Shown: positions 1 to 64,000 of the stretch, one piece after another
Numbering within the stretch: position 1 is the first letter of the stretch
How the letters are laid out: each line of letters begins with the position of its first letter
DNA from: Sphyrna mokarran
Lineage: Eukaryota
Direction: 5' to 3'
Length of the DNA stretch: 64,000 nt
NCBI GenBank assembly: GCA_024679065.1
Contig: JAGIQG010000023.1
Span: forward strand, 10,602,001 to 10,666,000
The notes under the pieces: generated by a model
The model's input: the letters and a program-made list of their open reading frames with translations, nothing else
The model's database searches: none
What the model was told of the DNA's origin: nothing
Program-made: the position numbers and the translations under genes

Positions 1-597
1 ATCCTACCTTTCCCATCCTTCCTCCTTGCCGGCACATATCTTTCCTGCAGAGAGTTTAGTTTTCCCTTGAAAGACTCCCACATGTACCTCGTCGACCTGC
101 CCTCAAAAAGCTTATCCCAATCCGTATCTTTAAGATCTTGCCTAATCTGGCCGTATCTAGCCCTCCCCCAGTTAAATACCCTCCCTTTTGGGCCAGTCTC
201 ATCCTTTTCCATTAATATCCTAAAGCAGACAGAGTTGTGATCACTATTTGACACCTGCTCTCCTACCTCGACGTCAACCACCTGGCCTGGCTCATTCCCC
301 AGAACCAAATCCAGTATAGCCCCCTCTCTAGTCGGGCCATCCACATACTGCTCCAAGGACCCTTCCAAAACACACTGTACAAATTCCTCCCCATCCACTC
401 CTACAGCCCTGGGCACACTCCAATCTACTCCAGGAAAATTGAAATCTCCCACCACTACCACCCTATTTTTCCTACACTTATCTAAAATGTCCCTGCATAT
501 CCCTTCTTCCACAGCCTGCGGGCTGTTGGGCGGTCTGTAGTAAACACCCAACAGAGTAACCACTCCCTTCCTATTCCTCAACTCCACCCATAGAGAC
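1..597 (-). mobile_element. 5'-truncated CR1-clade LINE, ORF2 apurinic endonuclease region; frame open and running off the window
   Basis: Minus-strand translation SLWVELRNRKGVVTLLGVYYRPPN...VVVVGDFNFPGVDW...PTREGAILDLVL...SNSDHN without stops; absent at the paralogous site 29833. Confidence 0.92.
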
Positions 598-2334
598 TAT
601 CTAGATGGTTGCTAGGCAACGTGCCTCATCAGCCCCTTTGAACGTGAGTTCCTGTGGTTGCCAGGCAGATTCTCCCTATTTTGCCAATGGCACTGCACCC
701 CAAACACCCAGGAGGCTTCAATGGCCTCCAATCCCACCAGCGAGGCGATCACATCTTCCCTGTTGATGGAGAATCATACCTGATCCTTGCAAGTAAAGAC
801 CTCGGCTGGTGTAAGGTAAGGGCAAGTGAGCCCAGACAATAGCATGTGGTACTCACTAATTACACACTCAGTCTCAAAGATTCCTCTCACTCCAATCACC
901 GCTCTGCCCAACCCCTCCATCCAGACACCACTTCCCCCACTCTTGGATTGTGTCAGTCTTCTTCCCTCATAAGGGCCACGGGCCCAGTGCAGGAATGGGT
1001 TACAAAGTGAACCTGGGTGTCCTCCGGCTGGCACGGGCAAGATGGGCCAAACGACCTATTTCTGTGCTGTAATTTTCTGATGGTTCTTTCCCACTTCCTC
1101 CTCCCTCTATTCCCCTCTCCTGCACCCCACTCTTCTTCTCTCCTGTCTCCATCTCCCACTCAACACCAGGGCCACTGACACTCGATCCTGCCATCCTGAA
1201 TACAGCGTAATAGTAATGCATATTTTAATAAAATGAACGAAGAACTACTGGGGATCTGGTGGTGATTTTGAACACCTAGACTGATGGCTTTTTTGTACTA
1301 AATAAAAGAAAATTAAATTCAGGTTTTATTTAATTCATTTCCTTGAGTTTTGGTGCAGGTTTTCTGAGCGATTCGATGCATTTGATCACTTTTGACATCA
1401 AATGTCTGTTGATCATTTTTTGTGCAAAAGTAATGTTAACATTTTTTGTAGCTTTTGATCTCAATGGATGAAATTTAACCAGTCTGGGGTTTATCATTGA
1501 CCAGAATCTGTACTGGACTAGCCATGTAAACACTGTGGCTACTAGAGCAGAACAAAGGCAAGGAGGAATCCTAAAGCAAGAAACCGACCACCTAATTCCC
1601 CAAGGCTGACCATAGAACCGTAGAAATGATACAGCACAGAAGGGGGCCATTCAACCCATCTTGTCCATGCCAACCCAAAGATACTCAGATGCTTTTTCTG
1701 ATCCCATCTTCATGCACACAGCCCATAGCCCTGTATCTTACAGCACAGAAGTGCAGATCCAGGTACTTGTTAACAAATTTAGGATTCCTGTCTCCATCAC
1801 CAACTCAGGCACTGAATGCCATACCCAACATCTACAGGCCGCAAGTCACGAATGAGATGTAATATTCTCCATTTGCCTGGATGAGTGCAATGCCAACAAC
1901 ATTCAAGAAAGTCAACACTATCCAGGACAAAACAACCCACTTGTTTGCTATCCCTTCCAGAAAACACTCAATACCTCTCCCGTTGATGAACAGTGGCAGT
2001 GTACCACCTACAAGATGCTCCGCGTGAACTTACCAAGACTCCTTTGGCAGCACTTCCCAAACCCACAACCACCACCATCGAGAAGGATAAGAGCAACAAA
2101 GACCTGGGAACACCTTTCACTTGGAAGTTCCCTTCCAAGTCACTTAGCATCCTAATTTGGGAATATATTGCTGTTCTTTTACTGTCACTGTATCTAAACC
2201 CTGGAATTTTCATCCTAATAACACAGTGGGTACACTTTCCAATGAAGGCTCAAACTTACAAGTAACAAACTCACATTGCTTGTAAGTCTTTCGTGTTCAT
2301 CCAACACTAGACCCAGTTCCTGTAGAATAGGCCT

Positions 2335-2367
2335 TAATAGCAATTAAAAAGCTGACAATTACTATAG
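2335..2367 (+). pseudogene. Remnant of gene A D4 Ig exon (last ~11 codons plus GT donor)
   Basis: ATAGCAATTAAAAAGCTGACAATTACTATAG|GTAAGG aligns to ~32208-32238. The upstream flank (GAATAGGCCT) aligns to ~31570-31579, so ~630 bp including the acceptor are missing. Confidence 0.85.
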
Positions 2368-3099
2368 GTAAGGACCAATATAAAATTATTATAATTCAAT
2401 CAGTATTGTATACAACTCACAAAACAATAACAATTGGTCAGTGCTGTCCTTCATGTTTTATACAAACCTATCGCACCTCAATCTTGCAGCATATCCGCTT
2501 CTAGTCTTTTCCTCCTCAGTAAGTTTCTCTCCGTTATCCCTAAAAGTACATTCGATATTTGCCATAATTGCATCTTATGATGCAGGTAAACACAGAAACA
2601 TAGGAAATGGGAGCAAGAATAATCCTTCAGAATGCCTCAGAAGCACTAAACAAGACGCAGCAGTGTCTATAAGCCGGACATTTTTAAGATCCTCTATTCA
2701 CCAATCTTAACTGAGTAAGAGTTTTTTGAAACTTACCTGGCACTGCGTTGGCCGTCATGGAGTTTCACTGCTCCATATTCCTCTCTCTCTGCCGCTCTAA
2801 GTGATCTTTGCAACAGCTGAGAGACTTGAACCACCCGCGCCCTGAATCACCCGACCGCATTCCAGCAAGGTCTGAAATCCAACAGGACTGGATTTGAGCT
2901 ATTAAACCCAATTCCATATTGAACAAGTTCCACCTTCGAATAACTCTCTGGGTAAAGAGTTTCGAAAATTTCACTGATACTAATAGTAACCACTCATAAT
3001 AAAAATACGTTGAAACTTTGTGCTATACCTCACAAAATATTGTATTTCCAGCACTATTAGCCCCTTCTGAAACCCCCTCAGAAACCCAGCTTCTCACCT

Positions 3100-3452
3100 A
3101 TTGACTCTGTCTACATTTCCTGCAGCCTTGGAAAAACAGCTAGCGTCATCAAGGACCTTAGGCACCCCGGACATTCTTCCATTTTCTTGCATTGGGAAAA
3201 AGATACAAAACTCTCAGGTCACATGCCAGAAGCCGAATCAAGAACAGCTTCTTCCCAGCTGCCATTAGACTATTAAATGGATCGACCTCATATTAAGCTG
3301 ATCTTTCTCTACTCTCTAGTTATGGCTGTGACACCACATTCTGCACTCTCTCCTTCCCCTCTCTATGAACGGTATGCTTTGTCGGTCTAGTGCACAAGAA
3401 ATAATACATTTCACTGCATGCTAATACATGTGACAATAATATATCAAATCAA
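3100..3452 (+). mobile_element. Rex/Babar- or L2-like LINE 3' end (copy ~32980-33331; minus-strand tail of the same type ~12925-13095)
   Basis: [13 protein letters not shown] motif; tail ACATGTGACAATAA...TCAAATC. Confidence 0.65.
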
Positions 3453-3718
3453 CACCTTCTCCTCAGCTCACTTTTCAATATGTTAGTTAAGGACACAGAA
3501 ATCTATTCAAAAAAAATCACTCTTCATTCATCCTGTATTTGACATGAGGAAACTTAACCAGTCTTCAGAATGAATTAAATCCCTGCCCCCCCCCGACCCG
3601 CCATCCCCTCATTCACAACACCCAGGCTCACTTTCCATAAGTACTGTCTGCTGAAGAGAATTGCGGTGGTTACCAGTTCCTTATTGAATTATTCATTCAT
3701 GTTTATTTGCTACAATAG

Positions 3719-3752
3719 GAAAATCAGAAGTTTCCAACAAGTTTACCTCAAG
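3719..3752 (+). CDS. Gene A stalk micro-exon
   Basis: Identical to 33598-33631. Confidence 0.7.
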
Positions 3753-4250
3753 GTAAGACTGGAATTTGCATTGTATAAATAACAATTGTTGCGCCATTCT
3801 CAATGAAGCCACAGTTGATAAATAATCTTACTTTCCCCTCACATCATGGTGAACAATGCAATATCTTTAAATTACCACAATCCACATAGCGGTAATCTTG
3901 TGCCAGCTTTTACCTCATACTTCTGCTATTGGATTGTCTTCCCATTTAAGACACACAACATCGAAGTCAGGGAGCAAAGTTCTTGCATGTCCTGGCAATA
4001 ATCATTCAGTACAATAATATGTCAGGATTGCATTGCAACTTTCTGCTGACTCCTCCACCAGGCAGTTCCCGTCACCTCGGCCGGATGTTTCATTCATTCA
4101 GGGGATGTGGGCGCTGCTGATATTTTTCCTGTGCACACACAGCCCAATGACTCTTTAATGTGAGTTCCAGTTGAAAATCAGCCCACAGGTTCTACATACT
4201 GTCTGTGCTTTCAATATAATGTTGCACACATTTTGGGAGGTTGAGTATTG

Positions 4251-4590
4251 TCATAGAATCCCTGCAACACAGAAGAGTCCATTCGGCCCATCAAATCAGC
4301 ACCGACTCTCTGCCACGTCCTCACCTCTGCCCGATCCCCCAAAACCCACTCATGTACCATGGGCAATCTGCCTAACCTGCTCATCATTGGACACTCAGGG
4401 GCAATTATAGCCTGGCCAATCCATATAAACTGCATATCTTTGGACTGTGGGAAGAAACCAGAGAACCTGGTGGAAGCCCACGCAGATACAAAAGAATATG
4501 CAGATTCCGCACAGACAGTGATTCAAGCCAGGAATTGAACCCAGGTCCTCGGGGCTGTGAGGCAGCAGTACTAACCATTGTACCACAGTG
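4251..4590 (-). mobile_element. tRNA-derived SINE with CR1-like tail (HE1-like; copy ~34129-34468)
   Basis: Minus strand has A-box TGGTTAGTACTGCTGCC and B-box GGTTCAATTCC; tail ends TTCTATGA. Confidence 0.85.
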
Positions 4591-4664
4591 TTTGTCATAC
4601 AAGTTTATCACATAAACTCTGGGATAAGTTATCTTGTATTAATTATAGCTCCTTGTTTTGTCAG

Positions 4665-4771
4665 AGACGTTCTGTTGGAGATATGGAGGATATTCCGCTG
4701 GCTGATCTTTAGTGCTCTGGCTGCTTGCACTGTTTCAGTCACATGCTATGCACATTTTGCAAAGGCCCCAG
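4665..4771 (+). CDS. Gene A transmembrane exon
   Basis: Identical to 34543-34649; part of ORF 4588..4785. Confidence 0.78.
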
Positions 4772-4836
4772 GTATAATATTTTAAATCTCTTTCCTCTAA
4801 TATTTATACATAATTAACTTCAACCTAAAAGCTTAG

Positions 4837-4916
4837 GCATTTTGAAAGCTGCTGAAAAGACACAGCAAAAAACTCCACAAGGAAATGACTCCTCCTCGAG
4901 AAATCTAACCCAATGA
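4837..4916 (+). CDS. Gene A candidate terminal cytoplasmic exon
   Basis: Same as 34715-34794; AATAAA at 4985-4990. Confidence 0.42.
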
Positions 4917-4984
4917 ACCGTTATTACTAGGCCAGTGTTAGAACAACAACTGCTGGAGTGAATTTTATGTTTGTTAATAGAAAG

Positions 4985-4990
4985 AATAAA
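4985..4990 (+). terminator. Candidate polyadenylation signal, gene A
   Basis: First AATAAA downstream of the predicted stop. Confidence 0.5.
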
Positions 4991-5127
4991 ATGTCACTTC
5001 ATCTGCAGCTTTTCATTTACATATGTGAGTCCAAGATGGGAAAATTCCAAGTAGTCAGTGGATACAAAGCACTGAGTTTCATTCAATGTTTATTGAAAAT
5101 GCACACTTGTGTACAAAGGCGGTCATA

Positions 5128-5490
5128 ACACAATAAGAAAGAGGAACAGGAGAAGTCTGTTCAACCCCTCAACCCTGCTCCAACATTCAAAAGGATCATG
5201 GCTAATCCCAACATTCTTCTTTCCTGCCCTTTCCTCTTAACCCTTGATTGCTTTACTAATCAAACATCTATCTATCTCAGTCTTCAATATACACAAGGGC
5301 TCTGCCCCCCAAGCTCTCTGTGGCAAGGAGCTCCAAAGATTCACAACCCTCTGAGGTAAGAAATTCCTCCTCATCCCAATCTTAAATTGGTGTCCCTTGA
5401 TTCTCAAACCGTGCCCTCTGGTCCTAGACTCTTCCATGATGGAAAACATTCTCTCAGAATTTACCCTGTCCAAGGCCCTTAAGAATCCAA
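5128..5490 (-). mobile_element. CR1 LINE 3' end (copy ~35006-35368)
   Basis: LDRVNSERMF...SRTRGHGLRIKG...RRNFLPQRVVNLWSSLP. Confidence 0.88.
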
Positions 5491-5552
5491 GATACTCAAT
5501 GGCCTGGAACATGGATGAAAGAATGCCAGCTGTGTTCCTGGATCAGAAACAG

Positions 5553-5672
5553 TCGGCAGAATTTTCCCATTCCGGCCGCCATGGGAATGTAGCAGGAGGG
5601 GGCGGACCGTGAAAAGGGCCATTGACTCAAGACGGGATTCTTCGCGCAAGTGTGGCTGGAAAATCCCACTCA
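5553..5672. mobile_element. Short MITE-like element with imperfect terminal inverted repeats (copy ~35431-35550)
   Basis: GGCAGAATTTTCC ... GGAAAATCCCAC bracketing a ~120-bp CpG-rich core. Confidence 0.45.
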
Positions 5673-6236
5673 GTGTATTGTATTGTAGAACCTGGAACCC
5701 AAGATGGGCACCAGAGCTATGGGCACCACTCGCAAAATAGAAAGTTCCCCCTACCTCAGGAAATTTGAACAACATCACTGTTTGAGGTTCTGGCAAACAC
5801 ACTTCAGCACTTACATGCAGGTATACCTAACCATTCTTTCACCGATTTTTTTTTTGCCAGTGTCTCTCAAAGTATTTCACTTCATTCGTTTTTGACAGTC
5901 CAGTTGCTTAAATTAATTTCTCCTTCAGTTCCCTAGGGGAGCAAATGAAGGGTTATATGAAAACCTCAACTACAAAACATAAATACATCAGAGCTGGATT
6001 TGAAGCTTGCTCGGAAGATTGACTAATTTCTATATGAATGTCCAAAATATTCCCACTTGCTTTCCAAAGTTACTTTGCAATATTGCATTTTTTTATACTT
6101 TATAACATTCTGAAATGCTTTGTACCACCTCCAGAAATTGTGTGCAAACTCCTTTTATTCTAATAAAAATTAGATAAAATTTCTTGGTTTTTTATTTCAA
6201 GGAGTCAAGTTGCTTTTTTGCCACCAATGTCTAAAT

Positions 6237-6725
6237 TTTAAAGTTTATTTATTAGTTCCGCAAATAGGCTTACACTAACAATGCAATGAAGTTTCTGTGG
6301 AAATCCCTGCCTCGCCACACTCTTCCCTGACACTAAGAAGCAATTTAGCTTGGCCAAACTACCTAACCTACACAACATTGGACTGCGGGAAAATGTGATG
6401 TGGAGATGTCGCTGTTGGACTCGGGTAAACACAGTAAGAAGTCTCACATCACCAGGTTAAACTCCAATAGGCTGATATGGTAGCACAAGCCACTAGTTTT
6501 TGGAGAGCTGCCCCTTCATCAGGATACCTTGTGATACCAAATAAATCTGTTGGACTTTAGCCTGGTGTCGTGAGACTCCTTACTGTGGAAAGAAACCAGA
6601 CAACCAAAGAAATCCATTCAGACACAGGAAGAATGTGCAATTTCTACACAAACTCAACCAGGAATTGTACCTGGGCAAGTGGCGCTGTGAGACAGCAGTG
6701 CTAACCACTGTGCCACCGTGCCATC
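6237..6725 (-). mobile_element. tRNA-derived SINE interrupted by a Penelope-type palindromic insert (copy ~36115-36603)
   Basis: SINE head GCAGTGCTAACCACTGTGCCACCGTGCC and tail AAGTTTATTTATTAGT on the + strand; insert at ~6396-6586. Confidence 0.85.
6396..6586. mobile_element. Penelope-like terminal-repeat fragment arranged as an inverted repeat, with degenerate hammerhead core (copy ~36274-36464)
   Basis: ACAGTAAGAAGTCTCACATCACCAGGTTAAACTCCAATAG pairs imperfectly with CTGTTGGACTTTAGCCTGGTGTCGTGAGACTCCTTACTGT; minus strand CTGATGA-A-GGGGCAGCTCTCC-AAAA. Confidence 0.65.
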
Positions 6726-6947
6726 CTGTGTTTACAGCCATCCCTTTCTGGGCCTTGAGACCATTACAGCCTTTGTTTCTGATAAAATCTATTCAAGGCA
6801 GGAATGCCGTTCTGGATGGCTTCAGCCTGCCTTGAGTGGTTTCAGTTTCAGAAGCCTGGGCTCATTGTAGGATGTTTTTAGCATGGCAAGAAACCAACAG
6901 GAGGTGCTGTGGGCTGCATAGTGTCTGTAGTTCAACTGTGACAGTGA

Positions 6948-8265
6948 GGACCAGAATTCCCGTCAAGAGTTTTTCACACAAAGGGAAAAACTTTTCTATT
7001 CCAAGCTCCGTGAAAGGATATTATTGTCCTTCAAACACCACAGGAATGATTCCCCCAGCCCTGCTCTGCTGCTTTTGTCGTGCCGTGACCGGGAGACTCG
7101 AGCAGAGGCACATTCTGTGGCTCCTCGCCGGGCCTCACGGCCTCTGTGCATCTCCCATAGCCGGAATTTTGCTGCAGTCACTTCCGCGCCGGGAATTGGT
7201 GCAGTTGCATAACGTCTGCAGATCCTCATTTGAATATGTTTTAAATCAGCCTCTTCCCTCCCCTGCCAAGAGTATTTCACTGCAGCGGGGTTTAACATAT
7301 TTCCAAACTGGGACCGACCCCACTCGAGAAATGAGGGGCCATCGAGATCTTCCATGGGGTTGGGTACTGTGAGGGGGTTAACCCTGGACATTGTCACTTT
7401 GATAATGTCAATCTGGCCCCGGCACTGCCCAAGGGGCAAAGCGCCATTGCCCGGGAGGGCTTGTTGGCACTCTCCACCACTCATAGGGCAATGCCAAGAG
7501 GGAGGGGCCTATTTGAGAGGGAGGTCTGTTGAGGAGGATTTCAGGGTGAATGAGGGGTGTGATTTGTGATGGGGGTTGCGTTCCGTTGCCACTCTGCACT
7601 TTGGGCTGAGTGACAGAACATAGAACAGTACAGCACAGTACAGGCCCTGCGGCCCTCGATGAGGCGCCGAGCTATGTCCGAACCCAAAATCAAGCTGTCC
7701 CATTCCCTATCATTCTGGCGAGTGATAGAGGGAGGGAGGCCAGCAATCGGTGCTGGCCATTGAGGTGGGAGGGGGGCAGCGTGCTGGGTCAGTCACGACT
7801 GCAGGGAAAGGGTTAGAACTGTGGGGACGGGGTGTCAGGACTGAAGGGATGGGGGGAACCGGAATCAACTGGGAGATCAGGTTAACCGAGGTTGGGTGGG
7901 GGTGGGGAGAGACTGGGCCGAGCATGTTGGGGGGGCCGGCAATCAAGCCACGTGGTGGGGGGGGCTCATACAGCTGGCGATGTGGGGATTGCGGGGCTAG
8001 CCATCAATCAGGAGGCCAGAAGTGGAAGTGTACTGTACATATATCAATCTCTACTCTGACCGATCAACGTATGCGCAGTGACTCACTCAGCATTACGCTG
8101 CTGGCAATGCACACCACCCGCCCGCTGATTTTTAATCTGATTCAAGCTAGTCCACTCTGCAATGCACAAAGTTGGAGATTCATTTGGAAACTCCCACTGA
8201 AAAATCCAGAGGGATTTTCTCCAGTTTTTACGTGAATTCAACAATTAGATATTTTTGGGGAGATG
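6948..8265. repeat. GC/CpG-rich interspersed element, probably a non-autonomous DNA transposon, with a nested CR1 tail (~7615-7715); copy ~36826-38143
   Basis: Sharp compositional shift from AT-rich flanks; internal starts GGACCAGAATTCCC and GCCGGAATTTTGC resemble the short element at 5553; no credible protein. Confidence 0.4.
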
Positions 8266-8481
8266 CAAACCCCGACTCATCCCAAAGGTTTCAGAGATGC
8301 AAACTGAAAGCAAAACAAATCATACAGTGTTGGTAAAAGTGCTCCCTGGAAAGCTCTTGAAGATTCTCAAGAGAATTCCCAAGCGGGCAGACACAAATTG
8401 ATGGAGATGCCTCACCTGGTTGTACCACCACAGAGGGTTCAGCTAAACCAGGCTGATACTTCAGGGCAGTAATGTCCTAGG

Positions 8482-8730
8482 GAACATAGAACATAGAAGA
8501 ACCACAGCACAAATAAGCCCTTCAGCCCACAAGTTGCACTGATCATATCCCTTCCCATTAGGCCTACTTATAACCCTCAATCCTATTAATTCTCAGGTAC
8601 TCCTCTAGAAGTCTCTTAAAAGGCTCTATTGAATTTCCTCCACCACAACCAACGGCAGCCGATTCCACTCACCCACCGCCCTCTGAGTGAAGACCTTACG
8701 CCTGACATCTCCTCTGTATCTACTCCCCAT
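8482..8730 (-). mobile_element. CR1 LINE 3' fragment (copy ~38360-38608)
   Basis: (GAACATA)n tail and CACCCACCGCCCTCTGAGTGAAGA segment of the ORF2 3' end. Confidence 0.75.
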
Positions 8731-9079
8731 GTACAGGAACATGGAATAGATTGGGGGGAATTCCCTCTCTGAGGTATGTGGAAAAGGGGAGATGCTTTAC
8801 CCAAAGACAAACAGCACCTGATGGACACCAAGGGGGAAATAAAAGTCTGTGTAGAATTATCTACTGAAATATCACAGGGCAAAGCTCAAATTTCTAATCT
8901 CACTCAATCCAACAATGCAGCTTCATAAACCACTGAGGAAAACATGCAGGAGGGAAACTCAAATGTCTCACAAGGATTTAAAAATAATTAATTGCCCAAC
9001 ATCGAGTGACAAATAAGTGGAATATTTCTGGTGATAGAAGTGGTCTGCCATTGGCTACTGGTGGGATCTTCCAGTTTTT

Positions 9080-9482
9080 ATTTATTGGTGGGACATGGGC
9101 GTCGCTGGCTGGCCAGTATTTATTGCCCATCCCTAGTTGCCCTCGAGAAGGTGTTGGTGAGCTGCCTTCTTGAATCGCTGCTGTTGACCCACAATACTGT
9201 CAGGAAGGGAATTCCAGGATTTTGACCCAGCGACTTTAAAGGAATGGCAATATATTTCCAAATCAGGATGGGTGAGTGGCTTGGAGGAGAACTTACAGAT
9301 GATGTCATTCCCATGCATCTGCCACCCTTGTCCTTCTAGATGGAACTGGTCGGGAGTTTGGAAGGTGCTGCCTAAGGATCTTTGGTGAATTGCTGCAGTG
9401 TATTATGTAGATGTTACACACGGCTGCGACTGAGCGTCCGTGAGGGAGGGAGTGGTTGTTTGTGAATGTGGTGCCAATCAAG
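9080..9482 (-). mobile_element. LINE 3' end of a second family (copy ~38958-39360; related pieces ~1835-2240, 18760-19030, 23740-23960, 28620-28890, 31070-31480)
   Basis: ORF C-terminus SFKVAGSKSWNSLPDSIV...RFKKAAHQHLL, recurring in several introns. Confidence 0.7.
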
Positions 9483-10081
9483 CAATGTCCCCATAGGGTA
9501 GAGACAATTTCCCCTTAGCTGTTTCAATCTGCTTTAGCTCCCTCTCTTTTCCTGCTTTTAATTCATTCTCAAGCTTCTCCAGCAGGAAGACTCACTCCAA
9601 CTCTCTTTCTTGGAATCCCCCTTTTCCTTCCCTGCCTCAAACTCTAACTCTTGCCTCTGTTCCTCCAGATTAATCTTGCCAAGGGTAACCTGCTCCGTGT
9701 TGGGTTTGTGTCTTCTACCTGTTCCAGTTGAGGCCAAGTTCCTCAGTCAGCATTTCTAGTTTCTCAGTGTGTTGTACCCACTTCCTCACAGTGAATCCTT
9801 TTGGGCTAGTTATTGATTGAAGCTGCTCTGTTGTTGGGGCTGGTAACCTTTGCTGAGTTAAATCCCACACTTCCACCAATGAGTTCACATTGAATGAGCC
9901 ACCCCACCCTCTAGTGGTAATAAACGCACAAAACATGCTGCTCGAGGCTTTTCATTTCAAAGAAACACTTTCAGCTGCTCACTTTACCTTCCTGTTTCCA
10001 ATTTATTCTTTTAACATCAGATTTGGCTCCTTTTAGTTCAGTTCATTCCAATCTTGGCTACAGCAGCAAGTTCTGATATGG

Positions 10082-10365
10082 ACAGGAGAACAGTGGTTAG
10101 CACTACTGCCTCACAGCACCAGGGAACCAGGTTAGATTCCCAGCTTGGGTCACTGTCTGTGCAGAGTCTGCATGTTCTCCCCATGTCTGAATGGGATTCC
10201 TCTGGTTGCTCCAGTTTCCTCCCACAGTCTGAAAGATGTGCTAGTTGGGTCCATTGTCCTGAACAGGCAGCAAAGTGTGGCCGACTAGGGGAATTTCACA
10301 ATAATTTCATTGCAGTGTTAATAAGTCTTATTTGTGACTAATAAATCAATAAACTTTAACTTTAT
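10082..10365 (+). mobile_element. tRNA-derived SINE (copy ~39961-40244)
   Basis: CAGTGGTTAGCACTACTGCCTCACAGC head; GTGACTAATAAA tail. Confidence 0.88.
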
Positions 10366-11274
10366 AAACAGAAACCCTCCAGTTTCCTTCCCTTACGGTC
10401 AGTGTGACTGTTTTTGGAACGGTTTATCTGTGTGACTCTAAGTTCCCTTTAGCACCTGGTCAGTTTAAAGGAACAGTGGAAGGCTTTCATGACTTTGAAA
10501 ATAAAGATTATTTCTTCACGCACTCCTCTGAAGAAGCCTAAATGTCACCTTATTCACACAATGAGTAGAGCATTACTGGGTTAAATATTTATTTCAGCTC
10601 CAAGGAATGGGACCTGCAATGACAGCCTGAAAATCATGCTCCAACCTTTGGAAAAGCATGGAGTTCATCAAAGGCACTCAGATGCAAAATGTTTTCATTT
10701 TTTGTGGAGACTTTAGGTCACTGGGTGGATAAAGGTGGTTACATCCTACCAGGGGTGAAGTTCAAGATTTAAGAAATGTTCAGGATATTTCTAGCTCAGA
10801 TTTGCTTTGGGGCTTAACCACATCTTCTAGAGCAGAATGATGCTTTCCAGAGAGTTTCTCTTACCAGATGGCTGTAGCAATGGTCTTAACCACTCATCAG
10901 CACCTTGCTACTGACATTTTGATCTCACTTGCTCTATCGGACTCACCTTAGAAGCCATGCTTTTAACATGTAAGTGTAACCCACTTTCAGATGTCTTCCT
11001 CAGTTTTACAATTCCATACCCTATTGTTCTCTACTTTATTGAGCTAAATATCTGGTTGCCTTGCTGCTGAGCTAATTCATGTATCAAAACTTTCCAGACA
11101 ACTACAATACCCTTTTACCCAATTCTTTAAACGTTATTTTATCAGGATTTCTTGCATCATTATTTCATCCAATTCTTACATCTTTACTTTATTCAAGCTT
11201 AAGTTTCAAGTTTAATAAATAAACTTCAAATAAACTTTTAATGTCACAAGGAGGCTTAATTTAACACTGTAACA

Positions 11275-11675
11275 ATGCCGGGGACTCAGGTTCGATTCCC
11301 GGCTTGGGTCACTGTCTGTGTGGAGCTTGCCCTTTCTTTCTGCGTCAGCGTGCGTTTGCTCCGAGTGCTCTAGCTTCTTCCCATGTTCAGAAAGATGTGC
11401 TAGTTAGGTGCATTGGCCATGCTAAGTTCTCCCTCAGTTTACACGAACAGGCGCCAGATTGTGGCGACTGGGAGAATTTCACACTAACTTCATTGCTCAG
11501 TTAATGTAAGCCTTACTTGTGACTAATAAATAAGCTTTGCTTAAAGTTAGTGTGAAAATCCTCTCGTCGCTACACTCTGGCACCTGTAGGGGTACATTGT
11601 GGGCAAATTTAGCATGGCCAATGCACCGAACCAACACATCTTTTGAACTATGGGCTGAAAATGGAGCACCTGGAA
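11275..11675. mobile_element. Tail-to-tail SINE pair (+ strand 11275-11535, - strand ~11540-11675; copy ~41449-41850)
   Basis: B-box GGTTCGATTCCC and SINE body, followed by a reverse-oriented body fragment. Confidence 0.8.
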
Positions 11676-13544
11676 GCTTCCTGACACTTTACAAAGTCAT
11701 GGTCATTAAACTCCAGCCTTTTGCGTTTTCTATGACACTTCCTTTCAAGTGTCTCTGCTTGGAATGGGCCTTGGCACCTTTTCAAGTGCCAAATTCCTTG
11801 TCCTCTCAGGAGAGGGGGCCAGCCAAATGTCCTTTGTTCAGACGTTGGGCATGTTACAGCATCAACAGTTTTTGATCCATAGCTTTACTTGTACTTCCTG
11901 TTTAAACAGGCCTTCCAACACTTCAATACGCCCTCAATCAGTTGGTGAAGCGTAGCTGGTACCCTGTCTTTGTGTCCATTTTCCTGAAAACATTTAGAAC
12001 AGTGAGTAGAAGAAGTACAAAATCAGACAGAAAGCAAATCCTGATCAGGGTGGAGTTAGAGAAACAAGTCTGAAGTTAAAACAGGAAGTTCAGATGAAAT
12101 AACACCATCGGAAGTGGCTGAGAAGACAACCAAGAATAGTCATGAAAATGTGTGACCTTGCACATGCTTAGTCAAGATGTTTGATGCTGGAAATGTTACA
12201 TTTGTACACAGGCTTCCTGTTTTAACTTCACAGATTCACAAAGATTAAGGAGGTTAGAAAGAACCAAGCGAGTTTGATGAATGGGATATTTGGGATGCGG
12301 ATAAATTACCAATAGTTACTGCAACACAAGGGACGGCTGAATCCTGTTCAGATCCAGGTCACAGTCAGACAGATAGGCGTGTCTGGGAAGGTGGAATTTC
12401 GGGGGTGGGGGCGGTTTGCAGGGACAGGAATGATGCACTGATCCAATAAACCTTCAGCTAGGTGTATAAGGAATGGAGACTGACTCAACTCAGCGACAAT
12501 GTCTCACTCATGATAAAACTTTATTTAAAACCCAAATGCTCCACCACACAAAGCCCTCAGCTCACAAGCCTGTGACAACATCTGGCCAATATCAAAAGAA
12601 AGAAATCTCACAATCCCAGGTTAAAGTCCAGCAGGTTTATTTGGCTGGACTTTAACCTGGTGTTGTGAAACTTCTTACTGTGCTTACCCTAGTCCAACGT
12701 CATAGAAAACCCATTGAACTGAGGAAAATATTCATGTGACTTCAGCTAAATGAATGTGGGACGGACCATTGATCGCATCCAATGCTTCAGCTGAGGAAGA
12801 TCGGCATTTTCAGCTGGGGTGGAGGTTTGGGAAGGGGCAGAGGAGGGGCACAGGGATTGATGATGGCAGGCTAGGTGGTCTTACTAAATGTTCAGATATT
12901 GAATGTAGCACTGTAGCCTCTGCAATTGATTTGATTTCTTTTTATTTATTATTGTCACATGTATTGGGATACAGTGAAAAGGATTGTTTCTGCGCGCTAT
13001 ACAGAAAATGCATACTGCTCACAGAGTACTTAGGGACAGAGGAAAGGAGGGGATGCTGAATATAGTGTTACAGTCATGGCTGGGCTGCAGAGAAAGAATC
13101 GTTCAAACAGTAAAGGTCGATAGAGTTCTGATAATAAATGAATAGAAATCTGATAAGTGCGGTCTCTTTGGACCTCAAAAATCTGAGGGAGCAAACATCC
13201 CAGTTCCAAACACTATTTATGTGCTTTAATTTAATACACCCTCAGTCCTGTTTCTCTTTAACTCTCTGAAAACCAACTCACACTGATTCCCATTCCTCCA
13301 ATTGAATTGTTGATCATGGCCCAAACAGGATGCATCGGAATTAATTTCCCATGTAAAGCACAAGAAGGGTGATTTATTCCTTCAACACACATTGCAGCGA
13401 AAAGCAGGGCAACCAGAAGTTCCAACTGAAAATGTATTTACAAAAAAGGTGTCTTTCTTTTAATAACATCTTCATGTAACATTGTACTTTGACAATAGTC
13501 AGCCAAGGGCAGATCATTTCCTGCAACTGTACCCGTTGACATCA

Positions 13545-13706
13545 ACACAAACCACGTTGTGAAAGAGTGTGGTTGGTCAACTTCTCTGATCCTTTGGTTT
13601 TGGGGAGGTAGTTCCACTGCTATCAGGAAGTAAATGATTCAGTGCAGATTCTTTGTCCGATTTAGAGACACTCGTGCCGAAAACCGTAGAAACTTTCGCC
13701 GGGACC
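13545..13706 (+). promoter_or_regulatory. Putative TATA-less leukocyte-type promoter of gene B
   Basis: RUNX motif TGTGGTT 13568-13574, ETS/PU.1 motif AGGAAGT 13625-13631 and adjacent AP-1-like TGATTCA, 70-140 bp upstream of the ATG. Confidence 0.55.
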
Positions 13707-13746
13707 ATGAGGTTCAGCGCGTTGCTGCTCCTCACTTCCATATCAA
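13707..13746 (+). CDS. Gene B exon 1: signal peptide [13 protein letters not shown] (phase 1)
   Basis: Kozak-like GGGACCATG, hydrophobic 13-codon run, donor A|GTAAGA; phase matches the first Ig exon (A+TT = Ile). Confidence 0.85.
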
Positions 13747-15900
13747 GTAAGATTTTTCAATTCTAAATTTAGAATGATAGTTCAGGCTTATGTAGAATCT
13801 GAGGAAAACGGCTCAAAGTTCTTTACACAGGACTAAAGAAACACAGACTCTGGGCCAAAGGAGAGCAGACTGAAAGGGTGAACCTAAAGTTCAGTCGAAG
13901 AGATGGGTTTTAAAGAGGCGGAGAGGGATTTAACGAGGAGGAGAGGTTTGACAACAGAGTTGCAAAATGTTGGATCTAATTGAAAACACAGCCATGAATG
14001 GTGGGGCACTTGATTTCAGAGGAATGGAAAGACTCCTCTGGGAGGGGGATAGTGGAATATCGGAGTACATTACAGGACTGTGAACAAATGAGTGCAATTT
14101 ACAAATTAATCTAGAAATCCACATGGCGCTCACTCCTGCCACCCAGAGATAGCGACAGGAAAAGAATCCATCATACCTTTCATGCCTGAAGTAAAGAAAG
14201 AGAGGAAGATGGGGAATAAGGACAGCCTAGATAGATCTCCCTGAGAGTTCTGCAGTTATAATAATGGGCAGTAGAGTTTCTTTCTGTGCTGTGAAATACG
14301 GGAGTGACAGTGTGGTTAGCACTGCTAGCTCACAGCGCCAGGCACTTGGGTTCAATTCACAGCTTGGGTCACTGTCTATGCAGAGTCTACACACTCTCCC
14401 CAGGTCTGTGGGTTTCCTCCGGATGCTCCGGTTTCCTCCCACAGTTCGAAAGATGTGCAGGTTAGATGCATTGGCCACGCTAAATTCTTCCTCGGTGCAT
14501 CCAAACAGGCATTTGAGTGTGTCGACTAGGGGATTTTCACAGTAACTTCATTTCAGTGTTAATGTCAGCCTACTTGTGAATTAATAAATAAACTTTGCTA
14601 CGTTGCCCACATGGAAATCAAATATTTCAGGATACAGATTAAACCCATTACTTCCTAAATGTCATGTCGAAGAAATTCTTGCCTGCGCCTTCAACTATTT
14701 TTCCTGCCATGCTATCTATTGAATAAGATAATACATTCTCATTTCTGACCAATTAACATCCCTTCATAATATAGATCAACTTTACATTTTAGATATTGCG
14801 TTTCTGCTTCAAATACGATTAAAGAAACACAGACAAAACTTCTGGGGTCTAAAGGAGCCTCTATATTCAGAGAGAATGTGGCTTCACATGACCCAGGTTT
14901 TTATCTTTATCAAGTATTTATTAGGCTGGGAAGGCGAATGAGATTACAGTCCTGGTGCTGAGATTCTATAATTGAGGCCATTTCCTTATTCACTCCTGCT
15001 CACGGTGACACAAAGGCAGAAAGGACGTTACTCAAAAAGCTGGATATATTGCTCCTCCTGGAAGTGTACAGGCTTCAAGTTGACTGGCTTGGCCTCACCT
15101 CAGTAACAGGATGAGGGGCTTACCTGCAGAATGTGCTTCTCTCTCTCAGTGAGTTGGTGTCACATTCCTGTACCCCACTCCCTACTGCAATGGCAGCTGG
15201 CCCAGAACACATCCAGTCACCAAATGCATCACAAAGATGGTCGCTGTCACGATTGGCTCAATCCTGAAGGGGCTGCTCCAAAGTATGTGTGTACTTGGAA
15301 TATTGTGTTCAATTCTGGTCATCTCACTACCAGAAGGATGTCGAGGCTTTGAAAAAGGTACAGAAAAGATTTACCAGGATGTTGCCTGGTATGGACGACA
15401 TTAGCTTGACTAGAGGTGGGAGAAACTTGTTTGTTGTCACTGTAGCGACAGAGGTTGAGGGTAGACCTATAAAGTCTAACCAGATTAAAGGACGCATGAA
15501 TTTTCCGTGATAATCATCAGCTTTTTCCTAGGATTGAAGAGAGTCAATTACTAGGGAGCATCAGTAAGGTGCGAGAGTAGTTTTTAAGAGATGTACAGCA
15601 GATTTTTAACCAATGGTGGTGGTGCCGTTGGACTCATTACAGGGACATGTGCGGAGCTGATATGGTCGTAGCTTTTAAGGTCATCTTCACAAGTACAGGA
15701 TAGGATGGGAATGAGAATAGTGATCCCCAAAGATAGGGGGTTTTAGGTTCAGGGTCGGGCAGTATGGTCAGTGCAGACTTAGATGCGGCCCGAGGCCTGA
15801 TCCTGTCTGTAATTTTTTTTTGTTCTTTGTTCTGTGTTTCACAGAACCCACACATTCACCACATATTGCACGCACGTACTCACAACCGAAAACATGCAAC

Positions 15901-15933
<33 letters not shown>

Positions 15934-18900
15934 TACATACCATTCACACACTATTCATATACACACACATGAACATACTTACCCACACACATAACACTCA
16001 GAACAGACAGACATGCATGCGCATAGACACACAACCACATACACACACACACATTCACCTACCCTCACACAAATACATGCACACACACTCATACACACAT
16101 ATATATACATACACATGCACACACACCCAAATAAAAATGTGAACACACATATATACACATTCTCACACAAACACACACATGCACACACACTCACACACAC
16201 ATCTACATAAATACATACACACACACCAGCACACACATTCNNNNNNNNNNNNNNNNNNNNNNNNNNNNNNNNNNNNNNNNNNNNNNNNNNNNNNNNNNNN
16301 NNNNNNNNNNNNNNNNNNNNNNNNNNNNNNNNNNNNNNNNNNNNNNNNNNNNNNNNNNNNNNNNNNNNNNNNNNNNNNATGGCATTCATGTACATGCACA
16401 CATACACGCACACATTCACATAAACACATGGGCGCACACACACAATCACACACACACAAACACATAAAAACACACACACATGCGCATACATACATACACA
16501 CACATGCATACAGACATACACACACACAAGCACACGTGCAAACACGTGCGCACACATGTGCAAGCACACACACATACAGATGCGCACATGCACATACACA
16601 CACAGACACTCATACGCATGCGTGCGCACACACACATACACACGTGCGCTCATATGCATGCGCACATGCAGACACACACATACTCACATAAACACACACA
16701 TGCATACACATGCATGCACGTACACACTGACACATATGAGCATACACACTCACATACACATGCACACACACATACATGCATACATGCACAGCATTCACAT
16801 ACACAAGCGCACACACACACATAACCACTCACACAAACTCACACACACTAATACACACACAAACAGATACACACAAACAGTCACATGCGTGCAAACACAC
16901 ATGCCTCTCTCGCTCCCATACAGACACACACAGTCTCACTCCCAAGGGCACACACCCTCTCAATCCCTCACACAGAAATGCAAGCACACTCTCTCATTCC
17001 CTTACACATAGGCCCTCACTTATTCTCAATCTCCTTCTCTCACACACACACACACATACACATACACACTCACACATTCTCCCTCTCTCTCTCTCTCTCT
17101 CCCTCTCACAAAAACACTATCCTTCTCTCACTCCCACACACACTCACTCACAGATACGGGGCTCTGCTCAACACAGTCTCATTCCTGAGCCTTGTGGCAA
17201 GTTCTCCTCCCCAGGACTTCCTCACCCTTGTCCCCAGGCCCAGTTTGGAGGTGCTGGAGTTGAATTCCATGCACTCTGACAGTAACACCCCACTGGTGGA
17301 AGGGCAGGTTGAGAGGCAGTTGTGGGACTCTTGGGATTTTAAATATGAATATTAATTATAAAAATGAGGAGTTACATTAAACCTTTACTGCTCACTTGTT
17401 AGGTCTCTGCTGGAGTATTGGGTACTCCAATAATGAGGATATAAAAAGGGGAGGCACAGCGGCACAATGATTAACACTGCTGCCTCACAGTGCCAGGGAC
17501 CTGGGTTTGATTCCTGGTTTGAGTCACTGTCTGTGTGGCATCTGCACGTTCTCCCTGTATCTACGTGGGTTTCCTCAAGGCGCTCCGTCCCACAGGCTGA
17601 AAATCTTTCTGGTTAGATGCATTCTCCCTCAGTATCCCTGAACAGGTTCCGTTGTGTGGCAACGAGGGTATTTTCACACCAACTTCATTGCAGTGTTCAT
17701 GTAAGTCTATTTGTGACTAATGAATAAACTTTACAATTCTGGGCACCACACTCGAGGAAGGAGGTTAAGGCCCTGGCAAGGGCACAGAGCAGATTTACCA
17801 GGATGGTGCCAGGGATTAGGGAATTTGGTTATGTGAACAGATTGGAGAAACTGGGATTCTTGTCCTTGGAAAAGAGCAGATTAAAGGGAAATCTAATCAA
17901 TATATTGAAAATGAGGAAGCGATTGGACATGTGTTTGGAGGGGACTAATGTGCATGGTTGTTAGGGAAGCTGGGCCTTGGGATTCAATTGACCAATAAAT
18001 TTCAATGAGCTGGCACAGACATGACAGGCTGAATGTCCTCCATCTCTGCTTTAAGATTCTTGATTCCAGTCCCACCCAGGACTTGTGTGTGTCCCCTTGT
18101 GAAGCACTGGCAGCATTGCACCAAAAGGATTGTCTACAATTGGGTGTTGGGATATTTCCAGCTTTCTTAAAACGTTATGTTTCACCAACAGTTTTACAGA
18201 CACAAACTGCCTCGATAGAGATGAAAGCTGCAGTGGGACAAACCATCACTGTGGAATGTCCAGGGGCAACACGGTACAAACACCGAGAAATCTGGTGGTG
18301 TAAGAGAACTTCAGCTAATTATTGCAATCTGATATTGAGCACTCATGGAGATAATATAAGGAATGATGGAAGAACATCGATCGTTAATACCAACGGTAAA
18401 ATTTCTGTAACCATAAAACAACTTCAGAAGACAGATACTGGAACATACTGGTGTGGAGTTCAAAATGAAAAAGATTTCAGTGTTTTAGATGTTATAACAC
18501 TGCAGGTTTTCTCAGGTAAGAATATTTCAGAAGATTGATTTTAGCTCTGATAATGTGACCCACTGCAATAACACAGGGCTGCTGCTGTGTGCTGTGTGAA
18601 CTCAGATTAATAAAATATCACAACTCCTCATGTACAAGTAGTGACTTCACATATTCCCATTTCTATCCATTTCCATTAACCTATTTCTGCATCCTTTCCA
18701 TCTATATTCTTACAAACCAAAAATCATATTCCACCCAAGGCTCTTTCATTGATTCTTTCATGCGATGAGAGTTTCTGGAACAGCAATTATTGAACATCCC
18801 TAATTATCCTGAATTGCCTTCTTGAATCACTACAGCTCATGAAGTGTACGTACACCCACAGTGATGTTAGGGAGGGAGTTCTGGGATTAAGCCAGTGACA

Positions 18901-21900
18901 GTGAAGGAACGGAGATAGATTCCCCAGTCTGGATGGTGTGTGTTTTGGAAGGAAGCTTGTCAGTGGTGATTGTCCCATGCACCCAATTCTCTCCTTCTAG
19001 GTGTTAGATGTCGCAGGTTTGGAAGGAGATTTAATTCATTGCTTTCTATCTCCATAGTAACTTGTAATAGATCGAGGGTGACTTAATGTGGCTTGAATCA
19101 ATAAATGTTTTATTGCCAACAATAGCCCATGCTTGCCTTCATCGGACTGGGTGTTGAGACGAAAAATTGGCAAATTATGTTACAGTTGTTTAAAACATTG
19201 GTTAGGCCACATTTTGAATATTGTGTCCAATTCTGGTTACCACACCATCAGAAGGATGTGGTGGCTTTGGAGAGAGTGCAGAAGAAGTTTACCAGCTTGT
19301 TGCCTGGTATGGAAGGTATTAGCGATGAGGAGAGATTGAATAAACTGGGATTGTTCTCACTGGAAATACACAGGCTGAGATGAACTAGTAGAAATTTATA
19401 AAATTATGACAGGTATAGATAAGAACATTTGGACTATTTCCCAGGGCAGAAAGGACAATTACAAGTGAGCACAAGTTCAAGGGGGGGAAGGTTCAGTGGA
19501 GATGTGCGGGGGAAGTTTTTTCACATTGGGGATGATGGGGGCCTGGAATACACTACCAAGTGAGATGATTGAGGCAATTACTTTAGTCGCATATAAGACG
19601 TATATCGATAGACACAGGAACAAACAGGGAATACAGGGTTATAAACGGTTGGTTTAGAGAGGCAAATATGAACAGCGCAGGCTTGGAGGGCCAAAGGGCC
19701 TGTTCATGTGCTTACCGTTCTTTGTTCTTTGTAATAAGAATATATATATCTATACAACAAGGTCAGAATGAATTACAATGTGAATCTACTATTCGGCTCC
19801 ATGGCTCCAACTGCAAAACATTCCTCAACCCGTGATGCACACCCTCTTGCCGATTGGCTCAGCTTCCAGCCTTGAGAATCCACAGGGCCTGACCTGACCA
19901 CATAACCCTCTAAACACTCCCCTACCCCAATTAAAGGACCACAATCCTTCCCCCTAAAATCTGAAATACAACAATGGAGGAATAAAGAACAGGAAAACTC
20001 AACAAAAATTTAAATCAGTCTGGAGGAATCCGGTCTCTGGTAGAGCTCCTCAATTCAGTGGTTTGCTCTCCTAAGCTTAAAGGGCCAGACGGGACAGACA
20101 AAAAGGCGGATTCATTAATCCAGGATCTGGTGGATCTTCAGCAGCTTCTGGTTCCTCAGTTTCCACAGCCAGCGGTTGCTGCGCTCCCACATTCTCCACC
20201 AAAATCTCAGTAACCAACCCCGGCAAAGTTTAACCAACTGCAGCGGGTGTCTGTTGATCCTCTGTGTCCATCACTCTCTTCTCCTTCAATGGTTTACCTG
20301 CTTCCTGAGCCGACAGCCTTGTATCTCCACAATGTCGGAGAACAGTCCTGTTCTCTTCATCAGCCACCCAGAACGGTATAAAATTTGGAAACAGGACTGC
20401 ATCCCCCACTTGAAATACAGTTTCCTTTTCTCGAATTACTGTTTTCCTTCTGAACGACTACCCAAGCCTGCATGCTCCCTGCTAAATTTGGGAATATCAT
20501 GTCCAATTGTGTTCTGAACTGGAATCCCATCTGCAACTCTGCTGGAGTCACCTCTGTGATCGTGTTTGGGGTACTGTTATAAGACAACAAAAAACTGTCC
20601 ATATATAAAGGAAGAGGATAATTTATTTGTTTTTTTATTGATGACTTGAATGTTTGTACCTCACGCTCCACTGGTCCATTTGAGGCTGAGTGGGAAGGTG
20701 TTGACCTCACATGGTGAATGCCATTAGGCTCCAGGAATTTTTGGAATTCTTCCACAGTGAATGGTGTGCCATTGTCCGACACAACCACTTCCGGAATGCC
20801 ATGGATAGCAGAGAATTTCCACACTCTATCAATTGTGCCCATGGTTGTTGGGGACTTCATCAACTGCACATCCAACCACAACTAATATAAGAAACATGTG
20901 ACCCCGAAATGGCCCGGGCAAAATCTACATTTAACTTCCACCAAGCTTGACCAGGCCATTCCCAATGATGCAAATTCACCTGTGATGGTAAAGCCCATTG
21001 ATCTTCGTAACTCGGGCATTGACGAACCATCTGTTCTGTTTCCTTGCCAATGCCTGGTGAAAACACATTTGCCTGGGGCCTTCATTCTACTTTGACCTGG
21101 AAAAGAGTGAGGCAGTTCTTGTAACAGGAATTAAAGATAAAGTCACAAGTAGGCTTACATTCACGCTGCAATGGAGTTACTATGAAAATCCCCTGGTTGC
21201 CACAATGCAGCACCTATTTGGGGACACAGAGAGAATTTAGCGTGGCCAATTCACCTAACCAGCACATCTTTGGAGTGTAGAAGGAAACCGGAGCACTTGG
21301 AGGAAACCCACACAGACACGGGAAGAACATGCAGACACGGCACAAACAGTGACCCAAGCTGGGAATCAAACCTTGATCCCTGACACTGTGACGCAGCAGT
21401 GCTAACCATTGTGCCACCGTACTTTCCTGGAGTCATCTCCCCAGGAGTGGTACAAGAAAGTCTAGCCACCTGCAGCGACACCCCATCTTCACAGGGTATC
21501 TCCATCCTTCTGCTTTGGTCGGGTTTGAGCTACTCTGACTTATATCACCATTTTTGCATTACCGTCTTCTTCACTTTTGACCACATCGGATCTATTTTTC
21601 TCCACAGTTTTATATGTTTTGCCAAGACTGGCAAGTTCCCTACCAGATACAGAGCCAGTATAATCTCTTGTGGAACCGGTGGTGGTGCGACTGTTTGCGG
21701 TAAAGACATCGGCTAATTGTGTCTGCTCGGGATATCTGCATTCCAGGGTGATGCTGAAACGTATAACTGTACGCTGCAAACAAAGGAGCCCATCTCTGCA
21801 TCCCTGCGGAGGCAATTAGAGGCACCGGCTTCTCTAAATAGACCTAACAATGGCTTCTCATCTGAAACTATTGTAAAATGTCACCCATAAATGATCACCT

Positions 21901-24900
21901 AGTTTTCCTCGTCTATTTGGGAGTATTCCGTTTCCACATTTGATCACGTCCCTCTCTCACATCCACACTCTCCCTCTCATTCTCTCTCCCTCTCACTCTC
22001 CTCCAAATCCTCTCTCTCCACACACTCTCTCCTCTTTCTCTCTCTCTCCTCTTTCTCTCTCTCTCACTCACTCTCTCCCTCATACACACTCTCTCTCACT
22101 CTCACACACACTCACTCACAGATACAGGGCTCTGCTCAATAGAGTCTCATTCCTGGGCCTTGTAGTCAGCTCTCTTCCCCAGGGCCTCCTCACACTTGTC
22201 CCCAGGGCCAGTTTGGAGACGCTAGAGTTGGGTTCCGATGCATTTTGACAGCAACACCACCCAGTGGAAGGATAGGTTGAGAGGCAGGGATTCTTGGGGA
22301 TGGCACGATGTCACAGTGGTTAGCACTGCTGTCTCACAGAACCAGGGACCTGTGTTCAATTCCTGGCTTGGGTCACTGTCTGTCTGGAGTCTGCACATTC
22401 TCCCCGTGTTTGCGTGGGTTTCCTCTGGGTGCTCCGGTTTGCTCCCACAGACTGAAAGGTGTGCTGCTTCAGTGTATTGGCCATCCTAAATTCTCCTGTG
22501 TACCTGAACAGGCGCTGGAGTGTGGCAACTAGGGGATTTCCACAGTAGCTTCAATGAGGTGTTAAGTTAAGCCTAATTCTGACAACATGATAAATAAATA
22601 AATAAATAAAATCGGAGTATTAATTAGAGATTTGAGGAGTTCCACTGAACTTTTACTAAGCACTGATTAGGTCTCTGCTGGAATACTGGGTTCAATCTGG
22701 GCACCACACTCGAGAAAGGAGGTTAAGGCCCTGCCAAGGGCACAGAGCAGATTCTCCAGGATGGTGCCAGGGATGAGGGAGTTTGGTTATGTGAACAGAT
22801 TGGAGAAACTGTGATTATTGTCCTTGGAACAGAGCAGATTAAGGGGAAATCTAATCGATGGATTGAAAATGAGGAAGAGATTTAAAAGACAGTTGGATAT
22901 GTGTTTGGAGGGGACCAACATGCAGGGTTGTGGGGGACGTTGGGCTGTGGGATTCAATTGGACAATAAATTTCAATGAGCTAGCACAGACATGACAGGCC
23001 AAATGTCCTCCATCTCTGCTTTAAGATTCTTGATTCCAGTCCCACCCAGGGCTTGTGTGTGTCCCCTTGTGAAGCACTGGCAGCATTGCACCAAAAGGAT
23101 TGTCTATAATTGGGTGTTGGGATATCTCCAGCTTTCTTAAAACATTATGTTTCACCAACAGTTTTACAGACACAAGCTGCCTCGATAGTGATGAAAGCTG
23201 CAGTGGGAGAAACCATCACTGTGGAATGTCCACAGACAACACAGTACCAATACCTTGAAATCTGGGGGTGTAAGCAAACTTCAGAAACTTATTGCAATCA
23301 TATATTGAGAACTTATGGAGTCAGAGTCAAGAATGTTGATGCAAGAACATCGATCGCTAATACCAACGATAAAATTTCCATAATCATACAACGACTTCAG
23401 GAGACAGATACAGGAACATACTGGTGTGGAGTTCGACATGAAAACTCTCTCCATGTTTTTGATGTTATAACACTGAAGGTTTTCTCAGGTAAGAATATTT
23501 CAGAAGATTGATTTTAGCTCTGATAATGTGATCCAGCTGCAATAACACAGGGCTGCTGCTGTGTGCTGTGTGAACTCAGATTAATAAAATATCACAACTT
23601 CTCATGTACAAGTAGTGACTTCCCATATTCCCATTTCTATCCATTTCCATTAACCTATTTGCAAATCCTTTCCGTTTATATTCTTACAAACCAAAAATCA
23701 TATTCCACCCAAGGCTCCTCTGTTGATTCTTTCATGTGATGTGAATGTCTGGAACAGCAATTACTGAACATCCCTAATTATCCTTGACCTGCCTTCTTGA
23801 ATCACTACAGCTCATGAAGTGTACGTACATCCACATTGCTGTTAGGGAGGGAGTTCCAGAATTGAACCAGTGTTAGTGAAGGAACGGCGATATATTCCCC
23901 AGTCTGGATGGTGTGTGTTTTGGAGGGAAGCGTGTCAGTGGTGGCGTTCCCATGCATCCGCTTCTCTCCTCCTCCTAATTCCTCTTCCTTTAATTCATTG
24001 CTTTCTATCTCCATAGTAACTTGAAATAGCTCAAGAGCCGCTCAATGTGGCTTGAATCAATAAAGGCTTTATTTCCGACAATATGGCATGCTTGCCTTCA
24101 TTAAACTGACTATCAAGTATTAAAGTTGGCAAATTATGTTACAGTTATATAAAATATTAGTTAGGCCACATTTAGAACGCTGTGTCCAATTTTGGTGACC
24201 ACAAAACCAGAAGGATGTGGAGACTATGGACAAAGTGTGGAAAAGGTTTACCAGGATGTTGCCGGGTATGGACGGTACTAGCTATGAGGAGAGATTGAAT
24301 AAACTGGGATTGTTCTCCCTGGAAAGATGGAGGCTGAGGGACGGCCTGGTAGAAGTTTATAAAATTATGAGCATATAGATCGGGTGAACAGTTGAAAGCT
24401 TTTTCCCAGGACAGAAAGGACAATTACAAGAGGGCACAAGTTCAAGATATGGGGGGAAAGGTTCAATGGAAATATGCAGGGGAAGTTTTTTATACAGGGG
24501 GTGGTGGAGATCTGCAATTCATTGTAAATGAGGTGGTTGAGGCACATTTAAGACTTATATTGATAAGCTTACGAACAAACAGGGAATAGAGGGAGAGAAG
24601 CAATGGGTCTAGATAGGTAAAGATGATTGGCAAAGGCATGGAAGGGCCGAAGGGCCTGTTCCTGTGCTGAACTGTTCTTTGTCCTTTATAATTAAGAAAT
24701 TATATACACACAACAGGGTCAGACTGAATTACATTGCAAATCTAACACTCAGCTCCCTGGCTCCAATTGCAAGACATTCTCAACCCCTGGTACCCTCTTA
24801 CCCATTTGTTCAGCTTCCAGTCTTGAGAATCCACACAGCCTGATACAATCACATGACCTCGTATACACTCTCCCACCCCAATTAAAGGGCCACAATCCTT

Positions 24901-27900
24901 CCCCCTAAATCTGAAGTACAATTACGGAGGAATAAAGAACAGAATTAGTGTTTTAACTGAAAAGAGTAAGAGAAATGGAAAGCCCATTAAAGGTTTAATC
25001 AGTCTGGAAGAATCCGATCTCTGGTAGAGTGCCTCAGTTCAGGGGTTTGCTCTGTTAAGTTTAAAGGACCAGACAGGATAGACGAGAAAGGCAGACTCAA
25101 TAATCCAGGATCTGGTGGATCTTTAGCAGCTTCTGGTTCCTCAGTCTCCACAGCCACGTGCTGCGCTCCCACGTTCTCCAGCAAAATCCCAGTAACCAAC
25201 TCCGGCAAAGTTCAACCAACTGCAGGGAGCGCCTGATGATCCTCTGTGTCCATCACTCTCTCCTCCTTCGATGGTCCACCTGCTTCCTGAGCCGACAGCC
25301 TTGTATCTCCACAACTTTACCAGCCACTCAGGAACAGGCCTGGTGTAAAATTTGGAAACAAGACTGCATCCCCGCTTAAAACACTCTGTTTCCTTTTCTC
25401 CTTCTGAAAGACTAGCCTAGCCTGCACACTCTCTGCAAAATTTCGGAATATCATATCCAGTTGTGTTCTTAACTGGCATCGCATCAGCATCTCCACTGGA
25501 ATAACCCCTGTGCTCACGTTTGGGGTGATGTTATAAGACAACAAAAAACTGTCCATACGTAAAGGTAGAGGACAGTTTATTTGTTTTTTTATTGATGGCT
25601 AGCATGTTTGTACCACAGACTCTACTGGTTCATCTGAGGCTGGGTGGGAAGGTGTTGACCTCACATCAACATTAGGCTCCAGGAACTTTTGGAATTCTTC
25701 CACAGTGAATGATGTGCCATTGTCTGACACAACCACTTCCAGAATGCCATGGATAGCAGAGAATTTCCACACTCTATCAATGGTGCCCATGGTTGTTGGG
25801 GACTTCATCAACTGCACATCCAACCACAACTAATATAAGAAACATATGACACAGAAATGGCCCGGCAAAATCTACATTTAACTTCCACCAAGGTTGACCA
25901 GGCCATTCCCAATTATGCAAACTCACCTGTGATGGTAAAACCCATTGATCTTCGTAACTCGGGCATTGATGAACCATCCGTTCTATTTCTTTGCCAATGC
26001 CTGGTGAAAACACATATGCCTGGGGCCCTCATTCTACTTTGACCTGGATGAGAGTGGTGTAGTCCTTCTAACAGGAATTAAAGTTAAAGTCACAAGTAGT
26101 TACATTCGCACTGCAGTGGAGTTACTATGAAAATCCTCTAATTGCCACAATCCAGCGCCTGTTTGGGTACACTGAGAGACAATTTAGCGTGGGCAATTCA
26201 CCTAACCAGCACATCTTTGGAGTGTAGAAGGAAACCGGAGCACCTGGAGGAAACCCACACAGACACGGGAAGAACATGCAGATATGACACAGGCCGGGAA
26301 TCGAACCCTGGTCTCTGACACTGTGACGTAGCAGTGCTAACCACTGTGCCACCATACCTTCCTGGAGTCATCTCCCCAGGAGTGGTGCAAGAAATTCTAG
26401 CCACCTGCAGCAACACCCCATCTTCACAGGGTATCTCCATCCTTCTACTTTGGTAGGGTTTGAGCTCCTCTGACTTATATCACCACTTTTGCGTTACCGT
26501 CTTCTTCACTTTTGACCACACCGGATCTATTTTTCTCTACTGTTTTATATGTTTTGCCAAGACTGGCAAGGACTCTACCAGATGCAGATATTAATCTCTT
26601 GTAGAACCGGTGGTGCGACTGTTTGTGGCAATGACAACGGCTAATTGCGTCTGCTCGGGATATCTGCATTCCAGGGTGATGCTGAAACGTATAACTGTAC
26701 GCTGCAAACAAAGGAGTCCATCTCTGCATCCCTGCGGAGGCAATTAGTGGCACCGGATTCTCCAAATAGCCTTAACAATGGCTTCTCATCTGAAACTATT
26801 GTAAAATGTCACCCATAAATGATCACCTAGTTTTCCTCATCTATCTGGTAGTATTCCGTTTCCACATTTGATCATGTCCTTCTCTCACACACACTCTCCG
26901 TCTCCCTCTCTCTCCCTCTCACTCTCCTCCAAATCCTCTCCCTCCACATACAATGCACACACACTCTCTCTCTTTCTCTCTCTCTCACTCACTCTCTCCC
27001 TCATACACACTCTCTCTCACTCCCACACTCACTCACAGATACAGGGCTCTGCTCAACACAGTCTCATTCCTGGGCCTGGAGCAGCTCTACACCGCAGGCT
27101 CTCCTCTCATGCTTGTCCCCAGGCCCAGTTTGGAGATGCTGGAGTTGGGTTCCAATGCACTCTGACAGCAAAACCCCACTGGTAGAAGGGCAGGTTGAGA
27201 GGCAGTTGTGGGATTCTTGGGGATGGCACAATGTCACAGTGTTAGTGCTGCTGTCTCACAGCACCAGAGGCCTGGGTTGAATTCCTGGCTTGAGTCACTC
27301 TCTGTGTGGAGTCTGCACATTCTCCCTGTATCTGTGTGGGTTTCCTCTGGGTGCTCTGGTTTCCTCCCACAGACTGAAGGACATGCTGGTTCAATGCATT
27401 GGCCATCCTAAATTCTCCCTCAGTGTACCTGAACAGGCGCTGGAATGTGACGACTACGGGATTTCCACATTAGCTTCATTGCGATGTTAATGTAAGCCCA
27501 CTTCTGACAGTAAGATAAATAAATAAATAAAATTGGAGTATTAATTAGAGAGATTTGGTCTCTGCTGGAGTACTGGGTTCAATTCTGATCATCACACTCA
27601 AGGAAGGAGGTTAAGGCTTTGGCAAGGGCACAGAGCAGATTTACCAGGATGGTGCTTGTAATGGGGGATTTTGGGTATGTGGACAGATTGGAGAAACTGT
27701 GATTATTGGGCTTGGAACAGAACAGATTAAAGGGAAATCTAATTGATGAATTGAAACTGAGGAAGGGATTTAAAAGGCAGTTGGATATGTGTTTGGAGGG
27801 GACTAATGTGCAAGTTTGTGGGGGAAGTTGGGCTGTGGGATTCAATTGGACAATAAATTTCAATGAGCTAGCACAGACACGACAGGCTGAATGTCCTCCA

Positions 27901-28952
27901 TCTCTGCTTTAAGATTCTTGACTCCAGTCCCACCCAGAACTTGTGTGTGTTCCCTTGTGAAGCACTGGCAGCATTGCACCAAAAGGATTGTCTACAGTTG
28001 GGATAACTCCTGCTTTCTTAAAACGTTATGTTTCACCCACAGTTTTACGGACACAAACTGCCTCGATAGTGATGAAAGCTGCAGTGGGAGAAACCGTCAC
28101 TGTGGAATGTCCACAGGCAACACGGCACAAACAACGAGAAATCTGGTGGTGTAAGGAAACTTCAGATAATAATTGCAATCTGATATCGCGCACTCATGGA
28201 GATAGTATCAGAAATGATGATGGAAGAACATCGATTGTTAATACCGATGGCAAAATTTCTGTAAATATACTACAACTTAAGGAAACCGATACAGGAACAT
28301 ACTGGTGTGAACCTCCATATCAAAACACATCACAGATTTCAGATGTTATATTACTGAAGGTTTTCTCAGGTAAGAATCTTTCAGAAGATTGATTTTAGCT
28401 CTGATAATGTGATCTGGCTGCAATAACACAGGGCAGCTGCTGTGTGAACTCAAATTAATAAAATATCACAACTCCTCGTGCAAATAGTGACCTCCCATAT
28501 TCCCATTCCTATCCATTTCCATTAACCTATTTCTGTATCCTTTCCTTCTTTATTATCTTCCCTTTATACTCTTACAAAGCAAAAATCATATTTATCTAAA
28601 ACCTCTTTTATTCTTTCATTCATGGGATGTGCCTAAAAGACCTTTTATTACCCATCTCTAATTACCCTTCAGAAGGTTGTGGTGAACTGCCTTCTTCAAC
28701 TGCTGCAGCCCATGTGGTGTATGTACACCCACAGTGCTGTTAGAGAGGGAGTTCCAGGACTGAGCCAGTAACAGTGAAGGAACAGGGATAGATTCCCCAG
28801 TCTGGATGGTGTGTGTTTTGGAGGGAAGCTTGTCAGTGGTGATGTTCCCATACACCCACTTCTCTCCTCCTTCTAGATGCTAGATTTGGAAGGAGATTTA
28901 ATTCAAAGCTGCGTGTCTCGAACCAATAAAGGCTTTATTGCCAACAATACAG

Positions 28953-28986
<34 letters not shown>

Positions 28987-31900
28987 GACAAGGTCAGACT
29001 GAATTACAATGTGACTGTACAACTTGGCTCCCTGGCTCCAACTGCGAGATGTTTCTCAACCCATGGTATACACCTTCTTGCTGATTGGCTCAGCTTCTGG
29101 CCTAGACAATCCATAGTGTCCGGCGGGATCACGTATCTCTCAGGAATGCTTTTCCCCCTAACGAGACACCCTGCTCCAAAATTATCCCTAATTTCTGTTG
29201 ACATCCAGACAAACAGCTCTACAATTCTATAAAACACATAAGCACCTGAGTAATAGACACACACACACACACGCACGTGCGCAGACACACACACGCACAT
29301 GCACGTGCACACACACCTTCATTTACAAACCATATTCTACATATCTGAACTCAGATAGACTTCCCCATTCCCCAAACAACCTCCACCTAAAACAAATCTA
29401 CAAGGAAAATCTAGACTCTCAATACCAGGAGGGTGATCCAGTTTGGGAATTGCCTGCCTGGTTTAGCAAAGACAGATAAACTGCCTTTATGAAGGTTTCT
29501 GCAATAAGTTAGCTGTAAGACTTTAGAAGTGGCCTCCCTTATTAGCTAGCTTGCTGTTAGAGATTATCCTGGCCTTCCTGTGACATGTTAAAACCAATCT
29601 TCCTGTGACGTATTAAAAATAACCTTCCTATAAGTGTTAAAACTGACCTGTCTGCTTTTGTGAGAGTTGGTGATTATACCCTGGTTATCTTTGATCCTGC
29701 TCACTGTATTATGGATTGTCTGTCTATCCCACATTCCTTGATCCTCGAAAATTAGGATCTGTATGCCACTCCTGATACCACAGATATTTTGGTAAACAAT
29801 TTCCTGATAATAGGGCCATTTACGTCTGATCTTATCTAGATGGTTGCTAGGCAACGTGTCTCATCAACACCTTTGAACATGAGTTCCTGCTGTTGCCAGG
29901 CAGATTCTCCCTATTTTGCCAATGGCACTGCCGCCCAACCACCCAGGAGGCTTCAATGGGCTCCAATCCCACCGGCGAAGCAATCACATCTTCCCTGTTG
30001 ATGGGGAACCATACCTTATCTTGCAAGTAAGGACCTCAGCTGGTGTAAGGTAAGGGCGAGTGAGCCCAGACAATAGCATGTGGTACTCACTAATTACACA
30101 CTGAGTCTCAAAGATTCCTCTCACTCCAATCACCGCTCTGCCCAACCCCTCCATCCAGACACCACTTCCCCCACTCTTGGATTGAGTCAGTCTTCTTCCC
30201 TCATAAGGGCCACGGGCCCAGTGCAGGAATGGGTTACAAAGTGAACCTGGGTGTCCTCCGGCTGGCACGGGCAAGATGGGCCAAATGACCTATTTCTGTG
30301 CTGTAATTTTCTGATGGTTCTTTCCCACTTCCTCCTCCCTCTATTCCCCTCTCCTGCACCCCACTCTTCTTCTCTCCTGTCTCCATCTCCCACTCAACAC
30401 CAGGGCCACTGACACTCGATCCTGCCATCCTGAATACAGCGTAATAGTAATGCATACATTAATAAAATGAACTAAGAACTACTGGGGATCTGGTAGTGGT
30501 TTTGAACATCTAGACTGATGGTTTTTTTGTACTAATAAAAAAAAATTAAATTCAGGTTTTATTTAATTCATTTCCTTGCATTTTGGTGCAGGTTTTCTGA
30601 GTGAATTCAATGCCTTTGATCACTTTTAACATCAAATGTCTGTTGATCATTTTTTTTGCAAAAGTAATGTTAACATTTTTTGTAGCTTTTGATCTCAATG
30701 GATGAAATTTAACCAGTCTGGGGTTTATCATTGACCAGAATCTGTACTGGACCAGCCATGTAAACACTGTGGCTACTAGAGCAGAACAAAGGCAAGGAGG
30801 AATCCTAAAGTGAGAAACCCGACCACCTGGTTCCCCAAGGCTGACCATAGAACCGTAGAAATGATACAGCACAGAAGGGGGCCATTCAGCCCATCTTGTC
30901 CATGCCAACCCAAAGACACTCAGGTGCCCTTTCTAATCCCATCTTCATGCACACAGCCCATAGCCCTGTAGCTGACAGCACTTAAGGTGCAGATCCAGGT
31001 ACTTGTTAACAAGTTTAGAGTTCCTGCCTCCATCACCAACTCAGGCACTGAATTCCATTCCCATCATCTACAAGCCACAACTCAAGAATGAGATGTAATA
31101 CTCTCCATTTGCCTGGATGAGTGCAATGACAACAACATTCAAGAAGGTCAACACTGTCCAGGACAGAACAGCCCACTTGTTTGCTATCCCTTCGACAAAA
31201 CGCTCAATCCCTCTCCCGTTGATGAACAGTGGCAGTGTACCACCTACAAGTTGCCCCACATGAACTTACTAAGATTACTTAGGCAGCACCTTGCAAACCC
31301 ACGACCACCAACATCAAGAAGGACAAGAGCAACAAAGACCTGGGAACACCTTTCACTTGGAGATTCCCTTCCAAGTCACTTAGCATCCTAATTTGGAAAT
31401 ATATTGCTGTTCTTTTATTACCACTGTGTCTAAACCCTGGAATTCTCACCCTAACAGCACAGTGGGTATACTTTGCAATGAAGACTCAAACTCTGTTTGT
31501 CCTACAAGTAACAAACTCACATTGCTTGTAAGTCTTTAGTGTTCATCCAAACTAGACCCAGTTCCTGTAGAATAGGCCTGGAGTTGGATACTATCCGTCA
31601 ACTGTGAAAATTCACCCAAACACGCTGAGAAATTTCACTGCAGCTACAGAAAATAGAAATGGTTTATTAAACTTGGACACAAACACCTCAGAAATTTTAA
31701 ATAAAAGTTTTAGAATAAGCAAAAATTTAATACAACAGCTTTTAAGAATTACACTGTATTTTAAGACTATAATCCTTTTTGTATTTTAAAAATAGAAAAT
31801 ACTATTGACATTTCCAATGTTTGGTTAATGTATCATGTTTTGGGCAATGAAAAATGTTCAGTTTTTCACCATTTTCAACTTTCAATGACTCTTTTTCTTA

Positions 31901-34794
31901 TTTACCAACAGATAAATGGGACCCAATCCGATCAAACATCAGTGGTGATGTGGGAAATGCCGCCACTATACCGTGTCTGTTCACGGACAGGGAGAAACTC
32001 TATAAGAAATTCTTGTGTAAAGCGACCGCTGTAAATAAATGTATTACTATTGCCAGCTCTGATGGAGTTACAGAGAATCAGAATAATGAGAAAGTTTCAA
32101 TCACTGTTAATAATGCTCATAATTTTACCGTTACCATGACTAACATAGACAAAGACGACAAAGGAGAGTATTGGTGTGGAGCTCAGAATATCAGTGACGT
32201 AAAGATCGTAGCGATTAAAAATCTGACAATTACTAAAGGCAAGGACAAATATACAATTATTATAATTCAATCAGTATTGTATAAAACTCACAAAACAATA
32301 ACAATTGGTCAGTGCTGTCCTTCATGTTTTATACAAGCCTATCAACCTATCGCATCTCAATCTTGCAGCATATCCGCTTCTAGTCTTTTCCTCCTCAGTA
32401 AGTTTCTCTCCATTACCCCTAAACATATATATGATATTTGCCATAATTGCATCTTATGAAGCAGGTAAACACAGAAACATAGGAAATGGGAGCAAGAATA
32501 CTCCTTCAGAATGCCTCAGATTCACTAAACAAGACGCAGCAATGTCTATAAGCCGGACATTTTTAAGATCCTCTATTCACCAATCTTAACTGAGTAAGAG
32601 TTTTTTGAAACTTACCTGGCACTGCGTTGGCCGTCATGGAGTTTCACTGCTCCATATTCCTCTCTCTCTGCCACTCTAAGTGATCTTTGCAACAGCTGAG
32701 AGACTTGAACCACCCGTGCCCTGAATCACCCGACCGCATTCCAGCAAGGTCTGAAATCCAACAGGACTGGATTTGAGCTATTAAACCCAATTCCATATTG
32801 AACAAGTTCCACCTTCGAATAACTCTCTGGGTAAAGAGTTTCGAAAATTTCACTGATACTAATAGTAACCACTCATAATAAAAATACATTGAAACTTTGA
32901 GCTATACCTCACAAAATATTGTATTTCCAGCACTATTAGCCCCTTCTGAAACCCCCTCAGAAACCCAGCTTCTCACCTATTGACTCTGTCTACATTTCCT
33001 GCAGCCTTGGAAAAACAGCTAGCGTCATCAAGGACCTTAGGCACCCCGGACATTCTTCCATTTTCTTGCATTGGGAAAAAGATACAAAACTCTCAGGTCA
33101 CATGCCAGAAGCCGAATCAAGAACAGCTTCTTCCCAGCTGCCATTAGACTATTAAATGGATCGACCTCATATTAAGCTGATCTTTCTCTACTCTCTAGTT
33201 ATGGCTGTGACACCACATTCTGCACTCTCTCCTTCCCCTCTCTATGAACGGTATGCTTTGTCGGTCTAGTGCACAAGAAATAATACATTTCACTGCATGC
33301 TAATACATGTGACGATAATATATCAAATCAACACCTTCTCCTCAGCTCACTTTTCAATATGTTAGTTAAGGACACAGAAATCTATTCAAAAAAAATCACT
33401 CTTCATTCATCCTGTATTTGACATGAGGAAACTTAACCAGTCTTCAGAATGAATTAAATCCCTGCCCCCCCCCGACCCGCCATCCCCTCATTCACAACAC
33501 CCAGGCTCACTTTCCATAAGTACTGTCTGCTGAAGAGAATTGCGGTGGTTACCAGTTCCTTATTGAATTATTCATTCATGTTTATTTGCTACAATAGGAA
33601 AATCAGAAGTTTCCAACAAGTTTACCTCAAGGTAAGACTGGAATTTGCATTGTATAAATAACAATTGTTGCGCCATTCTCAATGAAGCCACAGTTGATAA
33701 ATAATCTTACTTTCCCCTCACATCATGGTGAACAATGCAATATCTTTAAATTACCACAATCCACATAGCGGTAATCTTGTGCCAGCTTTTTTCTCATACT
33801 TCTGCTATTGATTGTCTTCCCATTTAAGACACACAACATCGAAGTCAGGGAGCAAAGTTCTTGCATGTCCTGGCAATAATCATTCAGTACAATACTATGT
33901 CAGGATTGCATTGCAACTTTCTGCTGACTCCTCCACCAGGCAGTTCCCGTCACCTCGGCCGGATGTTTCATTCATTCAGGGGATGTGGGCGCTGCTGATA
34001 TTTTTCCTGTGCACACACAGCCCAATGACTCTTTAATGTGAGTTCCAGTTGAAAATCAGCCCACAGGTTCTACATACTGTCTGTGCTTTCAATATAATGT
34101 TGCACACATTTTGGGAGGTTGAGTATTGTCATAGAATCCCTGCAACACAGAAGAGTCCATTCGGCCCATCAAATCAGCACCGACTCTCTGCCACGTCCTC
34201 ACCTCTGCCCGATCCCCCAAAACCCACTCATGTACCATGGGCAATCTGCCTAACCTGCTCATCATTGGACACTCAGGGGCAATTATAGCCTGGCCAATCC
34301 ATATAAACTGCATATCTTTGGACTGTGGGAAGAAACCAGAGAACCTGGTGGAAGCCCACGCAGATACAAAAGAATATGCAGATTCCGCACAGACAGTGAT
34401 TCAAGCCAGGAATTGAACCCAGGTCCTCGGGGCTGTGAGGCAGCAGTACTAACCACTGTACCACAGTGTTTGTCATACAAGTTTATCACATAAACTCTGG
34501 GATAAGTTATCTTGTATTAATTATAGCTCCTTGTTTTGTCAGAGACGTTCTGTTGGAGATATGGAGGATATTCCGCTGGCTGATCTTTAGTGCTCTGGCT
34601 GCTTGCACTGTTTCAGTCACATGCTATGCACATTTTGCAAAGGCCCCAGGTATAATATTTTAAATCTCTTTCCTCTAATATTTATACATAATTAACTTCA
34701 ACCTAAAAGCTTAGGCATTTTGAAAGCTGCTGAAAAGACACAGCAAAAAACTCCACAAGGAAATGACTCCTCCTCGAGAAATCTAACCCAATGA
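13707..34794 (+). CDS. Gene B: complete multi-exon CD300/pIgR-like (CMRF35/MDIR-like) receptor; leader + 4 V-type Ig domains + stalk + Arg-containing TM + short tail; ~521 aa
   Basis: Exons 13707-13746, 18192-18515, 23162-23488, 28043-28369, 31912-32238, 33598-33631, 34543-34649 and 34715-34794 join in frame (phases 1,1,1,1,1,2,1; 1566 nt including stop). All have AG acceptors and GT donors except one GC donor. Ig domains show C...WxC/FLC-x7-C...DxGxYWC. The last exon is the least certain. Confidence 0.8.
14300..14598 (+). mobile_element. tRNA-derived SINE in intron 1 (copy ~44474-44772)
   Basis: A/B boxes and AATAAATAAACTTT tail. Confidence 0.88.
15290..15840 (+). mobile_element. CR1 LINE 3' end in intron 1 (copy ~45464-46025)
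   Basis: [32 protein letters not shown]. Confidence 0.9.
15845..17150. repeat. Degenerate (CA)n/(CT)n microsatellite tract containing a 138-N gap (16241-16378)
   Basis: Direct inspection; source of the His/Thr and Cys/Val ORFs. Confidence 0.97.
17452..17732 (+). mobile_element. SINE upstream of D1, inserted in an old CR1 fragment (copy ~47618-47898)
   Basis: GGCACAGCGGCACAATGATTAACACTGCTGCC head; interrupts GGGT..CAATTCTGGGCACCACAC. Confidence 0.85.
18192..18515 (+). CDS. Gene B Ig V-domain exon D1 (324 nt)
   Basis: Acceptor ccaacag|, donor TCAG|GTAAGA; encodes TITVEC...[11 protein letters not shown]...DTGTYWCG, with the extra C-C' disulfide typical of CD300/pIgR/TREM domains. Confidence 0.92.
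19125..19732 (+). mobile_element. CR1 LINE 3' end nested in the Gypsy LTR (copies ~24083-24690, 49291-49898, 53895-54500, 59285-59890)
   Basis: [36 protein letters not shown]...[11 protein letters not shown] (CR1 ORF2 C-terminus); TTCTTTG-type tail. Confidence 0.9.
21130..21420 (-). mobile_element. SINE nested in Gypsy pol (copies ~26078-26355, 50965-51090 partial, 56330-56620, 61280-61558)
   Basis: GTCACAAGTAGGCTTACATT tail and GCAGTGCTAACCATTGTGCCACC head on the + strand. Confidence 0.88.
22300..22610 (+). mobile_element. SINE upstream of D2 (same insertion at ~27224-27530, 52094-52400, 57500-57810, 62430-62740)
   Basis: SINE head directly after GGATTCTTGGGGA; (TAAA)n tail. Confidence 0.88.
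23162..23488 (+). CDS. Gene B Ig V-domain exon D2 (327 nt)
   Basis: Same splice sites and phase as D1; TITVEC...[11 protein letters not shown]...DTGTYWCG. Confidence 0.92.
24046..26870 (-). mobile_element. Gypsy remnant, cassette copy (LTR 24046-24894)
   Basis: Homologous to 19087-21935; [16 protein letters not shown] integrase motif. Confidence 0.88.
28043..28369 (+). CDS. Gene B Ig V-domain exon D3 (327 nt)
   Basis: cccacag| acceptor, TCAG|GTAAGA donor; TVTVEC...[11 protein letters not shown]...[10 protein letters not shown]. Confidence 0.9.
28913..29130 (-). mobile_element. Partial Gypsy LTR after D3, without the CR1 insertion
   Basis: CAATAAAGGCTTTATTGCCAACAATA joins directly to the (TA)n/ACAAGGTCAGACTGAATTACAATG segment. 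Confidence 0.75.
31912..32238 (+). CDS. Gene B membrane-proximal Ig V-domain exon D4 (327 nt, divergent type)
   Basis: Polypyrimidine tract + ccaacag|; [11 protein letters not shown]...[13 protein letters not shown]...DKGEYWCG; several N-x-S/T sequons; donor is AAG|GCAAGG (GT in the gene A remnant). Confidence 0.9.
33598..33631 (+). CDS. Gene B 34-nt stalk micro-exon ([11 protein letters not shown])
   Basis: caatag| acceptor and strong AAG|GTAAGA donor; converts phase 1 to phase 2, which is the phase the TM exon needs. Confidence 0.75.
34543..34649 (+). CDS. Gene B transmembrane exon ([36 protein letters not shown])
   Basis: ttgttttgtcag| acceptor in phase 2; hydrophobic helix with Arg near its extracellular end; CAG|GTATAA donor, or read-through GIIF* ending at 34663. 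Confidence 0.8.
34715..34794 (+). CDS. Gene B candidate terminal cytoplasmic exon ([26 protein letters not shown])
   Basis: Phase-1-compatible AG at 34713-34714 (an in-frame alternative AG lies 12 nt downstream), stop at 34792-34794, AATAAA at 34863-34868. The intron would be only 65-77 nt with a weak pyrimidine tract. Confidence 0.45.
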
Positions 34795-34862
34795 ACCATT
34801 ATTACTAGGCCAGTGTTAGAACAACAACTGCTGGAGTGAATTTTATGTTTGTTAATAGAAAG

Positions 34863-34868
34863 AATAAA
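34863..34868 (+). terminator. Candidate polyadenylation signal, gene B
   Basis: First AATAAA downstream of the predicted stop. Confidence 0.5.
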
Positions 34869-37800
34869 ATGTCACTTCATCTGCAGCTTTTCATTTACAT
34901 ATGTGAGTCCAAGATGGGAAAATTCCAAGTAGTCAGTGGATACAAAGCACTGAGTTTCATTCAATGTTTATTGAAAATGCACACTTGTGTACAAAGGCGG
35001 TCATAACACAATAAGAAAGAGGAACAGGAGAAGTCTGTTCAACCCCTCAACCCTGCTCCAACATTCAAAAGGATCATGGCTAATCCCAACATTCTTCTTT
35101 CCTGCCCTTTCCTCTTAACCCTTGATTGCTTTACTAATCAAACATCTATCTATCTCAGTCTTCAATATACACAAGGGCTCTGCCCCCCAAGCTCTCTGTG
35201 GCAAGGAGCTCCAAAGATTCACAACCCTCTGAGGTAAGAAATTCCTCCTCATCCCAATCTTAAATTGGTGTCCCTTGATTCTCAAACCGTGCCCTCTGGT
35301 CCTAGACTCTTCCATGATGGAAAACATTCTCTCAGAATTTACCCTGTCCAAGGCCCTTAAGAATCCAAGATACTCAATGGCCTGGAACATGGATGAAAGA
35401 ATGCCAGCTGTGTTCCTGGATCAGAAACAGTCGGCAGAATTTTCCCATTCCGGCCGCCATGGGAATGTAGCAGGAGGGGGCGGACCGTGAAAAGGGCCAT
35501 TGACTCAAGACGGGATTCTTCGCGCAAGTGTGGCTGGAAAATCCCACTCAGTGTATTGTATTGTAGAACCTGGAACCCAAGATGGGCACCAGAGCTATGG
35601 GCACCACTCGCAAAATAGAAAGTTCCCCCTACCTCAGGAAATTTGAACAACATCACTGTTTGAGGTTCTGGCAAACACACTTCAGCACTTACATGCAGGT
35701 ATACCTAACCATTCTTTCACCGATTTTTTTTTTGCCAGTGTCTCTCAAAGTATTTCACTTCATTCGTTTTTGACAGTCCAGTTGCTTAAATTAATTTCTC
35801 CTTCAGTTCCCTAGGGGAGCAAATGAAGGGTTATATGAAAACCTCAACTACAAAACATAAATACATCAGAGCTGGATTTGAAGCTTGCTCGGAAGATTGA
35901 CTAATTTCTATATGAATGTCCAAAATATTCCCACTTGCTTTCCAAAGTTACTTTGCAATATTGCATTTTTTTATACTTTATAACATTCTGAAATGCTTTG
36001 TACCACCTCCAGAAATTGTGTGCAAACTCCTTTTATTCTAATAAAAAATAGATAAAATTTCTTGGTTTTTTATTTCAAGGAGTCAAGTTGCTTTTTTGCC
36101 ACCAATGTCTAAATTTTAAAGTTTATTTATTAGTTCCGCAAATACGCTTACACTAACAATGCAATGAAGTTTCTGTGGAAATCCCTGCCTCGCCACACTC
36201 TTCCCTGACACTAAGAAGCAATTTAGCTTGGCCAAACTACCTAACCTACACAACATTGGACTGCGGGAAAATGTGATGTGGAGATGTCGCTGTTGGACTC
36301 GGGTAAACACAGTAAGAAGTCTCACATCACCAGGTTAAACTCCAATAGGCTGATATGGTAGCACAAGCCACTAGTTTTTGGAGAGCTGCCCCTTCATCAG
36401 GATACCTTGTGATACCAAATAAATCTGTTGGACTTTAGCCTGGTGTCGTGAGACTCCTTACTGTGGAAAGAAACCAGACAACCAAAGAAATCCATTCAGA
36501 CACAGGAAGAATGTGCAATTTCTACACAAACTCAACCAGGAATTGTACCTGGGCAAGTGGCGCTGTGAGACAGCAGTGCTAACCACTGTGCCACCGTGCC
36601 ATCCTGTGTTTACAGCCATCCCTTTCTGGGCCTTGAGACCATTACAGCCTTTGTTTCTGATAAAATCTATTCAAGGCAGGAATGCCGTTCTGGATGGCTT
36701 CAGCCTGCCTTGAGTGGTTTCAGTTTCAGAAGCCTGGGCTCATTGTAGGATGTTTTTAGCATGGCAAGAAACCAACAGGAGGTGCTGTGGGCTGCATAGT
36801 GTCTGTAGTTCAACTGTGACAGTGAGGACCAGAATTCCCGTCAAGAGTTTTTCACACAAAGGGAAAAACTTTTCTATTCCAAGCTCCGTGAAAGGATATT
36901 ATTGTCCTTCAAACACCACAGGAATGATTCCCCCAGCCCTGCTCTGCTGCTTTTGTCGTGCCGTGACCGGGAGACTCGAGCAGAGGCACATTCTGTGGCT
37001 CCTCGCCGGGCCTCACGGCCTCTGTGCATCTCCCATAGCCGGAATTTTGCTGCAGTCACTTCCGCGCCGGGAATTGGTGCAGTTGCATAACGTCTGCAGA
37101 TCCTCATTTGAATATGTTTTAAATCAGCCTCTTCCCTCCCCTGCCAAGAGTATTTCACTGCAGCGGGGTTTAACATATTTCCAAACTGGGACCGACCCCA
37201 CTCGAGAAATGAGGGGCCATCGAGATCTTCCATGGGGTTGGGTACTGTGAGGGGGTTAACCCTGGACATTGTCACTTTGATAATGTCAATCTGGCCCCGG
37301 CACTGCCCAAGGGGCAAAGCGCCATTGCCCGGGAGGGCTTGTTGGCACTCTCCACCACTCATAGGGCAATGCCAAGAGGGAGGGGCCTATTTGAGAGGGA
37401 GGTCTGTTGAGGAGGATTTCAGGGTGAATGAGGGGTGTGATTTGTGATGGGGGTTGCGTTCCGTTGCCACTCTGCACTTTGGGCTGAGTGACAGAACATA
37501 GAACAGTACAGCACAGTACAGGCCCTGCGGCCCTCGATGAGGCGCCGAGCTATGTCCGAACCCAAAATCAAGCTGTCCCATTCCCTATCATTCTGGCGAG
37601 TGATAGAGGGAGGGAGGCCAGCAATCGGTGCTGGCCATTGAGGTGGGAGGGGGGCAGCGTGCTGGGTCAGTCACGACTGCAGGGAAAGGGTTAGAACTGT
37701 GGGGACGGGGTGTCAGGACTGAAGGGATGGGGGGAACCGGAATCAACTGGGAGATCAGGTTAACCGAGGTTGGGTGGGGGTGGGGAGAGACTGGGCCGAG

Positions 37801-40800
37801 CATGTTGGGGGGGCCGGCAATCAAGCCACGTGGTGGGGGGGGCTCATACAGCTGGCGATGTGGGGATTGCGGGGCTAGCCATCAATCAGGAGGCCAGAAG
37901 TGGAAGTGTACTGTACATATATCAATCTCTACTCTGACCGATCAACGTATGCGCAGTGACTCACTCAGCATTACGCTGCTGGCAATGCACACCACCCGCC
38001 CGCTGATTTTTAATCTGATTCAAGCTAGTCCACTCTGCAATGCACAAAGTTGGAGATTCATTTGGAAACTCCCACTGAAAAATCCAGAGGGATTTTCTCC
38101 AGTTTTTACGTGAATTCAACAATTAGATATTTTTGGGGAGATGCAAATCCCGACTCATCCCAAAGGTTTCAGAGATGCAAACTGAAAGCAAAACAAATCA
38201 TACAGTGTTGGTAAAAGTGCTCCCTGGAAAGCTCTTGAAGATTCTCAAGAGAATTCCCAAGCGGGCAGACACAAATTGATGGAGATGCCTCACCTGGTTG
38301 TACAACCATAGAGGGTTCAGCTAAACCAGGCTGATACTTCAGGGCAGTAATGTCCTAGGGAACATAGAACATAGAAGAACCACAGCACAAATAAGCCCTT
38401 CAGCCCACAAGTTGCACTGATCATATCCCTTCCCATTAGGCCTACTTATAACCCTCAATCCTATTAATTCTCAGGTACTCCTCTAGAAGTCTCTTAAAAG
38501 GCTCTATTGAATTTCCTCCACCACAACCAACGGCAGCCGATTCCACTCACCTACCGCCCTCTGAGTGAAGACCTTACGCCTGACATCTCCTCTGTATCTA
38601 CTCCCCATGTACAGGAACATGGAATAGATTGGGGGGAATTCCCTCTCTGAGGTATGTGGAAAAGGGGAGATGCTTTACCCAAAGACAAACAGCACCTGGT
38701 GGACACCAAGGGGGAAATAAAAGTCTGTGTAGAATTATCTACTGAAATATCACAGGGCAAAGCTCAAATTTCTAATCTCACTCAACCCAACAATGCAGCT
38801 TCATAAACCACTGAGGAAAACATGCAGGAGGGAAACTCAAATGTCTCACAAGGATTTAAAAATAATTAATTGCCCAACATCGAGTGACAAATAAGTGGAA
38901 TATTTCTGGTGATAGAAGTGGTCTGCCATTGGCTACTGGTGGGATCTTCCAGTTTTTATTCATTGGTGGGACATGGGCGTCGCTGGCTGGCCAGTATTTA
39001 TTGCCCATCCCTAGTTGCCCTCGAGAAGGTGGTGGTGAGCTGCCTTCTTGAATCGCTGCTGTTGACCCACAATACCGTCAGGAAGGGAATTCCAGGATTT
39101 TGACCCAGCGACTTTAAAGGAATGGCAATATATTTCCAAATCAGGATGGGTGAGTGGCTTGGAGGAGAACTTACAGATGATGTCATTCCCATGCATCTGC
39201 CACCCTTGTCCTTCTAGATGGAACTGGTCGGGAGTTTGGAAGGTGCTGCCTAATGATCTTTGGTGAATTGCTGCAGTGTATTATGTAGATGTTACACACG
39301 GCTGCGACTGAGCGTCCGTGAGGGAGGGAGTGGTTGTTTGTGAATGTGGTGCCAATCAAGCAATGTCCCCATAGGGTAGAGACAATTTCCCCTTAGCTGT
39401 TTCAATCTGCTTTAGCTCCCTCTCTTTTCCTGCTTTTAATTCATTCTCAAGCTTCTCCAGCAGGAAGACTCACTCCAACTCTCTTTCTTGGAATCCCCCT
39501 TTTCCTTCCCTGCCTCAAACTCTAACTCTTGCCTCTGTTCCTCCAGATTAATCTTGCCAAGGGTAACCTGCTCCGTGTTGGGATTGTGTCTTCTGCCTGT
39601 TCCAGTTGAGGCCAAGTTCCTCAGTCAGCATTTCTAGTTTCTCAGTGTGTTGTACCCACTTCCTCACAGTGAATCCCTTTGGGCTAGTTATTGATTGAAG
39701 CTGCTCTGTTGTTGGGGCTGGTAACCTTTGCTGAGTTAAATCCCACACTTCCACCAATGAGTTCACATTGAATCGAGCCACCCCACCCTCTAGTGGTAAT
39801 AAACGCACAAAACATGCTGCTCGAGGCTTTTCATTTCAAAGAAACACTTTCAGCTGCTCACTTTACCTTCCTGTTTCCAATTTATTCTTTTAACATCAGA
39901 TTTGGCTCCTTTTAGTTCAGTTCGTTCCAATCTTGGCTACAGCAGCAAGTTCTGATATGGACAGGAGAACAGTGGTTAGCACTACTGCCTCACAGCACCA
40001 GGGAACCAGGTTAGATTCCCAGCTTGGGTCACTGTCTGTGCAGAGTCTGCATGTTCTCCCCATGTCTGAATGGGATTCCTCTGGTTGCTCCAGTTTCCTC
40101 CCACAGTCTGAAAGATGTGCTAGTTGGGTCCATTGTCCCGAACAGGCAGCAAAGTGTGGCCGACTAGGGGAATTTCACAATAATTTCATTGCAGTGTTAA
40201 TAAGTCTTATTTGTGACTAATAAATCAATAAACTTTAACTTTATAAACAGAAACCCTCCAGTTTCCTTCCCTTACTGTCAGTGTGGCTGTTTTTGGAACG
40301 GTTTATCTGTGTGACTCTAAGTTCCCTTTAGCACCTGGTCAGTTTAAAGGAACAGTGGAAGGCTTTCATGGCTTTGAAAATAAAGATTATTTCTTCACGC
40401 ACTCCTCTGAAGAAGCCTAAATGTCACCTTATTCACACAATGAGTAGAGCATTACTGGGTTAAATATTTATTTCAGCTCCAAGGAATGGGACCTGCAATG
40501 ACAGCCTGAAAATCATGCTCCAACCTTTGGAAAAGCATGGAGTTCATCAAAGGCACTCAGATGCAAAATGTTTTCATTTTTTGTGGAGACTTTAGGTCAC
40601 TGGGTGGATAAAGGTGGTTACATCCTACCAGGGGTGAAGTTCAAGATTTAAGAAATGTTCAGGATATTTCTAGCTCAGATTTGCTTTGGGGCTTAACCAC
40701 ATCTTCTAGAGCAGAATGATGCTTTCCAGAGAGTTTCTCTTACCAGATGGCCGTAGCAATGATCTTAACCACTCGTCAGCACCTTGCTACTGACATTTTG

Positions 40801-41149
40801 ATCTCACTTGCTCTATCGGACTCACCTTAGAAGCCATGCTTTTAACATGTAAGTGTAACCCACTTTCAGATGTCTTCCTCAGTTTTACAATTCCATACCC
40901 TATTGTTCTCTACTTTATTGAGCTAAATATCTGGTTGCCTTGCTGCTGAGCTAATTCATGTATCAAAACTTTCCAGACAACTACAATACCCTTTTACCCA
41001 ATTCTTTAAACGTTATTTTATCAGGATTTCTTGCATCATTATTTCATCCAATTCTTACATCTTTACTTTATTCAAGCTTAAGTTTCAAGTATTAAAAGTT
41101 TATTTGAAGTTTATTTATTAATGTCACAAGGAGGCTTAATTTAACACTG

Positions 41150-41448
41150 GAGAAAATACACAACTCTCTAACAATGCTCAGGATCCCCTTCACACACATT
41201 GTTAGCCACTTTAACACTTGAATAGCAGGTTAGATGTAAGGATTCGCATTCTAATCAGCAATCTCTGACTGTCTGTGCTGATGTGTGCTATTGCTGACCA
41301 GAACACTGCACTTGCCTGATGAAGACACGGGAGTGTTGAAAGCTCGCCATTTTACTATCAAATAAATCGGTTGGATTAATAATTGGTGTTGCTAAATTCT
41401 TACTGAGTTCTTACCACTCCAATCCAACGCCGGCATCTTTACATCATG
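41150..41448 (+). mobile_element. Penelope-like terminal-repeat fragment with hammerhead ribozyme core; present only in copy 2
   Basis: CTGATGA(41316)-A-GACAC-GGGA-GTGTT-GAAA(41341), then AATAAA and TCCAACGCCGGCATCTTTACATCA, the same terminus as the 6396 element. Confidence 0.65.
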
Positions 41449-43718
41449 AATGCCAGGGACCCAGGTTCGAATCCCGGCTTGGGTCACTGTCTGTGTGGAG
41501 CTTGCCCTTTCTTTCTGTGTCAGCGTGCGTTTGCTCCGAGTGCTCTAGCTTCTTCCCACGTTCAGAAAGATGTGCTAGTTAGGTGCATTGGCCATGCTAA
41601 GTTCTCCCTCAGTTTACACGAACAGGCGCCAGATTGTGGCGACTGGGAGAATTTCACACTAACTTCATTGCTCAGTTAATGTAAGCCTTACTTGTGACTA
41701 ATAAATAAGCTTTGCTTAAAGTTAGTGTGAAAATCCTCTCGTCGCTACACTCTGGCACCTGTAGGGGTACATTGTGGGCAAATTTAGCATGGCCAATGCA
41801 CCGAACCAACACATCTTTTGAACTATGGGCTGAAAATGGAACACCTGGAAGCTTCCTGACACTTTACAAAGTCATGGTGATTAAACTCCAGCCTTTTGCG
41901 TTTTCTATGACACTTCCTTTCAAGTGTCTCTGCTTGGAATGGGCCTTGGCACCTTTTCAAGTGCCAAATTCCTTGTCCTCTCAGGAGAGGGGGCCAGCCA
42001 AATGTCCTTTGTTCAGACGTTGGGCATGTTACAGCATCAACAGTTTTTGATCCATGGCTTTACTTGTACTTCCTGTTTAAACAGGCCTTCCAACACTTCA
42101 ATACGCCCTCATCAGTTGGTGAAGCGTAGCTGGTACCCTGTCTTTGTGTCCATTTTCCTGAAAACATTTAGAACAGTGAGTAGAAGAAGTACAAAATCAG
42201 ACAGAAAGCAAATCCTGATCAGGGTGGAGTTAGAGAAACAAGTCTGAAGTTAAAACAGGAAGTTCAGATGAAATAACACCATCGGAAGTGGCTGAGAAGA
42301 CAACCAAGAATAGTCATGAAAATGTGTGACCTTGCACATGCTTAGTCAAGATGTTTGATGCTGGAAATGTTACATTTATACACAGGCTTCCTGTTTTAAC
42401 TTCACAGATTCACAAAGATTAAGGAGGTTAGAAAGAACCAAGCGAGTTTGATGAATGGGATATTTGGGATGCGGATAAATTACCAATAGTTACTGCAACA
42501 CAAGGGACGGCTGAATCCTGTTCAGATCCAGGTCACAGTCAGACAGATAGGCGTGACTGGGAAGGTGGAATTTCGGGGGTGGGGGCGGTTTGCAGGGACA
42601 GGAATGATGCACTGATCCAATAAACCTTCAGCTAGGTGTATAAGGAATGGAGACTGACTCAACTCAGCGACAATGTCTCACTCATGATAAAACTTTATTT
42701 AAAACCCAAATGCTCCACCACACAAAGCCCTCAGCTCACAAGCCTGTGACAACATCTGGCCAATATCAAAAGAAAGAAATCTCACAATCCCAGGTTAAAG
42801 TCCAGCAGGTTTATTTGGCTGGACTTTAACCTGGTGTTGTGAAACTTCTTACTGTGCTTACCCTAGTCCAACGTCATAGAAAACCCATTGAACTGAGGAA
42901 AATATTCATGTGACTTCAGCTAAATGAATGTGGGACGGACCATTGATCGCATCCAATGCTTCAGCTGAGGAAGATCGGCATTTTCAGCTGGGGTGGAGGT
43001 TTGGGAAGGGGCAGAGGAGGGGCACAGGGATTGATGATGGCAGGCTAGGTGGTCTTACTAAATGTTCAGATATTGAATGTAGCACTGTAGCCTCTGCAAT
43101 TGATTTGATTTCTTTTTATTTATTATTGTCACATGTATTGGGATACAGTGAAAAGGATTGTTTCTGCGCGCTATACAGAAAATGCATACTGCTCACAGAG
43201 TACTTAGGGACAGAGGAAAGGAGGGGATGCTGAATATAGTGTTACAGTCATGGCTGGGCTGCAGAGAAAGAATCGTTCAAACAGTAAAGGTCGATAGAGT
43301 TCTGATAATAAATGAATAGAAATCTGATAAGTGCGGTCTCTTTGGACCTCAAAAATCTGAGGGAGCAAACATCCCAGTTCCAAACACTATTTATGTGCTT
43401 TAATTTAATACACCCTCAGTCCTGTTTCTCTTTAACTCTCTGAAAACCAACTCACACTGATTCCCATTCCTCCAATTGAATTGTTGATCATGGCCCAAAC
43501 AGGATGCATCGGAATTAATTTCCCATGTAAAGCACAAGAAGGGTGATTTATTCCTTCAACACACGTTGCAGCGAAAAGCAGAGCAACCAGAAGTTCCAAC
43601 TGAAAATGTATTTACAAAAAAGGTGTCTTTCTTTTAATAACATCTTCATGTAACATTGTACTTTGACAATAGTCAGCCAAGGGCAGATCATTTCCTGCAA
43701 CTGTACCCGTTGACATCA

Positions 43719-43880
43719 ACACAAACCACGTTGTGAAAGAGTGTGGTTGGTCAACTTCTCTGATCCTTTGGTTTTGGGGAGGTAGTTCCACTGCTATCAG
43801 GAAGTAAATGATTCAGTGCAGATTCTTTGTCCGATTTAGAGACACTCGTGCCGAAAACCGTAGAAACTTTCGCCGGGACC
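43719..43880 (+). promoter_or_regulatory. Putative promoter of gene C
   Basis: Copy of 13545-13706. Confidence 0.55.
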
Positions 43881-43920
43881 ATGAGGTTCAGCGCGTTGCT
43901 GCTCCTCACTTCCATATCAA
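43881..43920 (+). CDS. Gene C exon 1: signal peptide [13 protein letters not shown]
   Basis: Identical to 13707-13746. Confidence 0.85.
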
Positions 43921-46900
43921 GTAAGATTTTTCAATTCTAAATTTAGAATGATAGTTCAGGCTTATGTAGAATCTGAGGAAAACGGCTCAAAGTTCTTTAC
44001 ACAGGACTAAAGAAACACAGACTCTGGGCCAAAGGAGAGCAGACTGAAAGGGTGAACCTAAAGTTCAGTCGAAGAGATGGGTTTTAAAGAGGCGGAGAGG
44101 GATTTAACGAGGAGGAGAGGTTTGACAACAGAGTTGCAAAATGTTGGATCTAATTGAAAACACAGCCATGAATGGTGGGGCACTTGATTTCAGAGGAATG
44201 GAAAGACTCCTCTGGGAGGGGGATAGTGGAATATCGGAGTACATTACAGGACTGTGAACAAATGAGTGCAATTTACAAATTAATCTAGAAATCCACATGG
44301 CGCTCACTCCTGCCACCCAGAGATAGCGACAGGAAAAGAATCCATCATACCTTTCATGCCTGAAGTAAAGAAAGAGAGGAAGATGGGGAATAAGGACAGC
44401 CTAGATAGATCTCCCTGAGAGTTCTGCAGTTATAATAATGGGCAGTAGAGTTTCTTTCTGTGCTGTGAAATACGGGAGTGACAGTGTGGTTAGCACTGCT
44501 AGCTCACAGCGCCAGGCACTTGGGTTCAATTCACAGCTTGGGTCACTGTCTATGCAGAGTCTACACACTCTCCCCAGGTCTGTGGGTTTCCTCCGGATGC
44601 TCCGGTTTCCTCCCACAGTTCGAAAGATGTGCAGGTTAGATGCATTGGCCAAGCTAAATTCTTCCTCGGTGCATCCAAACAGGCATTTGAGTGTGTCGAC
44701 TAGGGGATTTTCACAGTAACTTCATTTCAGTGTTAATGTCAGCCTACTTGTGAATTAATAAATAAACTTTGCTACGTTGCCCACATGGAAATCAAATATG
44801 TCAGGATACAGATTAAACCCATTACTTCCTAAATGTCATGTCGAAGAAATTCTTGCCTGCGCCTTCAACTATTTTTCCTGCCGTGCTATCTATTGAATAA
44901 GATAATACATTCTCATTTCTGACCAATTAACATCCCTTCATAATATAGATCAACTTTACATTTTAGATATTGCGTTTCTGCTTCAAATACGATTAAAGAA
45001 ACACAGACAAAACTTCTGGGGTCTAAAGGAGCCTCTATATTCAGAGAGAATGTGGCTTCACATGACCCAGGTTTTTATCTTTATCAAGTATTTATTAGGC
45101 TGGGAAGGCGAATGAGATTACAGTCCTGGTGCTGAGATTCTATAATTGAGGCCATTTCCTTATTCACTCCTGCTCACGGTGACACAAAGGCAGAAAGGAC
45201 GTTACTCAAAAAGCTGGATATATTGCTCCTCCTGGGAGTGTACAGGCTTCAAGTTGACTGGCTTGGCCTCACCTCAGTAACAGGATGAGGGGCTTACCTG
45301 CAGAATGTGCTTCTCTCTCTCAGTGAGTTGGTGTCACATTCCTGTACCCCACTCCCTACTGCAATGGCAGCTGGCCCAGAACACATCCAGTCACCAAATG
45401 CATCACAAAGATGGTCGCTGTCACGATTGGCTCAATCCTGAAGGGGCTGCTCCAAAGTATGTGTGTACTTGGAATATTGTGTTCAATTCTGGTCATCTCA
45501 CTACCAGAAGGATGTCGAGGCTTTGAAAAAGGTACAGAAAAGATTTACCAGGATGTTGCCTGGTATGGACGACATTAGCTATGACGAGAGGTTGGAGAAA
45601 CTTGGTTTGTTGTCACTGTATCGACAGAGGTTGAGGGGAGACCTAATAGAAGTCTACAAGATTAAGAGACGCATGAATTGTCAGTGGATAATCAGAAGCT
45701 TTTTCACAGGATGGAAGAGTCAATTACTAGGGAGCATAGGTTTAAGGTGCGAGAGGTAAGGTTTAAAGGAGATGTACAGGCAGATTTTTTACACAATGGG
45801 TGGTGGGTGCCTGGAACTCATTACAGGGACATGTAGCGGAAGCGGATATGGTAGTAGCTTTTAAGGGGCATCTTCACAAGTACATGAATAGGATGGGAAT
45901 AGAGGAATATGATCCCCAGAAGATAGGGGGTTTTAGTTCAGTCAGGCAGTATGGTCAGTGCAGACTTAGAGGGCCGAAAGGCCTGATCCTGTGCTGTAAT
46001 TTTTTTTGTTCTTTGTTCTGTGTTCACAGAACACACACATGCACACACATATATGCACGCACGTACTCACACACGAAAACATGCACACACACACAAACAC
46101 ACACACACATACATACACATTCACACACATGCATATACACACATGAACATACTTACACACACACATACACTCAGACAGACATGCATGCGCATAGACACAC
46201 AACCACATACACACACACACATTCACCTACCCTCACACAAATACATGCACACACACTCATACACACATATATATACATACACATGCACACACACCCAAAT
46301 AAAAATGTGAACACACATATATACACATTCTCACACAAACACACACATGCACACACACTCACACACACATCTACATAAATACATACACACACACCAGCAC
46401 ACACATTCNNNNNNNNNNNNNNNNNNNNNNNNNNNNNNNNNNNNNNNNNNNNNNNNNNNNNNNNNNNNNNNNNNNNNNNNNNNNNNNNNNNNNNNNNNNN
46501 NNNNNNNNNNNNNNNNNNNNNNNNNNNNNNNNNNNNNNNNNNNNNNATGGCATTCATGTACATGCACACATACACGCACACATTCACATAAACACATGGG
46601 CGCACACACACAATCACACACACACAAACACATAAAAACACACACACATGCGCATACATACATACACACACATGCATACAGACATACACACACACAAGCA
46701 CACGTGCAAACACGTGCGCACACATGTGCAAGCACACACACATACAGATGCGCACATGCACATACACACACAGACACTCATACGCATGCGTGCGCACACA
46801 CACATACACACGTGCGCTCATATGCATGCGCACATGCAGACACACATACTCACATAAACACACACATGCATACACATGCATGCACGTAAACACTGACACA

Positions 46901-49900
46901 TATGAGCATACACACTCACATACACATGCACACACACATACATGCATACATGCACATCATTCACATACACAAGCGCACACACACACATAACCACTCACAC
47001 AAACTCACACACACTAATACACACACAAACAGATACACACAAACAGTCACATGCGTGCAAACACACATGCCTCTCTCGCTCCCATACAGACACACACAGT
47101 CTCACTCCCAAGGGCACACACCCTCTCAATCCCTCACACAGAAATGCAAGCACACTCTCTCATTCCCTTACACATAGGCCCTCACTTATTCTCAATCTCC
47201 TTCTCTCACACACACACACACATACACATACACACTCACACATTCTCCCTCTCTCTCTCTCTCTCTCCCTCTCACAAAAACACTATCCTTCTCTCACTCC
47301 CACACACACTCACTCACAGATACGGGGCTCTGCTCAACACAGTCTCATTCCTGAGCCTTGTGGCAAGTTCTCCTCCCCAGGACTTCCTCACCCTTGTCCC
47401 CAGGCCCAGTTTGGAGGTGCTGGAGTTGAATTCCATGCACTCTGACAGTAACACCCCACTGGTGGAAGGGCAGGTTGAGAGGCAGTTGTGGGACTCTTGG
47501 GATTTTAAATATGAATATTAATTATAAAAATGAGGAGTTACATTAAACCTTTACTGCTCACTTGTTAGGTCTCTGCTGGAGTATTGGGTACTCCAATAAT
47601 GAGGATATAAAAAGGGGAGGCACAGCGGCACAATGATTAACACTGCTGCCTCACAGTGCCAGGGACCTGGGTTTGATTCCTGGTTTGAGTCACTGTCTGT
47701 GTGGCATCTGCACGTTCTCCCTGTATCTACGTGGGTTTCCTCAAGGCGCTCCGTCCCACAGGCTGAAAATCTTTCTGGTTAGATGCATTCTCCCTCAGTA
47801 TCCCTGAACAGGTTCCGTTGTGTGGCAACGAGGGTATTTTCACACCAACTTCATTGCAGTGTTCATGTAAGTCTATTTGTGACTAATGAATAAACTTTAC
47901 AATTCTGGGCACCACACTCGAGGAAGGAGGTTAAGGCCCTGGCAAGGGCACAGAGCAGATTTACCAGGATGGTGCCAGGGATTAGGGAATTTGGTTATGT
48001 GAACAGATTGGAGAAACTGGGATTCTTGTCCTTGGAAAAGAGCAGATTAAAGGGAAATCTAATCAATATATTGAAAATGAGGAAGCGATTGGACATGTGT
48101 TTGGAGGGGACTAATGTGCATGGTTGTTAGGGAAGCTGGGCCTTGGGATTCAATTGACCAATAAATTTCAATGAGCTGGCACAGACATGACAGGCTGAAT
48201 GTCCTCCATCTCTGCTTTAAGATTCTTGATTCCAGTCCCACCCAGGACTTGTGTGTGTCCCCTTGTGAAGCACTGGCAGCATTGCACCAAAAGGATTGTC
48301 TACAATTGGGTGTTGGGATATTTCCAGCTTTCTTAAAACGTTATGTTTCACCAACAGTTTTACAGACACAAACTGCCTCGATAGAGATGAAAGCTGCAGT
48401 GGGACAAACCATCACTGTGGAATGTCCAGGGGCAACACGGTACAAACACCGAGAAATCTGGTGGTGTAAGAGAACTTCAGCTAATTATTGCAATCTGATA
48501 TTGAGCACTCATGGAGATAATATAAGGAATGATGGAAGAACATCGATCGTTAATACCAACGGTAAAATTTCTGTAACCATAAAACAACTTCAGAAGACAG
48601 ATACTGGAACATACTGGTGTGGAGTTCAAAATGAAAAAGATTTCAGTGTTTTAGATGTTATAACACTGCAGGTTTTCTCAGGTAAGAATATTTCAGAAGA
48701 TTGATTTTAGCTCTGATAATGTGACCCACTGCAATAACACAGGGCTGCTGCTGTGTGCTGTGTGAACTCAGATTAATAAAATATCACAACTCCTCATGTA
48801 CAAGTAGTGACTTCACATATTCCCATTTCTATCCATTTCCATTAACCTATTTCTGCATCCTTTCCATCTATATTCTTACAAACCAAAAATCATATTCCAC
48901 CCAAGGCTCTTTCATTGATTCTTTCATGCGATGAGAGTTTCTGGAACAGCAATTATTGAACATCCCTAATTATCCTGAATTGCCTTCTTGAATCACTACA
49001 GCTCATGAAGTGTACGTACACCCACAGTGATGTTAGGGAGGGAGTTCTGGGATTAAGCCAGTGACAGTGAAGGAACGGAGATAGATTCCCCAGTCTGGAT
49101 GGTGTGTGTTTTGGAAGGAAGCTTGTCAGTGGTGATTGTCCCATGCACCCAATTCTCTCCTTCTAGGTGTTAGATGTCGCAGGTTTGGAAGGAGATTTAA
49201 TTCATTGCTTTCTATCTCCATAGTAACTTGTAATAGATCGAGGGTGACTTAATGTGGCTTGAATCAATAAATGTTTTATTGCCAACAATAGCCCATGCTT
49301 GCCTTCATCGGACTGGGTGTTGAGACGAAAAATTGGCAAATTATGTTACAGTTGTTTAAAACATTGGTTAGGCCACATTTTGAATATTGTGTCCAATTCT
49401 GGTTACCACACCATCAGAAGGATGTGGTGGCTTTGGAGAGAGTGCAGAAGAAGTTTACCAGCTTGTTGCCTGGTATGGAAGGTATTAGCGATGAGGAGAG
49501 ATTGAATAAACTGGGATTGTTCTCACTGGAAATACACAGGCTGAGATGAACTAGTAGAAATTTATAAAATTATGACAGGTATAGATAAGAACATTTGGAC
49601 TATTTCCCAGGGCAGAAAGGACAATTACAAGTGAGCACAAGTTCAAGGGGGGGAAGGTTCAGTGGAGATGTGCGGGGGAAGTTTTTTCACACTGGGGATG
49701 ATGGGGGCCTGGAATACACTACCAAGTGAGATGATTGAGGCAATTACTTTAGTCGCATATAAGACGTATATCGATAGACACAGGAACAAACAGGGAATAC
49801 AGGGTTATAAACGGTTGGTTTAGAGAGGCAAATATGAACAGCGCAGGCTTGGAGGGCCAAAGGGCCTGTTCATGTGCTTACCGTTCTTTGTTCTTTGTAA

Positions 49901-52900
49901 TAAGAATATATATATCTATACAACAAGGTCAGAATGAATTACAATGTGAATCTACTATTCGGCTCCATGGCTCCAACTGCAAAACATTCCTCAACCCGTG
50001 ATGCACACCCTCTTGCCGATTGGCTCAGCTTCCAGCCTTGAGAATCCACAGGGCCTGACCTGACCACATAACCCTCTAAACACTCCCCTACCCCAATTAA
50101 AGGACCACAATCCTTCCCCCTAAAATCTGAAATACAACAATGGAGGAATAAAGAACAGGAAAACTCAACAAAAATTTAAATCAGTCTGGAGGAATCCGGT
50201 CTCTGGTAGAGCTCCTCAATTCAGTGGTTTGCTCTCCTAAGCTTAAAGGGCCAGACAGGACAGACAAAAAGGCGGATTCATTAATCCAGGATCTGGTGGA
50301 TCTTCAGCAGCTTCTGGTTCCTCAGTTTCCACAGCCAGTGGTTGCTGCGCTCCCACATTCTCCACCAAAATCTCAGTAACCAACCCCGGCAAAGTTTAAC
50401 CAACTGCAGCGGGTGTCTGTTGATCCCCTGTGTCCATCACTCTCTTCTCCTTCAATGGTTTACCTGCTTCCTGAGCCGACAGCCTTGTATCTCCACAATG
50501 TCGGAGAACAGTCCTGTTCTCTTCATCAGCCACCCAGAACGGTGTAAAATTTGGAAACAGGACTGCATCCCCCACTTGAAATACAGTTTCCTTTTCTCGA
50601 ATTACTGTTTTTCTTCTGAACGACTACCCAAGCCTGCATGCTCCCTGCTAAATTTGGGAATATCATGTCCAATTGTGTTCTGAACTGGAATCCCATCTGC
50701 AACTCTGCTGGGGTCACCTCTGTGATCGTGTTTGGGGTACTGTTATAAGACAACAAAAAACTGTCCATATATAAAGGAAGAGGATAATTTATTTGTTTTT
50801 TTATTGATGACTTGAATGTTTGTACCTCACGCTCCACTGGTCCATTTGAGGCTGAGTGGGAAGGTGTTGACCTCACATGGTGAATGCCATTGGGCTCGAA
50901 GAATTTTTGGAATTCATCCACAGTGAATGATGTGCCATTGTCCGACACAACCACTTCCGGAATGTGGGAGGAAACCGGAGAACCAGAAGAAAACTCACAC
51001 AGACAGAGGGAGAACATGCAGACACAACACAGATATTGACCCAAGCTGAGAATTGAATCCTGGTCCCTGGCGCTAACCACTGTGCCACCATACCTTCCTG
51101 CAGTCATCACGAGAAACTCTAGCCACCTGCAGCAACACCCATCTTCACAGGGTATCTCCATCCTCCTGCTTTGGTAGGGTTTGAGCTACTCTGACTTATA
51201 TCACCACTTCATTACCATCTTCTTCACTTTTACCCTACCGGATCTCTTTTTCTCTACAGTTTTATATATTTCACAGAAACTGGCAAGGTCTCTGCCAGAT
51301 GCAGAGCCAGTATAATCTCTTGAGGAACCGGTGGTGGTGCAACTGTTTGTGGCAAAGGCAACAGCTAATTGTGTCTGCTCAGGGTATCTGCATTCCAGGG
51401 TGATGCTAAAACGTATAACTGTGCGCTGCAAACAAAGGAGCCCATCTCTGCATCCCTGCAGAGGCAATTAGTGGCACCAGCTTCTCTAAATAGACCTAAC
51501 AATGGCTTCTCATCTGAAACTATTGTAAAATGTCGCCCATAAATGATCACCTAGTTTTCCTCATCTATCTGGGAGTATTTCTTTTCCATATTTGATCATG
51601 TCCCGCTCTCTCACACACTCTCTCCGTCACACTCTCTCTCTCACTCCCTTGCTCACAAACTTTGTCACTCTCACTATCACACACACACATTCTATTTGTC
51701 TCTAATTTTCTCTCGCCATCACACATGCACTCTATCTTTCTCTCACTTTCTCTCACTCTCATCCCACACACACACACACAGTCTCTCGCTCTCTTCCAAA
51801 CTGCACACCCCCCGCCACATAAACATGTACACTCTCTCTTTCTCTCTCTCACACTTTCTTCCTCACACACACTCTCTCACTCCCACACACGCACACACTC
51901 ACTCACAGATACAAGGCTCTGCTCAATAGAGTCTCATTCCTGGGCCTTGTAACCAGCTCTCCTTCCCAGGCCCTCCTCACGCTTGTCCCCAGGCCCAGTT
52001 TGGAGATGCTGGAGTCGGGTTCCGGTGCACTCTGACAGCAACACCCCACTGCTGGAAGGGTAGGTTGAGAGGCAGTTGTGGGATTCTTGGGGATGGCACG
52101 GTGTCACAGTGGTTAGCATTGCTGTCTCACAGAACCAGGGAGCTGTGTTCAATTCCTGGCTTAGGTCACTGTCTGTCTGGAGTCTGCACATTCTCTCTGT
52201 ATCTACGTAGATTTCCTCTGGGTGCTCCAGTTTCCTCCCACAGACTGAAAGATGTGCTGGTTCAGTGCATTGGCCATCCTAAATTCTCCCTCAGTGTACC
52301 TGAACAGGCACTGGAGTGTGGTGACTAGGGGATTTCCACAGTAGCTTCATTGAGATGTTAATTTAAGCCTACTTCTGACAACAAGATAAATAAATAAATA
52401 AAATCAGAGTATTAATTAGAGAAATGAGGAGTTCCACTCAACTTCCATTTATCACTGATTAAGCCTCTGCTGGAGTAACTGGGTTCAATTCTGGATACCA
52501 CTCTCGACGAAGGAGGTTAAGGCCCTGCCAAGGGCACAGAGCAGATTCACCAGGATGGTGCCAGGGATGAGGGAATTTGGTTATGTGAACAGATTGGAGA
52601 AACTGTGATTATTGTCCTTGGAACAGAGCAGATTAAGGGGAAATCTAATCAATGGATTGAAAATGAGGAAGAGATTTAAAAGACAGTTGGATATGTGTTT
52701 GGAGGGGACTAATGTGCAGGGTTGTGGGGGTAGTTGGGCTGTGGATTCAATTGGACAATAAATTTCAATGAGCTGGCACAGACATGACAGGCCGAATGTC
52801 CTCCATCTCTGCTTTAAGATTCTTGATTCCGGTCTCACTCCGAACTTGTGTGTGTCCCCTTGTGAAGCACTGGCAGCATTGCACCAAAAGGATTGTCTAT

Positions 52901-55900
52901 AATTGGGTGTTGGGATATTTCCAGCTTTCTTAAAATGTTATGTTTTACCAACAGTTTTACGGACACAAACTGCTACGATAGAGATGAAAGCTGCAGTGGG
53001 AGAAACCATCACTGTGGAATGTTCACAGACCACACAGCACAAACCCCGAGAAATCTGGGGGTGTAAGGAAACTTCAGAAACTTATTGCAATCATATATTC
53101 AGAATTTATGGAGACAGAGTCAAGAACGTTGATGCAAGAACATCGATCGTTAATACCTATGGTAAAATTTCCATAACCATAAAACAACTTCAGGAGACAG
53201 ATAAAGGAACATACTGGTGTGGAGATCGATATGAAAACTCTCTCCGTGTTTTAGATGCTGTAATACTGCAGGTTTTCCCAGGTAAGAATATTTCAGAAGA
53301 TTGATTTTAGCTCTGATAATGTGATCTGGCTGCAATAATACAGGACAGCTGCTGTGTGCTGTGTGAACTCAGATTAATAAAATATCACAATTCCTCATGT
53401 ACAAGTAGTGACTTCCCATATTCCCATTTCTATCCATTTCCATTAACCTATTTCTGCATCCTTTCTATCTATATTCTTACAAACCAAAAATTATATTCCA
53501 CCCAAGGCTCTTTTATTGATTCTTTCATGTGATGTGAGTTTCTGGAACAGCAATTATTGAACATCCTTAATTATCCTTGACCTGTCTTCTTCAAACACTG
53601 CAGCTCATGAAGTGTACGTACACCCACAGTGATGTTAGGGAGGGAGTTCCAGAATTGAACCAGTGTCAGTGAAGGAACAGTGATATATTCCCCAGTCTGG
53701 ATGGTGTGTGTTTTGGAAGGAAGCTTGTCAGTGGCGATTGTCCCATGCACCCACTTCTCTCCTCCTTCTAGGTGTTAGATGTTGCAGGTTTGGAAGGAGA
53801 TTTAATTCATTGCTTTCTATCTCCATAGTAACTTGTAATAGATCGAGGGCAAGTCAATGTGGCTTGAATCAATAAAGGCTTTATTTCCGACAATATGACA
53901 TACTTGCTTCATCGGACTGGGCATCGAATATTAAAGATGGCAAGTTATGTTACAGTTGTATAAAATATTGGTTAGGCCACATTTAGAACGCTGTGTCCAA
54001 TTCTGGTTACCACACCATCAGAAGGAAATGGATTCTTTGGAGAGAATGTGGAAAAGGTTTACCAAGATGTTGCCTGGTATGGAAGTTACTAGCTATGAGG
54101 AGAGATTGAATAAACTGGGATTGTTCTCCCTGGAAAGATGGAGGCTGAGAGACGACCTGGTAGAAGTTTATAAAATTATGAGCCGATAGATAGGGTAAAC
54201 AGTTGAAAGCTATTTCGCAGGACAGAAAGGACAATTACAAGGGGGCACAAGTTCAAGATATGGGGGGAAAGGTTCAGTGGAAATATGCAGGGGAAGTTTT
54301 TTATACAAAGGATGCTGGAGATCTGGAATGCACTGCCAATGAGGTGGTTGACGCACATTCAAGACTTATATCGATTAGCTTCGGAACAAACGGGGGAATA
54401 GAAGGAGAGGAGCAATGGGTTTAGATAGGTAAAGATGATTGGCAAAGACATGGAAGGCCAAAGGGCCTGTTCCTGTGCTGAACTGTTCTTTGGTCTTTAT
54501 AATTAAAAAAAACACAACAGGGTCAGACTGAATTACAATGCAAATCTAACATTCGGCTCCCTGGCTCCAATTGCAAGACATTCTCAACCCCTGGTACCCT
54601 CTTACCCATTTGCTCAAATTCCAGGCTTGAGAATCCACAGGGCCTGACACAATCACATGACCTCCTATACACTCTCCCACCCCAGTTAAAGGGCCACAAT
54701 CCTTCCCCCTAAATCTGAAGTACAATTACGGAGGAATAAAGAATAGAATTAGTGTTAAGGCAAAAAGAGTAAGAGAAATGGAAAACCCATTAAAGGTTTA
54801 ATCAGTCTGGAGGAATCCGGTCCCTGGTAGAGTGCCTCAGTTCAGGGGTTTGCTCTCCTAAGTTTAAAGGGCCAGAGAGGACAGATGAGAAAAGCAGATA
54901 CATTAATCCAGGATCTGGTGGATCTTCAGCAGCTTCTGGTTCCTCAGTTTCCACAGCCAGCGGTTGCTGTGCTCCCACGTTCTCCAGCAAAATCCCAGTA
55001 ACCAACCCCGGCAAAGTTCAACCAACTGCAGGGAGCGCCTGATGATCCTCTGTGTCCATCACTCTCTCCTCCTTCGATGGTCCACCTGCTTCCTGAGCCG
55101 ACAGCCTTGTATCTCCACAACTTTACCAGCCACTCAGGAACAGGCCTGGTGTTAATTTGGAAACAAGACTGCATCCCCGCTTAAAACACTCTGTTTCCTT
55201 TTCTCCTTCTGAAAGACTAGCCTAGCCTGCACACTCTCTGCAAAATTTCAGAATATCATATCCAGTTGTGTTTTTAACTGGCATCGCATCAGGAAATCCA
55301 CTAGAGTAAGCCCTGTGCTCACGCTTGGGATGGTGTTATAAGCTAACAAAAAACTGTCCATATGTAAAGGAAGAGGACAGTTTATTTGTTGTTTAATTGA
55401 TGGCTAACATACGAGGAGAGACTGTATAGGCTAGGTTTGTACTTTGGAGTTTAGAAGGCTGAGAGGGGATCTTATGGAGTTGTATAAGATAATGAAGGGA
55501 ATGGATAGGGTAGAGGTTGAGAGACACTTCCGGCTTAGCAAAGATAGCAGGACTAGAGAGCACAGCCTCAAGATTAAGGGGGTTGCAGTTCAGATCAGGG
55601 TTTCTTCAAGCACAGGGTGGTGAATCTTTGGAATTCTCTGCCTGATGAGGTGGTGGAGGCTTCCTCGCTGAATATATTCAAGTCAAGAGTGGATAGGTTT
55701 TTGATTGACAAGGGAACTAAAGGTTACGGGGAGAAAGCGGGAAAGTGGTACTGAACCACTACAGATCAGCCATGATTTAATTGAATGGCGGGGCAGGCTC
55801 GAGGGGCTGGATGGCCTATTCCTGCTCCTATTTCTTATGTTCTTATTCATATGTTTGTACCGCACGTTCCACCGGTCCATCTGAGGCTGGGTGGGAAGGT

Positions 55901-58900
55901 GTTGACCTCACATGGTGAATGCCATTAGGCTCCAGGAATTTTTGGAATTCTTCCACAGTGAATGGTGTGCCATTGTCCGACACAACCACTTCCGAATGCC
56001 ATGGATAGCAGAGAATTTCCACACTCTATCAATTGTGCCCATGGTTGTTGGGGACTTCATCAACTGCACATCCAACCACAACTAATATAAGAAACATGTG
56101 ACCCCGAAATGGCCCGGGCAAAATCTACATTTAACTTCCACCAAGCTTGACCAGGCCATTCCCAATGATGCAAATTCACCTGTGATGGTAAAGCCCATTG
56201 ATCTTCGTAACTCGGGCATTGACGAACCATCTGTTCTGTTTCCTTGCCAATGCCTGGTGAAAACACATATGCCTGGGGCCTTCATTCTACTTTGACCTGG
56301 AAAAGAGTGAGGCAGTTCTTGTAACAGGAATTAAAGATAAAGTCACACGTAGGCTTACATTCACGCTGCAATGGAGTTACTATGAAAATCCCCTGGTTGC
56401 CACAATGCAGCACCTATTTGGGGACACAGAGAGAATTTAGCGTGGCCAATTCACCTAACCAGCACATCTTTGGAGTGTAGAAGGAAACCGGAGCACTTGG
56501 AGGAAACCCACACAGACACGGGAAGAACATGCAGACACGGCACAAACAGTGACCCAAGCTGGGAATCAAACCTTGATCCCTGACACTGTGACGCAGCAGT
56601 GCTAACCATTGTGCCACCGTACTTTCCTGGAGTCATCTCCCCAGGAGTGGTACAAGAAAGTCTAGCCACCTGCAGCGACACCCCATCTTCACAGGGTATC
56701 TCCATCCTTCTGCTTTGGTCGGGTTTGAGCTACTCTGACTTATATCACCATTTTTGCATTACCGTCTTCTTCACTTTTGACCACATCGGATCTATTTTTC
56801 TCCACAGTTTTATATGTTTTGCCAAGACTGGCAAGTTCCCTACCAGATACAGAGCCAGTATAATCTCTTGTGGAACCGGTGGTGGTGCGACTGTTTGCGG
56901 TAAAGACATCGGCTAATTGTGTCTGCTCGGGATATCTGCATTCCAGGGTGATGCTGAAACGTATAACTGTACGCTGCAAACAAAGGAGCCCATCTCTGCA
57001 TCCCTGCGGAGGCAATTAGAGGCACCGGCTTCTCTAAATAGACCTAACAATGGCTTCTCATCTGAAACTATTGTAAAATGTCACCCATAAATGATCACCT
57101 AGTTTTCCTCGTCTATTTGGGAGTATTCCGTTTCCACATTTGATCACGTCCCTCTCTCACATCCACACTCTCCCTCTCATTCTCTCTCCCTCTCACTCTC
57201 CTCCAAATCCTCTCTCTCCACACACTCTCTCCTCTTTCTCTCTCTCTCCTCTTTCTCTCTCTCTCACTCACTCTCTCCCTCATACACACTCTCTCTCACT
57301 CCCACACACACTCACTCACAGATACAGGGCTCTGCTCAATAGAGTCTCATTCCTGGGCCTTGTAGTCAGCTCTCTTCCCCAGGGCCTCCTCACACTTGTC
57401 CCCAGGGCCAGTTTGGAGACGCTAGAGTTGGGTTCCGATGCATTTTGACAGCAACACCACCCAGTGGAAGGATAGGTTGAGATGCAGGGATTCTTGGGGA
57501 TGGCACGATGTCACAGTGGTTAGCGCTGCTGTCTCACAGAACCAGGGACCTGTGTTCAATTCCTGGCTTGGGTCACTGTCTGTCTGGAGTCTGCACATTC
57601 TCCCCATGTTTGCGTGGGTTTCCTCTGGGTGCTCCGGTTTGCTCCCACAGACTGAAAGGTGTGCTGCTTCAGTGTATTGGCCATCCTAAATTCTCCTCAG
57701 TGTACCTGAACAGGCGCTGGAGTGTGGCAACTAGGGGATTTCCACAGTAGCTTCAATGAGGTGTTAAGTTAAGCCTAATTCTGACAACATGATAAATAAA
57801 TAAATAAATAAAATCGGAGTATTAATTAGAGATTTGAGGAGTTCCACTGAACTTTTACTAATCACTGATTAGGTCTCTGCTGGAATACTGGGTTCAATCT
57901 GGGCACCACACTCGAGAAAGGAGGTTAAGGCCCTGCCAAGGGCACAGAGCAGATTCACCAGGATGGTGCCAGGGATGAGGGAGTTTGGTTATGTGAACAG
58001 ATTGGAGAAACTGTGATTATTGTCCTTGGAACAGAGCAGATTAAGGGGAAATCTAATCAATGGATTGAAAATGAGGAGAGATTTAAAAGACAGTTGGATA
58101 CGTGTTTGGAGGGGACCAACATGCAGGGTTGTGGGGGACGTTGGGCTGTGGGATTCAATTGGACAATAAATTTCAATGAGCTAGCACAGACATGACAGGC
58201 CAAATGTCCTCCATCTCTGCTTTAAGATTCTTGATTCCAGTCCCACCCAGGGCTTGTGTGTGTCCCCTTGTGAAGCACTGGCAGCATTGCACCAAAAGGA
58301 TTGTCTATAATTGGGTGTTGGGATATCTCCAGCTTTCTTAAAACATTATGTTTCACCAACAGTTTTACAGACACAAGCTGCCTCGATAGTGATGAAAGCT
58401 GCAGTGGGAGAAACCATCACTGTGGAATGTCCACAGACAACACAGTACCAATACCTTGAAATCTGGGGGTGTAAGCAAACTTCAGAAACTTATTGCAATC
58501 GTATATTGAGAACTTATGGAGTCAGAGTCAAGAATGTTGATGCAAGAACATCGATCGCTAATACCAACGATAAAATTTCCATAATCATACAACGACTTCA
58601 GGAGACAGATACAGGAACATACTGGTGTGGAGTTCGACATGAAAACTCTCTCCGTGTTTTAGATGTTATAACACTGAAGGTTTTCTCAGGTAAGAATATT
58701 TCAGAAGATTGATTTTAGCTCTGATAATGTGATCCAGCTGCAATAACACAGGGCTGCTGCTGTGTGCTGTGTGAACTCAGATTAATAAAATATCACAACT
58801 TCTCATGTACAAGTAGTGACTTCCCATATTCCCATTTCTATCCATTTCCATTAACCTATTTGCAAATCCTTTCCGTTTATATTCTTACAAACCAAAAATC

Positions 58901-61900
58901 ATATTCCACCCAAGGCTCCTCTGTTGATTCTTTCATGTGATGTGAATGTCTGGAACAGCAATTACTGAACATCCCTAATTATCCTTGACCTGCCTTCTTG
59001 AATCACTACAGCTCATGAAGTGTACGTACATCCACATTGCTGTTAGGGAGGGAGTTCCAGAATTGAACCAGTGTTAGTGAAGGAACAGCGATATATTCCC
59101 CAGTCTGGATGGTGTGTGTTTTGGAGGGAAGCGTGTCAGTGGTGGCGTTCCCATGCATCCGCTTCTCTCCTCCTCCTAATTCCTCTTCCTTTAATTCATT
59201 GCTTTCTATCTCCATAGTAACTTGAAATAGCTCAAGAGCCACTCAATGTGGCTTGAATCAATAAAGGGGCTTTATTTCCGACAATATGGCATGCTTGCCT
59301 TCATTAAACTGACTATCAAGTATTAAAGTTGGCAAATTATGTTACAGTTGTATAAAATATTAGTTAGGCCACATTTAGAACGCTGTGTCCAATTTTGGTG
59401 ACCACAAAACCAGAAGGATGTGGAGACTATGGACAAAGTGTGGAAAAGGTTTACCAGGATGTTGCCGGGTATGGACGGTACTAGCTATGAGGAGAGATTG
59501 AATAAACTGGGATTGTTCTCCCTGGAAAGATGGAGGCTGAGGGACGACCTGGTAGAAGTTTATAAAATTATGAGCGTATAGATCGGGTGAACAGTTGAAA
59601 GCTATTTCCCAGGACAGAAAGGACAATTACAAGAGGGCACAAGTTCAAGATATGGGGGGAAAGGTTCAATGGAAATATGCAGGGGAAGTTTTTTATACAG
59701 GGGGTGGTGGAGATCTGCAATTCATTGTAAATGAGGTGGTTGAGGCACATTTAAGACTTATATTGATAAGCTTACGAACAAACAGGGAATAGAGGGAGAG
59801 AAGCAATGGGTCTAGATAGGTAAAGATGATTGGCAAAGGCATGGAAGGGCCGAAGGGCCTGTTCCTGTGCTGAACTGTTCTTTGTCCTTTATAATTAAGA
59901 AATTATATACACACAACAGGGTCAGACTGAATTACATTGCAAATCTAACACTCAGCTCCCTGGCTCCAATTGCAAGACATTCTCAACCCCTGGTACCCTC
60001 TTACCCATTTGTTCAGCTTCCAGTCTTGAGAATCCACACAGCCTGATACAATCACATGACCTCGTATACACTCTCCCACCCCAATTAAAGGGCCACAATC
60101 CTTCCCCCTAAATCTGAAGTACAATTACGGAGGAATAAAGAACAGAATTAGTGTTTTAACTGAAAAGAGTAAGAGAAATGGAAAGCCCATTAAAGGTTTA
60201 ATCAGTCTGGAGGAATCCGGTCCCTGGTAGAGCGCCTCAGTTCAGGGGTTTGCTCTGTTAAGTTTAAAGGACCAGACAGGATAGACGAGAAAGGCAGACT
60301 CAATAATCCAGGATCTGGTGGATCTTTAGCAGCTTCTGGTTCCTCAGTCTCCACAGCCACGTGCTGCGCTCCCACGTTCTCCAGCAAAATCCCAGTAACC
60401 AACTCCGGCAAAGTTCAACCAACTGCAGGGAGCGCCTGATGATCCTCTGTGTCCATCACTCTCTCCTCCTTCGATGGTCCACCTGCTTCCTGAGCCGACA
60501 GCCTTGTATCTCCACAACTTTACCAGCCACTCAGGAACAGGCCTGGTGTTAATTTGGAAACAAGACTGCATCCCCGCTTAAAACGCTCTGTTTCCTTTTC
60601 TCCTTCTGAAAGACTAGCCTAGCCTGCACACTCTCTGCAAAATTTCGGAATATCATATCCAGTTGTGTTCTTAACTGGCATCGCATCAGCATCTCCACTG
60701 GAATAACCCCTGTGCTCACGTTTGGGGTGATGTTATAAGACAACAAAAAACTGTCCATACGTAAAGGTAGAGGACAGTTTATTTGTTTTTTCATTGATGG
60801 CTAGCATGTTTGTACCACACACTCTACTGGTTCATCTGAGGCTGGGTGGGAAGGTGTTGACCTCACATCAACATTAGGCTCCAGGAACTTTTGGAATTCT
60901 TCCACAGTGAATGATGTCCCTTTGTCTGACACAACCACTTCCAGAATGCCATGGACAGCAGAGAATTTCCACACTCTATCAATGGTGCCCATGGTTGTTG
61001 GGGACTTCATCAACTGCACATCCAACCACAACTAATATAAGAAACATATGACCCAGAAATGGCCCGGGCAAAATCTACATTTAACTTCCACCAAGGTTGA
61101 CCAGGCCATTCCCAATGATGCAAATTCACCTGTGATGGTAAAACCCATTGATCTTCGTAACTCGGGCATTGATGAACCATCCGTTCTATTTCTTTGCCAA
61201 TGCCTGGTGAAAACACATATGCCTGGGGCCCTCATTCTACTTTGACCTGGATGAGAGTGGTGTAGTCCTTCTAACAGGAATTAAAGTTAAAGTCACAAGT
61301 AGTTACATTCACACTGCAGTGGAGTTACTATGAAAATCCTCTAATTGCCACAATCCAGCGCCTGTTTGGGTACACTGAGAGACAATTTAGCGTGGCCAAT
61401 TCACCTAACCAGCACATCTTTGGAGTGTAGAAGGAAACCGGAGCGCCTGGAGGAAACCCACACAGACACGGGAAGAACATGCAGACATGACACAGACCGG
61501 GAATCGAACCCTGGTCTCTGACACTGTGACGTAGCAGTGCTAACCATTGTGCCACCATACCTTCCTGGAGTCATCTCCCCAGGAGTGGTGCAAGAAATTC
61601 TAGCCACCTGCAGCAACACCCCATCTTCACAGGGTATCTCCATCCTTCTACTTTGGTAGGGTTTGAGCTCCTCTGACTTATATCACCACTTTTGCGTTAC
61701 CGTCTTCTTCACTTTTGACCACACCGGATCTATTTTTCTCTACTGTTTTATATGTTTTGCTAAGACTGGCAAGGACTCTACCAGATGCAGATATTAATCT
61801 CTTGTAGAACCGGTGGTGCGACTGTTTGTGGCAATGACAACGGCTAATTGCGTCTGCTCGGGATATCTGCATTCCAGGGTGATGCTGAAACGTATAACTG

Positions 61901-63576
61901 TACGCTGCAAACAAAGGAGTCCATCTCTGCATCCCTGCGGAGGCAATTAGTGGCACCGGATTCTCCAAATAGCCTTAACAATGGCTTCTCATCTGAAACT
62001 ATTGTAAAATGTCACCCATAAATGATCACCTAGTTTTCCTCATCTATCTGGTAGTATTCCGTTTCCACATTTGATCATGTCCCTCTCTCACACACACTTT
62101 CCGTCTCCCTCTCTCTCCCTCTCACTCTCCTCCAAATCCTCTCCCTCCACATACAATGCACACACACTCTCTCTCTTTCTCTCTCTCTCACTCACTCTCT
62201 CCCTCATACACACTCTCTCTCACTCCCACACTCACTCACTCACAGATACAGGGCTCTGCTCAACACAGTCTCATTCCTGGGCCTGGAGCAGCTCTACACC
62301 GCAGGCTCTCCTCTCATGCTTGTCCCCAGGCCCAGTTTGGAGATGCTGGAGTTGGGTTCCGATGCACTCTGACAGCAAAACCCCACTGGTAGAAGGGCAG
62401 GTTGAGAGGCAGTTGTGGGATTCTTGGGGATGGCACAATGTCACAGTGTTAGTGCTGCTGTCTCACAGCACCAGAGACCTGGGTTGAATTCCTGGCTTGA
62501 GTCACTCTCTGTGTGGAGTCTGCACATTCTCCCTGTATCTGTGTGGGTTTCCTCTGGGTGCTCTGGTTTCCTCCCACAGACTGAAAGACATGCTGGTTCA
62601 ATGCATTGGCCATCCTAAATTCTCCCTCAGTGTACCTGAACAGGCGCTGGAATGTGACGACTACGGGATTTCCACATTAGCTTCATTGCGATGTTAATGT
62701 AAGCCCACTTCTGACAGTAAGATAAATAAATAAATAAAATTGGAGTATTAATTAGAGAGATTTGGTCTCTGCTGGAGTACTGGGTTCAATTCTGATCATC
62801 ACACTCAAGGAAGGAGGTTAAGGCTTTGGCAAGGGCACAGAGCAGATTTACCAGGATGGTGCTTGTAATGGGGGATTTTGGGTATGTGGACAGATTGGAG
62901 AAACTGTGATTATTGGGCTTGGAACAGAACAGATTAAAGGGAAATCTAATTGATGAATTGAAACTGAGGAAGGGATTTAAAAGGCAGTTGGATATGTGTT
63001 TGGAGGGGACTAATGTGCAAGTTTGTGGGGGAAGTTGGGCTGTGGGATTCAATTGGACAATAAATTTCAATGAGCTAGCACAGACACGACAGGCTGAATG
63101 TCCTCCATCTCTGCTTTAAGATTCTTGACTCCAGTCCCACCCAGAACTTGTGTGTGTTCCCTTGTGAAGCACTGGCAGCATTGCACCAAAAGGATTGTCT
63201 ACAGTTGGGATAACTCCTGCTTTCTTAAAACGTTATGTTTCACCCACAGTTTTACGGACACAAACTGCCTCGATAGTGATGAAAGCTGCAGTGGGAGAAA
63301 CCGTCACTGTGGAATGTCCACAGGCAACACGGCACAAACAACGAGAAATCTGGTGGTGTAAGGAAACTTCAGATAATAATTGCAATCTGATATCGTGCAC
63401 TCATGGAGATCGCATCAGAAATGATGATGGAAGAACATCGATTGTTAATACCGATGGCAAAATTTCTGTAAATATACTACAACTTAAGGAAACCGATACA
63501 GGAACATACTGGTGTGAACCTCCATATCAAAACACATCACAGATTTCAGATGTTATATTACTGAAGGTTTTCTCAG
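43881..63576 (+). CDS. Gene C (5' part; continues beyond window): paralogous receptor, leader + at least 4 distal V-Ig exons
   Basis: Exons 43881-43920, 48358-48681, 52955-53281, 58363-58689 and 63250-63576; all open and phase 1-1. Confidence 0.85.
46025..47320. repeat. Degenerate (CA)n/(CT)n microsatellite tract containing a 138-N gap (46409-46546)
   Basis: Direct inspection. Confidence 0.97.
48358..48681 (+). CDS. Gene C Ig exon D1
   Basis: Protein identical to gene B D1; same splice sites. Confidence 0.92.
49253..51590 (-). mobile_element. Gypsy remnant, cassette copy with internal deletion near 50963
   Basis: Homologous LTR and integrase; RNase H motif [18 protein letters not shown] (ORF 51365..51550). 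Confidence 0.88.
52955..53281 (+). CDS. Gene C extra Ig exon D1b (no counterpart in gene B)
   Basis: Open 327-nt exon TITVECSQ...[11 protein letters not shown]...[18 protein letters not shown]; ccaacag| and CCAG|GTAAGA. Confidence 0.92.
53858..57135 (-). mobile_element. Gypsy remnant, cassette copy with an extra CR1 insertion
   Basis: LTR 53858-54698 and integrase fragments. Confidence 0.88.
55412..55847 (+). mobile_element. CR1 LINE 3' fragment unique to the D1b cassette
   Basis: [10 protein letters not shown]...[20 protein letters not shown]; TTCTTATG tail; flanked by CATA on both sides. Confidence 0.9.
58363..58689 (+). CDS. Gene C Ig exon D2
   Basis: Three amino-acid differences from gene B D2. 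Confidence 0.92.
59247..62070 (-). mobile_element. Gypsy remnant, cassette copy
   Basis: LTR 59247-60097 and integrase fragments. Confidence 0.88.
63250..63576 (+). CDS. Gene C Ig exon D3
   Basis: Two amino-acid differences from gene B D3 (R>C, S>R). Confidence 0.9.
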
Positions 63577-64000
63577 GTAAGAATCTTTCAGAAGATTGAT
63601 TTTAGCTCTGATAATGTGATCTGGCTGCAATAACACAGGGCAGCTGCTGTGTGAACTCAAATTAATAAAATATCACAACTCCTCATGTGCAAATAGTGAC
63701 CTCCCATATTCCCATTTCTATCCATTTCCATTAACCTATTTCTGTATCCTTTCCTTCTTTATTATCTTCCCGTCATACTCTTACAAAGCAAAAATCATAT
63801 TTATCTAAAACCTCTTTTATTCTTTCATTCATGGGATGTGCCTAAAACACCTTTTATTACCCATCTCTAATTACCCTTCAGAAGGTTGTGGTGAACTGCC
63901 TTCTTCAACTGCTGCAGCCCATGTGGTGTATGTACACCCACAGTGCTGTTAGAGAGGGAGTTCCAGGACTGAGCCAGTAACAGTGAAGGAACAGGGATAG

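Follow-up and report, generated by a model that had tools for sequence, protein, structure and literature searches.

The analyzed window, a 64-kb stretch of the Sphyrna mokarran genome (64,000 nucleotides of contig JAGIQG010000023.1), contains parts of three tandem paralogs, here called genes A, B, and C, which repeat with a period of approximately 30-35 kb (Table 1). Gene B is ordered as a leader, the Ig exons D1, D2, D3, and D4, a 34-nt stalk exon, and a transmembrane (TM) exon bearing an arginine. Gene C reads D1-D1b-D2-D3 up to the window end, and its remainder lies beyond the window. Gene B hence holds three copies of the D1-type exon, and gene C holds four. The region highlighted by an initial annotation extends from the ATG of the 13-codon leader exon of gene B (13707) to the final base of C_D3 (63576). 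All of its sequence statements could be located in the DNA, and self-BLAST and exon reading bore out the domain orders it gave for genes B and C and the lack of D4 in gene A.

Table 1. Coordinates of the features identified in the window (positions are those of the whole stretch).
Feature	Position	Strand	Description and evidence
Gene A D4 remnant	2338..2367	+	Last 30 nt of exon, then GT donor; self-BLAST break 2334/2338 vs 31579/32209
Gene A stalk mini-exon	3719..3752	+	34 nt, phase 1 in, phase 2 out; identical to gene B copy, AG/GT flanks
Gene A TM exon with Arg	4665..4771	+	86% identity to Mustelus P0001 across 36 aa (tblastn, E 2e-15)
Gene B leader exon, coding part	13707..13746	+	13 codons and one further base, phase-1 GT donor; 10/13 residues as in P0001 leader
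N run (138), gene B intron 1	16241..16378		Left unfilled
B_D1 V-set exon	18192..18515	+	324 nt, phase 1-1
Integrase fragment of dead retrotransposon, cassette intron	20360..20881	-	Pfam rve, E 3e-06, 27.9 bits, under 32.6 cut-off
Crossover interval, 36 bp	20690..20725	+	Gene B follows C cassette 1 before it and cassette 1b after it; three-way alignment
B_D2 V-set exon	23162..23488	+	327 nt, phase 1-1
B_D3 V-set exon	28043..28369	+	327 nt, phase 1-1
B_D4 V-set exon, membrane-proximal type	31912..32238	+	327 nt, phase 1-1, GC donor; 75% identical to P0001 D4
Gene B stalk mini-exon	33598..33631	+	34 nt, joins D4 (phase 1) to TM exon (phase 2); 10/14 aligned positions as in P0001 stalk; AG/GT flanks
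Gene B TM exon with Arg	34543..34649	+	Phase 2 in, phase 1 out
Gene C leader exon, coding part	43881..43920	+	
N run (138), gene C intron 1	46409..46546		Left unfilled
C_D1 exon	48358..48681	+	Coding sequence identical to B_D1
Extra cassette of gene C, absent from gene B	50964..55851	+	Holds D1b; self-BLAST
C_D1b exon	52955..53281	+	Within extra cassette
C_D2 exon	58363..58689	+	
C_D3 exon	63250..63576	+	Gene C continues beyond window

The tandem units measure about 30 kb and are about 99% alike, with self-BLAST identities of 97.8-99.6% across approximately 26 kb. Specifically, the 3' half of gene A shares 99.2% identity with gene B, and the 5' half of gene B shares 99.1-99.6% with gene C. Identity was just 93.2% between segments 598-2334 and 29833-31579. 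Two further differences set the units apart, namely an indel near 41149-41449, some 300 bp in size, and a whole cassette of 4.9 kb. The loss of D4 in gene A corresponds to a 629-bp deletion, where positions 31580-32208 of gene B are absent between 2334 and 2338. In both gene B and gene C, the N run falls within some 1.3 kb of degenerate CA-rich sequence, with the leader approximately 2.5 kb away and D1 1.8 kb away. The flanks of the two runs are the same at 120 of 120 bases on each side. Neither run hits an exon or a reading frame, while the link from leader to D1 spans one in both genes.

These observations bear on the possibility that the assembler placed two haplotypes of a single gene, or an over-expanded repeat, in tandem as genes B and C (perhaps also A), so that the difference between three and four cassettes would be allelic or artefactual at one locus. 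The high identity over some 26 kb would fit such an origin, as would the N runs, which occupy corresponding positions in the two units and have matching flanks. However, at least three units are visible instead of two, as gene A resembles gene B in its 3' half while gene B resembles gene C in its 5' half. Additionally, the segment of 93.2% identity, the deletion, the indel, and the cassette all distinguish the units, and 0.4-2.2% is more divergence than two alleles would normally show. Assembly could have produced part of the copy structure. A haplotypic or assembly origin was considered unlikely, and the difference in cassette number would be real variation even so.

Exon anatomy and reading frames

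Eight V-set Ig exons were found in the window, all of them open and on the plus strand, with lengths of 324 or 327 nt, both multiples of three. An AG lies upstream of every one, and each is entered and left in phase 1. Acceptor and donor sequences are near-identical among the V exons, and any subset of the exons reads in frame. The symmetric phase that the initial annotation ascribed to all Ig exons therefore applied to each of the eight, and the two motifs it named, C-x7-C and D-x-G-x-Y-W-C, likewise occurred in all eight translations. The C-x7-C motif provides a second intradomain cysteine pair and is placed after the tryptophan of the C strand, and the D-x-G-x-Y-W-C motif belongs to the F strand. 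A GT donor follows seven of the eight V exons, while B_D4 has a GC donor; such donors are rare, and this one could weaken the inclusion of D4. Separately, C_D3 carries an arginine-to-cysteine change that adds an odd cysteine.

The two stalk mini-exons and the two TM exons have open frames and undamaged splice sites. The TM segment of gene B reaches a Kyte-Doolittle peak of 1.72 over 19 residues, in a span that includes the arginine. Exons of the activating type only were present in the window, where no inhibitory-type TM or tail exon was found; a search of the window for a terminal coding exon also returned none.

Domain family and elasmobranch relatives

The V domains are members of the CD300/TREM/pIgR group, as the initial annotation had proposed, and Pfam, PDB sequence matches, and Foldseek agreed on this assignment. 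All five translations tested scored 39.1-53.5 bits for Pfam V-set, above the cut-off of 26. In the PDB sequence search, the top whole-protein scores were to pIgR (5e-35 and 1.6e-28 for two queries), while the best single-domain matches were to CD300 (1.8e-12 to CMRF35-H, and 3.9e-11), and further matches included NKp44 (5e-08) and TREM2 (1.4e-05). HMMER alignments placed both cysteines of the C-x7-C motif against the matching cysteines of pIgR D1 and D5. An AF2 model (pLDDT 89.1) consisted of nine secondary-structure elements, namely eight strands and one short helix. Its best Foldseek matches were TREM2, CD300c, CD300lf, TREM-1, TLT-1, NKp44, and pIgR D1, with TM scores of 0.74-0.83 to the first three.

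The nearest proteins were all from elasmobranchs, consistent with the earlier designation of the receptors as elasmobranch-type. The window genes match shark and ray proteins labeled "pIgR-like" by NCBI, the closest being XP_078054025.1 of Mustelus asterias (hereafter P0001), together with its inhibitory partner P0153/P0154. The likeness to P0001 covers a 13-residue leader, a D1-type V domain, a D4-type V domain, a short stalk, and the arginine-bearing TM exon. A tblastn search with P0001 recovered all of these parts in order, with identities of 86% for the TM exon, 75% for D4, and 64-70% for the D1-type domains. The phases were read from the DNA, and the junction residues they predict are those of P0001: A+TT giving I after the leader, G+TT giving V after D1-type exons, G+GA giving G at the D4 donor, and AG+A giving R after the mini-exon.

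The D1+D4 architecture was found in 15 of 17 proteins in one set and in 10 of 14 in another. Both Mustelus asterias proteins among the 17 have two D1-type domains plus D4, and a protein of the stingray Hemitrygon akajei (P0202) combines D4 with two or more D1-type domains that are almost identical to each other. The count of D1-type domains is therefore three or four in the window genes, two in Mustelus, and one in most other shark and ray proteins. Gene A differs from the Mustelus plan in lacking D4, which is otherwise universal in the family. Activating forms in Mustelus and Scyliorhinus (P0001 and P0155) have the TM arginine and tails of 6-8 residues, whereas P0153, P0158, P0160, and others have ITIM-like tails. 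The arginine is conserved in those forms of both genera whose chain stops 6-8 residues past the TM exon, and the Mustelus isoforms X1 and X2 differ in the TM segment.

Comparison of the protein sequences indicates a two-Ig ground plan for the family, with a D1-type domain distal to the membrane and a D4-type domain proximal to it. The "pIgR-like" proteins of sharks and rays are a paired activating and inhibitory family of the CD300 type. At least three lineages appear to have multiplied the distal V exon independently. In the domain tree, 11 of 26 inner branches are open, which allows the copies to have arisen either before or after the split from Mustelus.

The cassettes of one gene are probably all spliced into one mRNA, as judged by the same junctions in annotated Mustelus and Scyliorhinus proteins. 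Alternatively, they might serve as a menu of distal domains, where skipping or mutually exclusive choice admits one or some D1-type exons per transcript and about two Ig domains are expressed. The phase 1-1 exons with near-identical splice sites, every subset of which is in frame, are compatible with this arrangement, as are the isoforms annotated in the family (Mustelus X1/X2, at the TM segment) and the single D1-type domain ancestral to it. Yet P0001, P0153, and P0154 of Mustelus each carry both D1-type domains in series, P0202 of Hemitrygon carries at least two, and the sequence bears no mark of a mutually exclusive mechanism. The use of cassettes as alternative exons was thus judged quite unlikely relative to serial splicing.

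Cassette repeat and the crossover in gene B

Successive D1-type exons start 4,970 and 4,881 nt apart in gene B, and 4,597, 5,408, and 4,887 nt apart in gene C. This agrees with the suggestion that 5-kb cassettes account for the unequal domain number of neighboring paralogs, the observed range being approximately 4.6-5.4 kb, with gains and losses in frame. The extra cassette of gene C holds D1b, which shares 89% identity with D2 and 84% with D1. In a three-way alignment, gene B is the same as C cassette 1 through column 205 and the same as C cassette 1b from column 242 onward, and the resulting crossover interval sits inside the minus-strand rve integrase remnant of the cassette intron. Since D1b has diverged by 10-19% from every other exon, it is old, and the difference is therefore read as a loss from gene B and not a gain by gene C. 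Gene B accordingly lost the D1b cassette by a crossover mapped to 36 bp in a dead integrase. The proposal of an accordion-like system held in part: separate multiplication of the distal exon in Mustelus and Hemitrygon fits it at the family level, and one loss event could be reconstructed in gene B.

As a whole, the locus is probably best explained as a tandem set of multi-domain, putatively activating receptors whose cassette number was changed by unequal recombination. The ancestor was probably a two-Ig receptor, and the family occurs in an activating-type form (arginine in the TM segment, very short tail) and an inhibitory form (ITIM tail). In this lineage, a D1-type exon and about 4.5 kb of downstream intron, with dead transposon pieces, would have been copied in tandem, and by the phase 1-1 symmetry any copy number would read through in frame. 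Shifts in copy number would have occurred through unequal homologous recombination between the intronic repeats, so that gene B represents gene C minus one cassette, exchanged within 36 bp of the integrase remnant, and gene A has additionally lost D4 via the 629-bp deletion. The predicted protein is a type I surface receptor of three to five stacked V domains that would signal through an adaptor chain paired with the TM arginine, and its V-domain loops may be under diversifying selection. The locus illustrates cleanly, at base level, how an innate receptor family can change its number of Ig domains: its exons are symmetric (phase 1-1), the intron block that repeats contains dead transposon pieces, and one loss is pinned to 36 bp.

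Exon divergence and comparison with known receptor families

Exon divergence exceeded flank divergence in all six D1-type pairs, with ratios of 1.25-2.34 and p<0.05 in four of the six. Indels showed the opposite distribution: at most one, of 3 nt, was found in the exons, against two to eight in each of the flanks (approximately 450-520 bp per side). Variable columns were more frequent outside the model strands than inside them (35 of 54 versus 21 of 54, p=0.012). The dN/dS values of 0.8-1.9 derive from about 70 synonymous sites and, taken alone, are indistinguishable from neutral drift. Because the exons diverge faster than their flanks, the pattern points to ligand-driven selection on the V exons. 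As selection appears to be ligand-driven, the genes are candidate sensors of pathogens or lipids in cartilaginous fish.

Decay was also considered as a source of this pattern, with the genes as pseudogenes left as debris of a duplicated receptor. A dN/dS near or above 1 would fit such debris, and the lack of the otherwise universal D4 in gene A, the GC donor at D4 of gene B, the odd cysteine in C_D3, and the failure to find a last exon in the window could be taken in the same way. However, the eight V exons, two mini-exons, and two TM exons are all open with intact splice sites, indels are common in the flanks while the exons have only the one of 3 nt, and the changes avoid strands. Random change at the observed level would seldom spare both the exon and its cysteines: in simulation, 50 random substitutions kept the exon open with all cysteines in only 1.5% of 20,000 trials. 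Decaying pseudogenes are therefore a very improbable account of the locus.

The array might further be a selected diversity device, as opposed to a mere side effect of duplication, in which intronic transposon remnants act as recombination handles that allow in-frame increases and decreases in distal V domains, V exons outpace introns, and the conserved proximal D4 is dropped (gene A) or weakened (the GC donor of gene B). This extension was regarded as possible but doubtful. If it were true and the cassettes were polymorphic among individuals or variably spliced, a shark activating receptor would be diversified in the germline by "length plus loop", and this would represent an independent replay of the domain accretion behind the multi-domain pIgR.

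Several known systems resemble the window genes. The skate MDIRs (modular domain immune-type receptors), attributed to Cannon and colleagues in 2006, reportedly vary in domain number among MDIR types. To our knowledge, their description is based on cDNA and does not include a genomic cassette layout or a mapped crossover. Compared by description, the window genes are alike in V-domain type and in belonging to a multigene family of cartilaginous fish; activating and inhibitory forms also occur in the Mustelus and Scyliorhinus relatives, while the window has the activating type only. No MDIR-named protein was among the 54 matches of one protein search or the 16 of another. Skate MDIR is described as a multigene family of cartilaginous fish with activating and inhibitory members and V domains like those of CD300, TREM, and pIgR (PMC3031540).

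With mammalian CD300 (CMRF35-like), TREM, and NKp44, the window genes have in common the V-domain type with the extra C-x7-C disulfide, and the CD300 and TREM receptors include paired short-tailed forms with a charged TM segment and ITIM forms, as does the elasmobranch family. Each CD300 or TREM receptor possesses just one V domain, in contrast to the three to five of the window genes. Multiple CD300-type V domains in series are found in pIgR of tetrapods and teleosts and in teleost PIGRL. A two-domain teleost pigr with Cx7C motifs is described in one preprint (bioRxiv 10.1101/2022.04.21.489081), and this plan equals the ancestral plan of the elasmobranch family. The long sorting tail of pIgR differs from the arginine-bearing TM exon seen here and the 6-8 residue tails of the orthologs, and these short tails argue against a bona fide pIgR, i.e., a transcytosis receptor. 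D2-D4 of pIgR are old and distinct, whereas the added domains of the window genes appear as recent copies of the distal domain.

That domain number varies in such families was already known from teleost NILTs, and reportedly from skate MDIRs; the locus opens no new category and belongs to a fast-evolving receptor family of a known kind. The zebrafish NILT cluster is described as germline and non-rearranging, with Cx(n)C V domains in many domain combinations and a gene content that differs between haplotypes, and its authors regard the family as lineage-specific (bioRxiv 10.1101/2022.04.21.489081). The window genes likewise form a germline, non-rearranging receptor cluster, but the NILTs are teleost genes, and variation in the window comes from a single repeated cassette inside each gene.

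Exon structure of the tandem receptor genes

Eight V exons were called in genes B and C by a script that reads splice flanks, and all eight were open frames of 324 or 327 nt that follow an AG and have phase 1 on either side. This bears out the initial annotation, which had described the Ig exons as symmetric phase 1-1, and its outer limits also hold, as the ATG of a leader exon falls at position 13707 and the D3 exon of gene C ends at position 63576. The donor was GT in seven of the eight exons, while the D4 exon of gene B alone carried a GC donor (AAAG/GCAAGG); the D4 remnant of gene A has a GT at the equivalent site (2368). Past the D4 exon of gene B, the frame remains open for 53 further codons and reaches, at 32398, a perfect GTAAGT donor in phase 1 (32238-32403), which could be an alternative D4 donor. 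V segments of a rearranging antigen receptor were also considered and rejected, as the V exons are ordinary internal phase 1-1 exons with splice sites at both ends.

Coordinates of predicted exons, sequence gaps, and aligned unit segments (window positions; units as assembled; P0001 is the Mustelus asterias protein XP_078054025.1)
Feature	Positions	Remarks
Leader exons	13707-13745; 43881-43919	tblastn with P0001
Gene B, D1	18192-18515	
Gene B, D2	23162-23488	
Gene B, D3	28043-28369	
Gene B, D4	31912-32238	GC donor
Gene C, D1	48358-48681	
Gene C, D1b	52955-53281	
Gene C, D2	58363-58689	
Gene C, D3	63250-63576	
Stalk match	33591-33632	tblastn with P0001; weak but phase exact
Stalk mini-exon	33598-33631	34 nt; AG/GT flanks; phase 1 in, phase 2 out
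Transmembrane (TM) exon matches	4663-4770; 34541-34648	tblastn; 86% identity to P0001
Gene B, TM exon	34543-34649	entered in phase 2
N run, gene B intron 1	16241-16378	138 N; unfilled
N run, gene C intron 1	46409-46546	138 N; unfilled
Unit segments	2338-11269; 32209-41149	99.2% identity
Unit segments	11274-16240; 41449-46408	97.8% identity
Unit segments	16379-20798; 46547-50964	99.6% identity
Unit segments	20650-28791; 55851-64000	99.1% identity
D3-D4 intron segments	598-2334; 29833-31579	93.2% identity

A D1 query of 1.84 billion representatives returned 1356 matches at E values up to 0.001. The top match, at 1.3e-92, was P0001, a 390-residue protein annotated as 'polymeric immunoglobulin receptor-like', and the nearest proteins were those of Mustelus, followed by catsharks and lamniform sharks. 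By tblastn, the D1-type (membrane-distal) exons shared 64-70% identity with P0001, and the D4 (membrane-proximal) exon shared 75%. The split-codon residues predicted from the window equaled those of the Mustelus protein at all junctions, and this agreement supports the predicted splicing pattern more strongly than any other available evidence. The final coding exon of the Mustelus protein accounts for six residues; for its counterpart, a pattern scan of the window yielded no believable candidate, and a BLOSUM scan with the final six residues of P0001 and of the Scyliorhinus protein P0155 gave a best score of 14 at a site just 5' of the next leader, which was not believable either.

The intron 1 N runs of genes B and C each lie 2.5 kb 3' of the leader and 1.8 kb 5' of D1, and their flanks are identical between the two copies at 120 of 120 bases on each side. 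No exon or reading frame is broken by either run, and the predicted leader-to-D1 link spans them. A degenerate CA-rich microsatellite of ~1.3 kb (C+A 70-84%) surrounds the runs in both genes (15850-17200 and 46000-47400), and this tract gives many spurious His/Thr- and Cys/Val-rich open reading frames.

Changes in domain number among the tandem units

Self-comparison of the window revealed large tandem units, and nested in every unit is a shorter tandem repeat with a period of ~4.6-5.4 kb, of which the copies are 81-90% alike and each contains a single Ig V-domain open reading frame. Genes B and C are ~99% alike on the flanks of a gene C-specific block of 4.9 kb (50964-55851). When gene B was aligned with both gene C cassettes across this junction, it tracked cassette 1 to alignment column 205 and cassette 1b from column 242, while the 36 columns in between were identical in all three sequences. 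This 36 bp interval (20690-20725 in gene B) falls within what remains of a minus-strand retrotransposon integrase (Pfam rve, E 3e-06, a match short of the family cut-off). Divergence of D1b from each of the other exons is 11-19%; the exon is thus old, and therefore the cassette was lost from gene B rather than gained by gene C. The loss occurred through unequal crossing-over between cassettes.

In gene A, a 629 bp deletion removed the D4 acceptor and all except the final 30 nt of D4. Since D3 and the mini-exon share phase 1, gene A, whose V exons lie outside the window, would be expected to stay in frame without D4. The D3-D4 intron segment at 598-2334, which adjoins this deletion, shares just 93.2% identity with its counterpart, compared to 99% elsewhere between units, and it marks one border, either that of the recent duplication or that of a conversion tract.

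A maximum-likelihood tree was constructed from 31 rows, which included the seven D1-type exons of the window, D1-type domains from 17 proteins, and an outgroup of five D4 domains. Of these rows, 29 were different, as the D1 exons of genes B and C are the same and two Scyliorhinus torazame rows are identical. D1b joined D2 (support 95/93), each gene B copy paired with its gene C counterpart, and three of the four Mustelus domains clustered weakly (86/93). The base of the D1-type clade was a polytomy, and 11 of the 26 inner branches were open. With this polytomy in the backbone, the duplications may be either shared with Mustelus or separate.

Other differences between the units were also observed. 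Unit 2 contains ~300 bases at 41149-41449 that unit 1 lacks (break at 11269/11274), and this indel between units otherwise 98-99% identical may be a short interspersed element. Several open reading frames (5237-5512 and 35115-35390 on the minus strand, 45463-45759 on the plus strand, and 36714-38113) were either repeated between units or isolated, and had no Pfam match; they look like debris of interspersed repeats in the 9 kb separating the TM exon and the following leader.

Domain type and relatives among elasmobranchs

Sequence searches and folding were performed exon by exon. All five translations tested passed the Pfam V-set cut-off. Among solved structures, the D1 sequence matched the polymeric immunoglobulin receptor (pIgR) at 5e-35, the sum across five domains, and CMRF35-H, through its single domain, at 1.8e-12, followed by CLM-6, CLM-1, NKp44, TREM2, and the IgM Fc receptor. 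D4 behaved like D1, with matches to pIgR at 1.6e-28 and CLM-6 at 3.9e-11, and the second cysteine pair (C-x7-C) of both D1 and D4 aligned with the pIgR pair. The D1 domain modeled with AlphaFold2 (pLDDT 89, from a 19-row alignment) had its best structural matches, at TM scores of 0.7-0.83, in TREM2, CD300c, CD300lf, TREM-1, TLT-1, NKp44, and D1 of pIgR. The proposed assignment to the CD300/TREM/pIgR type of V domain was hence upheld by every feature tested, namely the Pfam, sequence, cysteine-pair, and model comparisons.

The Mustelus protein query retrieved 54 proteins at E values up to 1e-20, of which the first 17 were from sharks and rays and the others were mainly bird PIGR models. Domains of the family proteins were cut by BLAST. 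In this first set, 15 of the 17 elasmobranch proteins had one D1-type and one D4-type domain, and the remaining two, both from Mustelus, had two D1-type domains and a D4. In a second set, found through the sawfish ortholog P0021, 10 of 14 proteins had D1 and D4 and one had D1 alone. The 479-residue P0202 of Hemitrygon akajei contained two near-identical D1-type domains, a third as a fragment, and then D4, so that the D1-type exon has multiplied independently, and very recently, in this stingray. Two Narcine isoforms in the second set had five domains and lacked a D4 type. In the 'pIgR-like' protein of the electric ray Narcine bancroftii (P0003 and P0152, 561-662 residues), the five V domains are D1-like and alternate, none being of D4 type, and it is a different multi-domain branch of the superfamily. 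The D1-type copy number at this locus, which is the highest among the proteins and genes compared here, and the mapping of the crossover to 36 bp are worth recording.

Two signalling forms were found in the family. One has an Arg-bearing TM followed by 6-8 residues (Mustelus P0001 and Scyliorhinus P0155), and in the other an ordinary TM precedes a tail that carries ITIM-like motifs (P0153, the inhibitory partner in Mustelus, as well as P0158, P0160, P0020, and P0021). In the TM exon of the window, the 19-residue span of top hydropathy (1.72) contains an Arg, and a tblastn search of the window for the inhibitory partner with the P0153 and P0158 tails gave nothing below E ~0.5. The window is thus predicted from its sequence to contain solely the Arg-TM form. 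Identification of the genes as true pIgR was considered unlikely given the charged TM and the 6-8 residue tail of the orthologs.

The locus was placed within a known kind of receptor family because NCBI already annotates the family in more than a dozen elasmobranchs. Skate and zebrafish MDIRs (modular domain immune-type receptors) are described, in PMC3031540 (citing Cannon et al. 2006, and listing GenBank accessions for MDIR2, MDIR3, and MDIR4), as multigene families whose activating and inhibitory members have domains like those of CD300, TREM, and pIgR; no MDIR-named protein was among the 16 matches to P0021. A related kind of cluster is the zebrafish NILT, for which the NILT preprint reports many Ig-domain combinations and gene-content haplotypes, and the same preprint presents teleost pigr as a two-domain Cx7C gene. 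A literature search that covered mainly open-access papers found no publication dealing with this family in sharks or with the layout of its cassettes.

Divergence and function of the V exons

Between genes B and C, D1 was identical, D2 had three nucleotide differences that all change an amino acid, and D3 had three differences of which two are amino-acid changing. One of the two coding changes in D3, from Arg to Cys, gives the gene C exon an extra cysteine. This change counts against function of the genes, as do the GC splice site after D4, the absence of D4 from gene A, and the last exon not found.

Pairwise dN/dS of the four exon types ranged from 0.81 to 1.93, which by itself is compatible with drift as well as with diversifying selection. 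Since this measure alone is too weak, exons were compared with their flanks over a shared core of 1.35 kb. Exon divergence exceeded flank divergence in all six pairs, with ratios of 1.25-2.34 (Fisher p = 7e-06, 0.018, 0.18, 0.11, 0.0018, and 0.024), and exons had at most one indel (3 nt), compared to 2-8 per flank. Variable columns were more frequent outside the strands of the D1 model (35 of 54) than inside (21 of 54; p=0.012). An earlier split into loop and framework by eye (30/37 versus 26/71, p=1.4e-5) was dropped, as some of the presumed loops are strand in the model. With 50 random substitutions, a number matching the observed divergence, the exon remained open and kept all cysteines in 1.5% of 20,000 trials. 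Set against the points on the other side, the exon-versus-flank divergence and indels, the strand-avoiding changes, and the random-substitution trials argue for function.

Follow-up and report, generated by a model that had tools for sequence, protein, structure and literature searches.

Probable unequal crossover and patchwork exchange in a tandem V-exon array of a Sphyrna mokarran CD300/pIgR-like gene, with D1 as the probable hybrid exon

The V-domain exons of a CD300/pIgR-like gene from the shark Sphyrna mokarran form an array of modules that was, on balance, probably reshaped by unequal crossover and patched by shorter exchanges, with D1 rather than the internal domains as the hybrid exon. 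The window (the whole 64,000-nucleotide stretch analysed) holds tandem copies of this gene, each about 30 kb long, with three related V exons in copy A and four in copy B. These seven exons lie, like all other exons given here, on the plus strand, at 18192..18515 (D1A, 324 nt), 23162..23488 (D2A, 327 nt), 28043..28369 (D3A, 327 nt), 48358..48681 (D1B, identical to D1A), 52955..53281 (D1b, present in copy B only), 58363..58689 (D2B) and 63250..63576 (D3B). D1A is likely a mosaic with a D3-like 5' part and a D1b/D2-like 3' part. Leader exons with a GT donor were located by tblastn with Mustelus proteins at 13707..13746 (copy A) and 43881-43920 (copy B). Copy A also has a V exon of a second type with a GC donor (D4A, 31912..32238), a stalk exon (33598..33631) and a transmembrane exon with arginines (34543..34649), which shares 86% identity with P0003, a short-tailed protein of Mustelus. 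The search of the window that recovered leader, stalk and arginine-bearing transmembrane exons did not find the last coding exon.

All five domains tested matched the Pfam V-set family above its cut-off, and the predicted V-domain structure (model pLDDT 89.6) has its closest folds in TREM2, CD300 and TREM-1. Cys36 and Cys44 are present in all seven V exons and may form a second cysteine pair in the C-C' strands, which is a feature of CD300/TREM/pIgR-type V-domain receptors. The V exons are likely spliced in series, judging by Mustelus gene models. Proteins with the same two V-domain types, stalk and transmembrane exon are found in Mustelus asterias (P0003, P0001 and P0005) and Scyliorhinus (P0002 and P0156), where they share 59-69% identity with D1 and carry the automatic annotation "polymeric immunoglobulin receptor-like"; a search of cluster representatives gave no further close relative. 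They occur in short-tailed and tyrosine-motif-tailed forms and also vary in domain number (AB, AAB, ABABAB and AABAABAB), but the three or four consecutive A-type domains of the window gene were seen in none of the 17 shark proteins examined. The window domains resemble the MDIR/CD300/TREM/pIgR family in the putative second C-C' cysteine pair, and activating and inhibitory multigene receptors of this type are described in cartilaginous fish (PMC3031540). The likeness to MDIR is one of description; no protein of that name was among the protein-search matches. True pIgR differs, since in the alignment the CDR1 region of D2 is unlike that of pIgR domain 1 and the CDR1 sequence is not conserved; PIGR was not found in the shark genomes of 2014, according to one report (PMC4016189).

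The sole breakpoint resolved to the base lies in mid-intron and takes out D1b entire. In a 36-nt identical tract (20690..20725), the D1-D2 intron of copy A switches from the D1B-D1b type (50856-50891) to the D1b-D2B type (55891-55926), with an offset of 5035 bp, including the whole of D1b, that is absent from copy A. To the left of 20689, 286 of 290 diagnostic sites match one parent intron and to the right of 20726, 190 of 195 match the other, making this intron a clean two-part hybrid without the D1b module. Such a junction, hybrid, set in identical sequence and with one unit gone, supports unequal crossover in the tandem array, and D1b was likely lost from copy A by a crossover inside the intron. 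It is quite unlikely that the difference between three and four domains, and perhaps the A/B duplication too, is an assembly product or represents alleles placed in tandem, a matter independent of the exon question. Such an artefact would be in line with the 138-N gap at the same place in both copies, with the 71 substitutions and 25 indels between 15033-16012 and its copy, and with an A-B divergence of just 0.21% and 0.65% on the two sides of the junction. However, the junction sits in gap-free sequence, the gene tail and the next leader are contiguous between gaps, and the upstream copy has its own tail, which is 93% identical and D4-deleted; even between alleles, the domain-number difference would still be biological.

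The introns contain repeats which, from their sequence features, we take to be SINE and CR1 elements, although Rfam gave no relevant match to the SINE or CR1-like pieces and none of three CR1-like ORF pieces matched Pfam. As an earlier note on this DNA had described, a SINE lies directly behind a short motif upstream of D1b, D2 and D3 in five of five copies (22301..22607 for D2A, plus strand; also 27224-27528, 52094-52399, 57501-57809 and 62431-62735). It is absent there from both D1 copies, which carry a different SINE about 112 nt further on (17448..17733, plus strand; 47614-47899 in copy B). The D1b/D2/D3 SINEs are 8-13% apart between domains, against 21-28% in comparisons with or among independent copies. 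From their sequences, they are a single insertion, and the D1 SINE, at 22-25% from them, is an independent one. Downstream of D1A lies an LTR (19087..19943, minus strand; the same insertion at 24046-24894, 53858-54698 and 59247-60097) with a CR1-like insert (19125..19732, plus strand; also 24084-24689, 49291-49898, 53896-54500 and 59287-59892), and a decayed integrase-like remnant of the LTR element is found at 20360..20881 (minus strand; Pfam rve, E 3e-6, below the curated cut-off).

The CR1 has the same junction in all five D1, D1b and D2 copies and is missing from D3A, from which alone the D3 state was judged, the D3B site lying beyond the window end. The claim that D3 lacks this insertion holds to that extent, but D3A probably offers no clean empty site. 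Its solo-type LTR (28914..29168, minus strand) differs from the other LTRs in its terminal inverted repeat (7 bp long, against another of 5-6 bp in them), starts about 40 nt off their position, is 27-30% diverged (adjacent flank about 12-18%), and is followed by neither a polypurine tract nor an internal region; it is probably a different, separate insertion. Both transposon markers are inside the duplicated intron, and each internal intron has both because all derive from that one, so any unequal-crossover expansion gives the marker pattern, with or without a cut in an exon. The markers therefore cannot place a crossover within an exon, and herein lies a pitfall: when an intron has been duplicated, the transposon markers it contains will always give internal modules a "last-like" appearance upstream and a "first-like" one downstream.

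The earlier note had read D1b and D2 as chimeras, with D3-derived 5' halves (CDR1) and D1-derived 3' halves (CDR3), which we consider improbable. Expansion of the array by unequal exchange, which it also proposed, is supported, and the internal modules do have the 3' ancestry of D1: in the near 3' flank D2 agrees with D1 at 32 sites and with D3 at 5, and D1, D1b and D2 have in common a 14-15-nt deletion that is derived relative to one outside repeat copy. The 7-nt flank difference is real, as is the change of ancestry along the module (permutation p 0.0003). The chimera reading further draws on the shared SINE, which puts D1b and D2 with D3 upstream, on the second exon half and flank, which side with D1 (22-23 vs 8-9 sites in the exon half), on a change point over the whole module that peaks at codons 55-56, and on protein AU tests, in which the grouping of D1b and D2 with D3 was not rejected for the N part (p 0.24 and 0.37). 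Against it, the common start of D2 and D3, literally present, is ancestral (V9, E16, Q24 and ungapped position 58 are the outgroup state in 9/9 Mustelus domains), as is the 327-nt length taken for a sign of D3 descent (again 9/9), and no derived residue is exclusive to D2 and D3 relative to Mustelus. D1b has the E9 of D1. The D1-like end is true of D2 (G89-V90, T103), but D1b has G-D and V-I there, and the GKNISED string is intron translated past the GT donor and one base different from D3.

The first exon half likewise speaks against D3-derived 5' halves or CDR1 loops in the internal exons, since its closest pair is D1-D3. D2 agrees there with D3 at 7 sites and with D1 at 7, whereas D1 and D3 agree at 16; neither internal domain is closer to D3 than D1 is (7 vs 16 sites for D2, 9 vs 17 for D1b). 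Divergence in this half is 0.092 for D1-D3 compared with 0.147 for D2-D3, and CDR1-like identity is 7/10 and 4/10, respectively. In simulations of a mid-exon D3/D1 chimera, modelled with no lineage-specific selection, the observed excess was reached in at most 1 of 4000 runs. Exon-only breakpoint tests with D1 and D3 as parents were not significant (p 0.34-0.47 for D2, with 0.34 in the triplet test, and 0.10 for D1b); power is limited for old events, since scores as low as these came from 24% of the old chimeras that were simulated. Bases of the 5' flank do not favour D3 either (39 vs 36 sites; 5 vs 6 among sites polarised with paralogous repeat copies, which left this flank undecided), and in the 3' flank polarised substitutions were uninformative, with the indel alone of help. 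The reading would also require an additional D1-D3 exchange wiping out the signal. The topology check proposed with it is weak: among four domains, the two rooted trees that it sets against each other look alike once the root is removed, and unrooted trees are thus uninformative about a switch. Taken together, internal D3/D1 chimeras are not supported, and unequal crossover with patchwork exchange is.

D1, by comparison, was the sole query among 12 triplets to pass a 12-fold correction (p 0.0005 with D2B/D3 and 0.0015 with D1b/D3 as parents). Its exon gave p 0.006 for both parent pairs in a fixed-halves Fisher test and p 0.0006 (D2B/D3) and 0.002 (D1b/D3) with one vote per codon, and its top score was reached in 0.6-0.7% of 4000 single-tree simulations, which model site-rate variation and not lineage-specific selection bursts. 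D1 is D3-like through CDR1 and CDR2 and D1b/D2-like from about codon 56-74 through CDR3 and on into the intron; the inferred switch interval (alignment codons 56-74; 18359..18412, plus strand) covers the predicted C''-D-E strands, and breakpoint estimates vary (codons 55/56, 60-64 and 73/74). D1 and D3 share 7/10 positions in CDR1, 10/14 in the CDR2 region and 0/11 in CDR3, where D1 and D2 share 5/11. Silent D1-D3 differences in same-residue codons number 0/38 in the N half and 6/33 in the C half (p 0.008). With breakpoints picked post hoc on data already seen, clock likelihoods for codons 1-55 favoured (D1,D3)(D1b,D2) by 4.5 units, and an outgroup position of D3 was favoured both for codons 56-108 (by 4.4) and for the near 3' flank (by 15-17). 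Likewise with post hoc breakpoints, trees with shark protein outgroups united D1 and D3 for codons 1-73 (90/90, unstarred) and rejected this clade for codons 74-108 (AU p 0.003, one of 18 clade checks in the same analysis); in the N part the AU tests rejected none of the alternatives. These trees had 17 rows; both Hemiscyllium rows were left out for their long branches, and the domain parser had not picked up three A domains in which the YWC motif is altered. A whole-domain protein tree did not resolve the window domains from those of Mustelus. D1b and D2 are sisters, D1b being closest to D2 (10-11% apart) with D1 at 15%. Since its far 5' flank, with the independent SINE, is not D3-like, D1 requires at least two switches.

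A switch within the D1 exon might be mimicked by whole-exon duplication with intronic breakpoints only, if one burst of selection acted on CDR1-CDR2 on the D1b/D2 stem and another on CDR3 of D3, together with intron-limited conversion; we hold this to be unlikely. A single unrooted topology prevails in the 5' flank (8:3:2 informative sites), in the exon (17:4:4) and in the LTR (13:1:0), nearly all internal-branch exon changes (15/16) fall in codons with a residue difference, 53% of the change-point profile mass lies outside the exon, and the one crossover resolved to the base is intronic. However, the long D3 branch runs on into the intron (30 D3-only vs 4 D1-only sites) and is visible at silent codons 56, 64, 69 and 81, silent D1-D3 differences are lacking in the N half, and D1 and D3 have the derived residues I55 and G60 in common against Mustelus. 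It is very improbable that D1b and D2 instead received their CDR1-CDR2 core from a paralogue, for instance the ITIM-tailed partner gene whose Mustelus representative is P0005. Between residues 36 and 64, D1b shares 79% identity with the second domain of P0005, 57% with D1 and 59% with D3, but trees do not unite D1b and D2 with P0005 (log-likelihood lower by 6-9, without rejection), several of the residues in common seem to be ancestral, and short Mustelus branches raise all identities. AU tests neither supported nor rejected a Mustelus-like donor.

In the preferred reading, with D1 as the hybrid exon, the tandem array of ~5-kb exon-plus-intron modules likely grows and shrinks through unequal crossover, and shorter exchanges likely patch it. 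One such tract would start in the C''-E strands of D1 and extend some hundreds of bases into the intron, so that in D1 a CDR3 region of internal type came to sit on a CDR1/CDR2 scaffold like that of D3, and diversifying selection may thereafter have acted on the loops. Replacement divergence in the exon exceeds near-flank divergence in four of five pairs tested (p<0.02; fifth pair p 0.053). The putative product is likely a paired immune receptor of the activating type with a short tail.

These mechanisms are already well established for KIR, Siglec, CD300 and Dscam, the last reportedly also the subject of work by Lee et al. in 2010; here they are met in a little-studied shark family. KIR genes are arranged head to tail, and their number rises and falls through unequal crossover, whose breakpoints lie in intragenic transposable elements (PMC7516082), like that at 20690-20725, but genes are fused there, whereas here a module is lost within one exon array and a V exon is apparently cut. 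Two further reports describe gene-conversion tracts across the ligand-binding V-domain exons of CD300A/CD300C (PMC12447643) and SIGLEC11/16 (PMC5701461), receptors of the same or similar class; that exchange is intergenic and keeps ligand preference alike, whereas exchange between tandem domains would recombine loops. In Dscam1, misaligned (staggered homologous) recombination changes exon number in a tandem exon array (PMC12431208), which thus grows and shrinks as this one may, but its exons are mutually exclusive alternatives and those of the shark gene are likely spliced in series.

Shark CD300/pIgR-like receptors have barely been described so far, and searches of the open literature listed no report on domain-number variation or exon exchange in them. 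The locus provides a base-resolved domain loss and a case in which the recombination of loops can be tested for an innate-type V domain. It is plausible, though we lean slightly against it, that shark paired receptors diversify in the germline at two levels, with intronic crossovers adding or removing V domains, and CDR3 grafting within an exon (D1) combined with selection on loops. If so, versions with three and four domains would coexist among 99%-identical genes, and the CDR3 region of one domain lineage would have been grafted onto the CDR1/CDR2 scaffold of another.

Self-comparison of the window revealed a tandemly repeated unit of ~30.2 kb (about 99% identity), each containing a CD300/pIgR-like gene (copies A and B) whose exons, in frame throughout, comprise a leader (40 nt), a set of related V exons, one V exon of a second type (D4; 31912-32238 in copy A), a stalk (34 nt) and a transmembrane exon (107 nt). 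The last exon was looked for and not found in the window. Copy A contains D1 (18192-18515), D2 (23162-23488) and D3 (28043-28369), and copy B, which extends past the window end, D1 (48358-48681), D1b (52955-53281), D2 (58363-58689) and D3 (63250-63576). All five domains tested have V-set identity, and by sequence they are closest to "polymeric immunoglobulin receptor-like" proteins from Mustelus and Scyliorhinus, which points to a carcharhiniform shark. The D1 structure model (pLDDT 89.6; strands 8-13, 18-21, 32-38, 44-51, 55-57, 61-66, 69-74, 83-90 and 95-106) has TREM2 and CD300 as its nearest folds, and CDR-like loops were labelled using this model and an alignment to pIgR domain 1. The transmembrane exon shares 86% identity with the short-tailed Mustelus asterias protein P0003. 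By comparison with the family, this receptor would have an activating-type role.

Codon 35 of D1b and D2 encodes glycine in place of the tryptophan preceding the C-strand cysteine, a residue kept in 16/16 aligned Mustelus and scyliorhinid domains. D3 of copy B has one more cysteine (codon 49) than D3 of copy A, and D2 and D3 together differ between copies A and B at six bases, which change five residues.

The earlier note proposed from transposon markers that the internal domains D1b and D2 are chimeras with a D3 5' part and a D1 3' part. A single insertion accounts for the SINE upstream of D1b, D2 and D3, and D1 has a different one, as claimed. All five copies of D1, D1b and D2 have the CR1-like insert at the same junction, but the D3 LTR is probably not an empty site: its self-complementary termini differ from those of the others, its divergence amounts to 27-30%, it sits ~40 nt off their position and no internal region accompanies it, so that it is probably a separate insertion. 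It is safer to state that the whole downstream LTR element is common to D1, D1b and D2 and missing from D3. The labels SINE and CR1 were assigned from sequence features, and tool searches returned neither name. A tRNA-derived shark SINE, HE1, is listed in a table of PMC3747384.

The LTR/CR1 lies near the intron start and the SINE near the intron end, so that both markers fall within one intron; both are present in 5/5 internal introns, and the introns preceding D1 and following D3 lack the pair. The same pattern arises from any unequal crossover that falls between the SINE site and the point where the shared 3' homology stops. The permissible span is ~1.4 kb (5' intron 554 nt, exon 327 nt, 3' intron ~530 nt), of which the exon makes up less than one quarter. 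What the markers support is a module of hybrid origin and not an exon of hybrid origin.

The 3' side of the internal modules is indeed D1-like, with D2 and D1b agreeing with D1 over D3 by 22-23 sites to 8-9 in the second half of the exon and by 32-33 to 5-6 in the near 3' flank. D1, D1b and D2 also have in common a 14-15-nt deletion, which is derived as polarised by one outgroup copy. The balance between D1-only and D3-only sites changes along the module, from 42/80 to 14/75 (p 0.0003), with the change point peaking at codons 55-56 (profile mass: 5' intron 39%, exon 47%, 3' intron 14%). The tree-switch test suggested earlier was run but cannot decide, because the two predicted rooted trees, D1|(D3,(D1b,D2)) and D3|(D1,(D1b,D2)), share one unrooted tree, which dominates in the 5' flank, exon and LTR (3' flank unresolved, 5:6:5).

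The 5' side gave a different picture. D2 and D3 do share their start, but this state is ancestral (V9, E16, Q24 and no gap at 58 in 9/9 Mustelus domains), and D1 is therefore the derived one; compared with the Mustelus domains, D2 and D3 alone have no derived residue in common. Over exon nucleotides 1-163, D1 differs from D3 by 9.2%, D2 by 14.7% and D1b by 14.1%, and D1 agrees with D3 at 16 sites against seven each for D2 with D3 and D2 with D1 (16 vs 7, one-sided p 0.047; D1b equivalent 17 vs 9, p 0.084). In the CDR1-like loop, identity to D3 is 4/10 for D2, 6/10 for D1b and 7/10 for D1. Exon-only breakpoint tests with D1 and D3 as parents were not significant (p 0.34-0.47 for D2, 0.10 for D1b). 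When mid-exon chimeras were simulated with two settings for their age (4000 runs), the observed excess occurred in no run of one setting and in one run of the other, but 24% of the older-setting runs scored as low as D2. Bases of the 5' flank are neutral (39 vs 36 sites; polarised 5 vs 6). Protein AU tests run counter to this picture, in that a D1b+D2+D3 clade in the N part was not rejected (p 0.24 and 0.37). Overall, we consider chimeric D1b and D2 domains improbable.

We consider it somewhat more probable than not that D1 itself is the mosaic exon, with a D3-like 5' part and a D1b/D2-like 3' part. When all 12 query-parent triplets were tested with 12-fold correction, D1 passed as query (parents D2B/D3, p 0.0005; D1b/D3, p 0.0015), and three further triplets were nominal (p 0.02-0.04) and failed correction. 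Alternative tests agreed (fixed halves, p 0.006; one vote per codon, p 0.0006 and 0.002), and when a single tree was simulated with gamma or loop-shaped rates, 0.6-0.7% of 4000 runs attained the top score. Silent differences between D1 and D3 occur in 0/38 codons of the N half and 6/33 of the C half (p 0.008; the five remaining pairs gave p 0.18-1.0). Clock likelihoods prefer (D1,D3)(D1b,D2) over codons 1-55 and from there on place D3 as outgroup. Trees that include shark outgroups recover D1+D3 as a clade over codons 1-73 (support 90/90), and the AU test rejects it over codons 74-108 (p 0.003, post hoc, one of 18 checks). D1 and D3 have in common 7/10 CDR1, 10/14 CDR2-region and 0/11 CDR3 residues, and D1 and D2 5/11 in CDR3. 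D3 is deep to all others in the right part, and in the left part D1b/D2 are deep to D1 as well as to D3; we therefore infer that it is D1 that switches partners. The D1-D1b distance steps from 5-10% over the first 600 nt of the intron to 9-26% across the following 1.6 kb, as would fit an exchange tract with its end there.

The main rival, two independent bursts of selection with no exchange in the exon, appears unlikely, even though 15/16 changes on internal branches fall in codons with a residue change and replacement sites are more diverged than the flank. An outside donor is less probable than any of these readings. Overall, the earlier observation is partly confirmed and its interpretation partly supported, with the right process and probably the wrong domain.

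A probable intronic unequal crossover is visible in copy A, where the D1-D2 intron equals the copy B D1-D1b intron at 286/290 diagnostic sites up to 20689 and the D1b-D2 intron at 190/195 from 20726. The switch falls in a 36-nt tract found in both parent introns, 5035 bp apart, within a decayed integrase region more than 2 kb from either exon, and formed no hybrid exon. The hybrid intron has neither the 442-nt insert specific to the D1b-D2 intron of copy B (55403-55844) nor the 481-nt deletion specific to its D1-D1b intron (near 50960), as predicted from the junction position. D1b is 10% diverged from D2 and hence old, so its loss from copy A is the likelier direction. Less probably, the junction is an assembly join or copies A and B are two alleles; homologous N gaps and one noisy segment are a warning of the latter. 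The 138-N gaps (16241-16378 and 46409-46546) occupy homologous CA-rich repeat places one unit apart; 15033-16012, with 71 substitutions and 25 indels against the next copy (adjoining kilobases 0.2-0.3%), looks like low-quality gap filling.

The tail of an upstream paralog (598-2663) is ~93% identical to 29833-32540 and has lost most of the D4 exon through a ~630-nt deletion; D4 of copy A ends with a GC donor (32239-32240), and the paralog remnant has GT. Identity climbs to ~99.7% past 2663, which suggests a further recombination junction. A 300-nt segment at a SINE start (41149-41448) is missing from the upstream copy and has no second match in the window.

Domain number is variable among the 17 shark receptor proteins examined. 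Among gene models from Mustelus (P0001, P0003, P0005) and Scyliorhinus (P0002) there are further expansions (AABAABAB, ABABAB), and their tails may be short or carry tyrosine motifs; the longest models may be fused annotations. Named relatives in the shark lineage are the MDIRs (PMC3031540). Searches of an open literature library turned up nothing on the exon array of this shark family. Published accounts describe unequal crossover at intragenic transposons in KIR (PMC7516082), V-exon conversion in CD300A/C (PMC12447643) and SIGLEC11/16 (PMC5701461), and exon-array expansion in Dscam1 (PMC12431208; see also PMC3364881). The process is known from KIR, CD300, Siglec and Dscam, and the shark receptor locus would add a further case.

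Follow-up and report, generated by a model that had tools for sequence, protein, structure and literature searches.

How did two shark immune-receptor genes that lie in tandem come to differ by one immunoglobulin (Ig) domain? In the window analysed here (the whole stretch of DNA under study, 64 kb), gene B has three D1 exons and gene C has four. We propose that the ancestor of B would have had four D1 cassettes, as C does, that its first and second cassettes recombined, and that resolution of this recombination within a 36-bp tract would have removed one cassette length, exon D1b included. To this reading, with an in-frame loss of 5035 bp, we assign a probability of roughly 0.78.

Self-comparison divides the window into two blocks (598-29832 and 29833 to 64000 and beyond) that are mostly 99.1-99.6% identical, and within each block it reveals cassettes of about 5 kb that are 78-92% alike. 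The locus is a tandem array of shark pIgR-like/CD300-like receptor genes of about 30 kb, each laid out as leader-(D1)n-D2-stalk-TM, and the head of a gene would be a series of intron-exon cassettes of about 5 kb with one D1 exon per cassette. That each cassette might be a separate gene was ruled out by a hydrophobicity scan and by tblastn with relatives' proteins, which placed leaders at 13707 and 43881 and TM exons at 4663 and 34541, and nowhere else. Since all D1 exons are phase 1-1, the loss of D1b stays in frame; the exon phases of gene B close, and none of its seven exons has an internal stop. The predicted product of gene B reads leader-D1a-D1c-D1d-D2-stalk-TM and would have four Ig domains, a short tail and arginines where the TM segment begins. 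The D2 and TM exons of gene C are expected past the end of the window, which stops after D1d, and given a D2 there gene C probably encodes five Ig domains. No flanking genes were found within the 64-kb window. Pfam recognises an endonuclease domain at 3-596 and gave no family for a LINE-like stretch at 45442-45756; the names CR1 and SINE that we attach to the LINE-like pieces are our assumption. Coordinates are collected in Table 1.

Table 1. Features of the receptor locus, numbered from the first base of the window.
Feature	Position	Strand	Remarks
Upstream copy A, tail	2335..4771	+	D2 remnant without acceptor; stalk exon 3719-3752; TM exon 4665-4771
Gene B leader exon	13707..13746	+	phase 1 donor
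Gene B exon D1a	18192..18515	+	identical to gene C D1a
Gypsy-type RNase H-integrase relic, gene B D1a-D1c intron	20360..21949	-	stops, frame changes, ~280-bp repeat (about 21137-21420)
Chimeric island, gene B	20650..20797		C cassette 1 sequence on the left, C cassette 2 sequence on the right
Deletion junction, gene B	20690..20725		36-bp perfect tract, flanked by diagnostic sites of C1 type (20689) and of C2 type (20726)
Gene B exon D1c	23162..23488	+	
Relic copy, B cassette 3 (D1c-D1d intron)	25320..26880	-	
Gene B exon D1d	28043..28369	+	
Gene B exon D2	31912..32238	+	membrane-proximal V domain; donor GC, not GT
Gene B stalk exon	33598..33631	+	34 nt, phase 1-2
Gene B TM exon	34543..34649	+	short-tail type; 81-84% identity to Mustelus P0001/P0006
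Gene C leader exon	43881..43920	+	
Gene C exon D1a	48358..48681	+	
Relic copy, C cassette 1	50526..51607	-	
Island, C cassette 1	50816..50962		147 bp; ends at ~480-bp deletion private to cassette 1
Segment in C, absent from B	50856..55890		5035 bp; placement slides within the 36-bp tract
Gene C exon D1b	52955..53281	+	V-set Ig exon, intact, with AG/GT sites; 327 nt, phase 1-1; encodes four cysteines
Relic copy, C cassette 2	55126..57149	-	split by LINE insertion
Insertion private to C cassette 2	55406..55850	+	~445 bp; LINE 3' end, two frame changes; left wall of island; presumably CR1-like
Island, C cassette 2	55851..55996		contains the 36-mer at 55891-55926
Gene C exon D1c	58363..58689	+	
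Relic copy, C cassette 3	60523..62080	-	
Gene C exon D1d	63250..63576	+	

The trace of the event is a 36-mer with three identical copies on the plus strand, at 20690-20725, 50856-50891 and 55891-55926, and no others. From B, the other two sites lie at offsets of 30166 and 35201, a difference of 5035, and the segment lost from B holds the intact exon D1b. Chance is ruled out as the source of the match (about 3e-17 random 36-mer matches are expected). We refer below to cassettes 1, 2 and 3 of gene C as C1, C2 and C3, and to the cassettes of gene B as B1 and B3. At the diagnostic sites nearest the tract on its left (20661, 20666, 20672, 20680 and 20689) B is of C1 type, and at those nearest on its right (20726, 20732, 20734, 20750 and 20764) it is of C2 type. 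Over the whole cassette alignment, B has the C1 base at 542 of the 546 substitution sites to the left of the tract, and the C2 base at all 68 to its right. The initial annotation of this DNA had made a single switch of diagnostic sites from C1 to C2 its test, and such a switch is seen, once; the three 36-mer sites, their offsets and the net loss of 5035 bp with D1b, all of which it had described, are confirmed. Its coordinates for the edges of the junction are also correct, but not the letters that it quoted there: the last G of GCTGAG and the ATT of ATTAGG lie inside the tract.

Indels follow the same pattern, with B in the C1 state at all 38 to the left of the tract and in the C2 state at 7 of 8 to its right (8 of 9 before one listed indel was dropped as an alignment end), and the join is made without inserted or scrambled bases. 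B carries the C2 base at four left-hand sites (20173, 20261, 20446 and 20546), where cassette 3 has the same base as B in three and a gap in the fourth, and at 20793 there is a 1-bp gap private to C2, the base being present in C1, C3, B1 and B3. Because cassette 3 thus has B's state at four of these five positions and a gap at the other, the four left-hand exceptions and the 20793 indel are best read as mutations that would have arisen in C after B and C split. A patchy conversion tract at the junction was considered and rejected, as the left-hand exceptions fit later mutations in C1 instead.

Three sequences alone cannot polarise a switch, which leaves room for the reading that B is older and that the 5035-bp segment was acquired by C, whether through an old duplication or out of another paralog; we therefore used cassette 3 as a reference to tell loss from gain. 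The distance between B1 and C3 is 16.3% (320/1968) to the left of the junction and 8.1% (48/590) to its right (Fisher p 3e-7), while that between C2 and C3 remains the same (8.4% left, 8.1% right; p 0.87), and in five-sequence trees B1 is the sister of C1 on the 1968 left columns and of C2 on the 590 right columns. Since it is B1 whose distance to C3 shifts at the junction while that of C2 stays, these comparisons support gene C as the older state and gene B as the recombinant, which is the direction that the initial annotation had proposed. C1 also takes a smaller step relative to C3 (16.3% left, 11.9% right; p 0.009), which we put down to an older exchange and which blurs the outgroup test. 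We note that the ancestral form of both walls of the island that surrounds the tract is the one seen in B (B is without the LINE insertion and without the 480-bp deletion) and that most relatives have fewer D1 domains, as would be expected if B were older. Nevertheless, a gain in C is very improbable: the distance to cassette 3 that halves at the junction is that of B, no sequence in the window matches the segment nearly identically (about 90% at best), and on both sides B and C keep an identity of 99.4-99.8% right up to the tract. The nearest neighbour of D1b is D1c, with 74% amino-acid identity and a sister placement at 97/91 support, so D1b would be far older than the split between B and C.

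Genes B and C differ by substitutions at 61 of 12444 columns (0.49%), and divergence changes across the junction, from 9/4345 (0.21%) on the left to 52/8099 (0.64%) on the right (p 6e-4), with transition:transversion counts of 7:2 and 35:17, respectively. Because B has substitutions of its own on both sides, mostly transitions, it is not a copy of C. The divergence step, together with a tract of 2734 bp over D1a in which B and C are identical, suggests that gene conversion is active or that the copies are mosaics. Taking the mutation rate of the epaulette shark, given as 7e-10 per generation (CI 1.4-14.1e-10) in the available text of PMC10587355, B and C would have split about 3.5 million generations ago (1.7-17 million), a figure that borrows its rate from another species and is blurred by conversion. 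Divergence of this order would also suit alleles of one gene that the assembly has set in tandem, in which case the difference between B and C would be a domain-number polymorphism: the blocks are mostly 0.2-0.6% apart, the diversity of another shark is 0.002 according to that same portion of PMC10587355, and the window contains two runs of N of equal length in homologous places. We consider it unlikely that B and C are alleles, as the blocks meet near 29833 without an N gap between them, the tail precedes the head in each block, so that at least two tandem genes must be real, patches that differ by 6% (598-2334) and by about 11% (15406-16003) fit old paralogs under conversion, and the sequence upstream of 598 is different. 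An allelic relationship is compatible with the same deletion mechanism. That the junction is instead a chimera of the assembly or library, a mis-join at the 36-bp identical tract, we find scarcely credible. A graph mis-join would be expected at a perfect repeat, and the junction does fall on one, but an assembly that kept apart copies of 30 kb at 99.5% identity would not have been confused by 36 bp, no such join arose at longer tracts (66 bp for the pair C1/C2, 180 bp for C2/C3), and B has private, transition-rich substitutions on either side. A loss in B from a four-cassette ancestor remains our preferred reading.

The junction lies in the remains of a retrotransposon, which the initial annotation had called a dead Gypsy integrase and had taken as the homology used in the event. 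The relic is indeed Gypsy-type and dead. The 36-bp tract sits in the integrase core (Pfam rve, with E-values of 3e-06 for B and 5e-05 for C1, neither of which reaches the curated cut-off), the PDB matches of the integrase part are foamy-virus and Ty3 integrases, and the nearest long relative, P0027 (45% identity), has the order protease-RT-RNase H-integrase, its RNase H, zinc-finger and core regions aligning with the relic in that same order. Retroviruses and BEL elements also have this order; no BEL-type Pfam domain was seen in P0027. Only an internal fragment of the element is recognisable, the window yielded neither its protease nor its RT, and stops, frame changes and insertions mark all five copies as non-functional. 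The relic occupies the same position in the five full-length cassettes (B1, B3, C1, C2 and C3), and its copies share the interrupting repeat, the stops and a gap in RNase H. On the strength of this common place, shared stops and shared gap, we regard the relic as one ancestral insertion that would have been duplicated with the cassette; independent Gypsy insertions are ruled out by the common position and lesions.

The role assigned to the element as a special source of homology does not survive comparison with the rest of the cassette. The relic contributes 962 of the 4066 aligned columns between C1 and C2 (24%) and its integrase part 422 (10%), so a randomly placed junction would fall in the relic about one time in four. 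Among 469 perfect tracts shared by C1 and C2, 14 are at least 36 bp long and 11 of these are longer (up to 66 bp), nearly all of them outside the relic; 18% of identical bases lie in perfect tracts of at least 36 bp. With 11 longer tracts on offer, the 36-mer is ruled out as the best homology between the cassettes. Against this background, it is improbable that the Gypsy relic helped the event along, whether by being a hotspot or by offering the best homology available. What speaks for such a role is that the island is more alike between C1 and C2 than the cassettes are overall (136/146 against 86.6%; Fisher p 0.018, for a region chosen post hoc), that the integrase part makes up so small a share of the columns, and that a KIR junction in an LTR relic has been read in this way (in the part of PMC2816608 accessible to us). 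But the relic as a whole is 86.3% identical between C1 and C2, 13.6% of windows of equal size match the identity of the island, the longer tracts lie elsewhere, a search for hairpins and cruciforms gave no unusual fold at the island (z -0.06, 1.15, 0.08 and -0.54 on the four strands), and there is a single event (n=1) to judge by. A junction in the relic with an interval of 36 bp is unremarkable, and the element is a passenger in the homology of the cassettes, inherited with them.

The island itself bears on how the break was repaired. C1 and C2 have 10 mismatches across its 146 aligned bases (93% identity), and it is walled on the left by the LINE insertion, at 40 bp from the tract, and on the right by the C1 deletion, at 71 bp. 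Both wall indels lie in sequence that is gone from B. We infer that both walls are probably older than the deletion, since the LINE carries two frame changes and the time since B and C split is a few percent of the age of the cassettes. A break somewhere in the 5 kb, followed by repair of an annealing type, could account for these features, and we give about even odds to intrachromatid annealing of short divergent repeats (of the single-strand-annealing type), judging from the structure of the island. This route is favoured because the island is short, mismatched and walled and because crossover needs more than 100 bp of clean homology, as stated in the accessible part of PMC9675761. Classical unequal crossover would then be possible but doubtful. 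The junction does join homologous positions of direct duplicates with removal of one unit length (5035 bp), as such a crossover would, but the perfect tract spans 36 bp, short of the uninterrupted length (over 100 bp) that the same portion of that source gives for NAHR. No reciprocal duplication product was found within the 64-kb window. A replication template switch would be a less likely route again. We also note that later gene conversion could have shifted the apparent position of the switch inside the island.

The identity of the receptors rests on several features of their domains. All 8 Ig frames scanned are V-set above the Pfam cut-off, and all 7 D1 exons encode four cysteines; a second cysteine pair is the hallmark of pIgR-like/CD300-like V-set domains. 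The closest PDB matches of the Ig domains are pIgR and CD300, and the top protein matches are shark models named 'polymeric immunoglobulin receptor-like', those of Mustelus asterias first (70-73%). Homology and exon phases indicate a leader, a stalk, a single TM segment, and long- and short-tail forms. The layout is D1-D2 in 13 of 19 shark and ray proteins, D1-D1-D2 in 3 and (D1-D2)x3 in 1; of the other two, one has 8 domains and one an additional domain at its N terminus. Domain number is labile in the family. A domain tree restricted to shark and ray, with 47 domains from 14 of these 19 proteins and 7 from the window, places the window D2 with Mustelus D2 (100/99) and the window D1 with Mustelus D1 (only 83/88), which points to a shark, probably one near Mustelus, as the source of the DNA.

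Whether the loss of D1b has consequences for the receptor is a separate matter. The D1 exons diverge more than their flanking introns (50/324 vs 39/599 for D1a and D1b, p 2e-5), with p below 0.01 in four of six pairs and about 0.05 in the other two, which hints that the D1 domains differ in function, so that losing D1b may matter; its loss might change the reach or the ligand repertoire of the receptor. Pairwise dN/dS was tried as evidence of positive selection on D1, and its values (0.90-1.93 in 6 pairs) are in no case significant (p 0.19-0.87). One could imagine a domain accordion, in which symmetric D1 cassettes, diversifying under selection, would come and go without disturbing the frame, and forms of three and four D1 domains would still segregate as functional variants, but we think this quite unlikely. 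If these receptors bind shark polymeric Ig, then B and C would form a natural pair for relating domain number to binding. A literature search for shark pIgR/CD300 found nothing on this receptor family, which is weak evidence as most subscription papers fell outside its coverage.

The deletion is real and its direction is supported, and the part played by the transposon had been overstated. The mechanism is an ordinary one, in that junctions narrowed to tens of bases in intronic repeat relics have been described for KIR genes and for hundreds of human deletions. The value of the locus lies in providing a clean example, from a cartilaginous fish, of the in-frame loss of an Ig domain for which direction, size and junction are known, and the junction offers a ready PCR marker for variation in copy number and domain number. 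The receptor family is more intriguing than the junction itself; the locus points to a shark family of a kind described as absent from cartilaginous fish, where a PIGR homolog is stated to be lacking in the available portions of PMC4016189 and PMC13337447.

The closest relatives of genes B and C are gene models from other sharks (Mustelus asterias P0001, P0004 and P0006; Scyliorhinus P0002 and P0016), which share with them the exons for leader, D1, D2, stalk and short-tail TM. Identity between D1b and the Mustelus proteins is 70-73%, and both long tails with tyrosine motifs and short tails occur in the family. In contrast to the genes described here, none of the 19 proteins has three or four consecutive D1 domains; their name, 'polymeric immunoglobulin receptor-like', is a predicted NCBI/UniRef one, and some of the long models may fuse neighbours. 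The PIGR/PIGRL genes of zebrafish resemble the shark locus in being clustered, V-type, pIgR-like and variable in Ig-domain number, which is two or three in the part of PMC4016189 (2014) available and two to six in that of a 2026 review (PMC13337447), but those parts of the two sources describe no domain-loss junction.

In human rearrangements of the homology type between transposable elements, the accessible text of PMC9675761 gives a median junction identity of 17 bp (34 bp for LINE-1) and a median LINE-1-mediated loss of 4.5 kb. As in those cases, the shark deletion involves elements of one family in direct orientation, a single chimeric copy joined cleanly at homologous positions, an identity of tens of bases (36 bp) and a loss on the scale of kilobases. 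The shark copies differ in being parts of a duplicated cassette of 4 kb, such that the element is not the sole homology. If the concept is taken, as we read it, to mean dispersed insertions that supply homology otherwise absent, the shark event falls outside it, the relic being 962 columns among 4066. Another parallel is the hybrid human gene KIR2DL1/2DS1. Its junction was placed in an intronic interval of 44 bp inside an MLT1 LTR relic (from the portion of PMC2816608 available), and the two events have in common a tandem cluster of Ig-superfamily immune receptors and a short intronic deletion interval in the LTR relic or other element remnant of duplicated genes. In KIR, as far as that portion of the source goes, the exchange took place between two genes, removed more than 50 kb together with whole genes and formed a hybrid, whereas in the shark it would have joined two cassettes of one V-set gene, within a Gypsy-type coding relic, and removed 5 kb and one in-frame domain. 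KIR2DL1/2DS1 is thus a close precedent for gene B, and an event of the same kind.

Loss of the D1b cassette from B is not the only Ig-domain loss in this array of tandem receptor genes. Self-comparison of the window showed that about 626 bp present in B, including the acceptor and most of the exon of the membrane-proximal domain D2, are absent from copy A; only a remnant of about 30 bp of the exon is left there, with its GT donor kept, and the stalk and TM exons are intact. The loss of D2 in A is a second Ig-domain loss of the array, independent of that of D1b in B. Against the GT of the A remnant (GTAAGG), the D2 donor of B is GC (GCAAGG), and B may use a weak GC-AG intron here or may carry a splice mutation.

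Window coordinates of the features compared within the array
Feature	Position	Counterpart
D2 segment absent from A	2334-2338 (A)	31579-32209 (B)
D2 donor	32239-32244 (B)
Diverged patch	15406-16003 (B)	about 45581-46170 (C)
Identical stretch including D1a	16792-19525 (B)
Perfect tract	55008-55187 (C, cassette 2)	60405-60584 (C, cassette 3)
D1 exon starts	48358, 52955, 58363, 63250
D1b exon	52955-53281
D1c exon	58363-58689	23162-23488
Block boundary	1-597 (A)	28792-29832 (B)
Likely last exon of B	about 35805-35830

The B and C copies are mosaics, in line with gene conversion: a patch about 11% diverged lies between flanks that differ by 0.2-0.3%, and over 2734 bp that include D1a the two genes are identical. 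Cassettes 2 and 3 of C share a perfect tract of 180 bp and are otherwise about 92% alike, which suggests recent conversion between them within C. The two N runs (138 each) occupy homologous places in B and C, in CA-rich tracts upstream of D1a; the B-C offset is the same on both sides of them, and they are clear of the junction at which B lost D1b. The block boundary is a truncation inside a LINE element, A running on into an endonuclease frame that B does not have.

In each of the six pairs, divergence was higher in the V-set D1 exons than in their 300-bp flanks (p<0.01 in four). All three substitutions between the D1c exons of B and C alter the protein, and pairwise dN/dS of the D1 exons (0.9-1.9) was significant in none of the six pairs. 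D1b and D1c have in common a change adjoining the second cysteine, IWGC rather than the IWWC of D1a and D1d, which may involve the core tryptophan.

When the likely last exon of B was compared with short-tail forms from Mustelus and Scyliorhinus, B appeared either to stop a few codons before them or to use a second acceptor. Longer models, with D1-D2 units repeated, also occur in these relatives (P0001 from Mustelus, eight domains; P0002 from Scyliorhinus, six), and these may be fused tandem genes of the A/B/C kind or genuine longer receptors.
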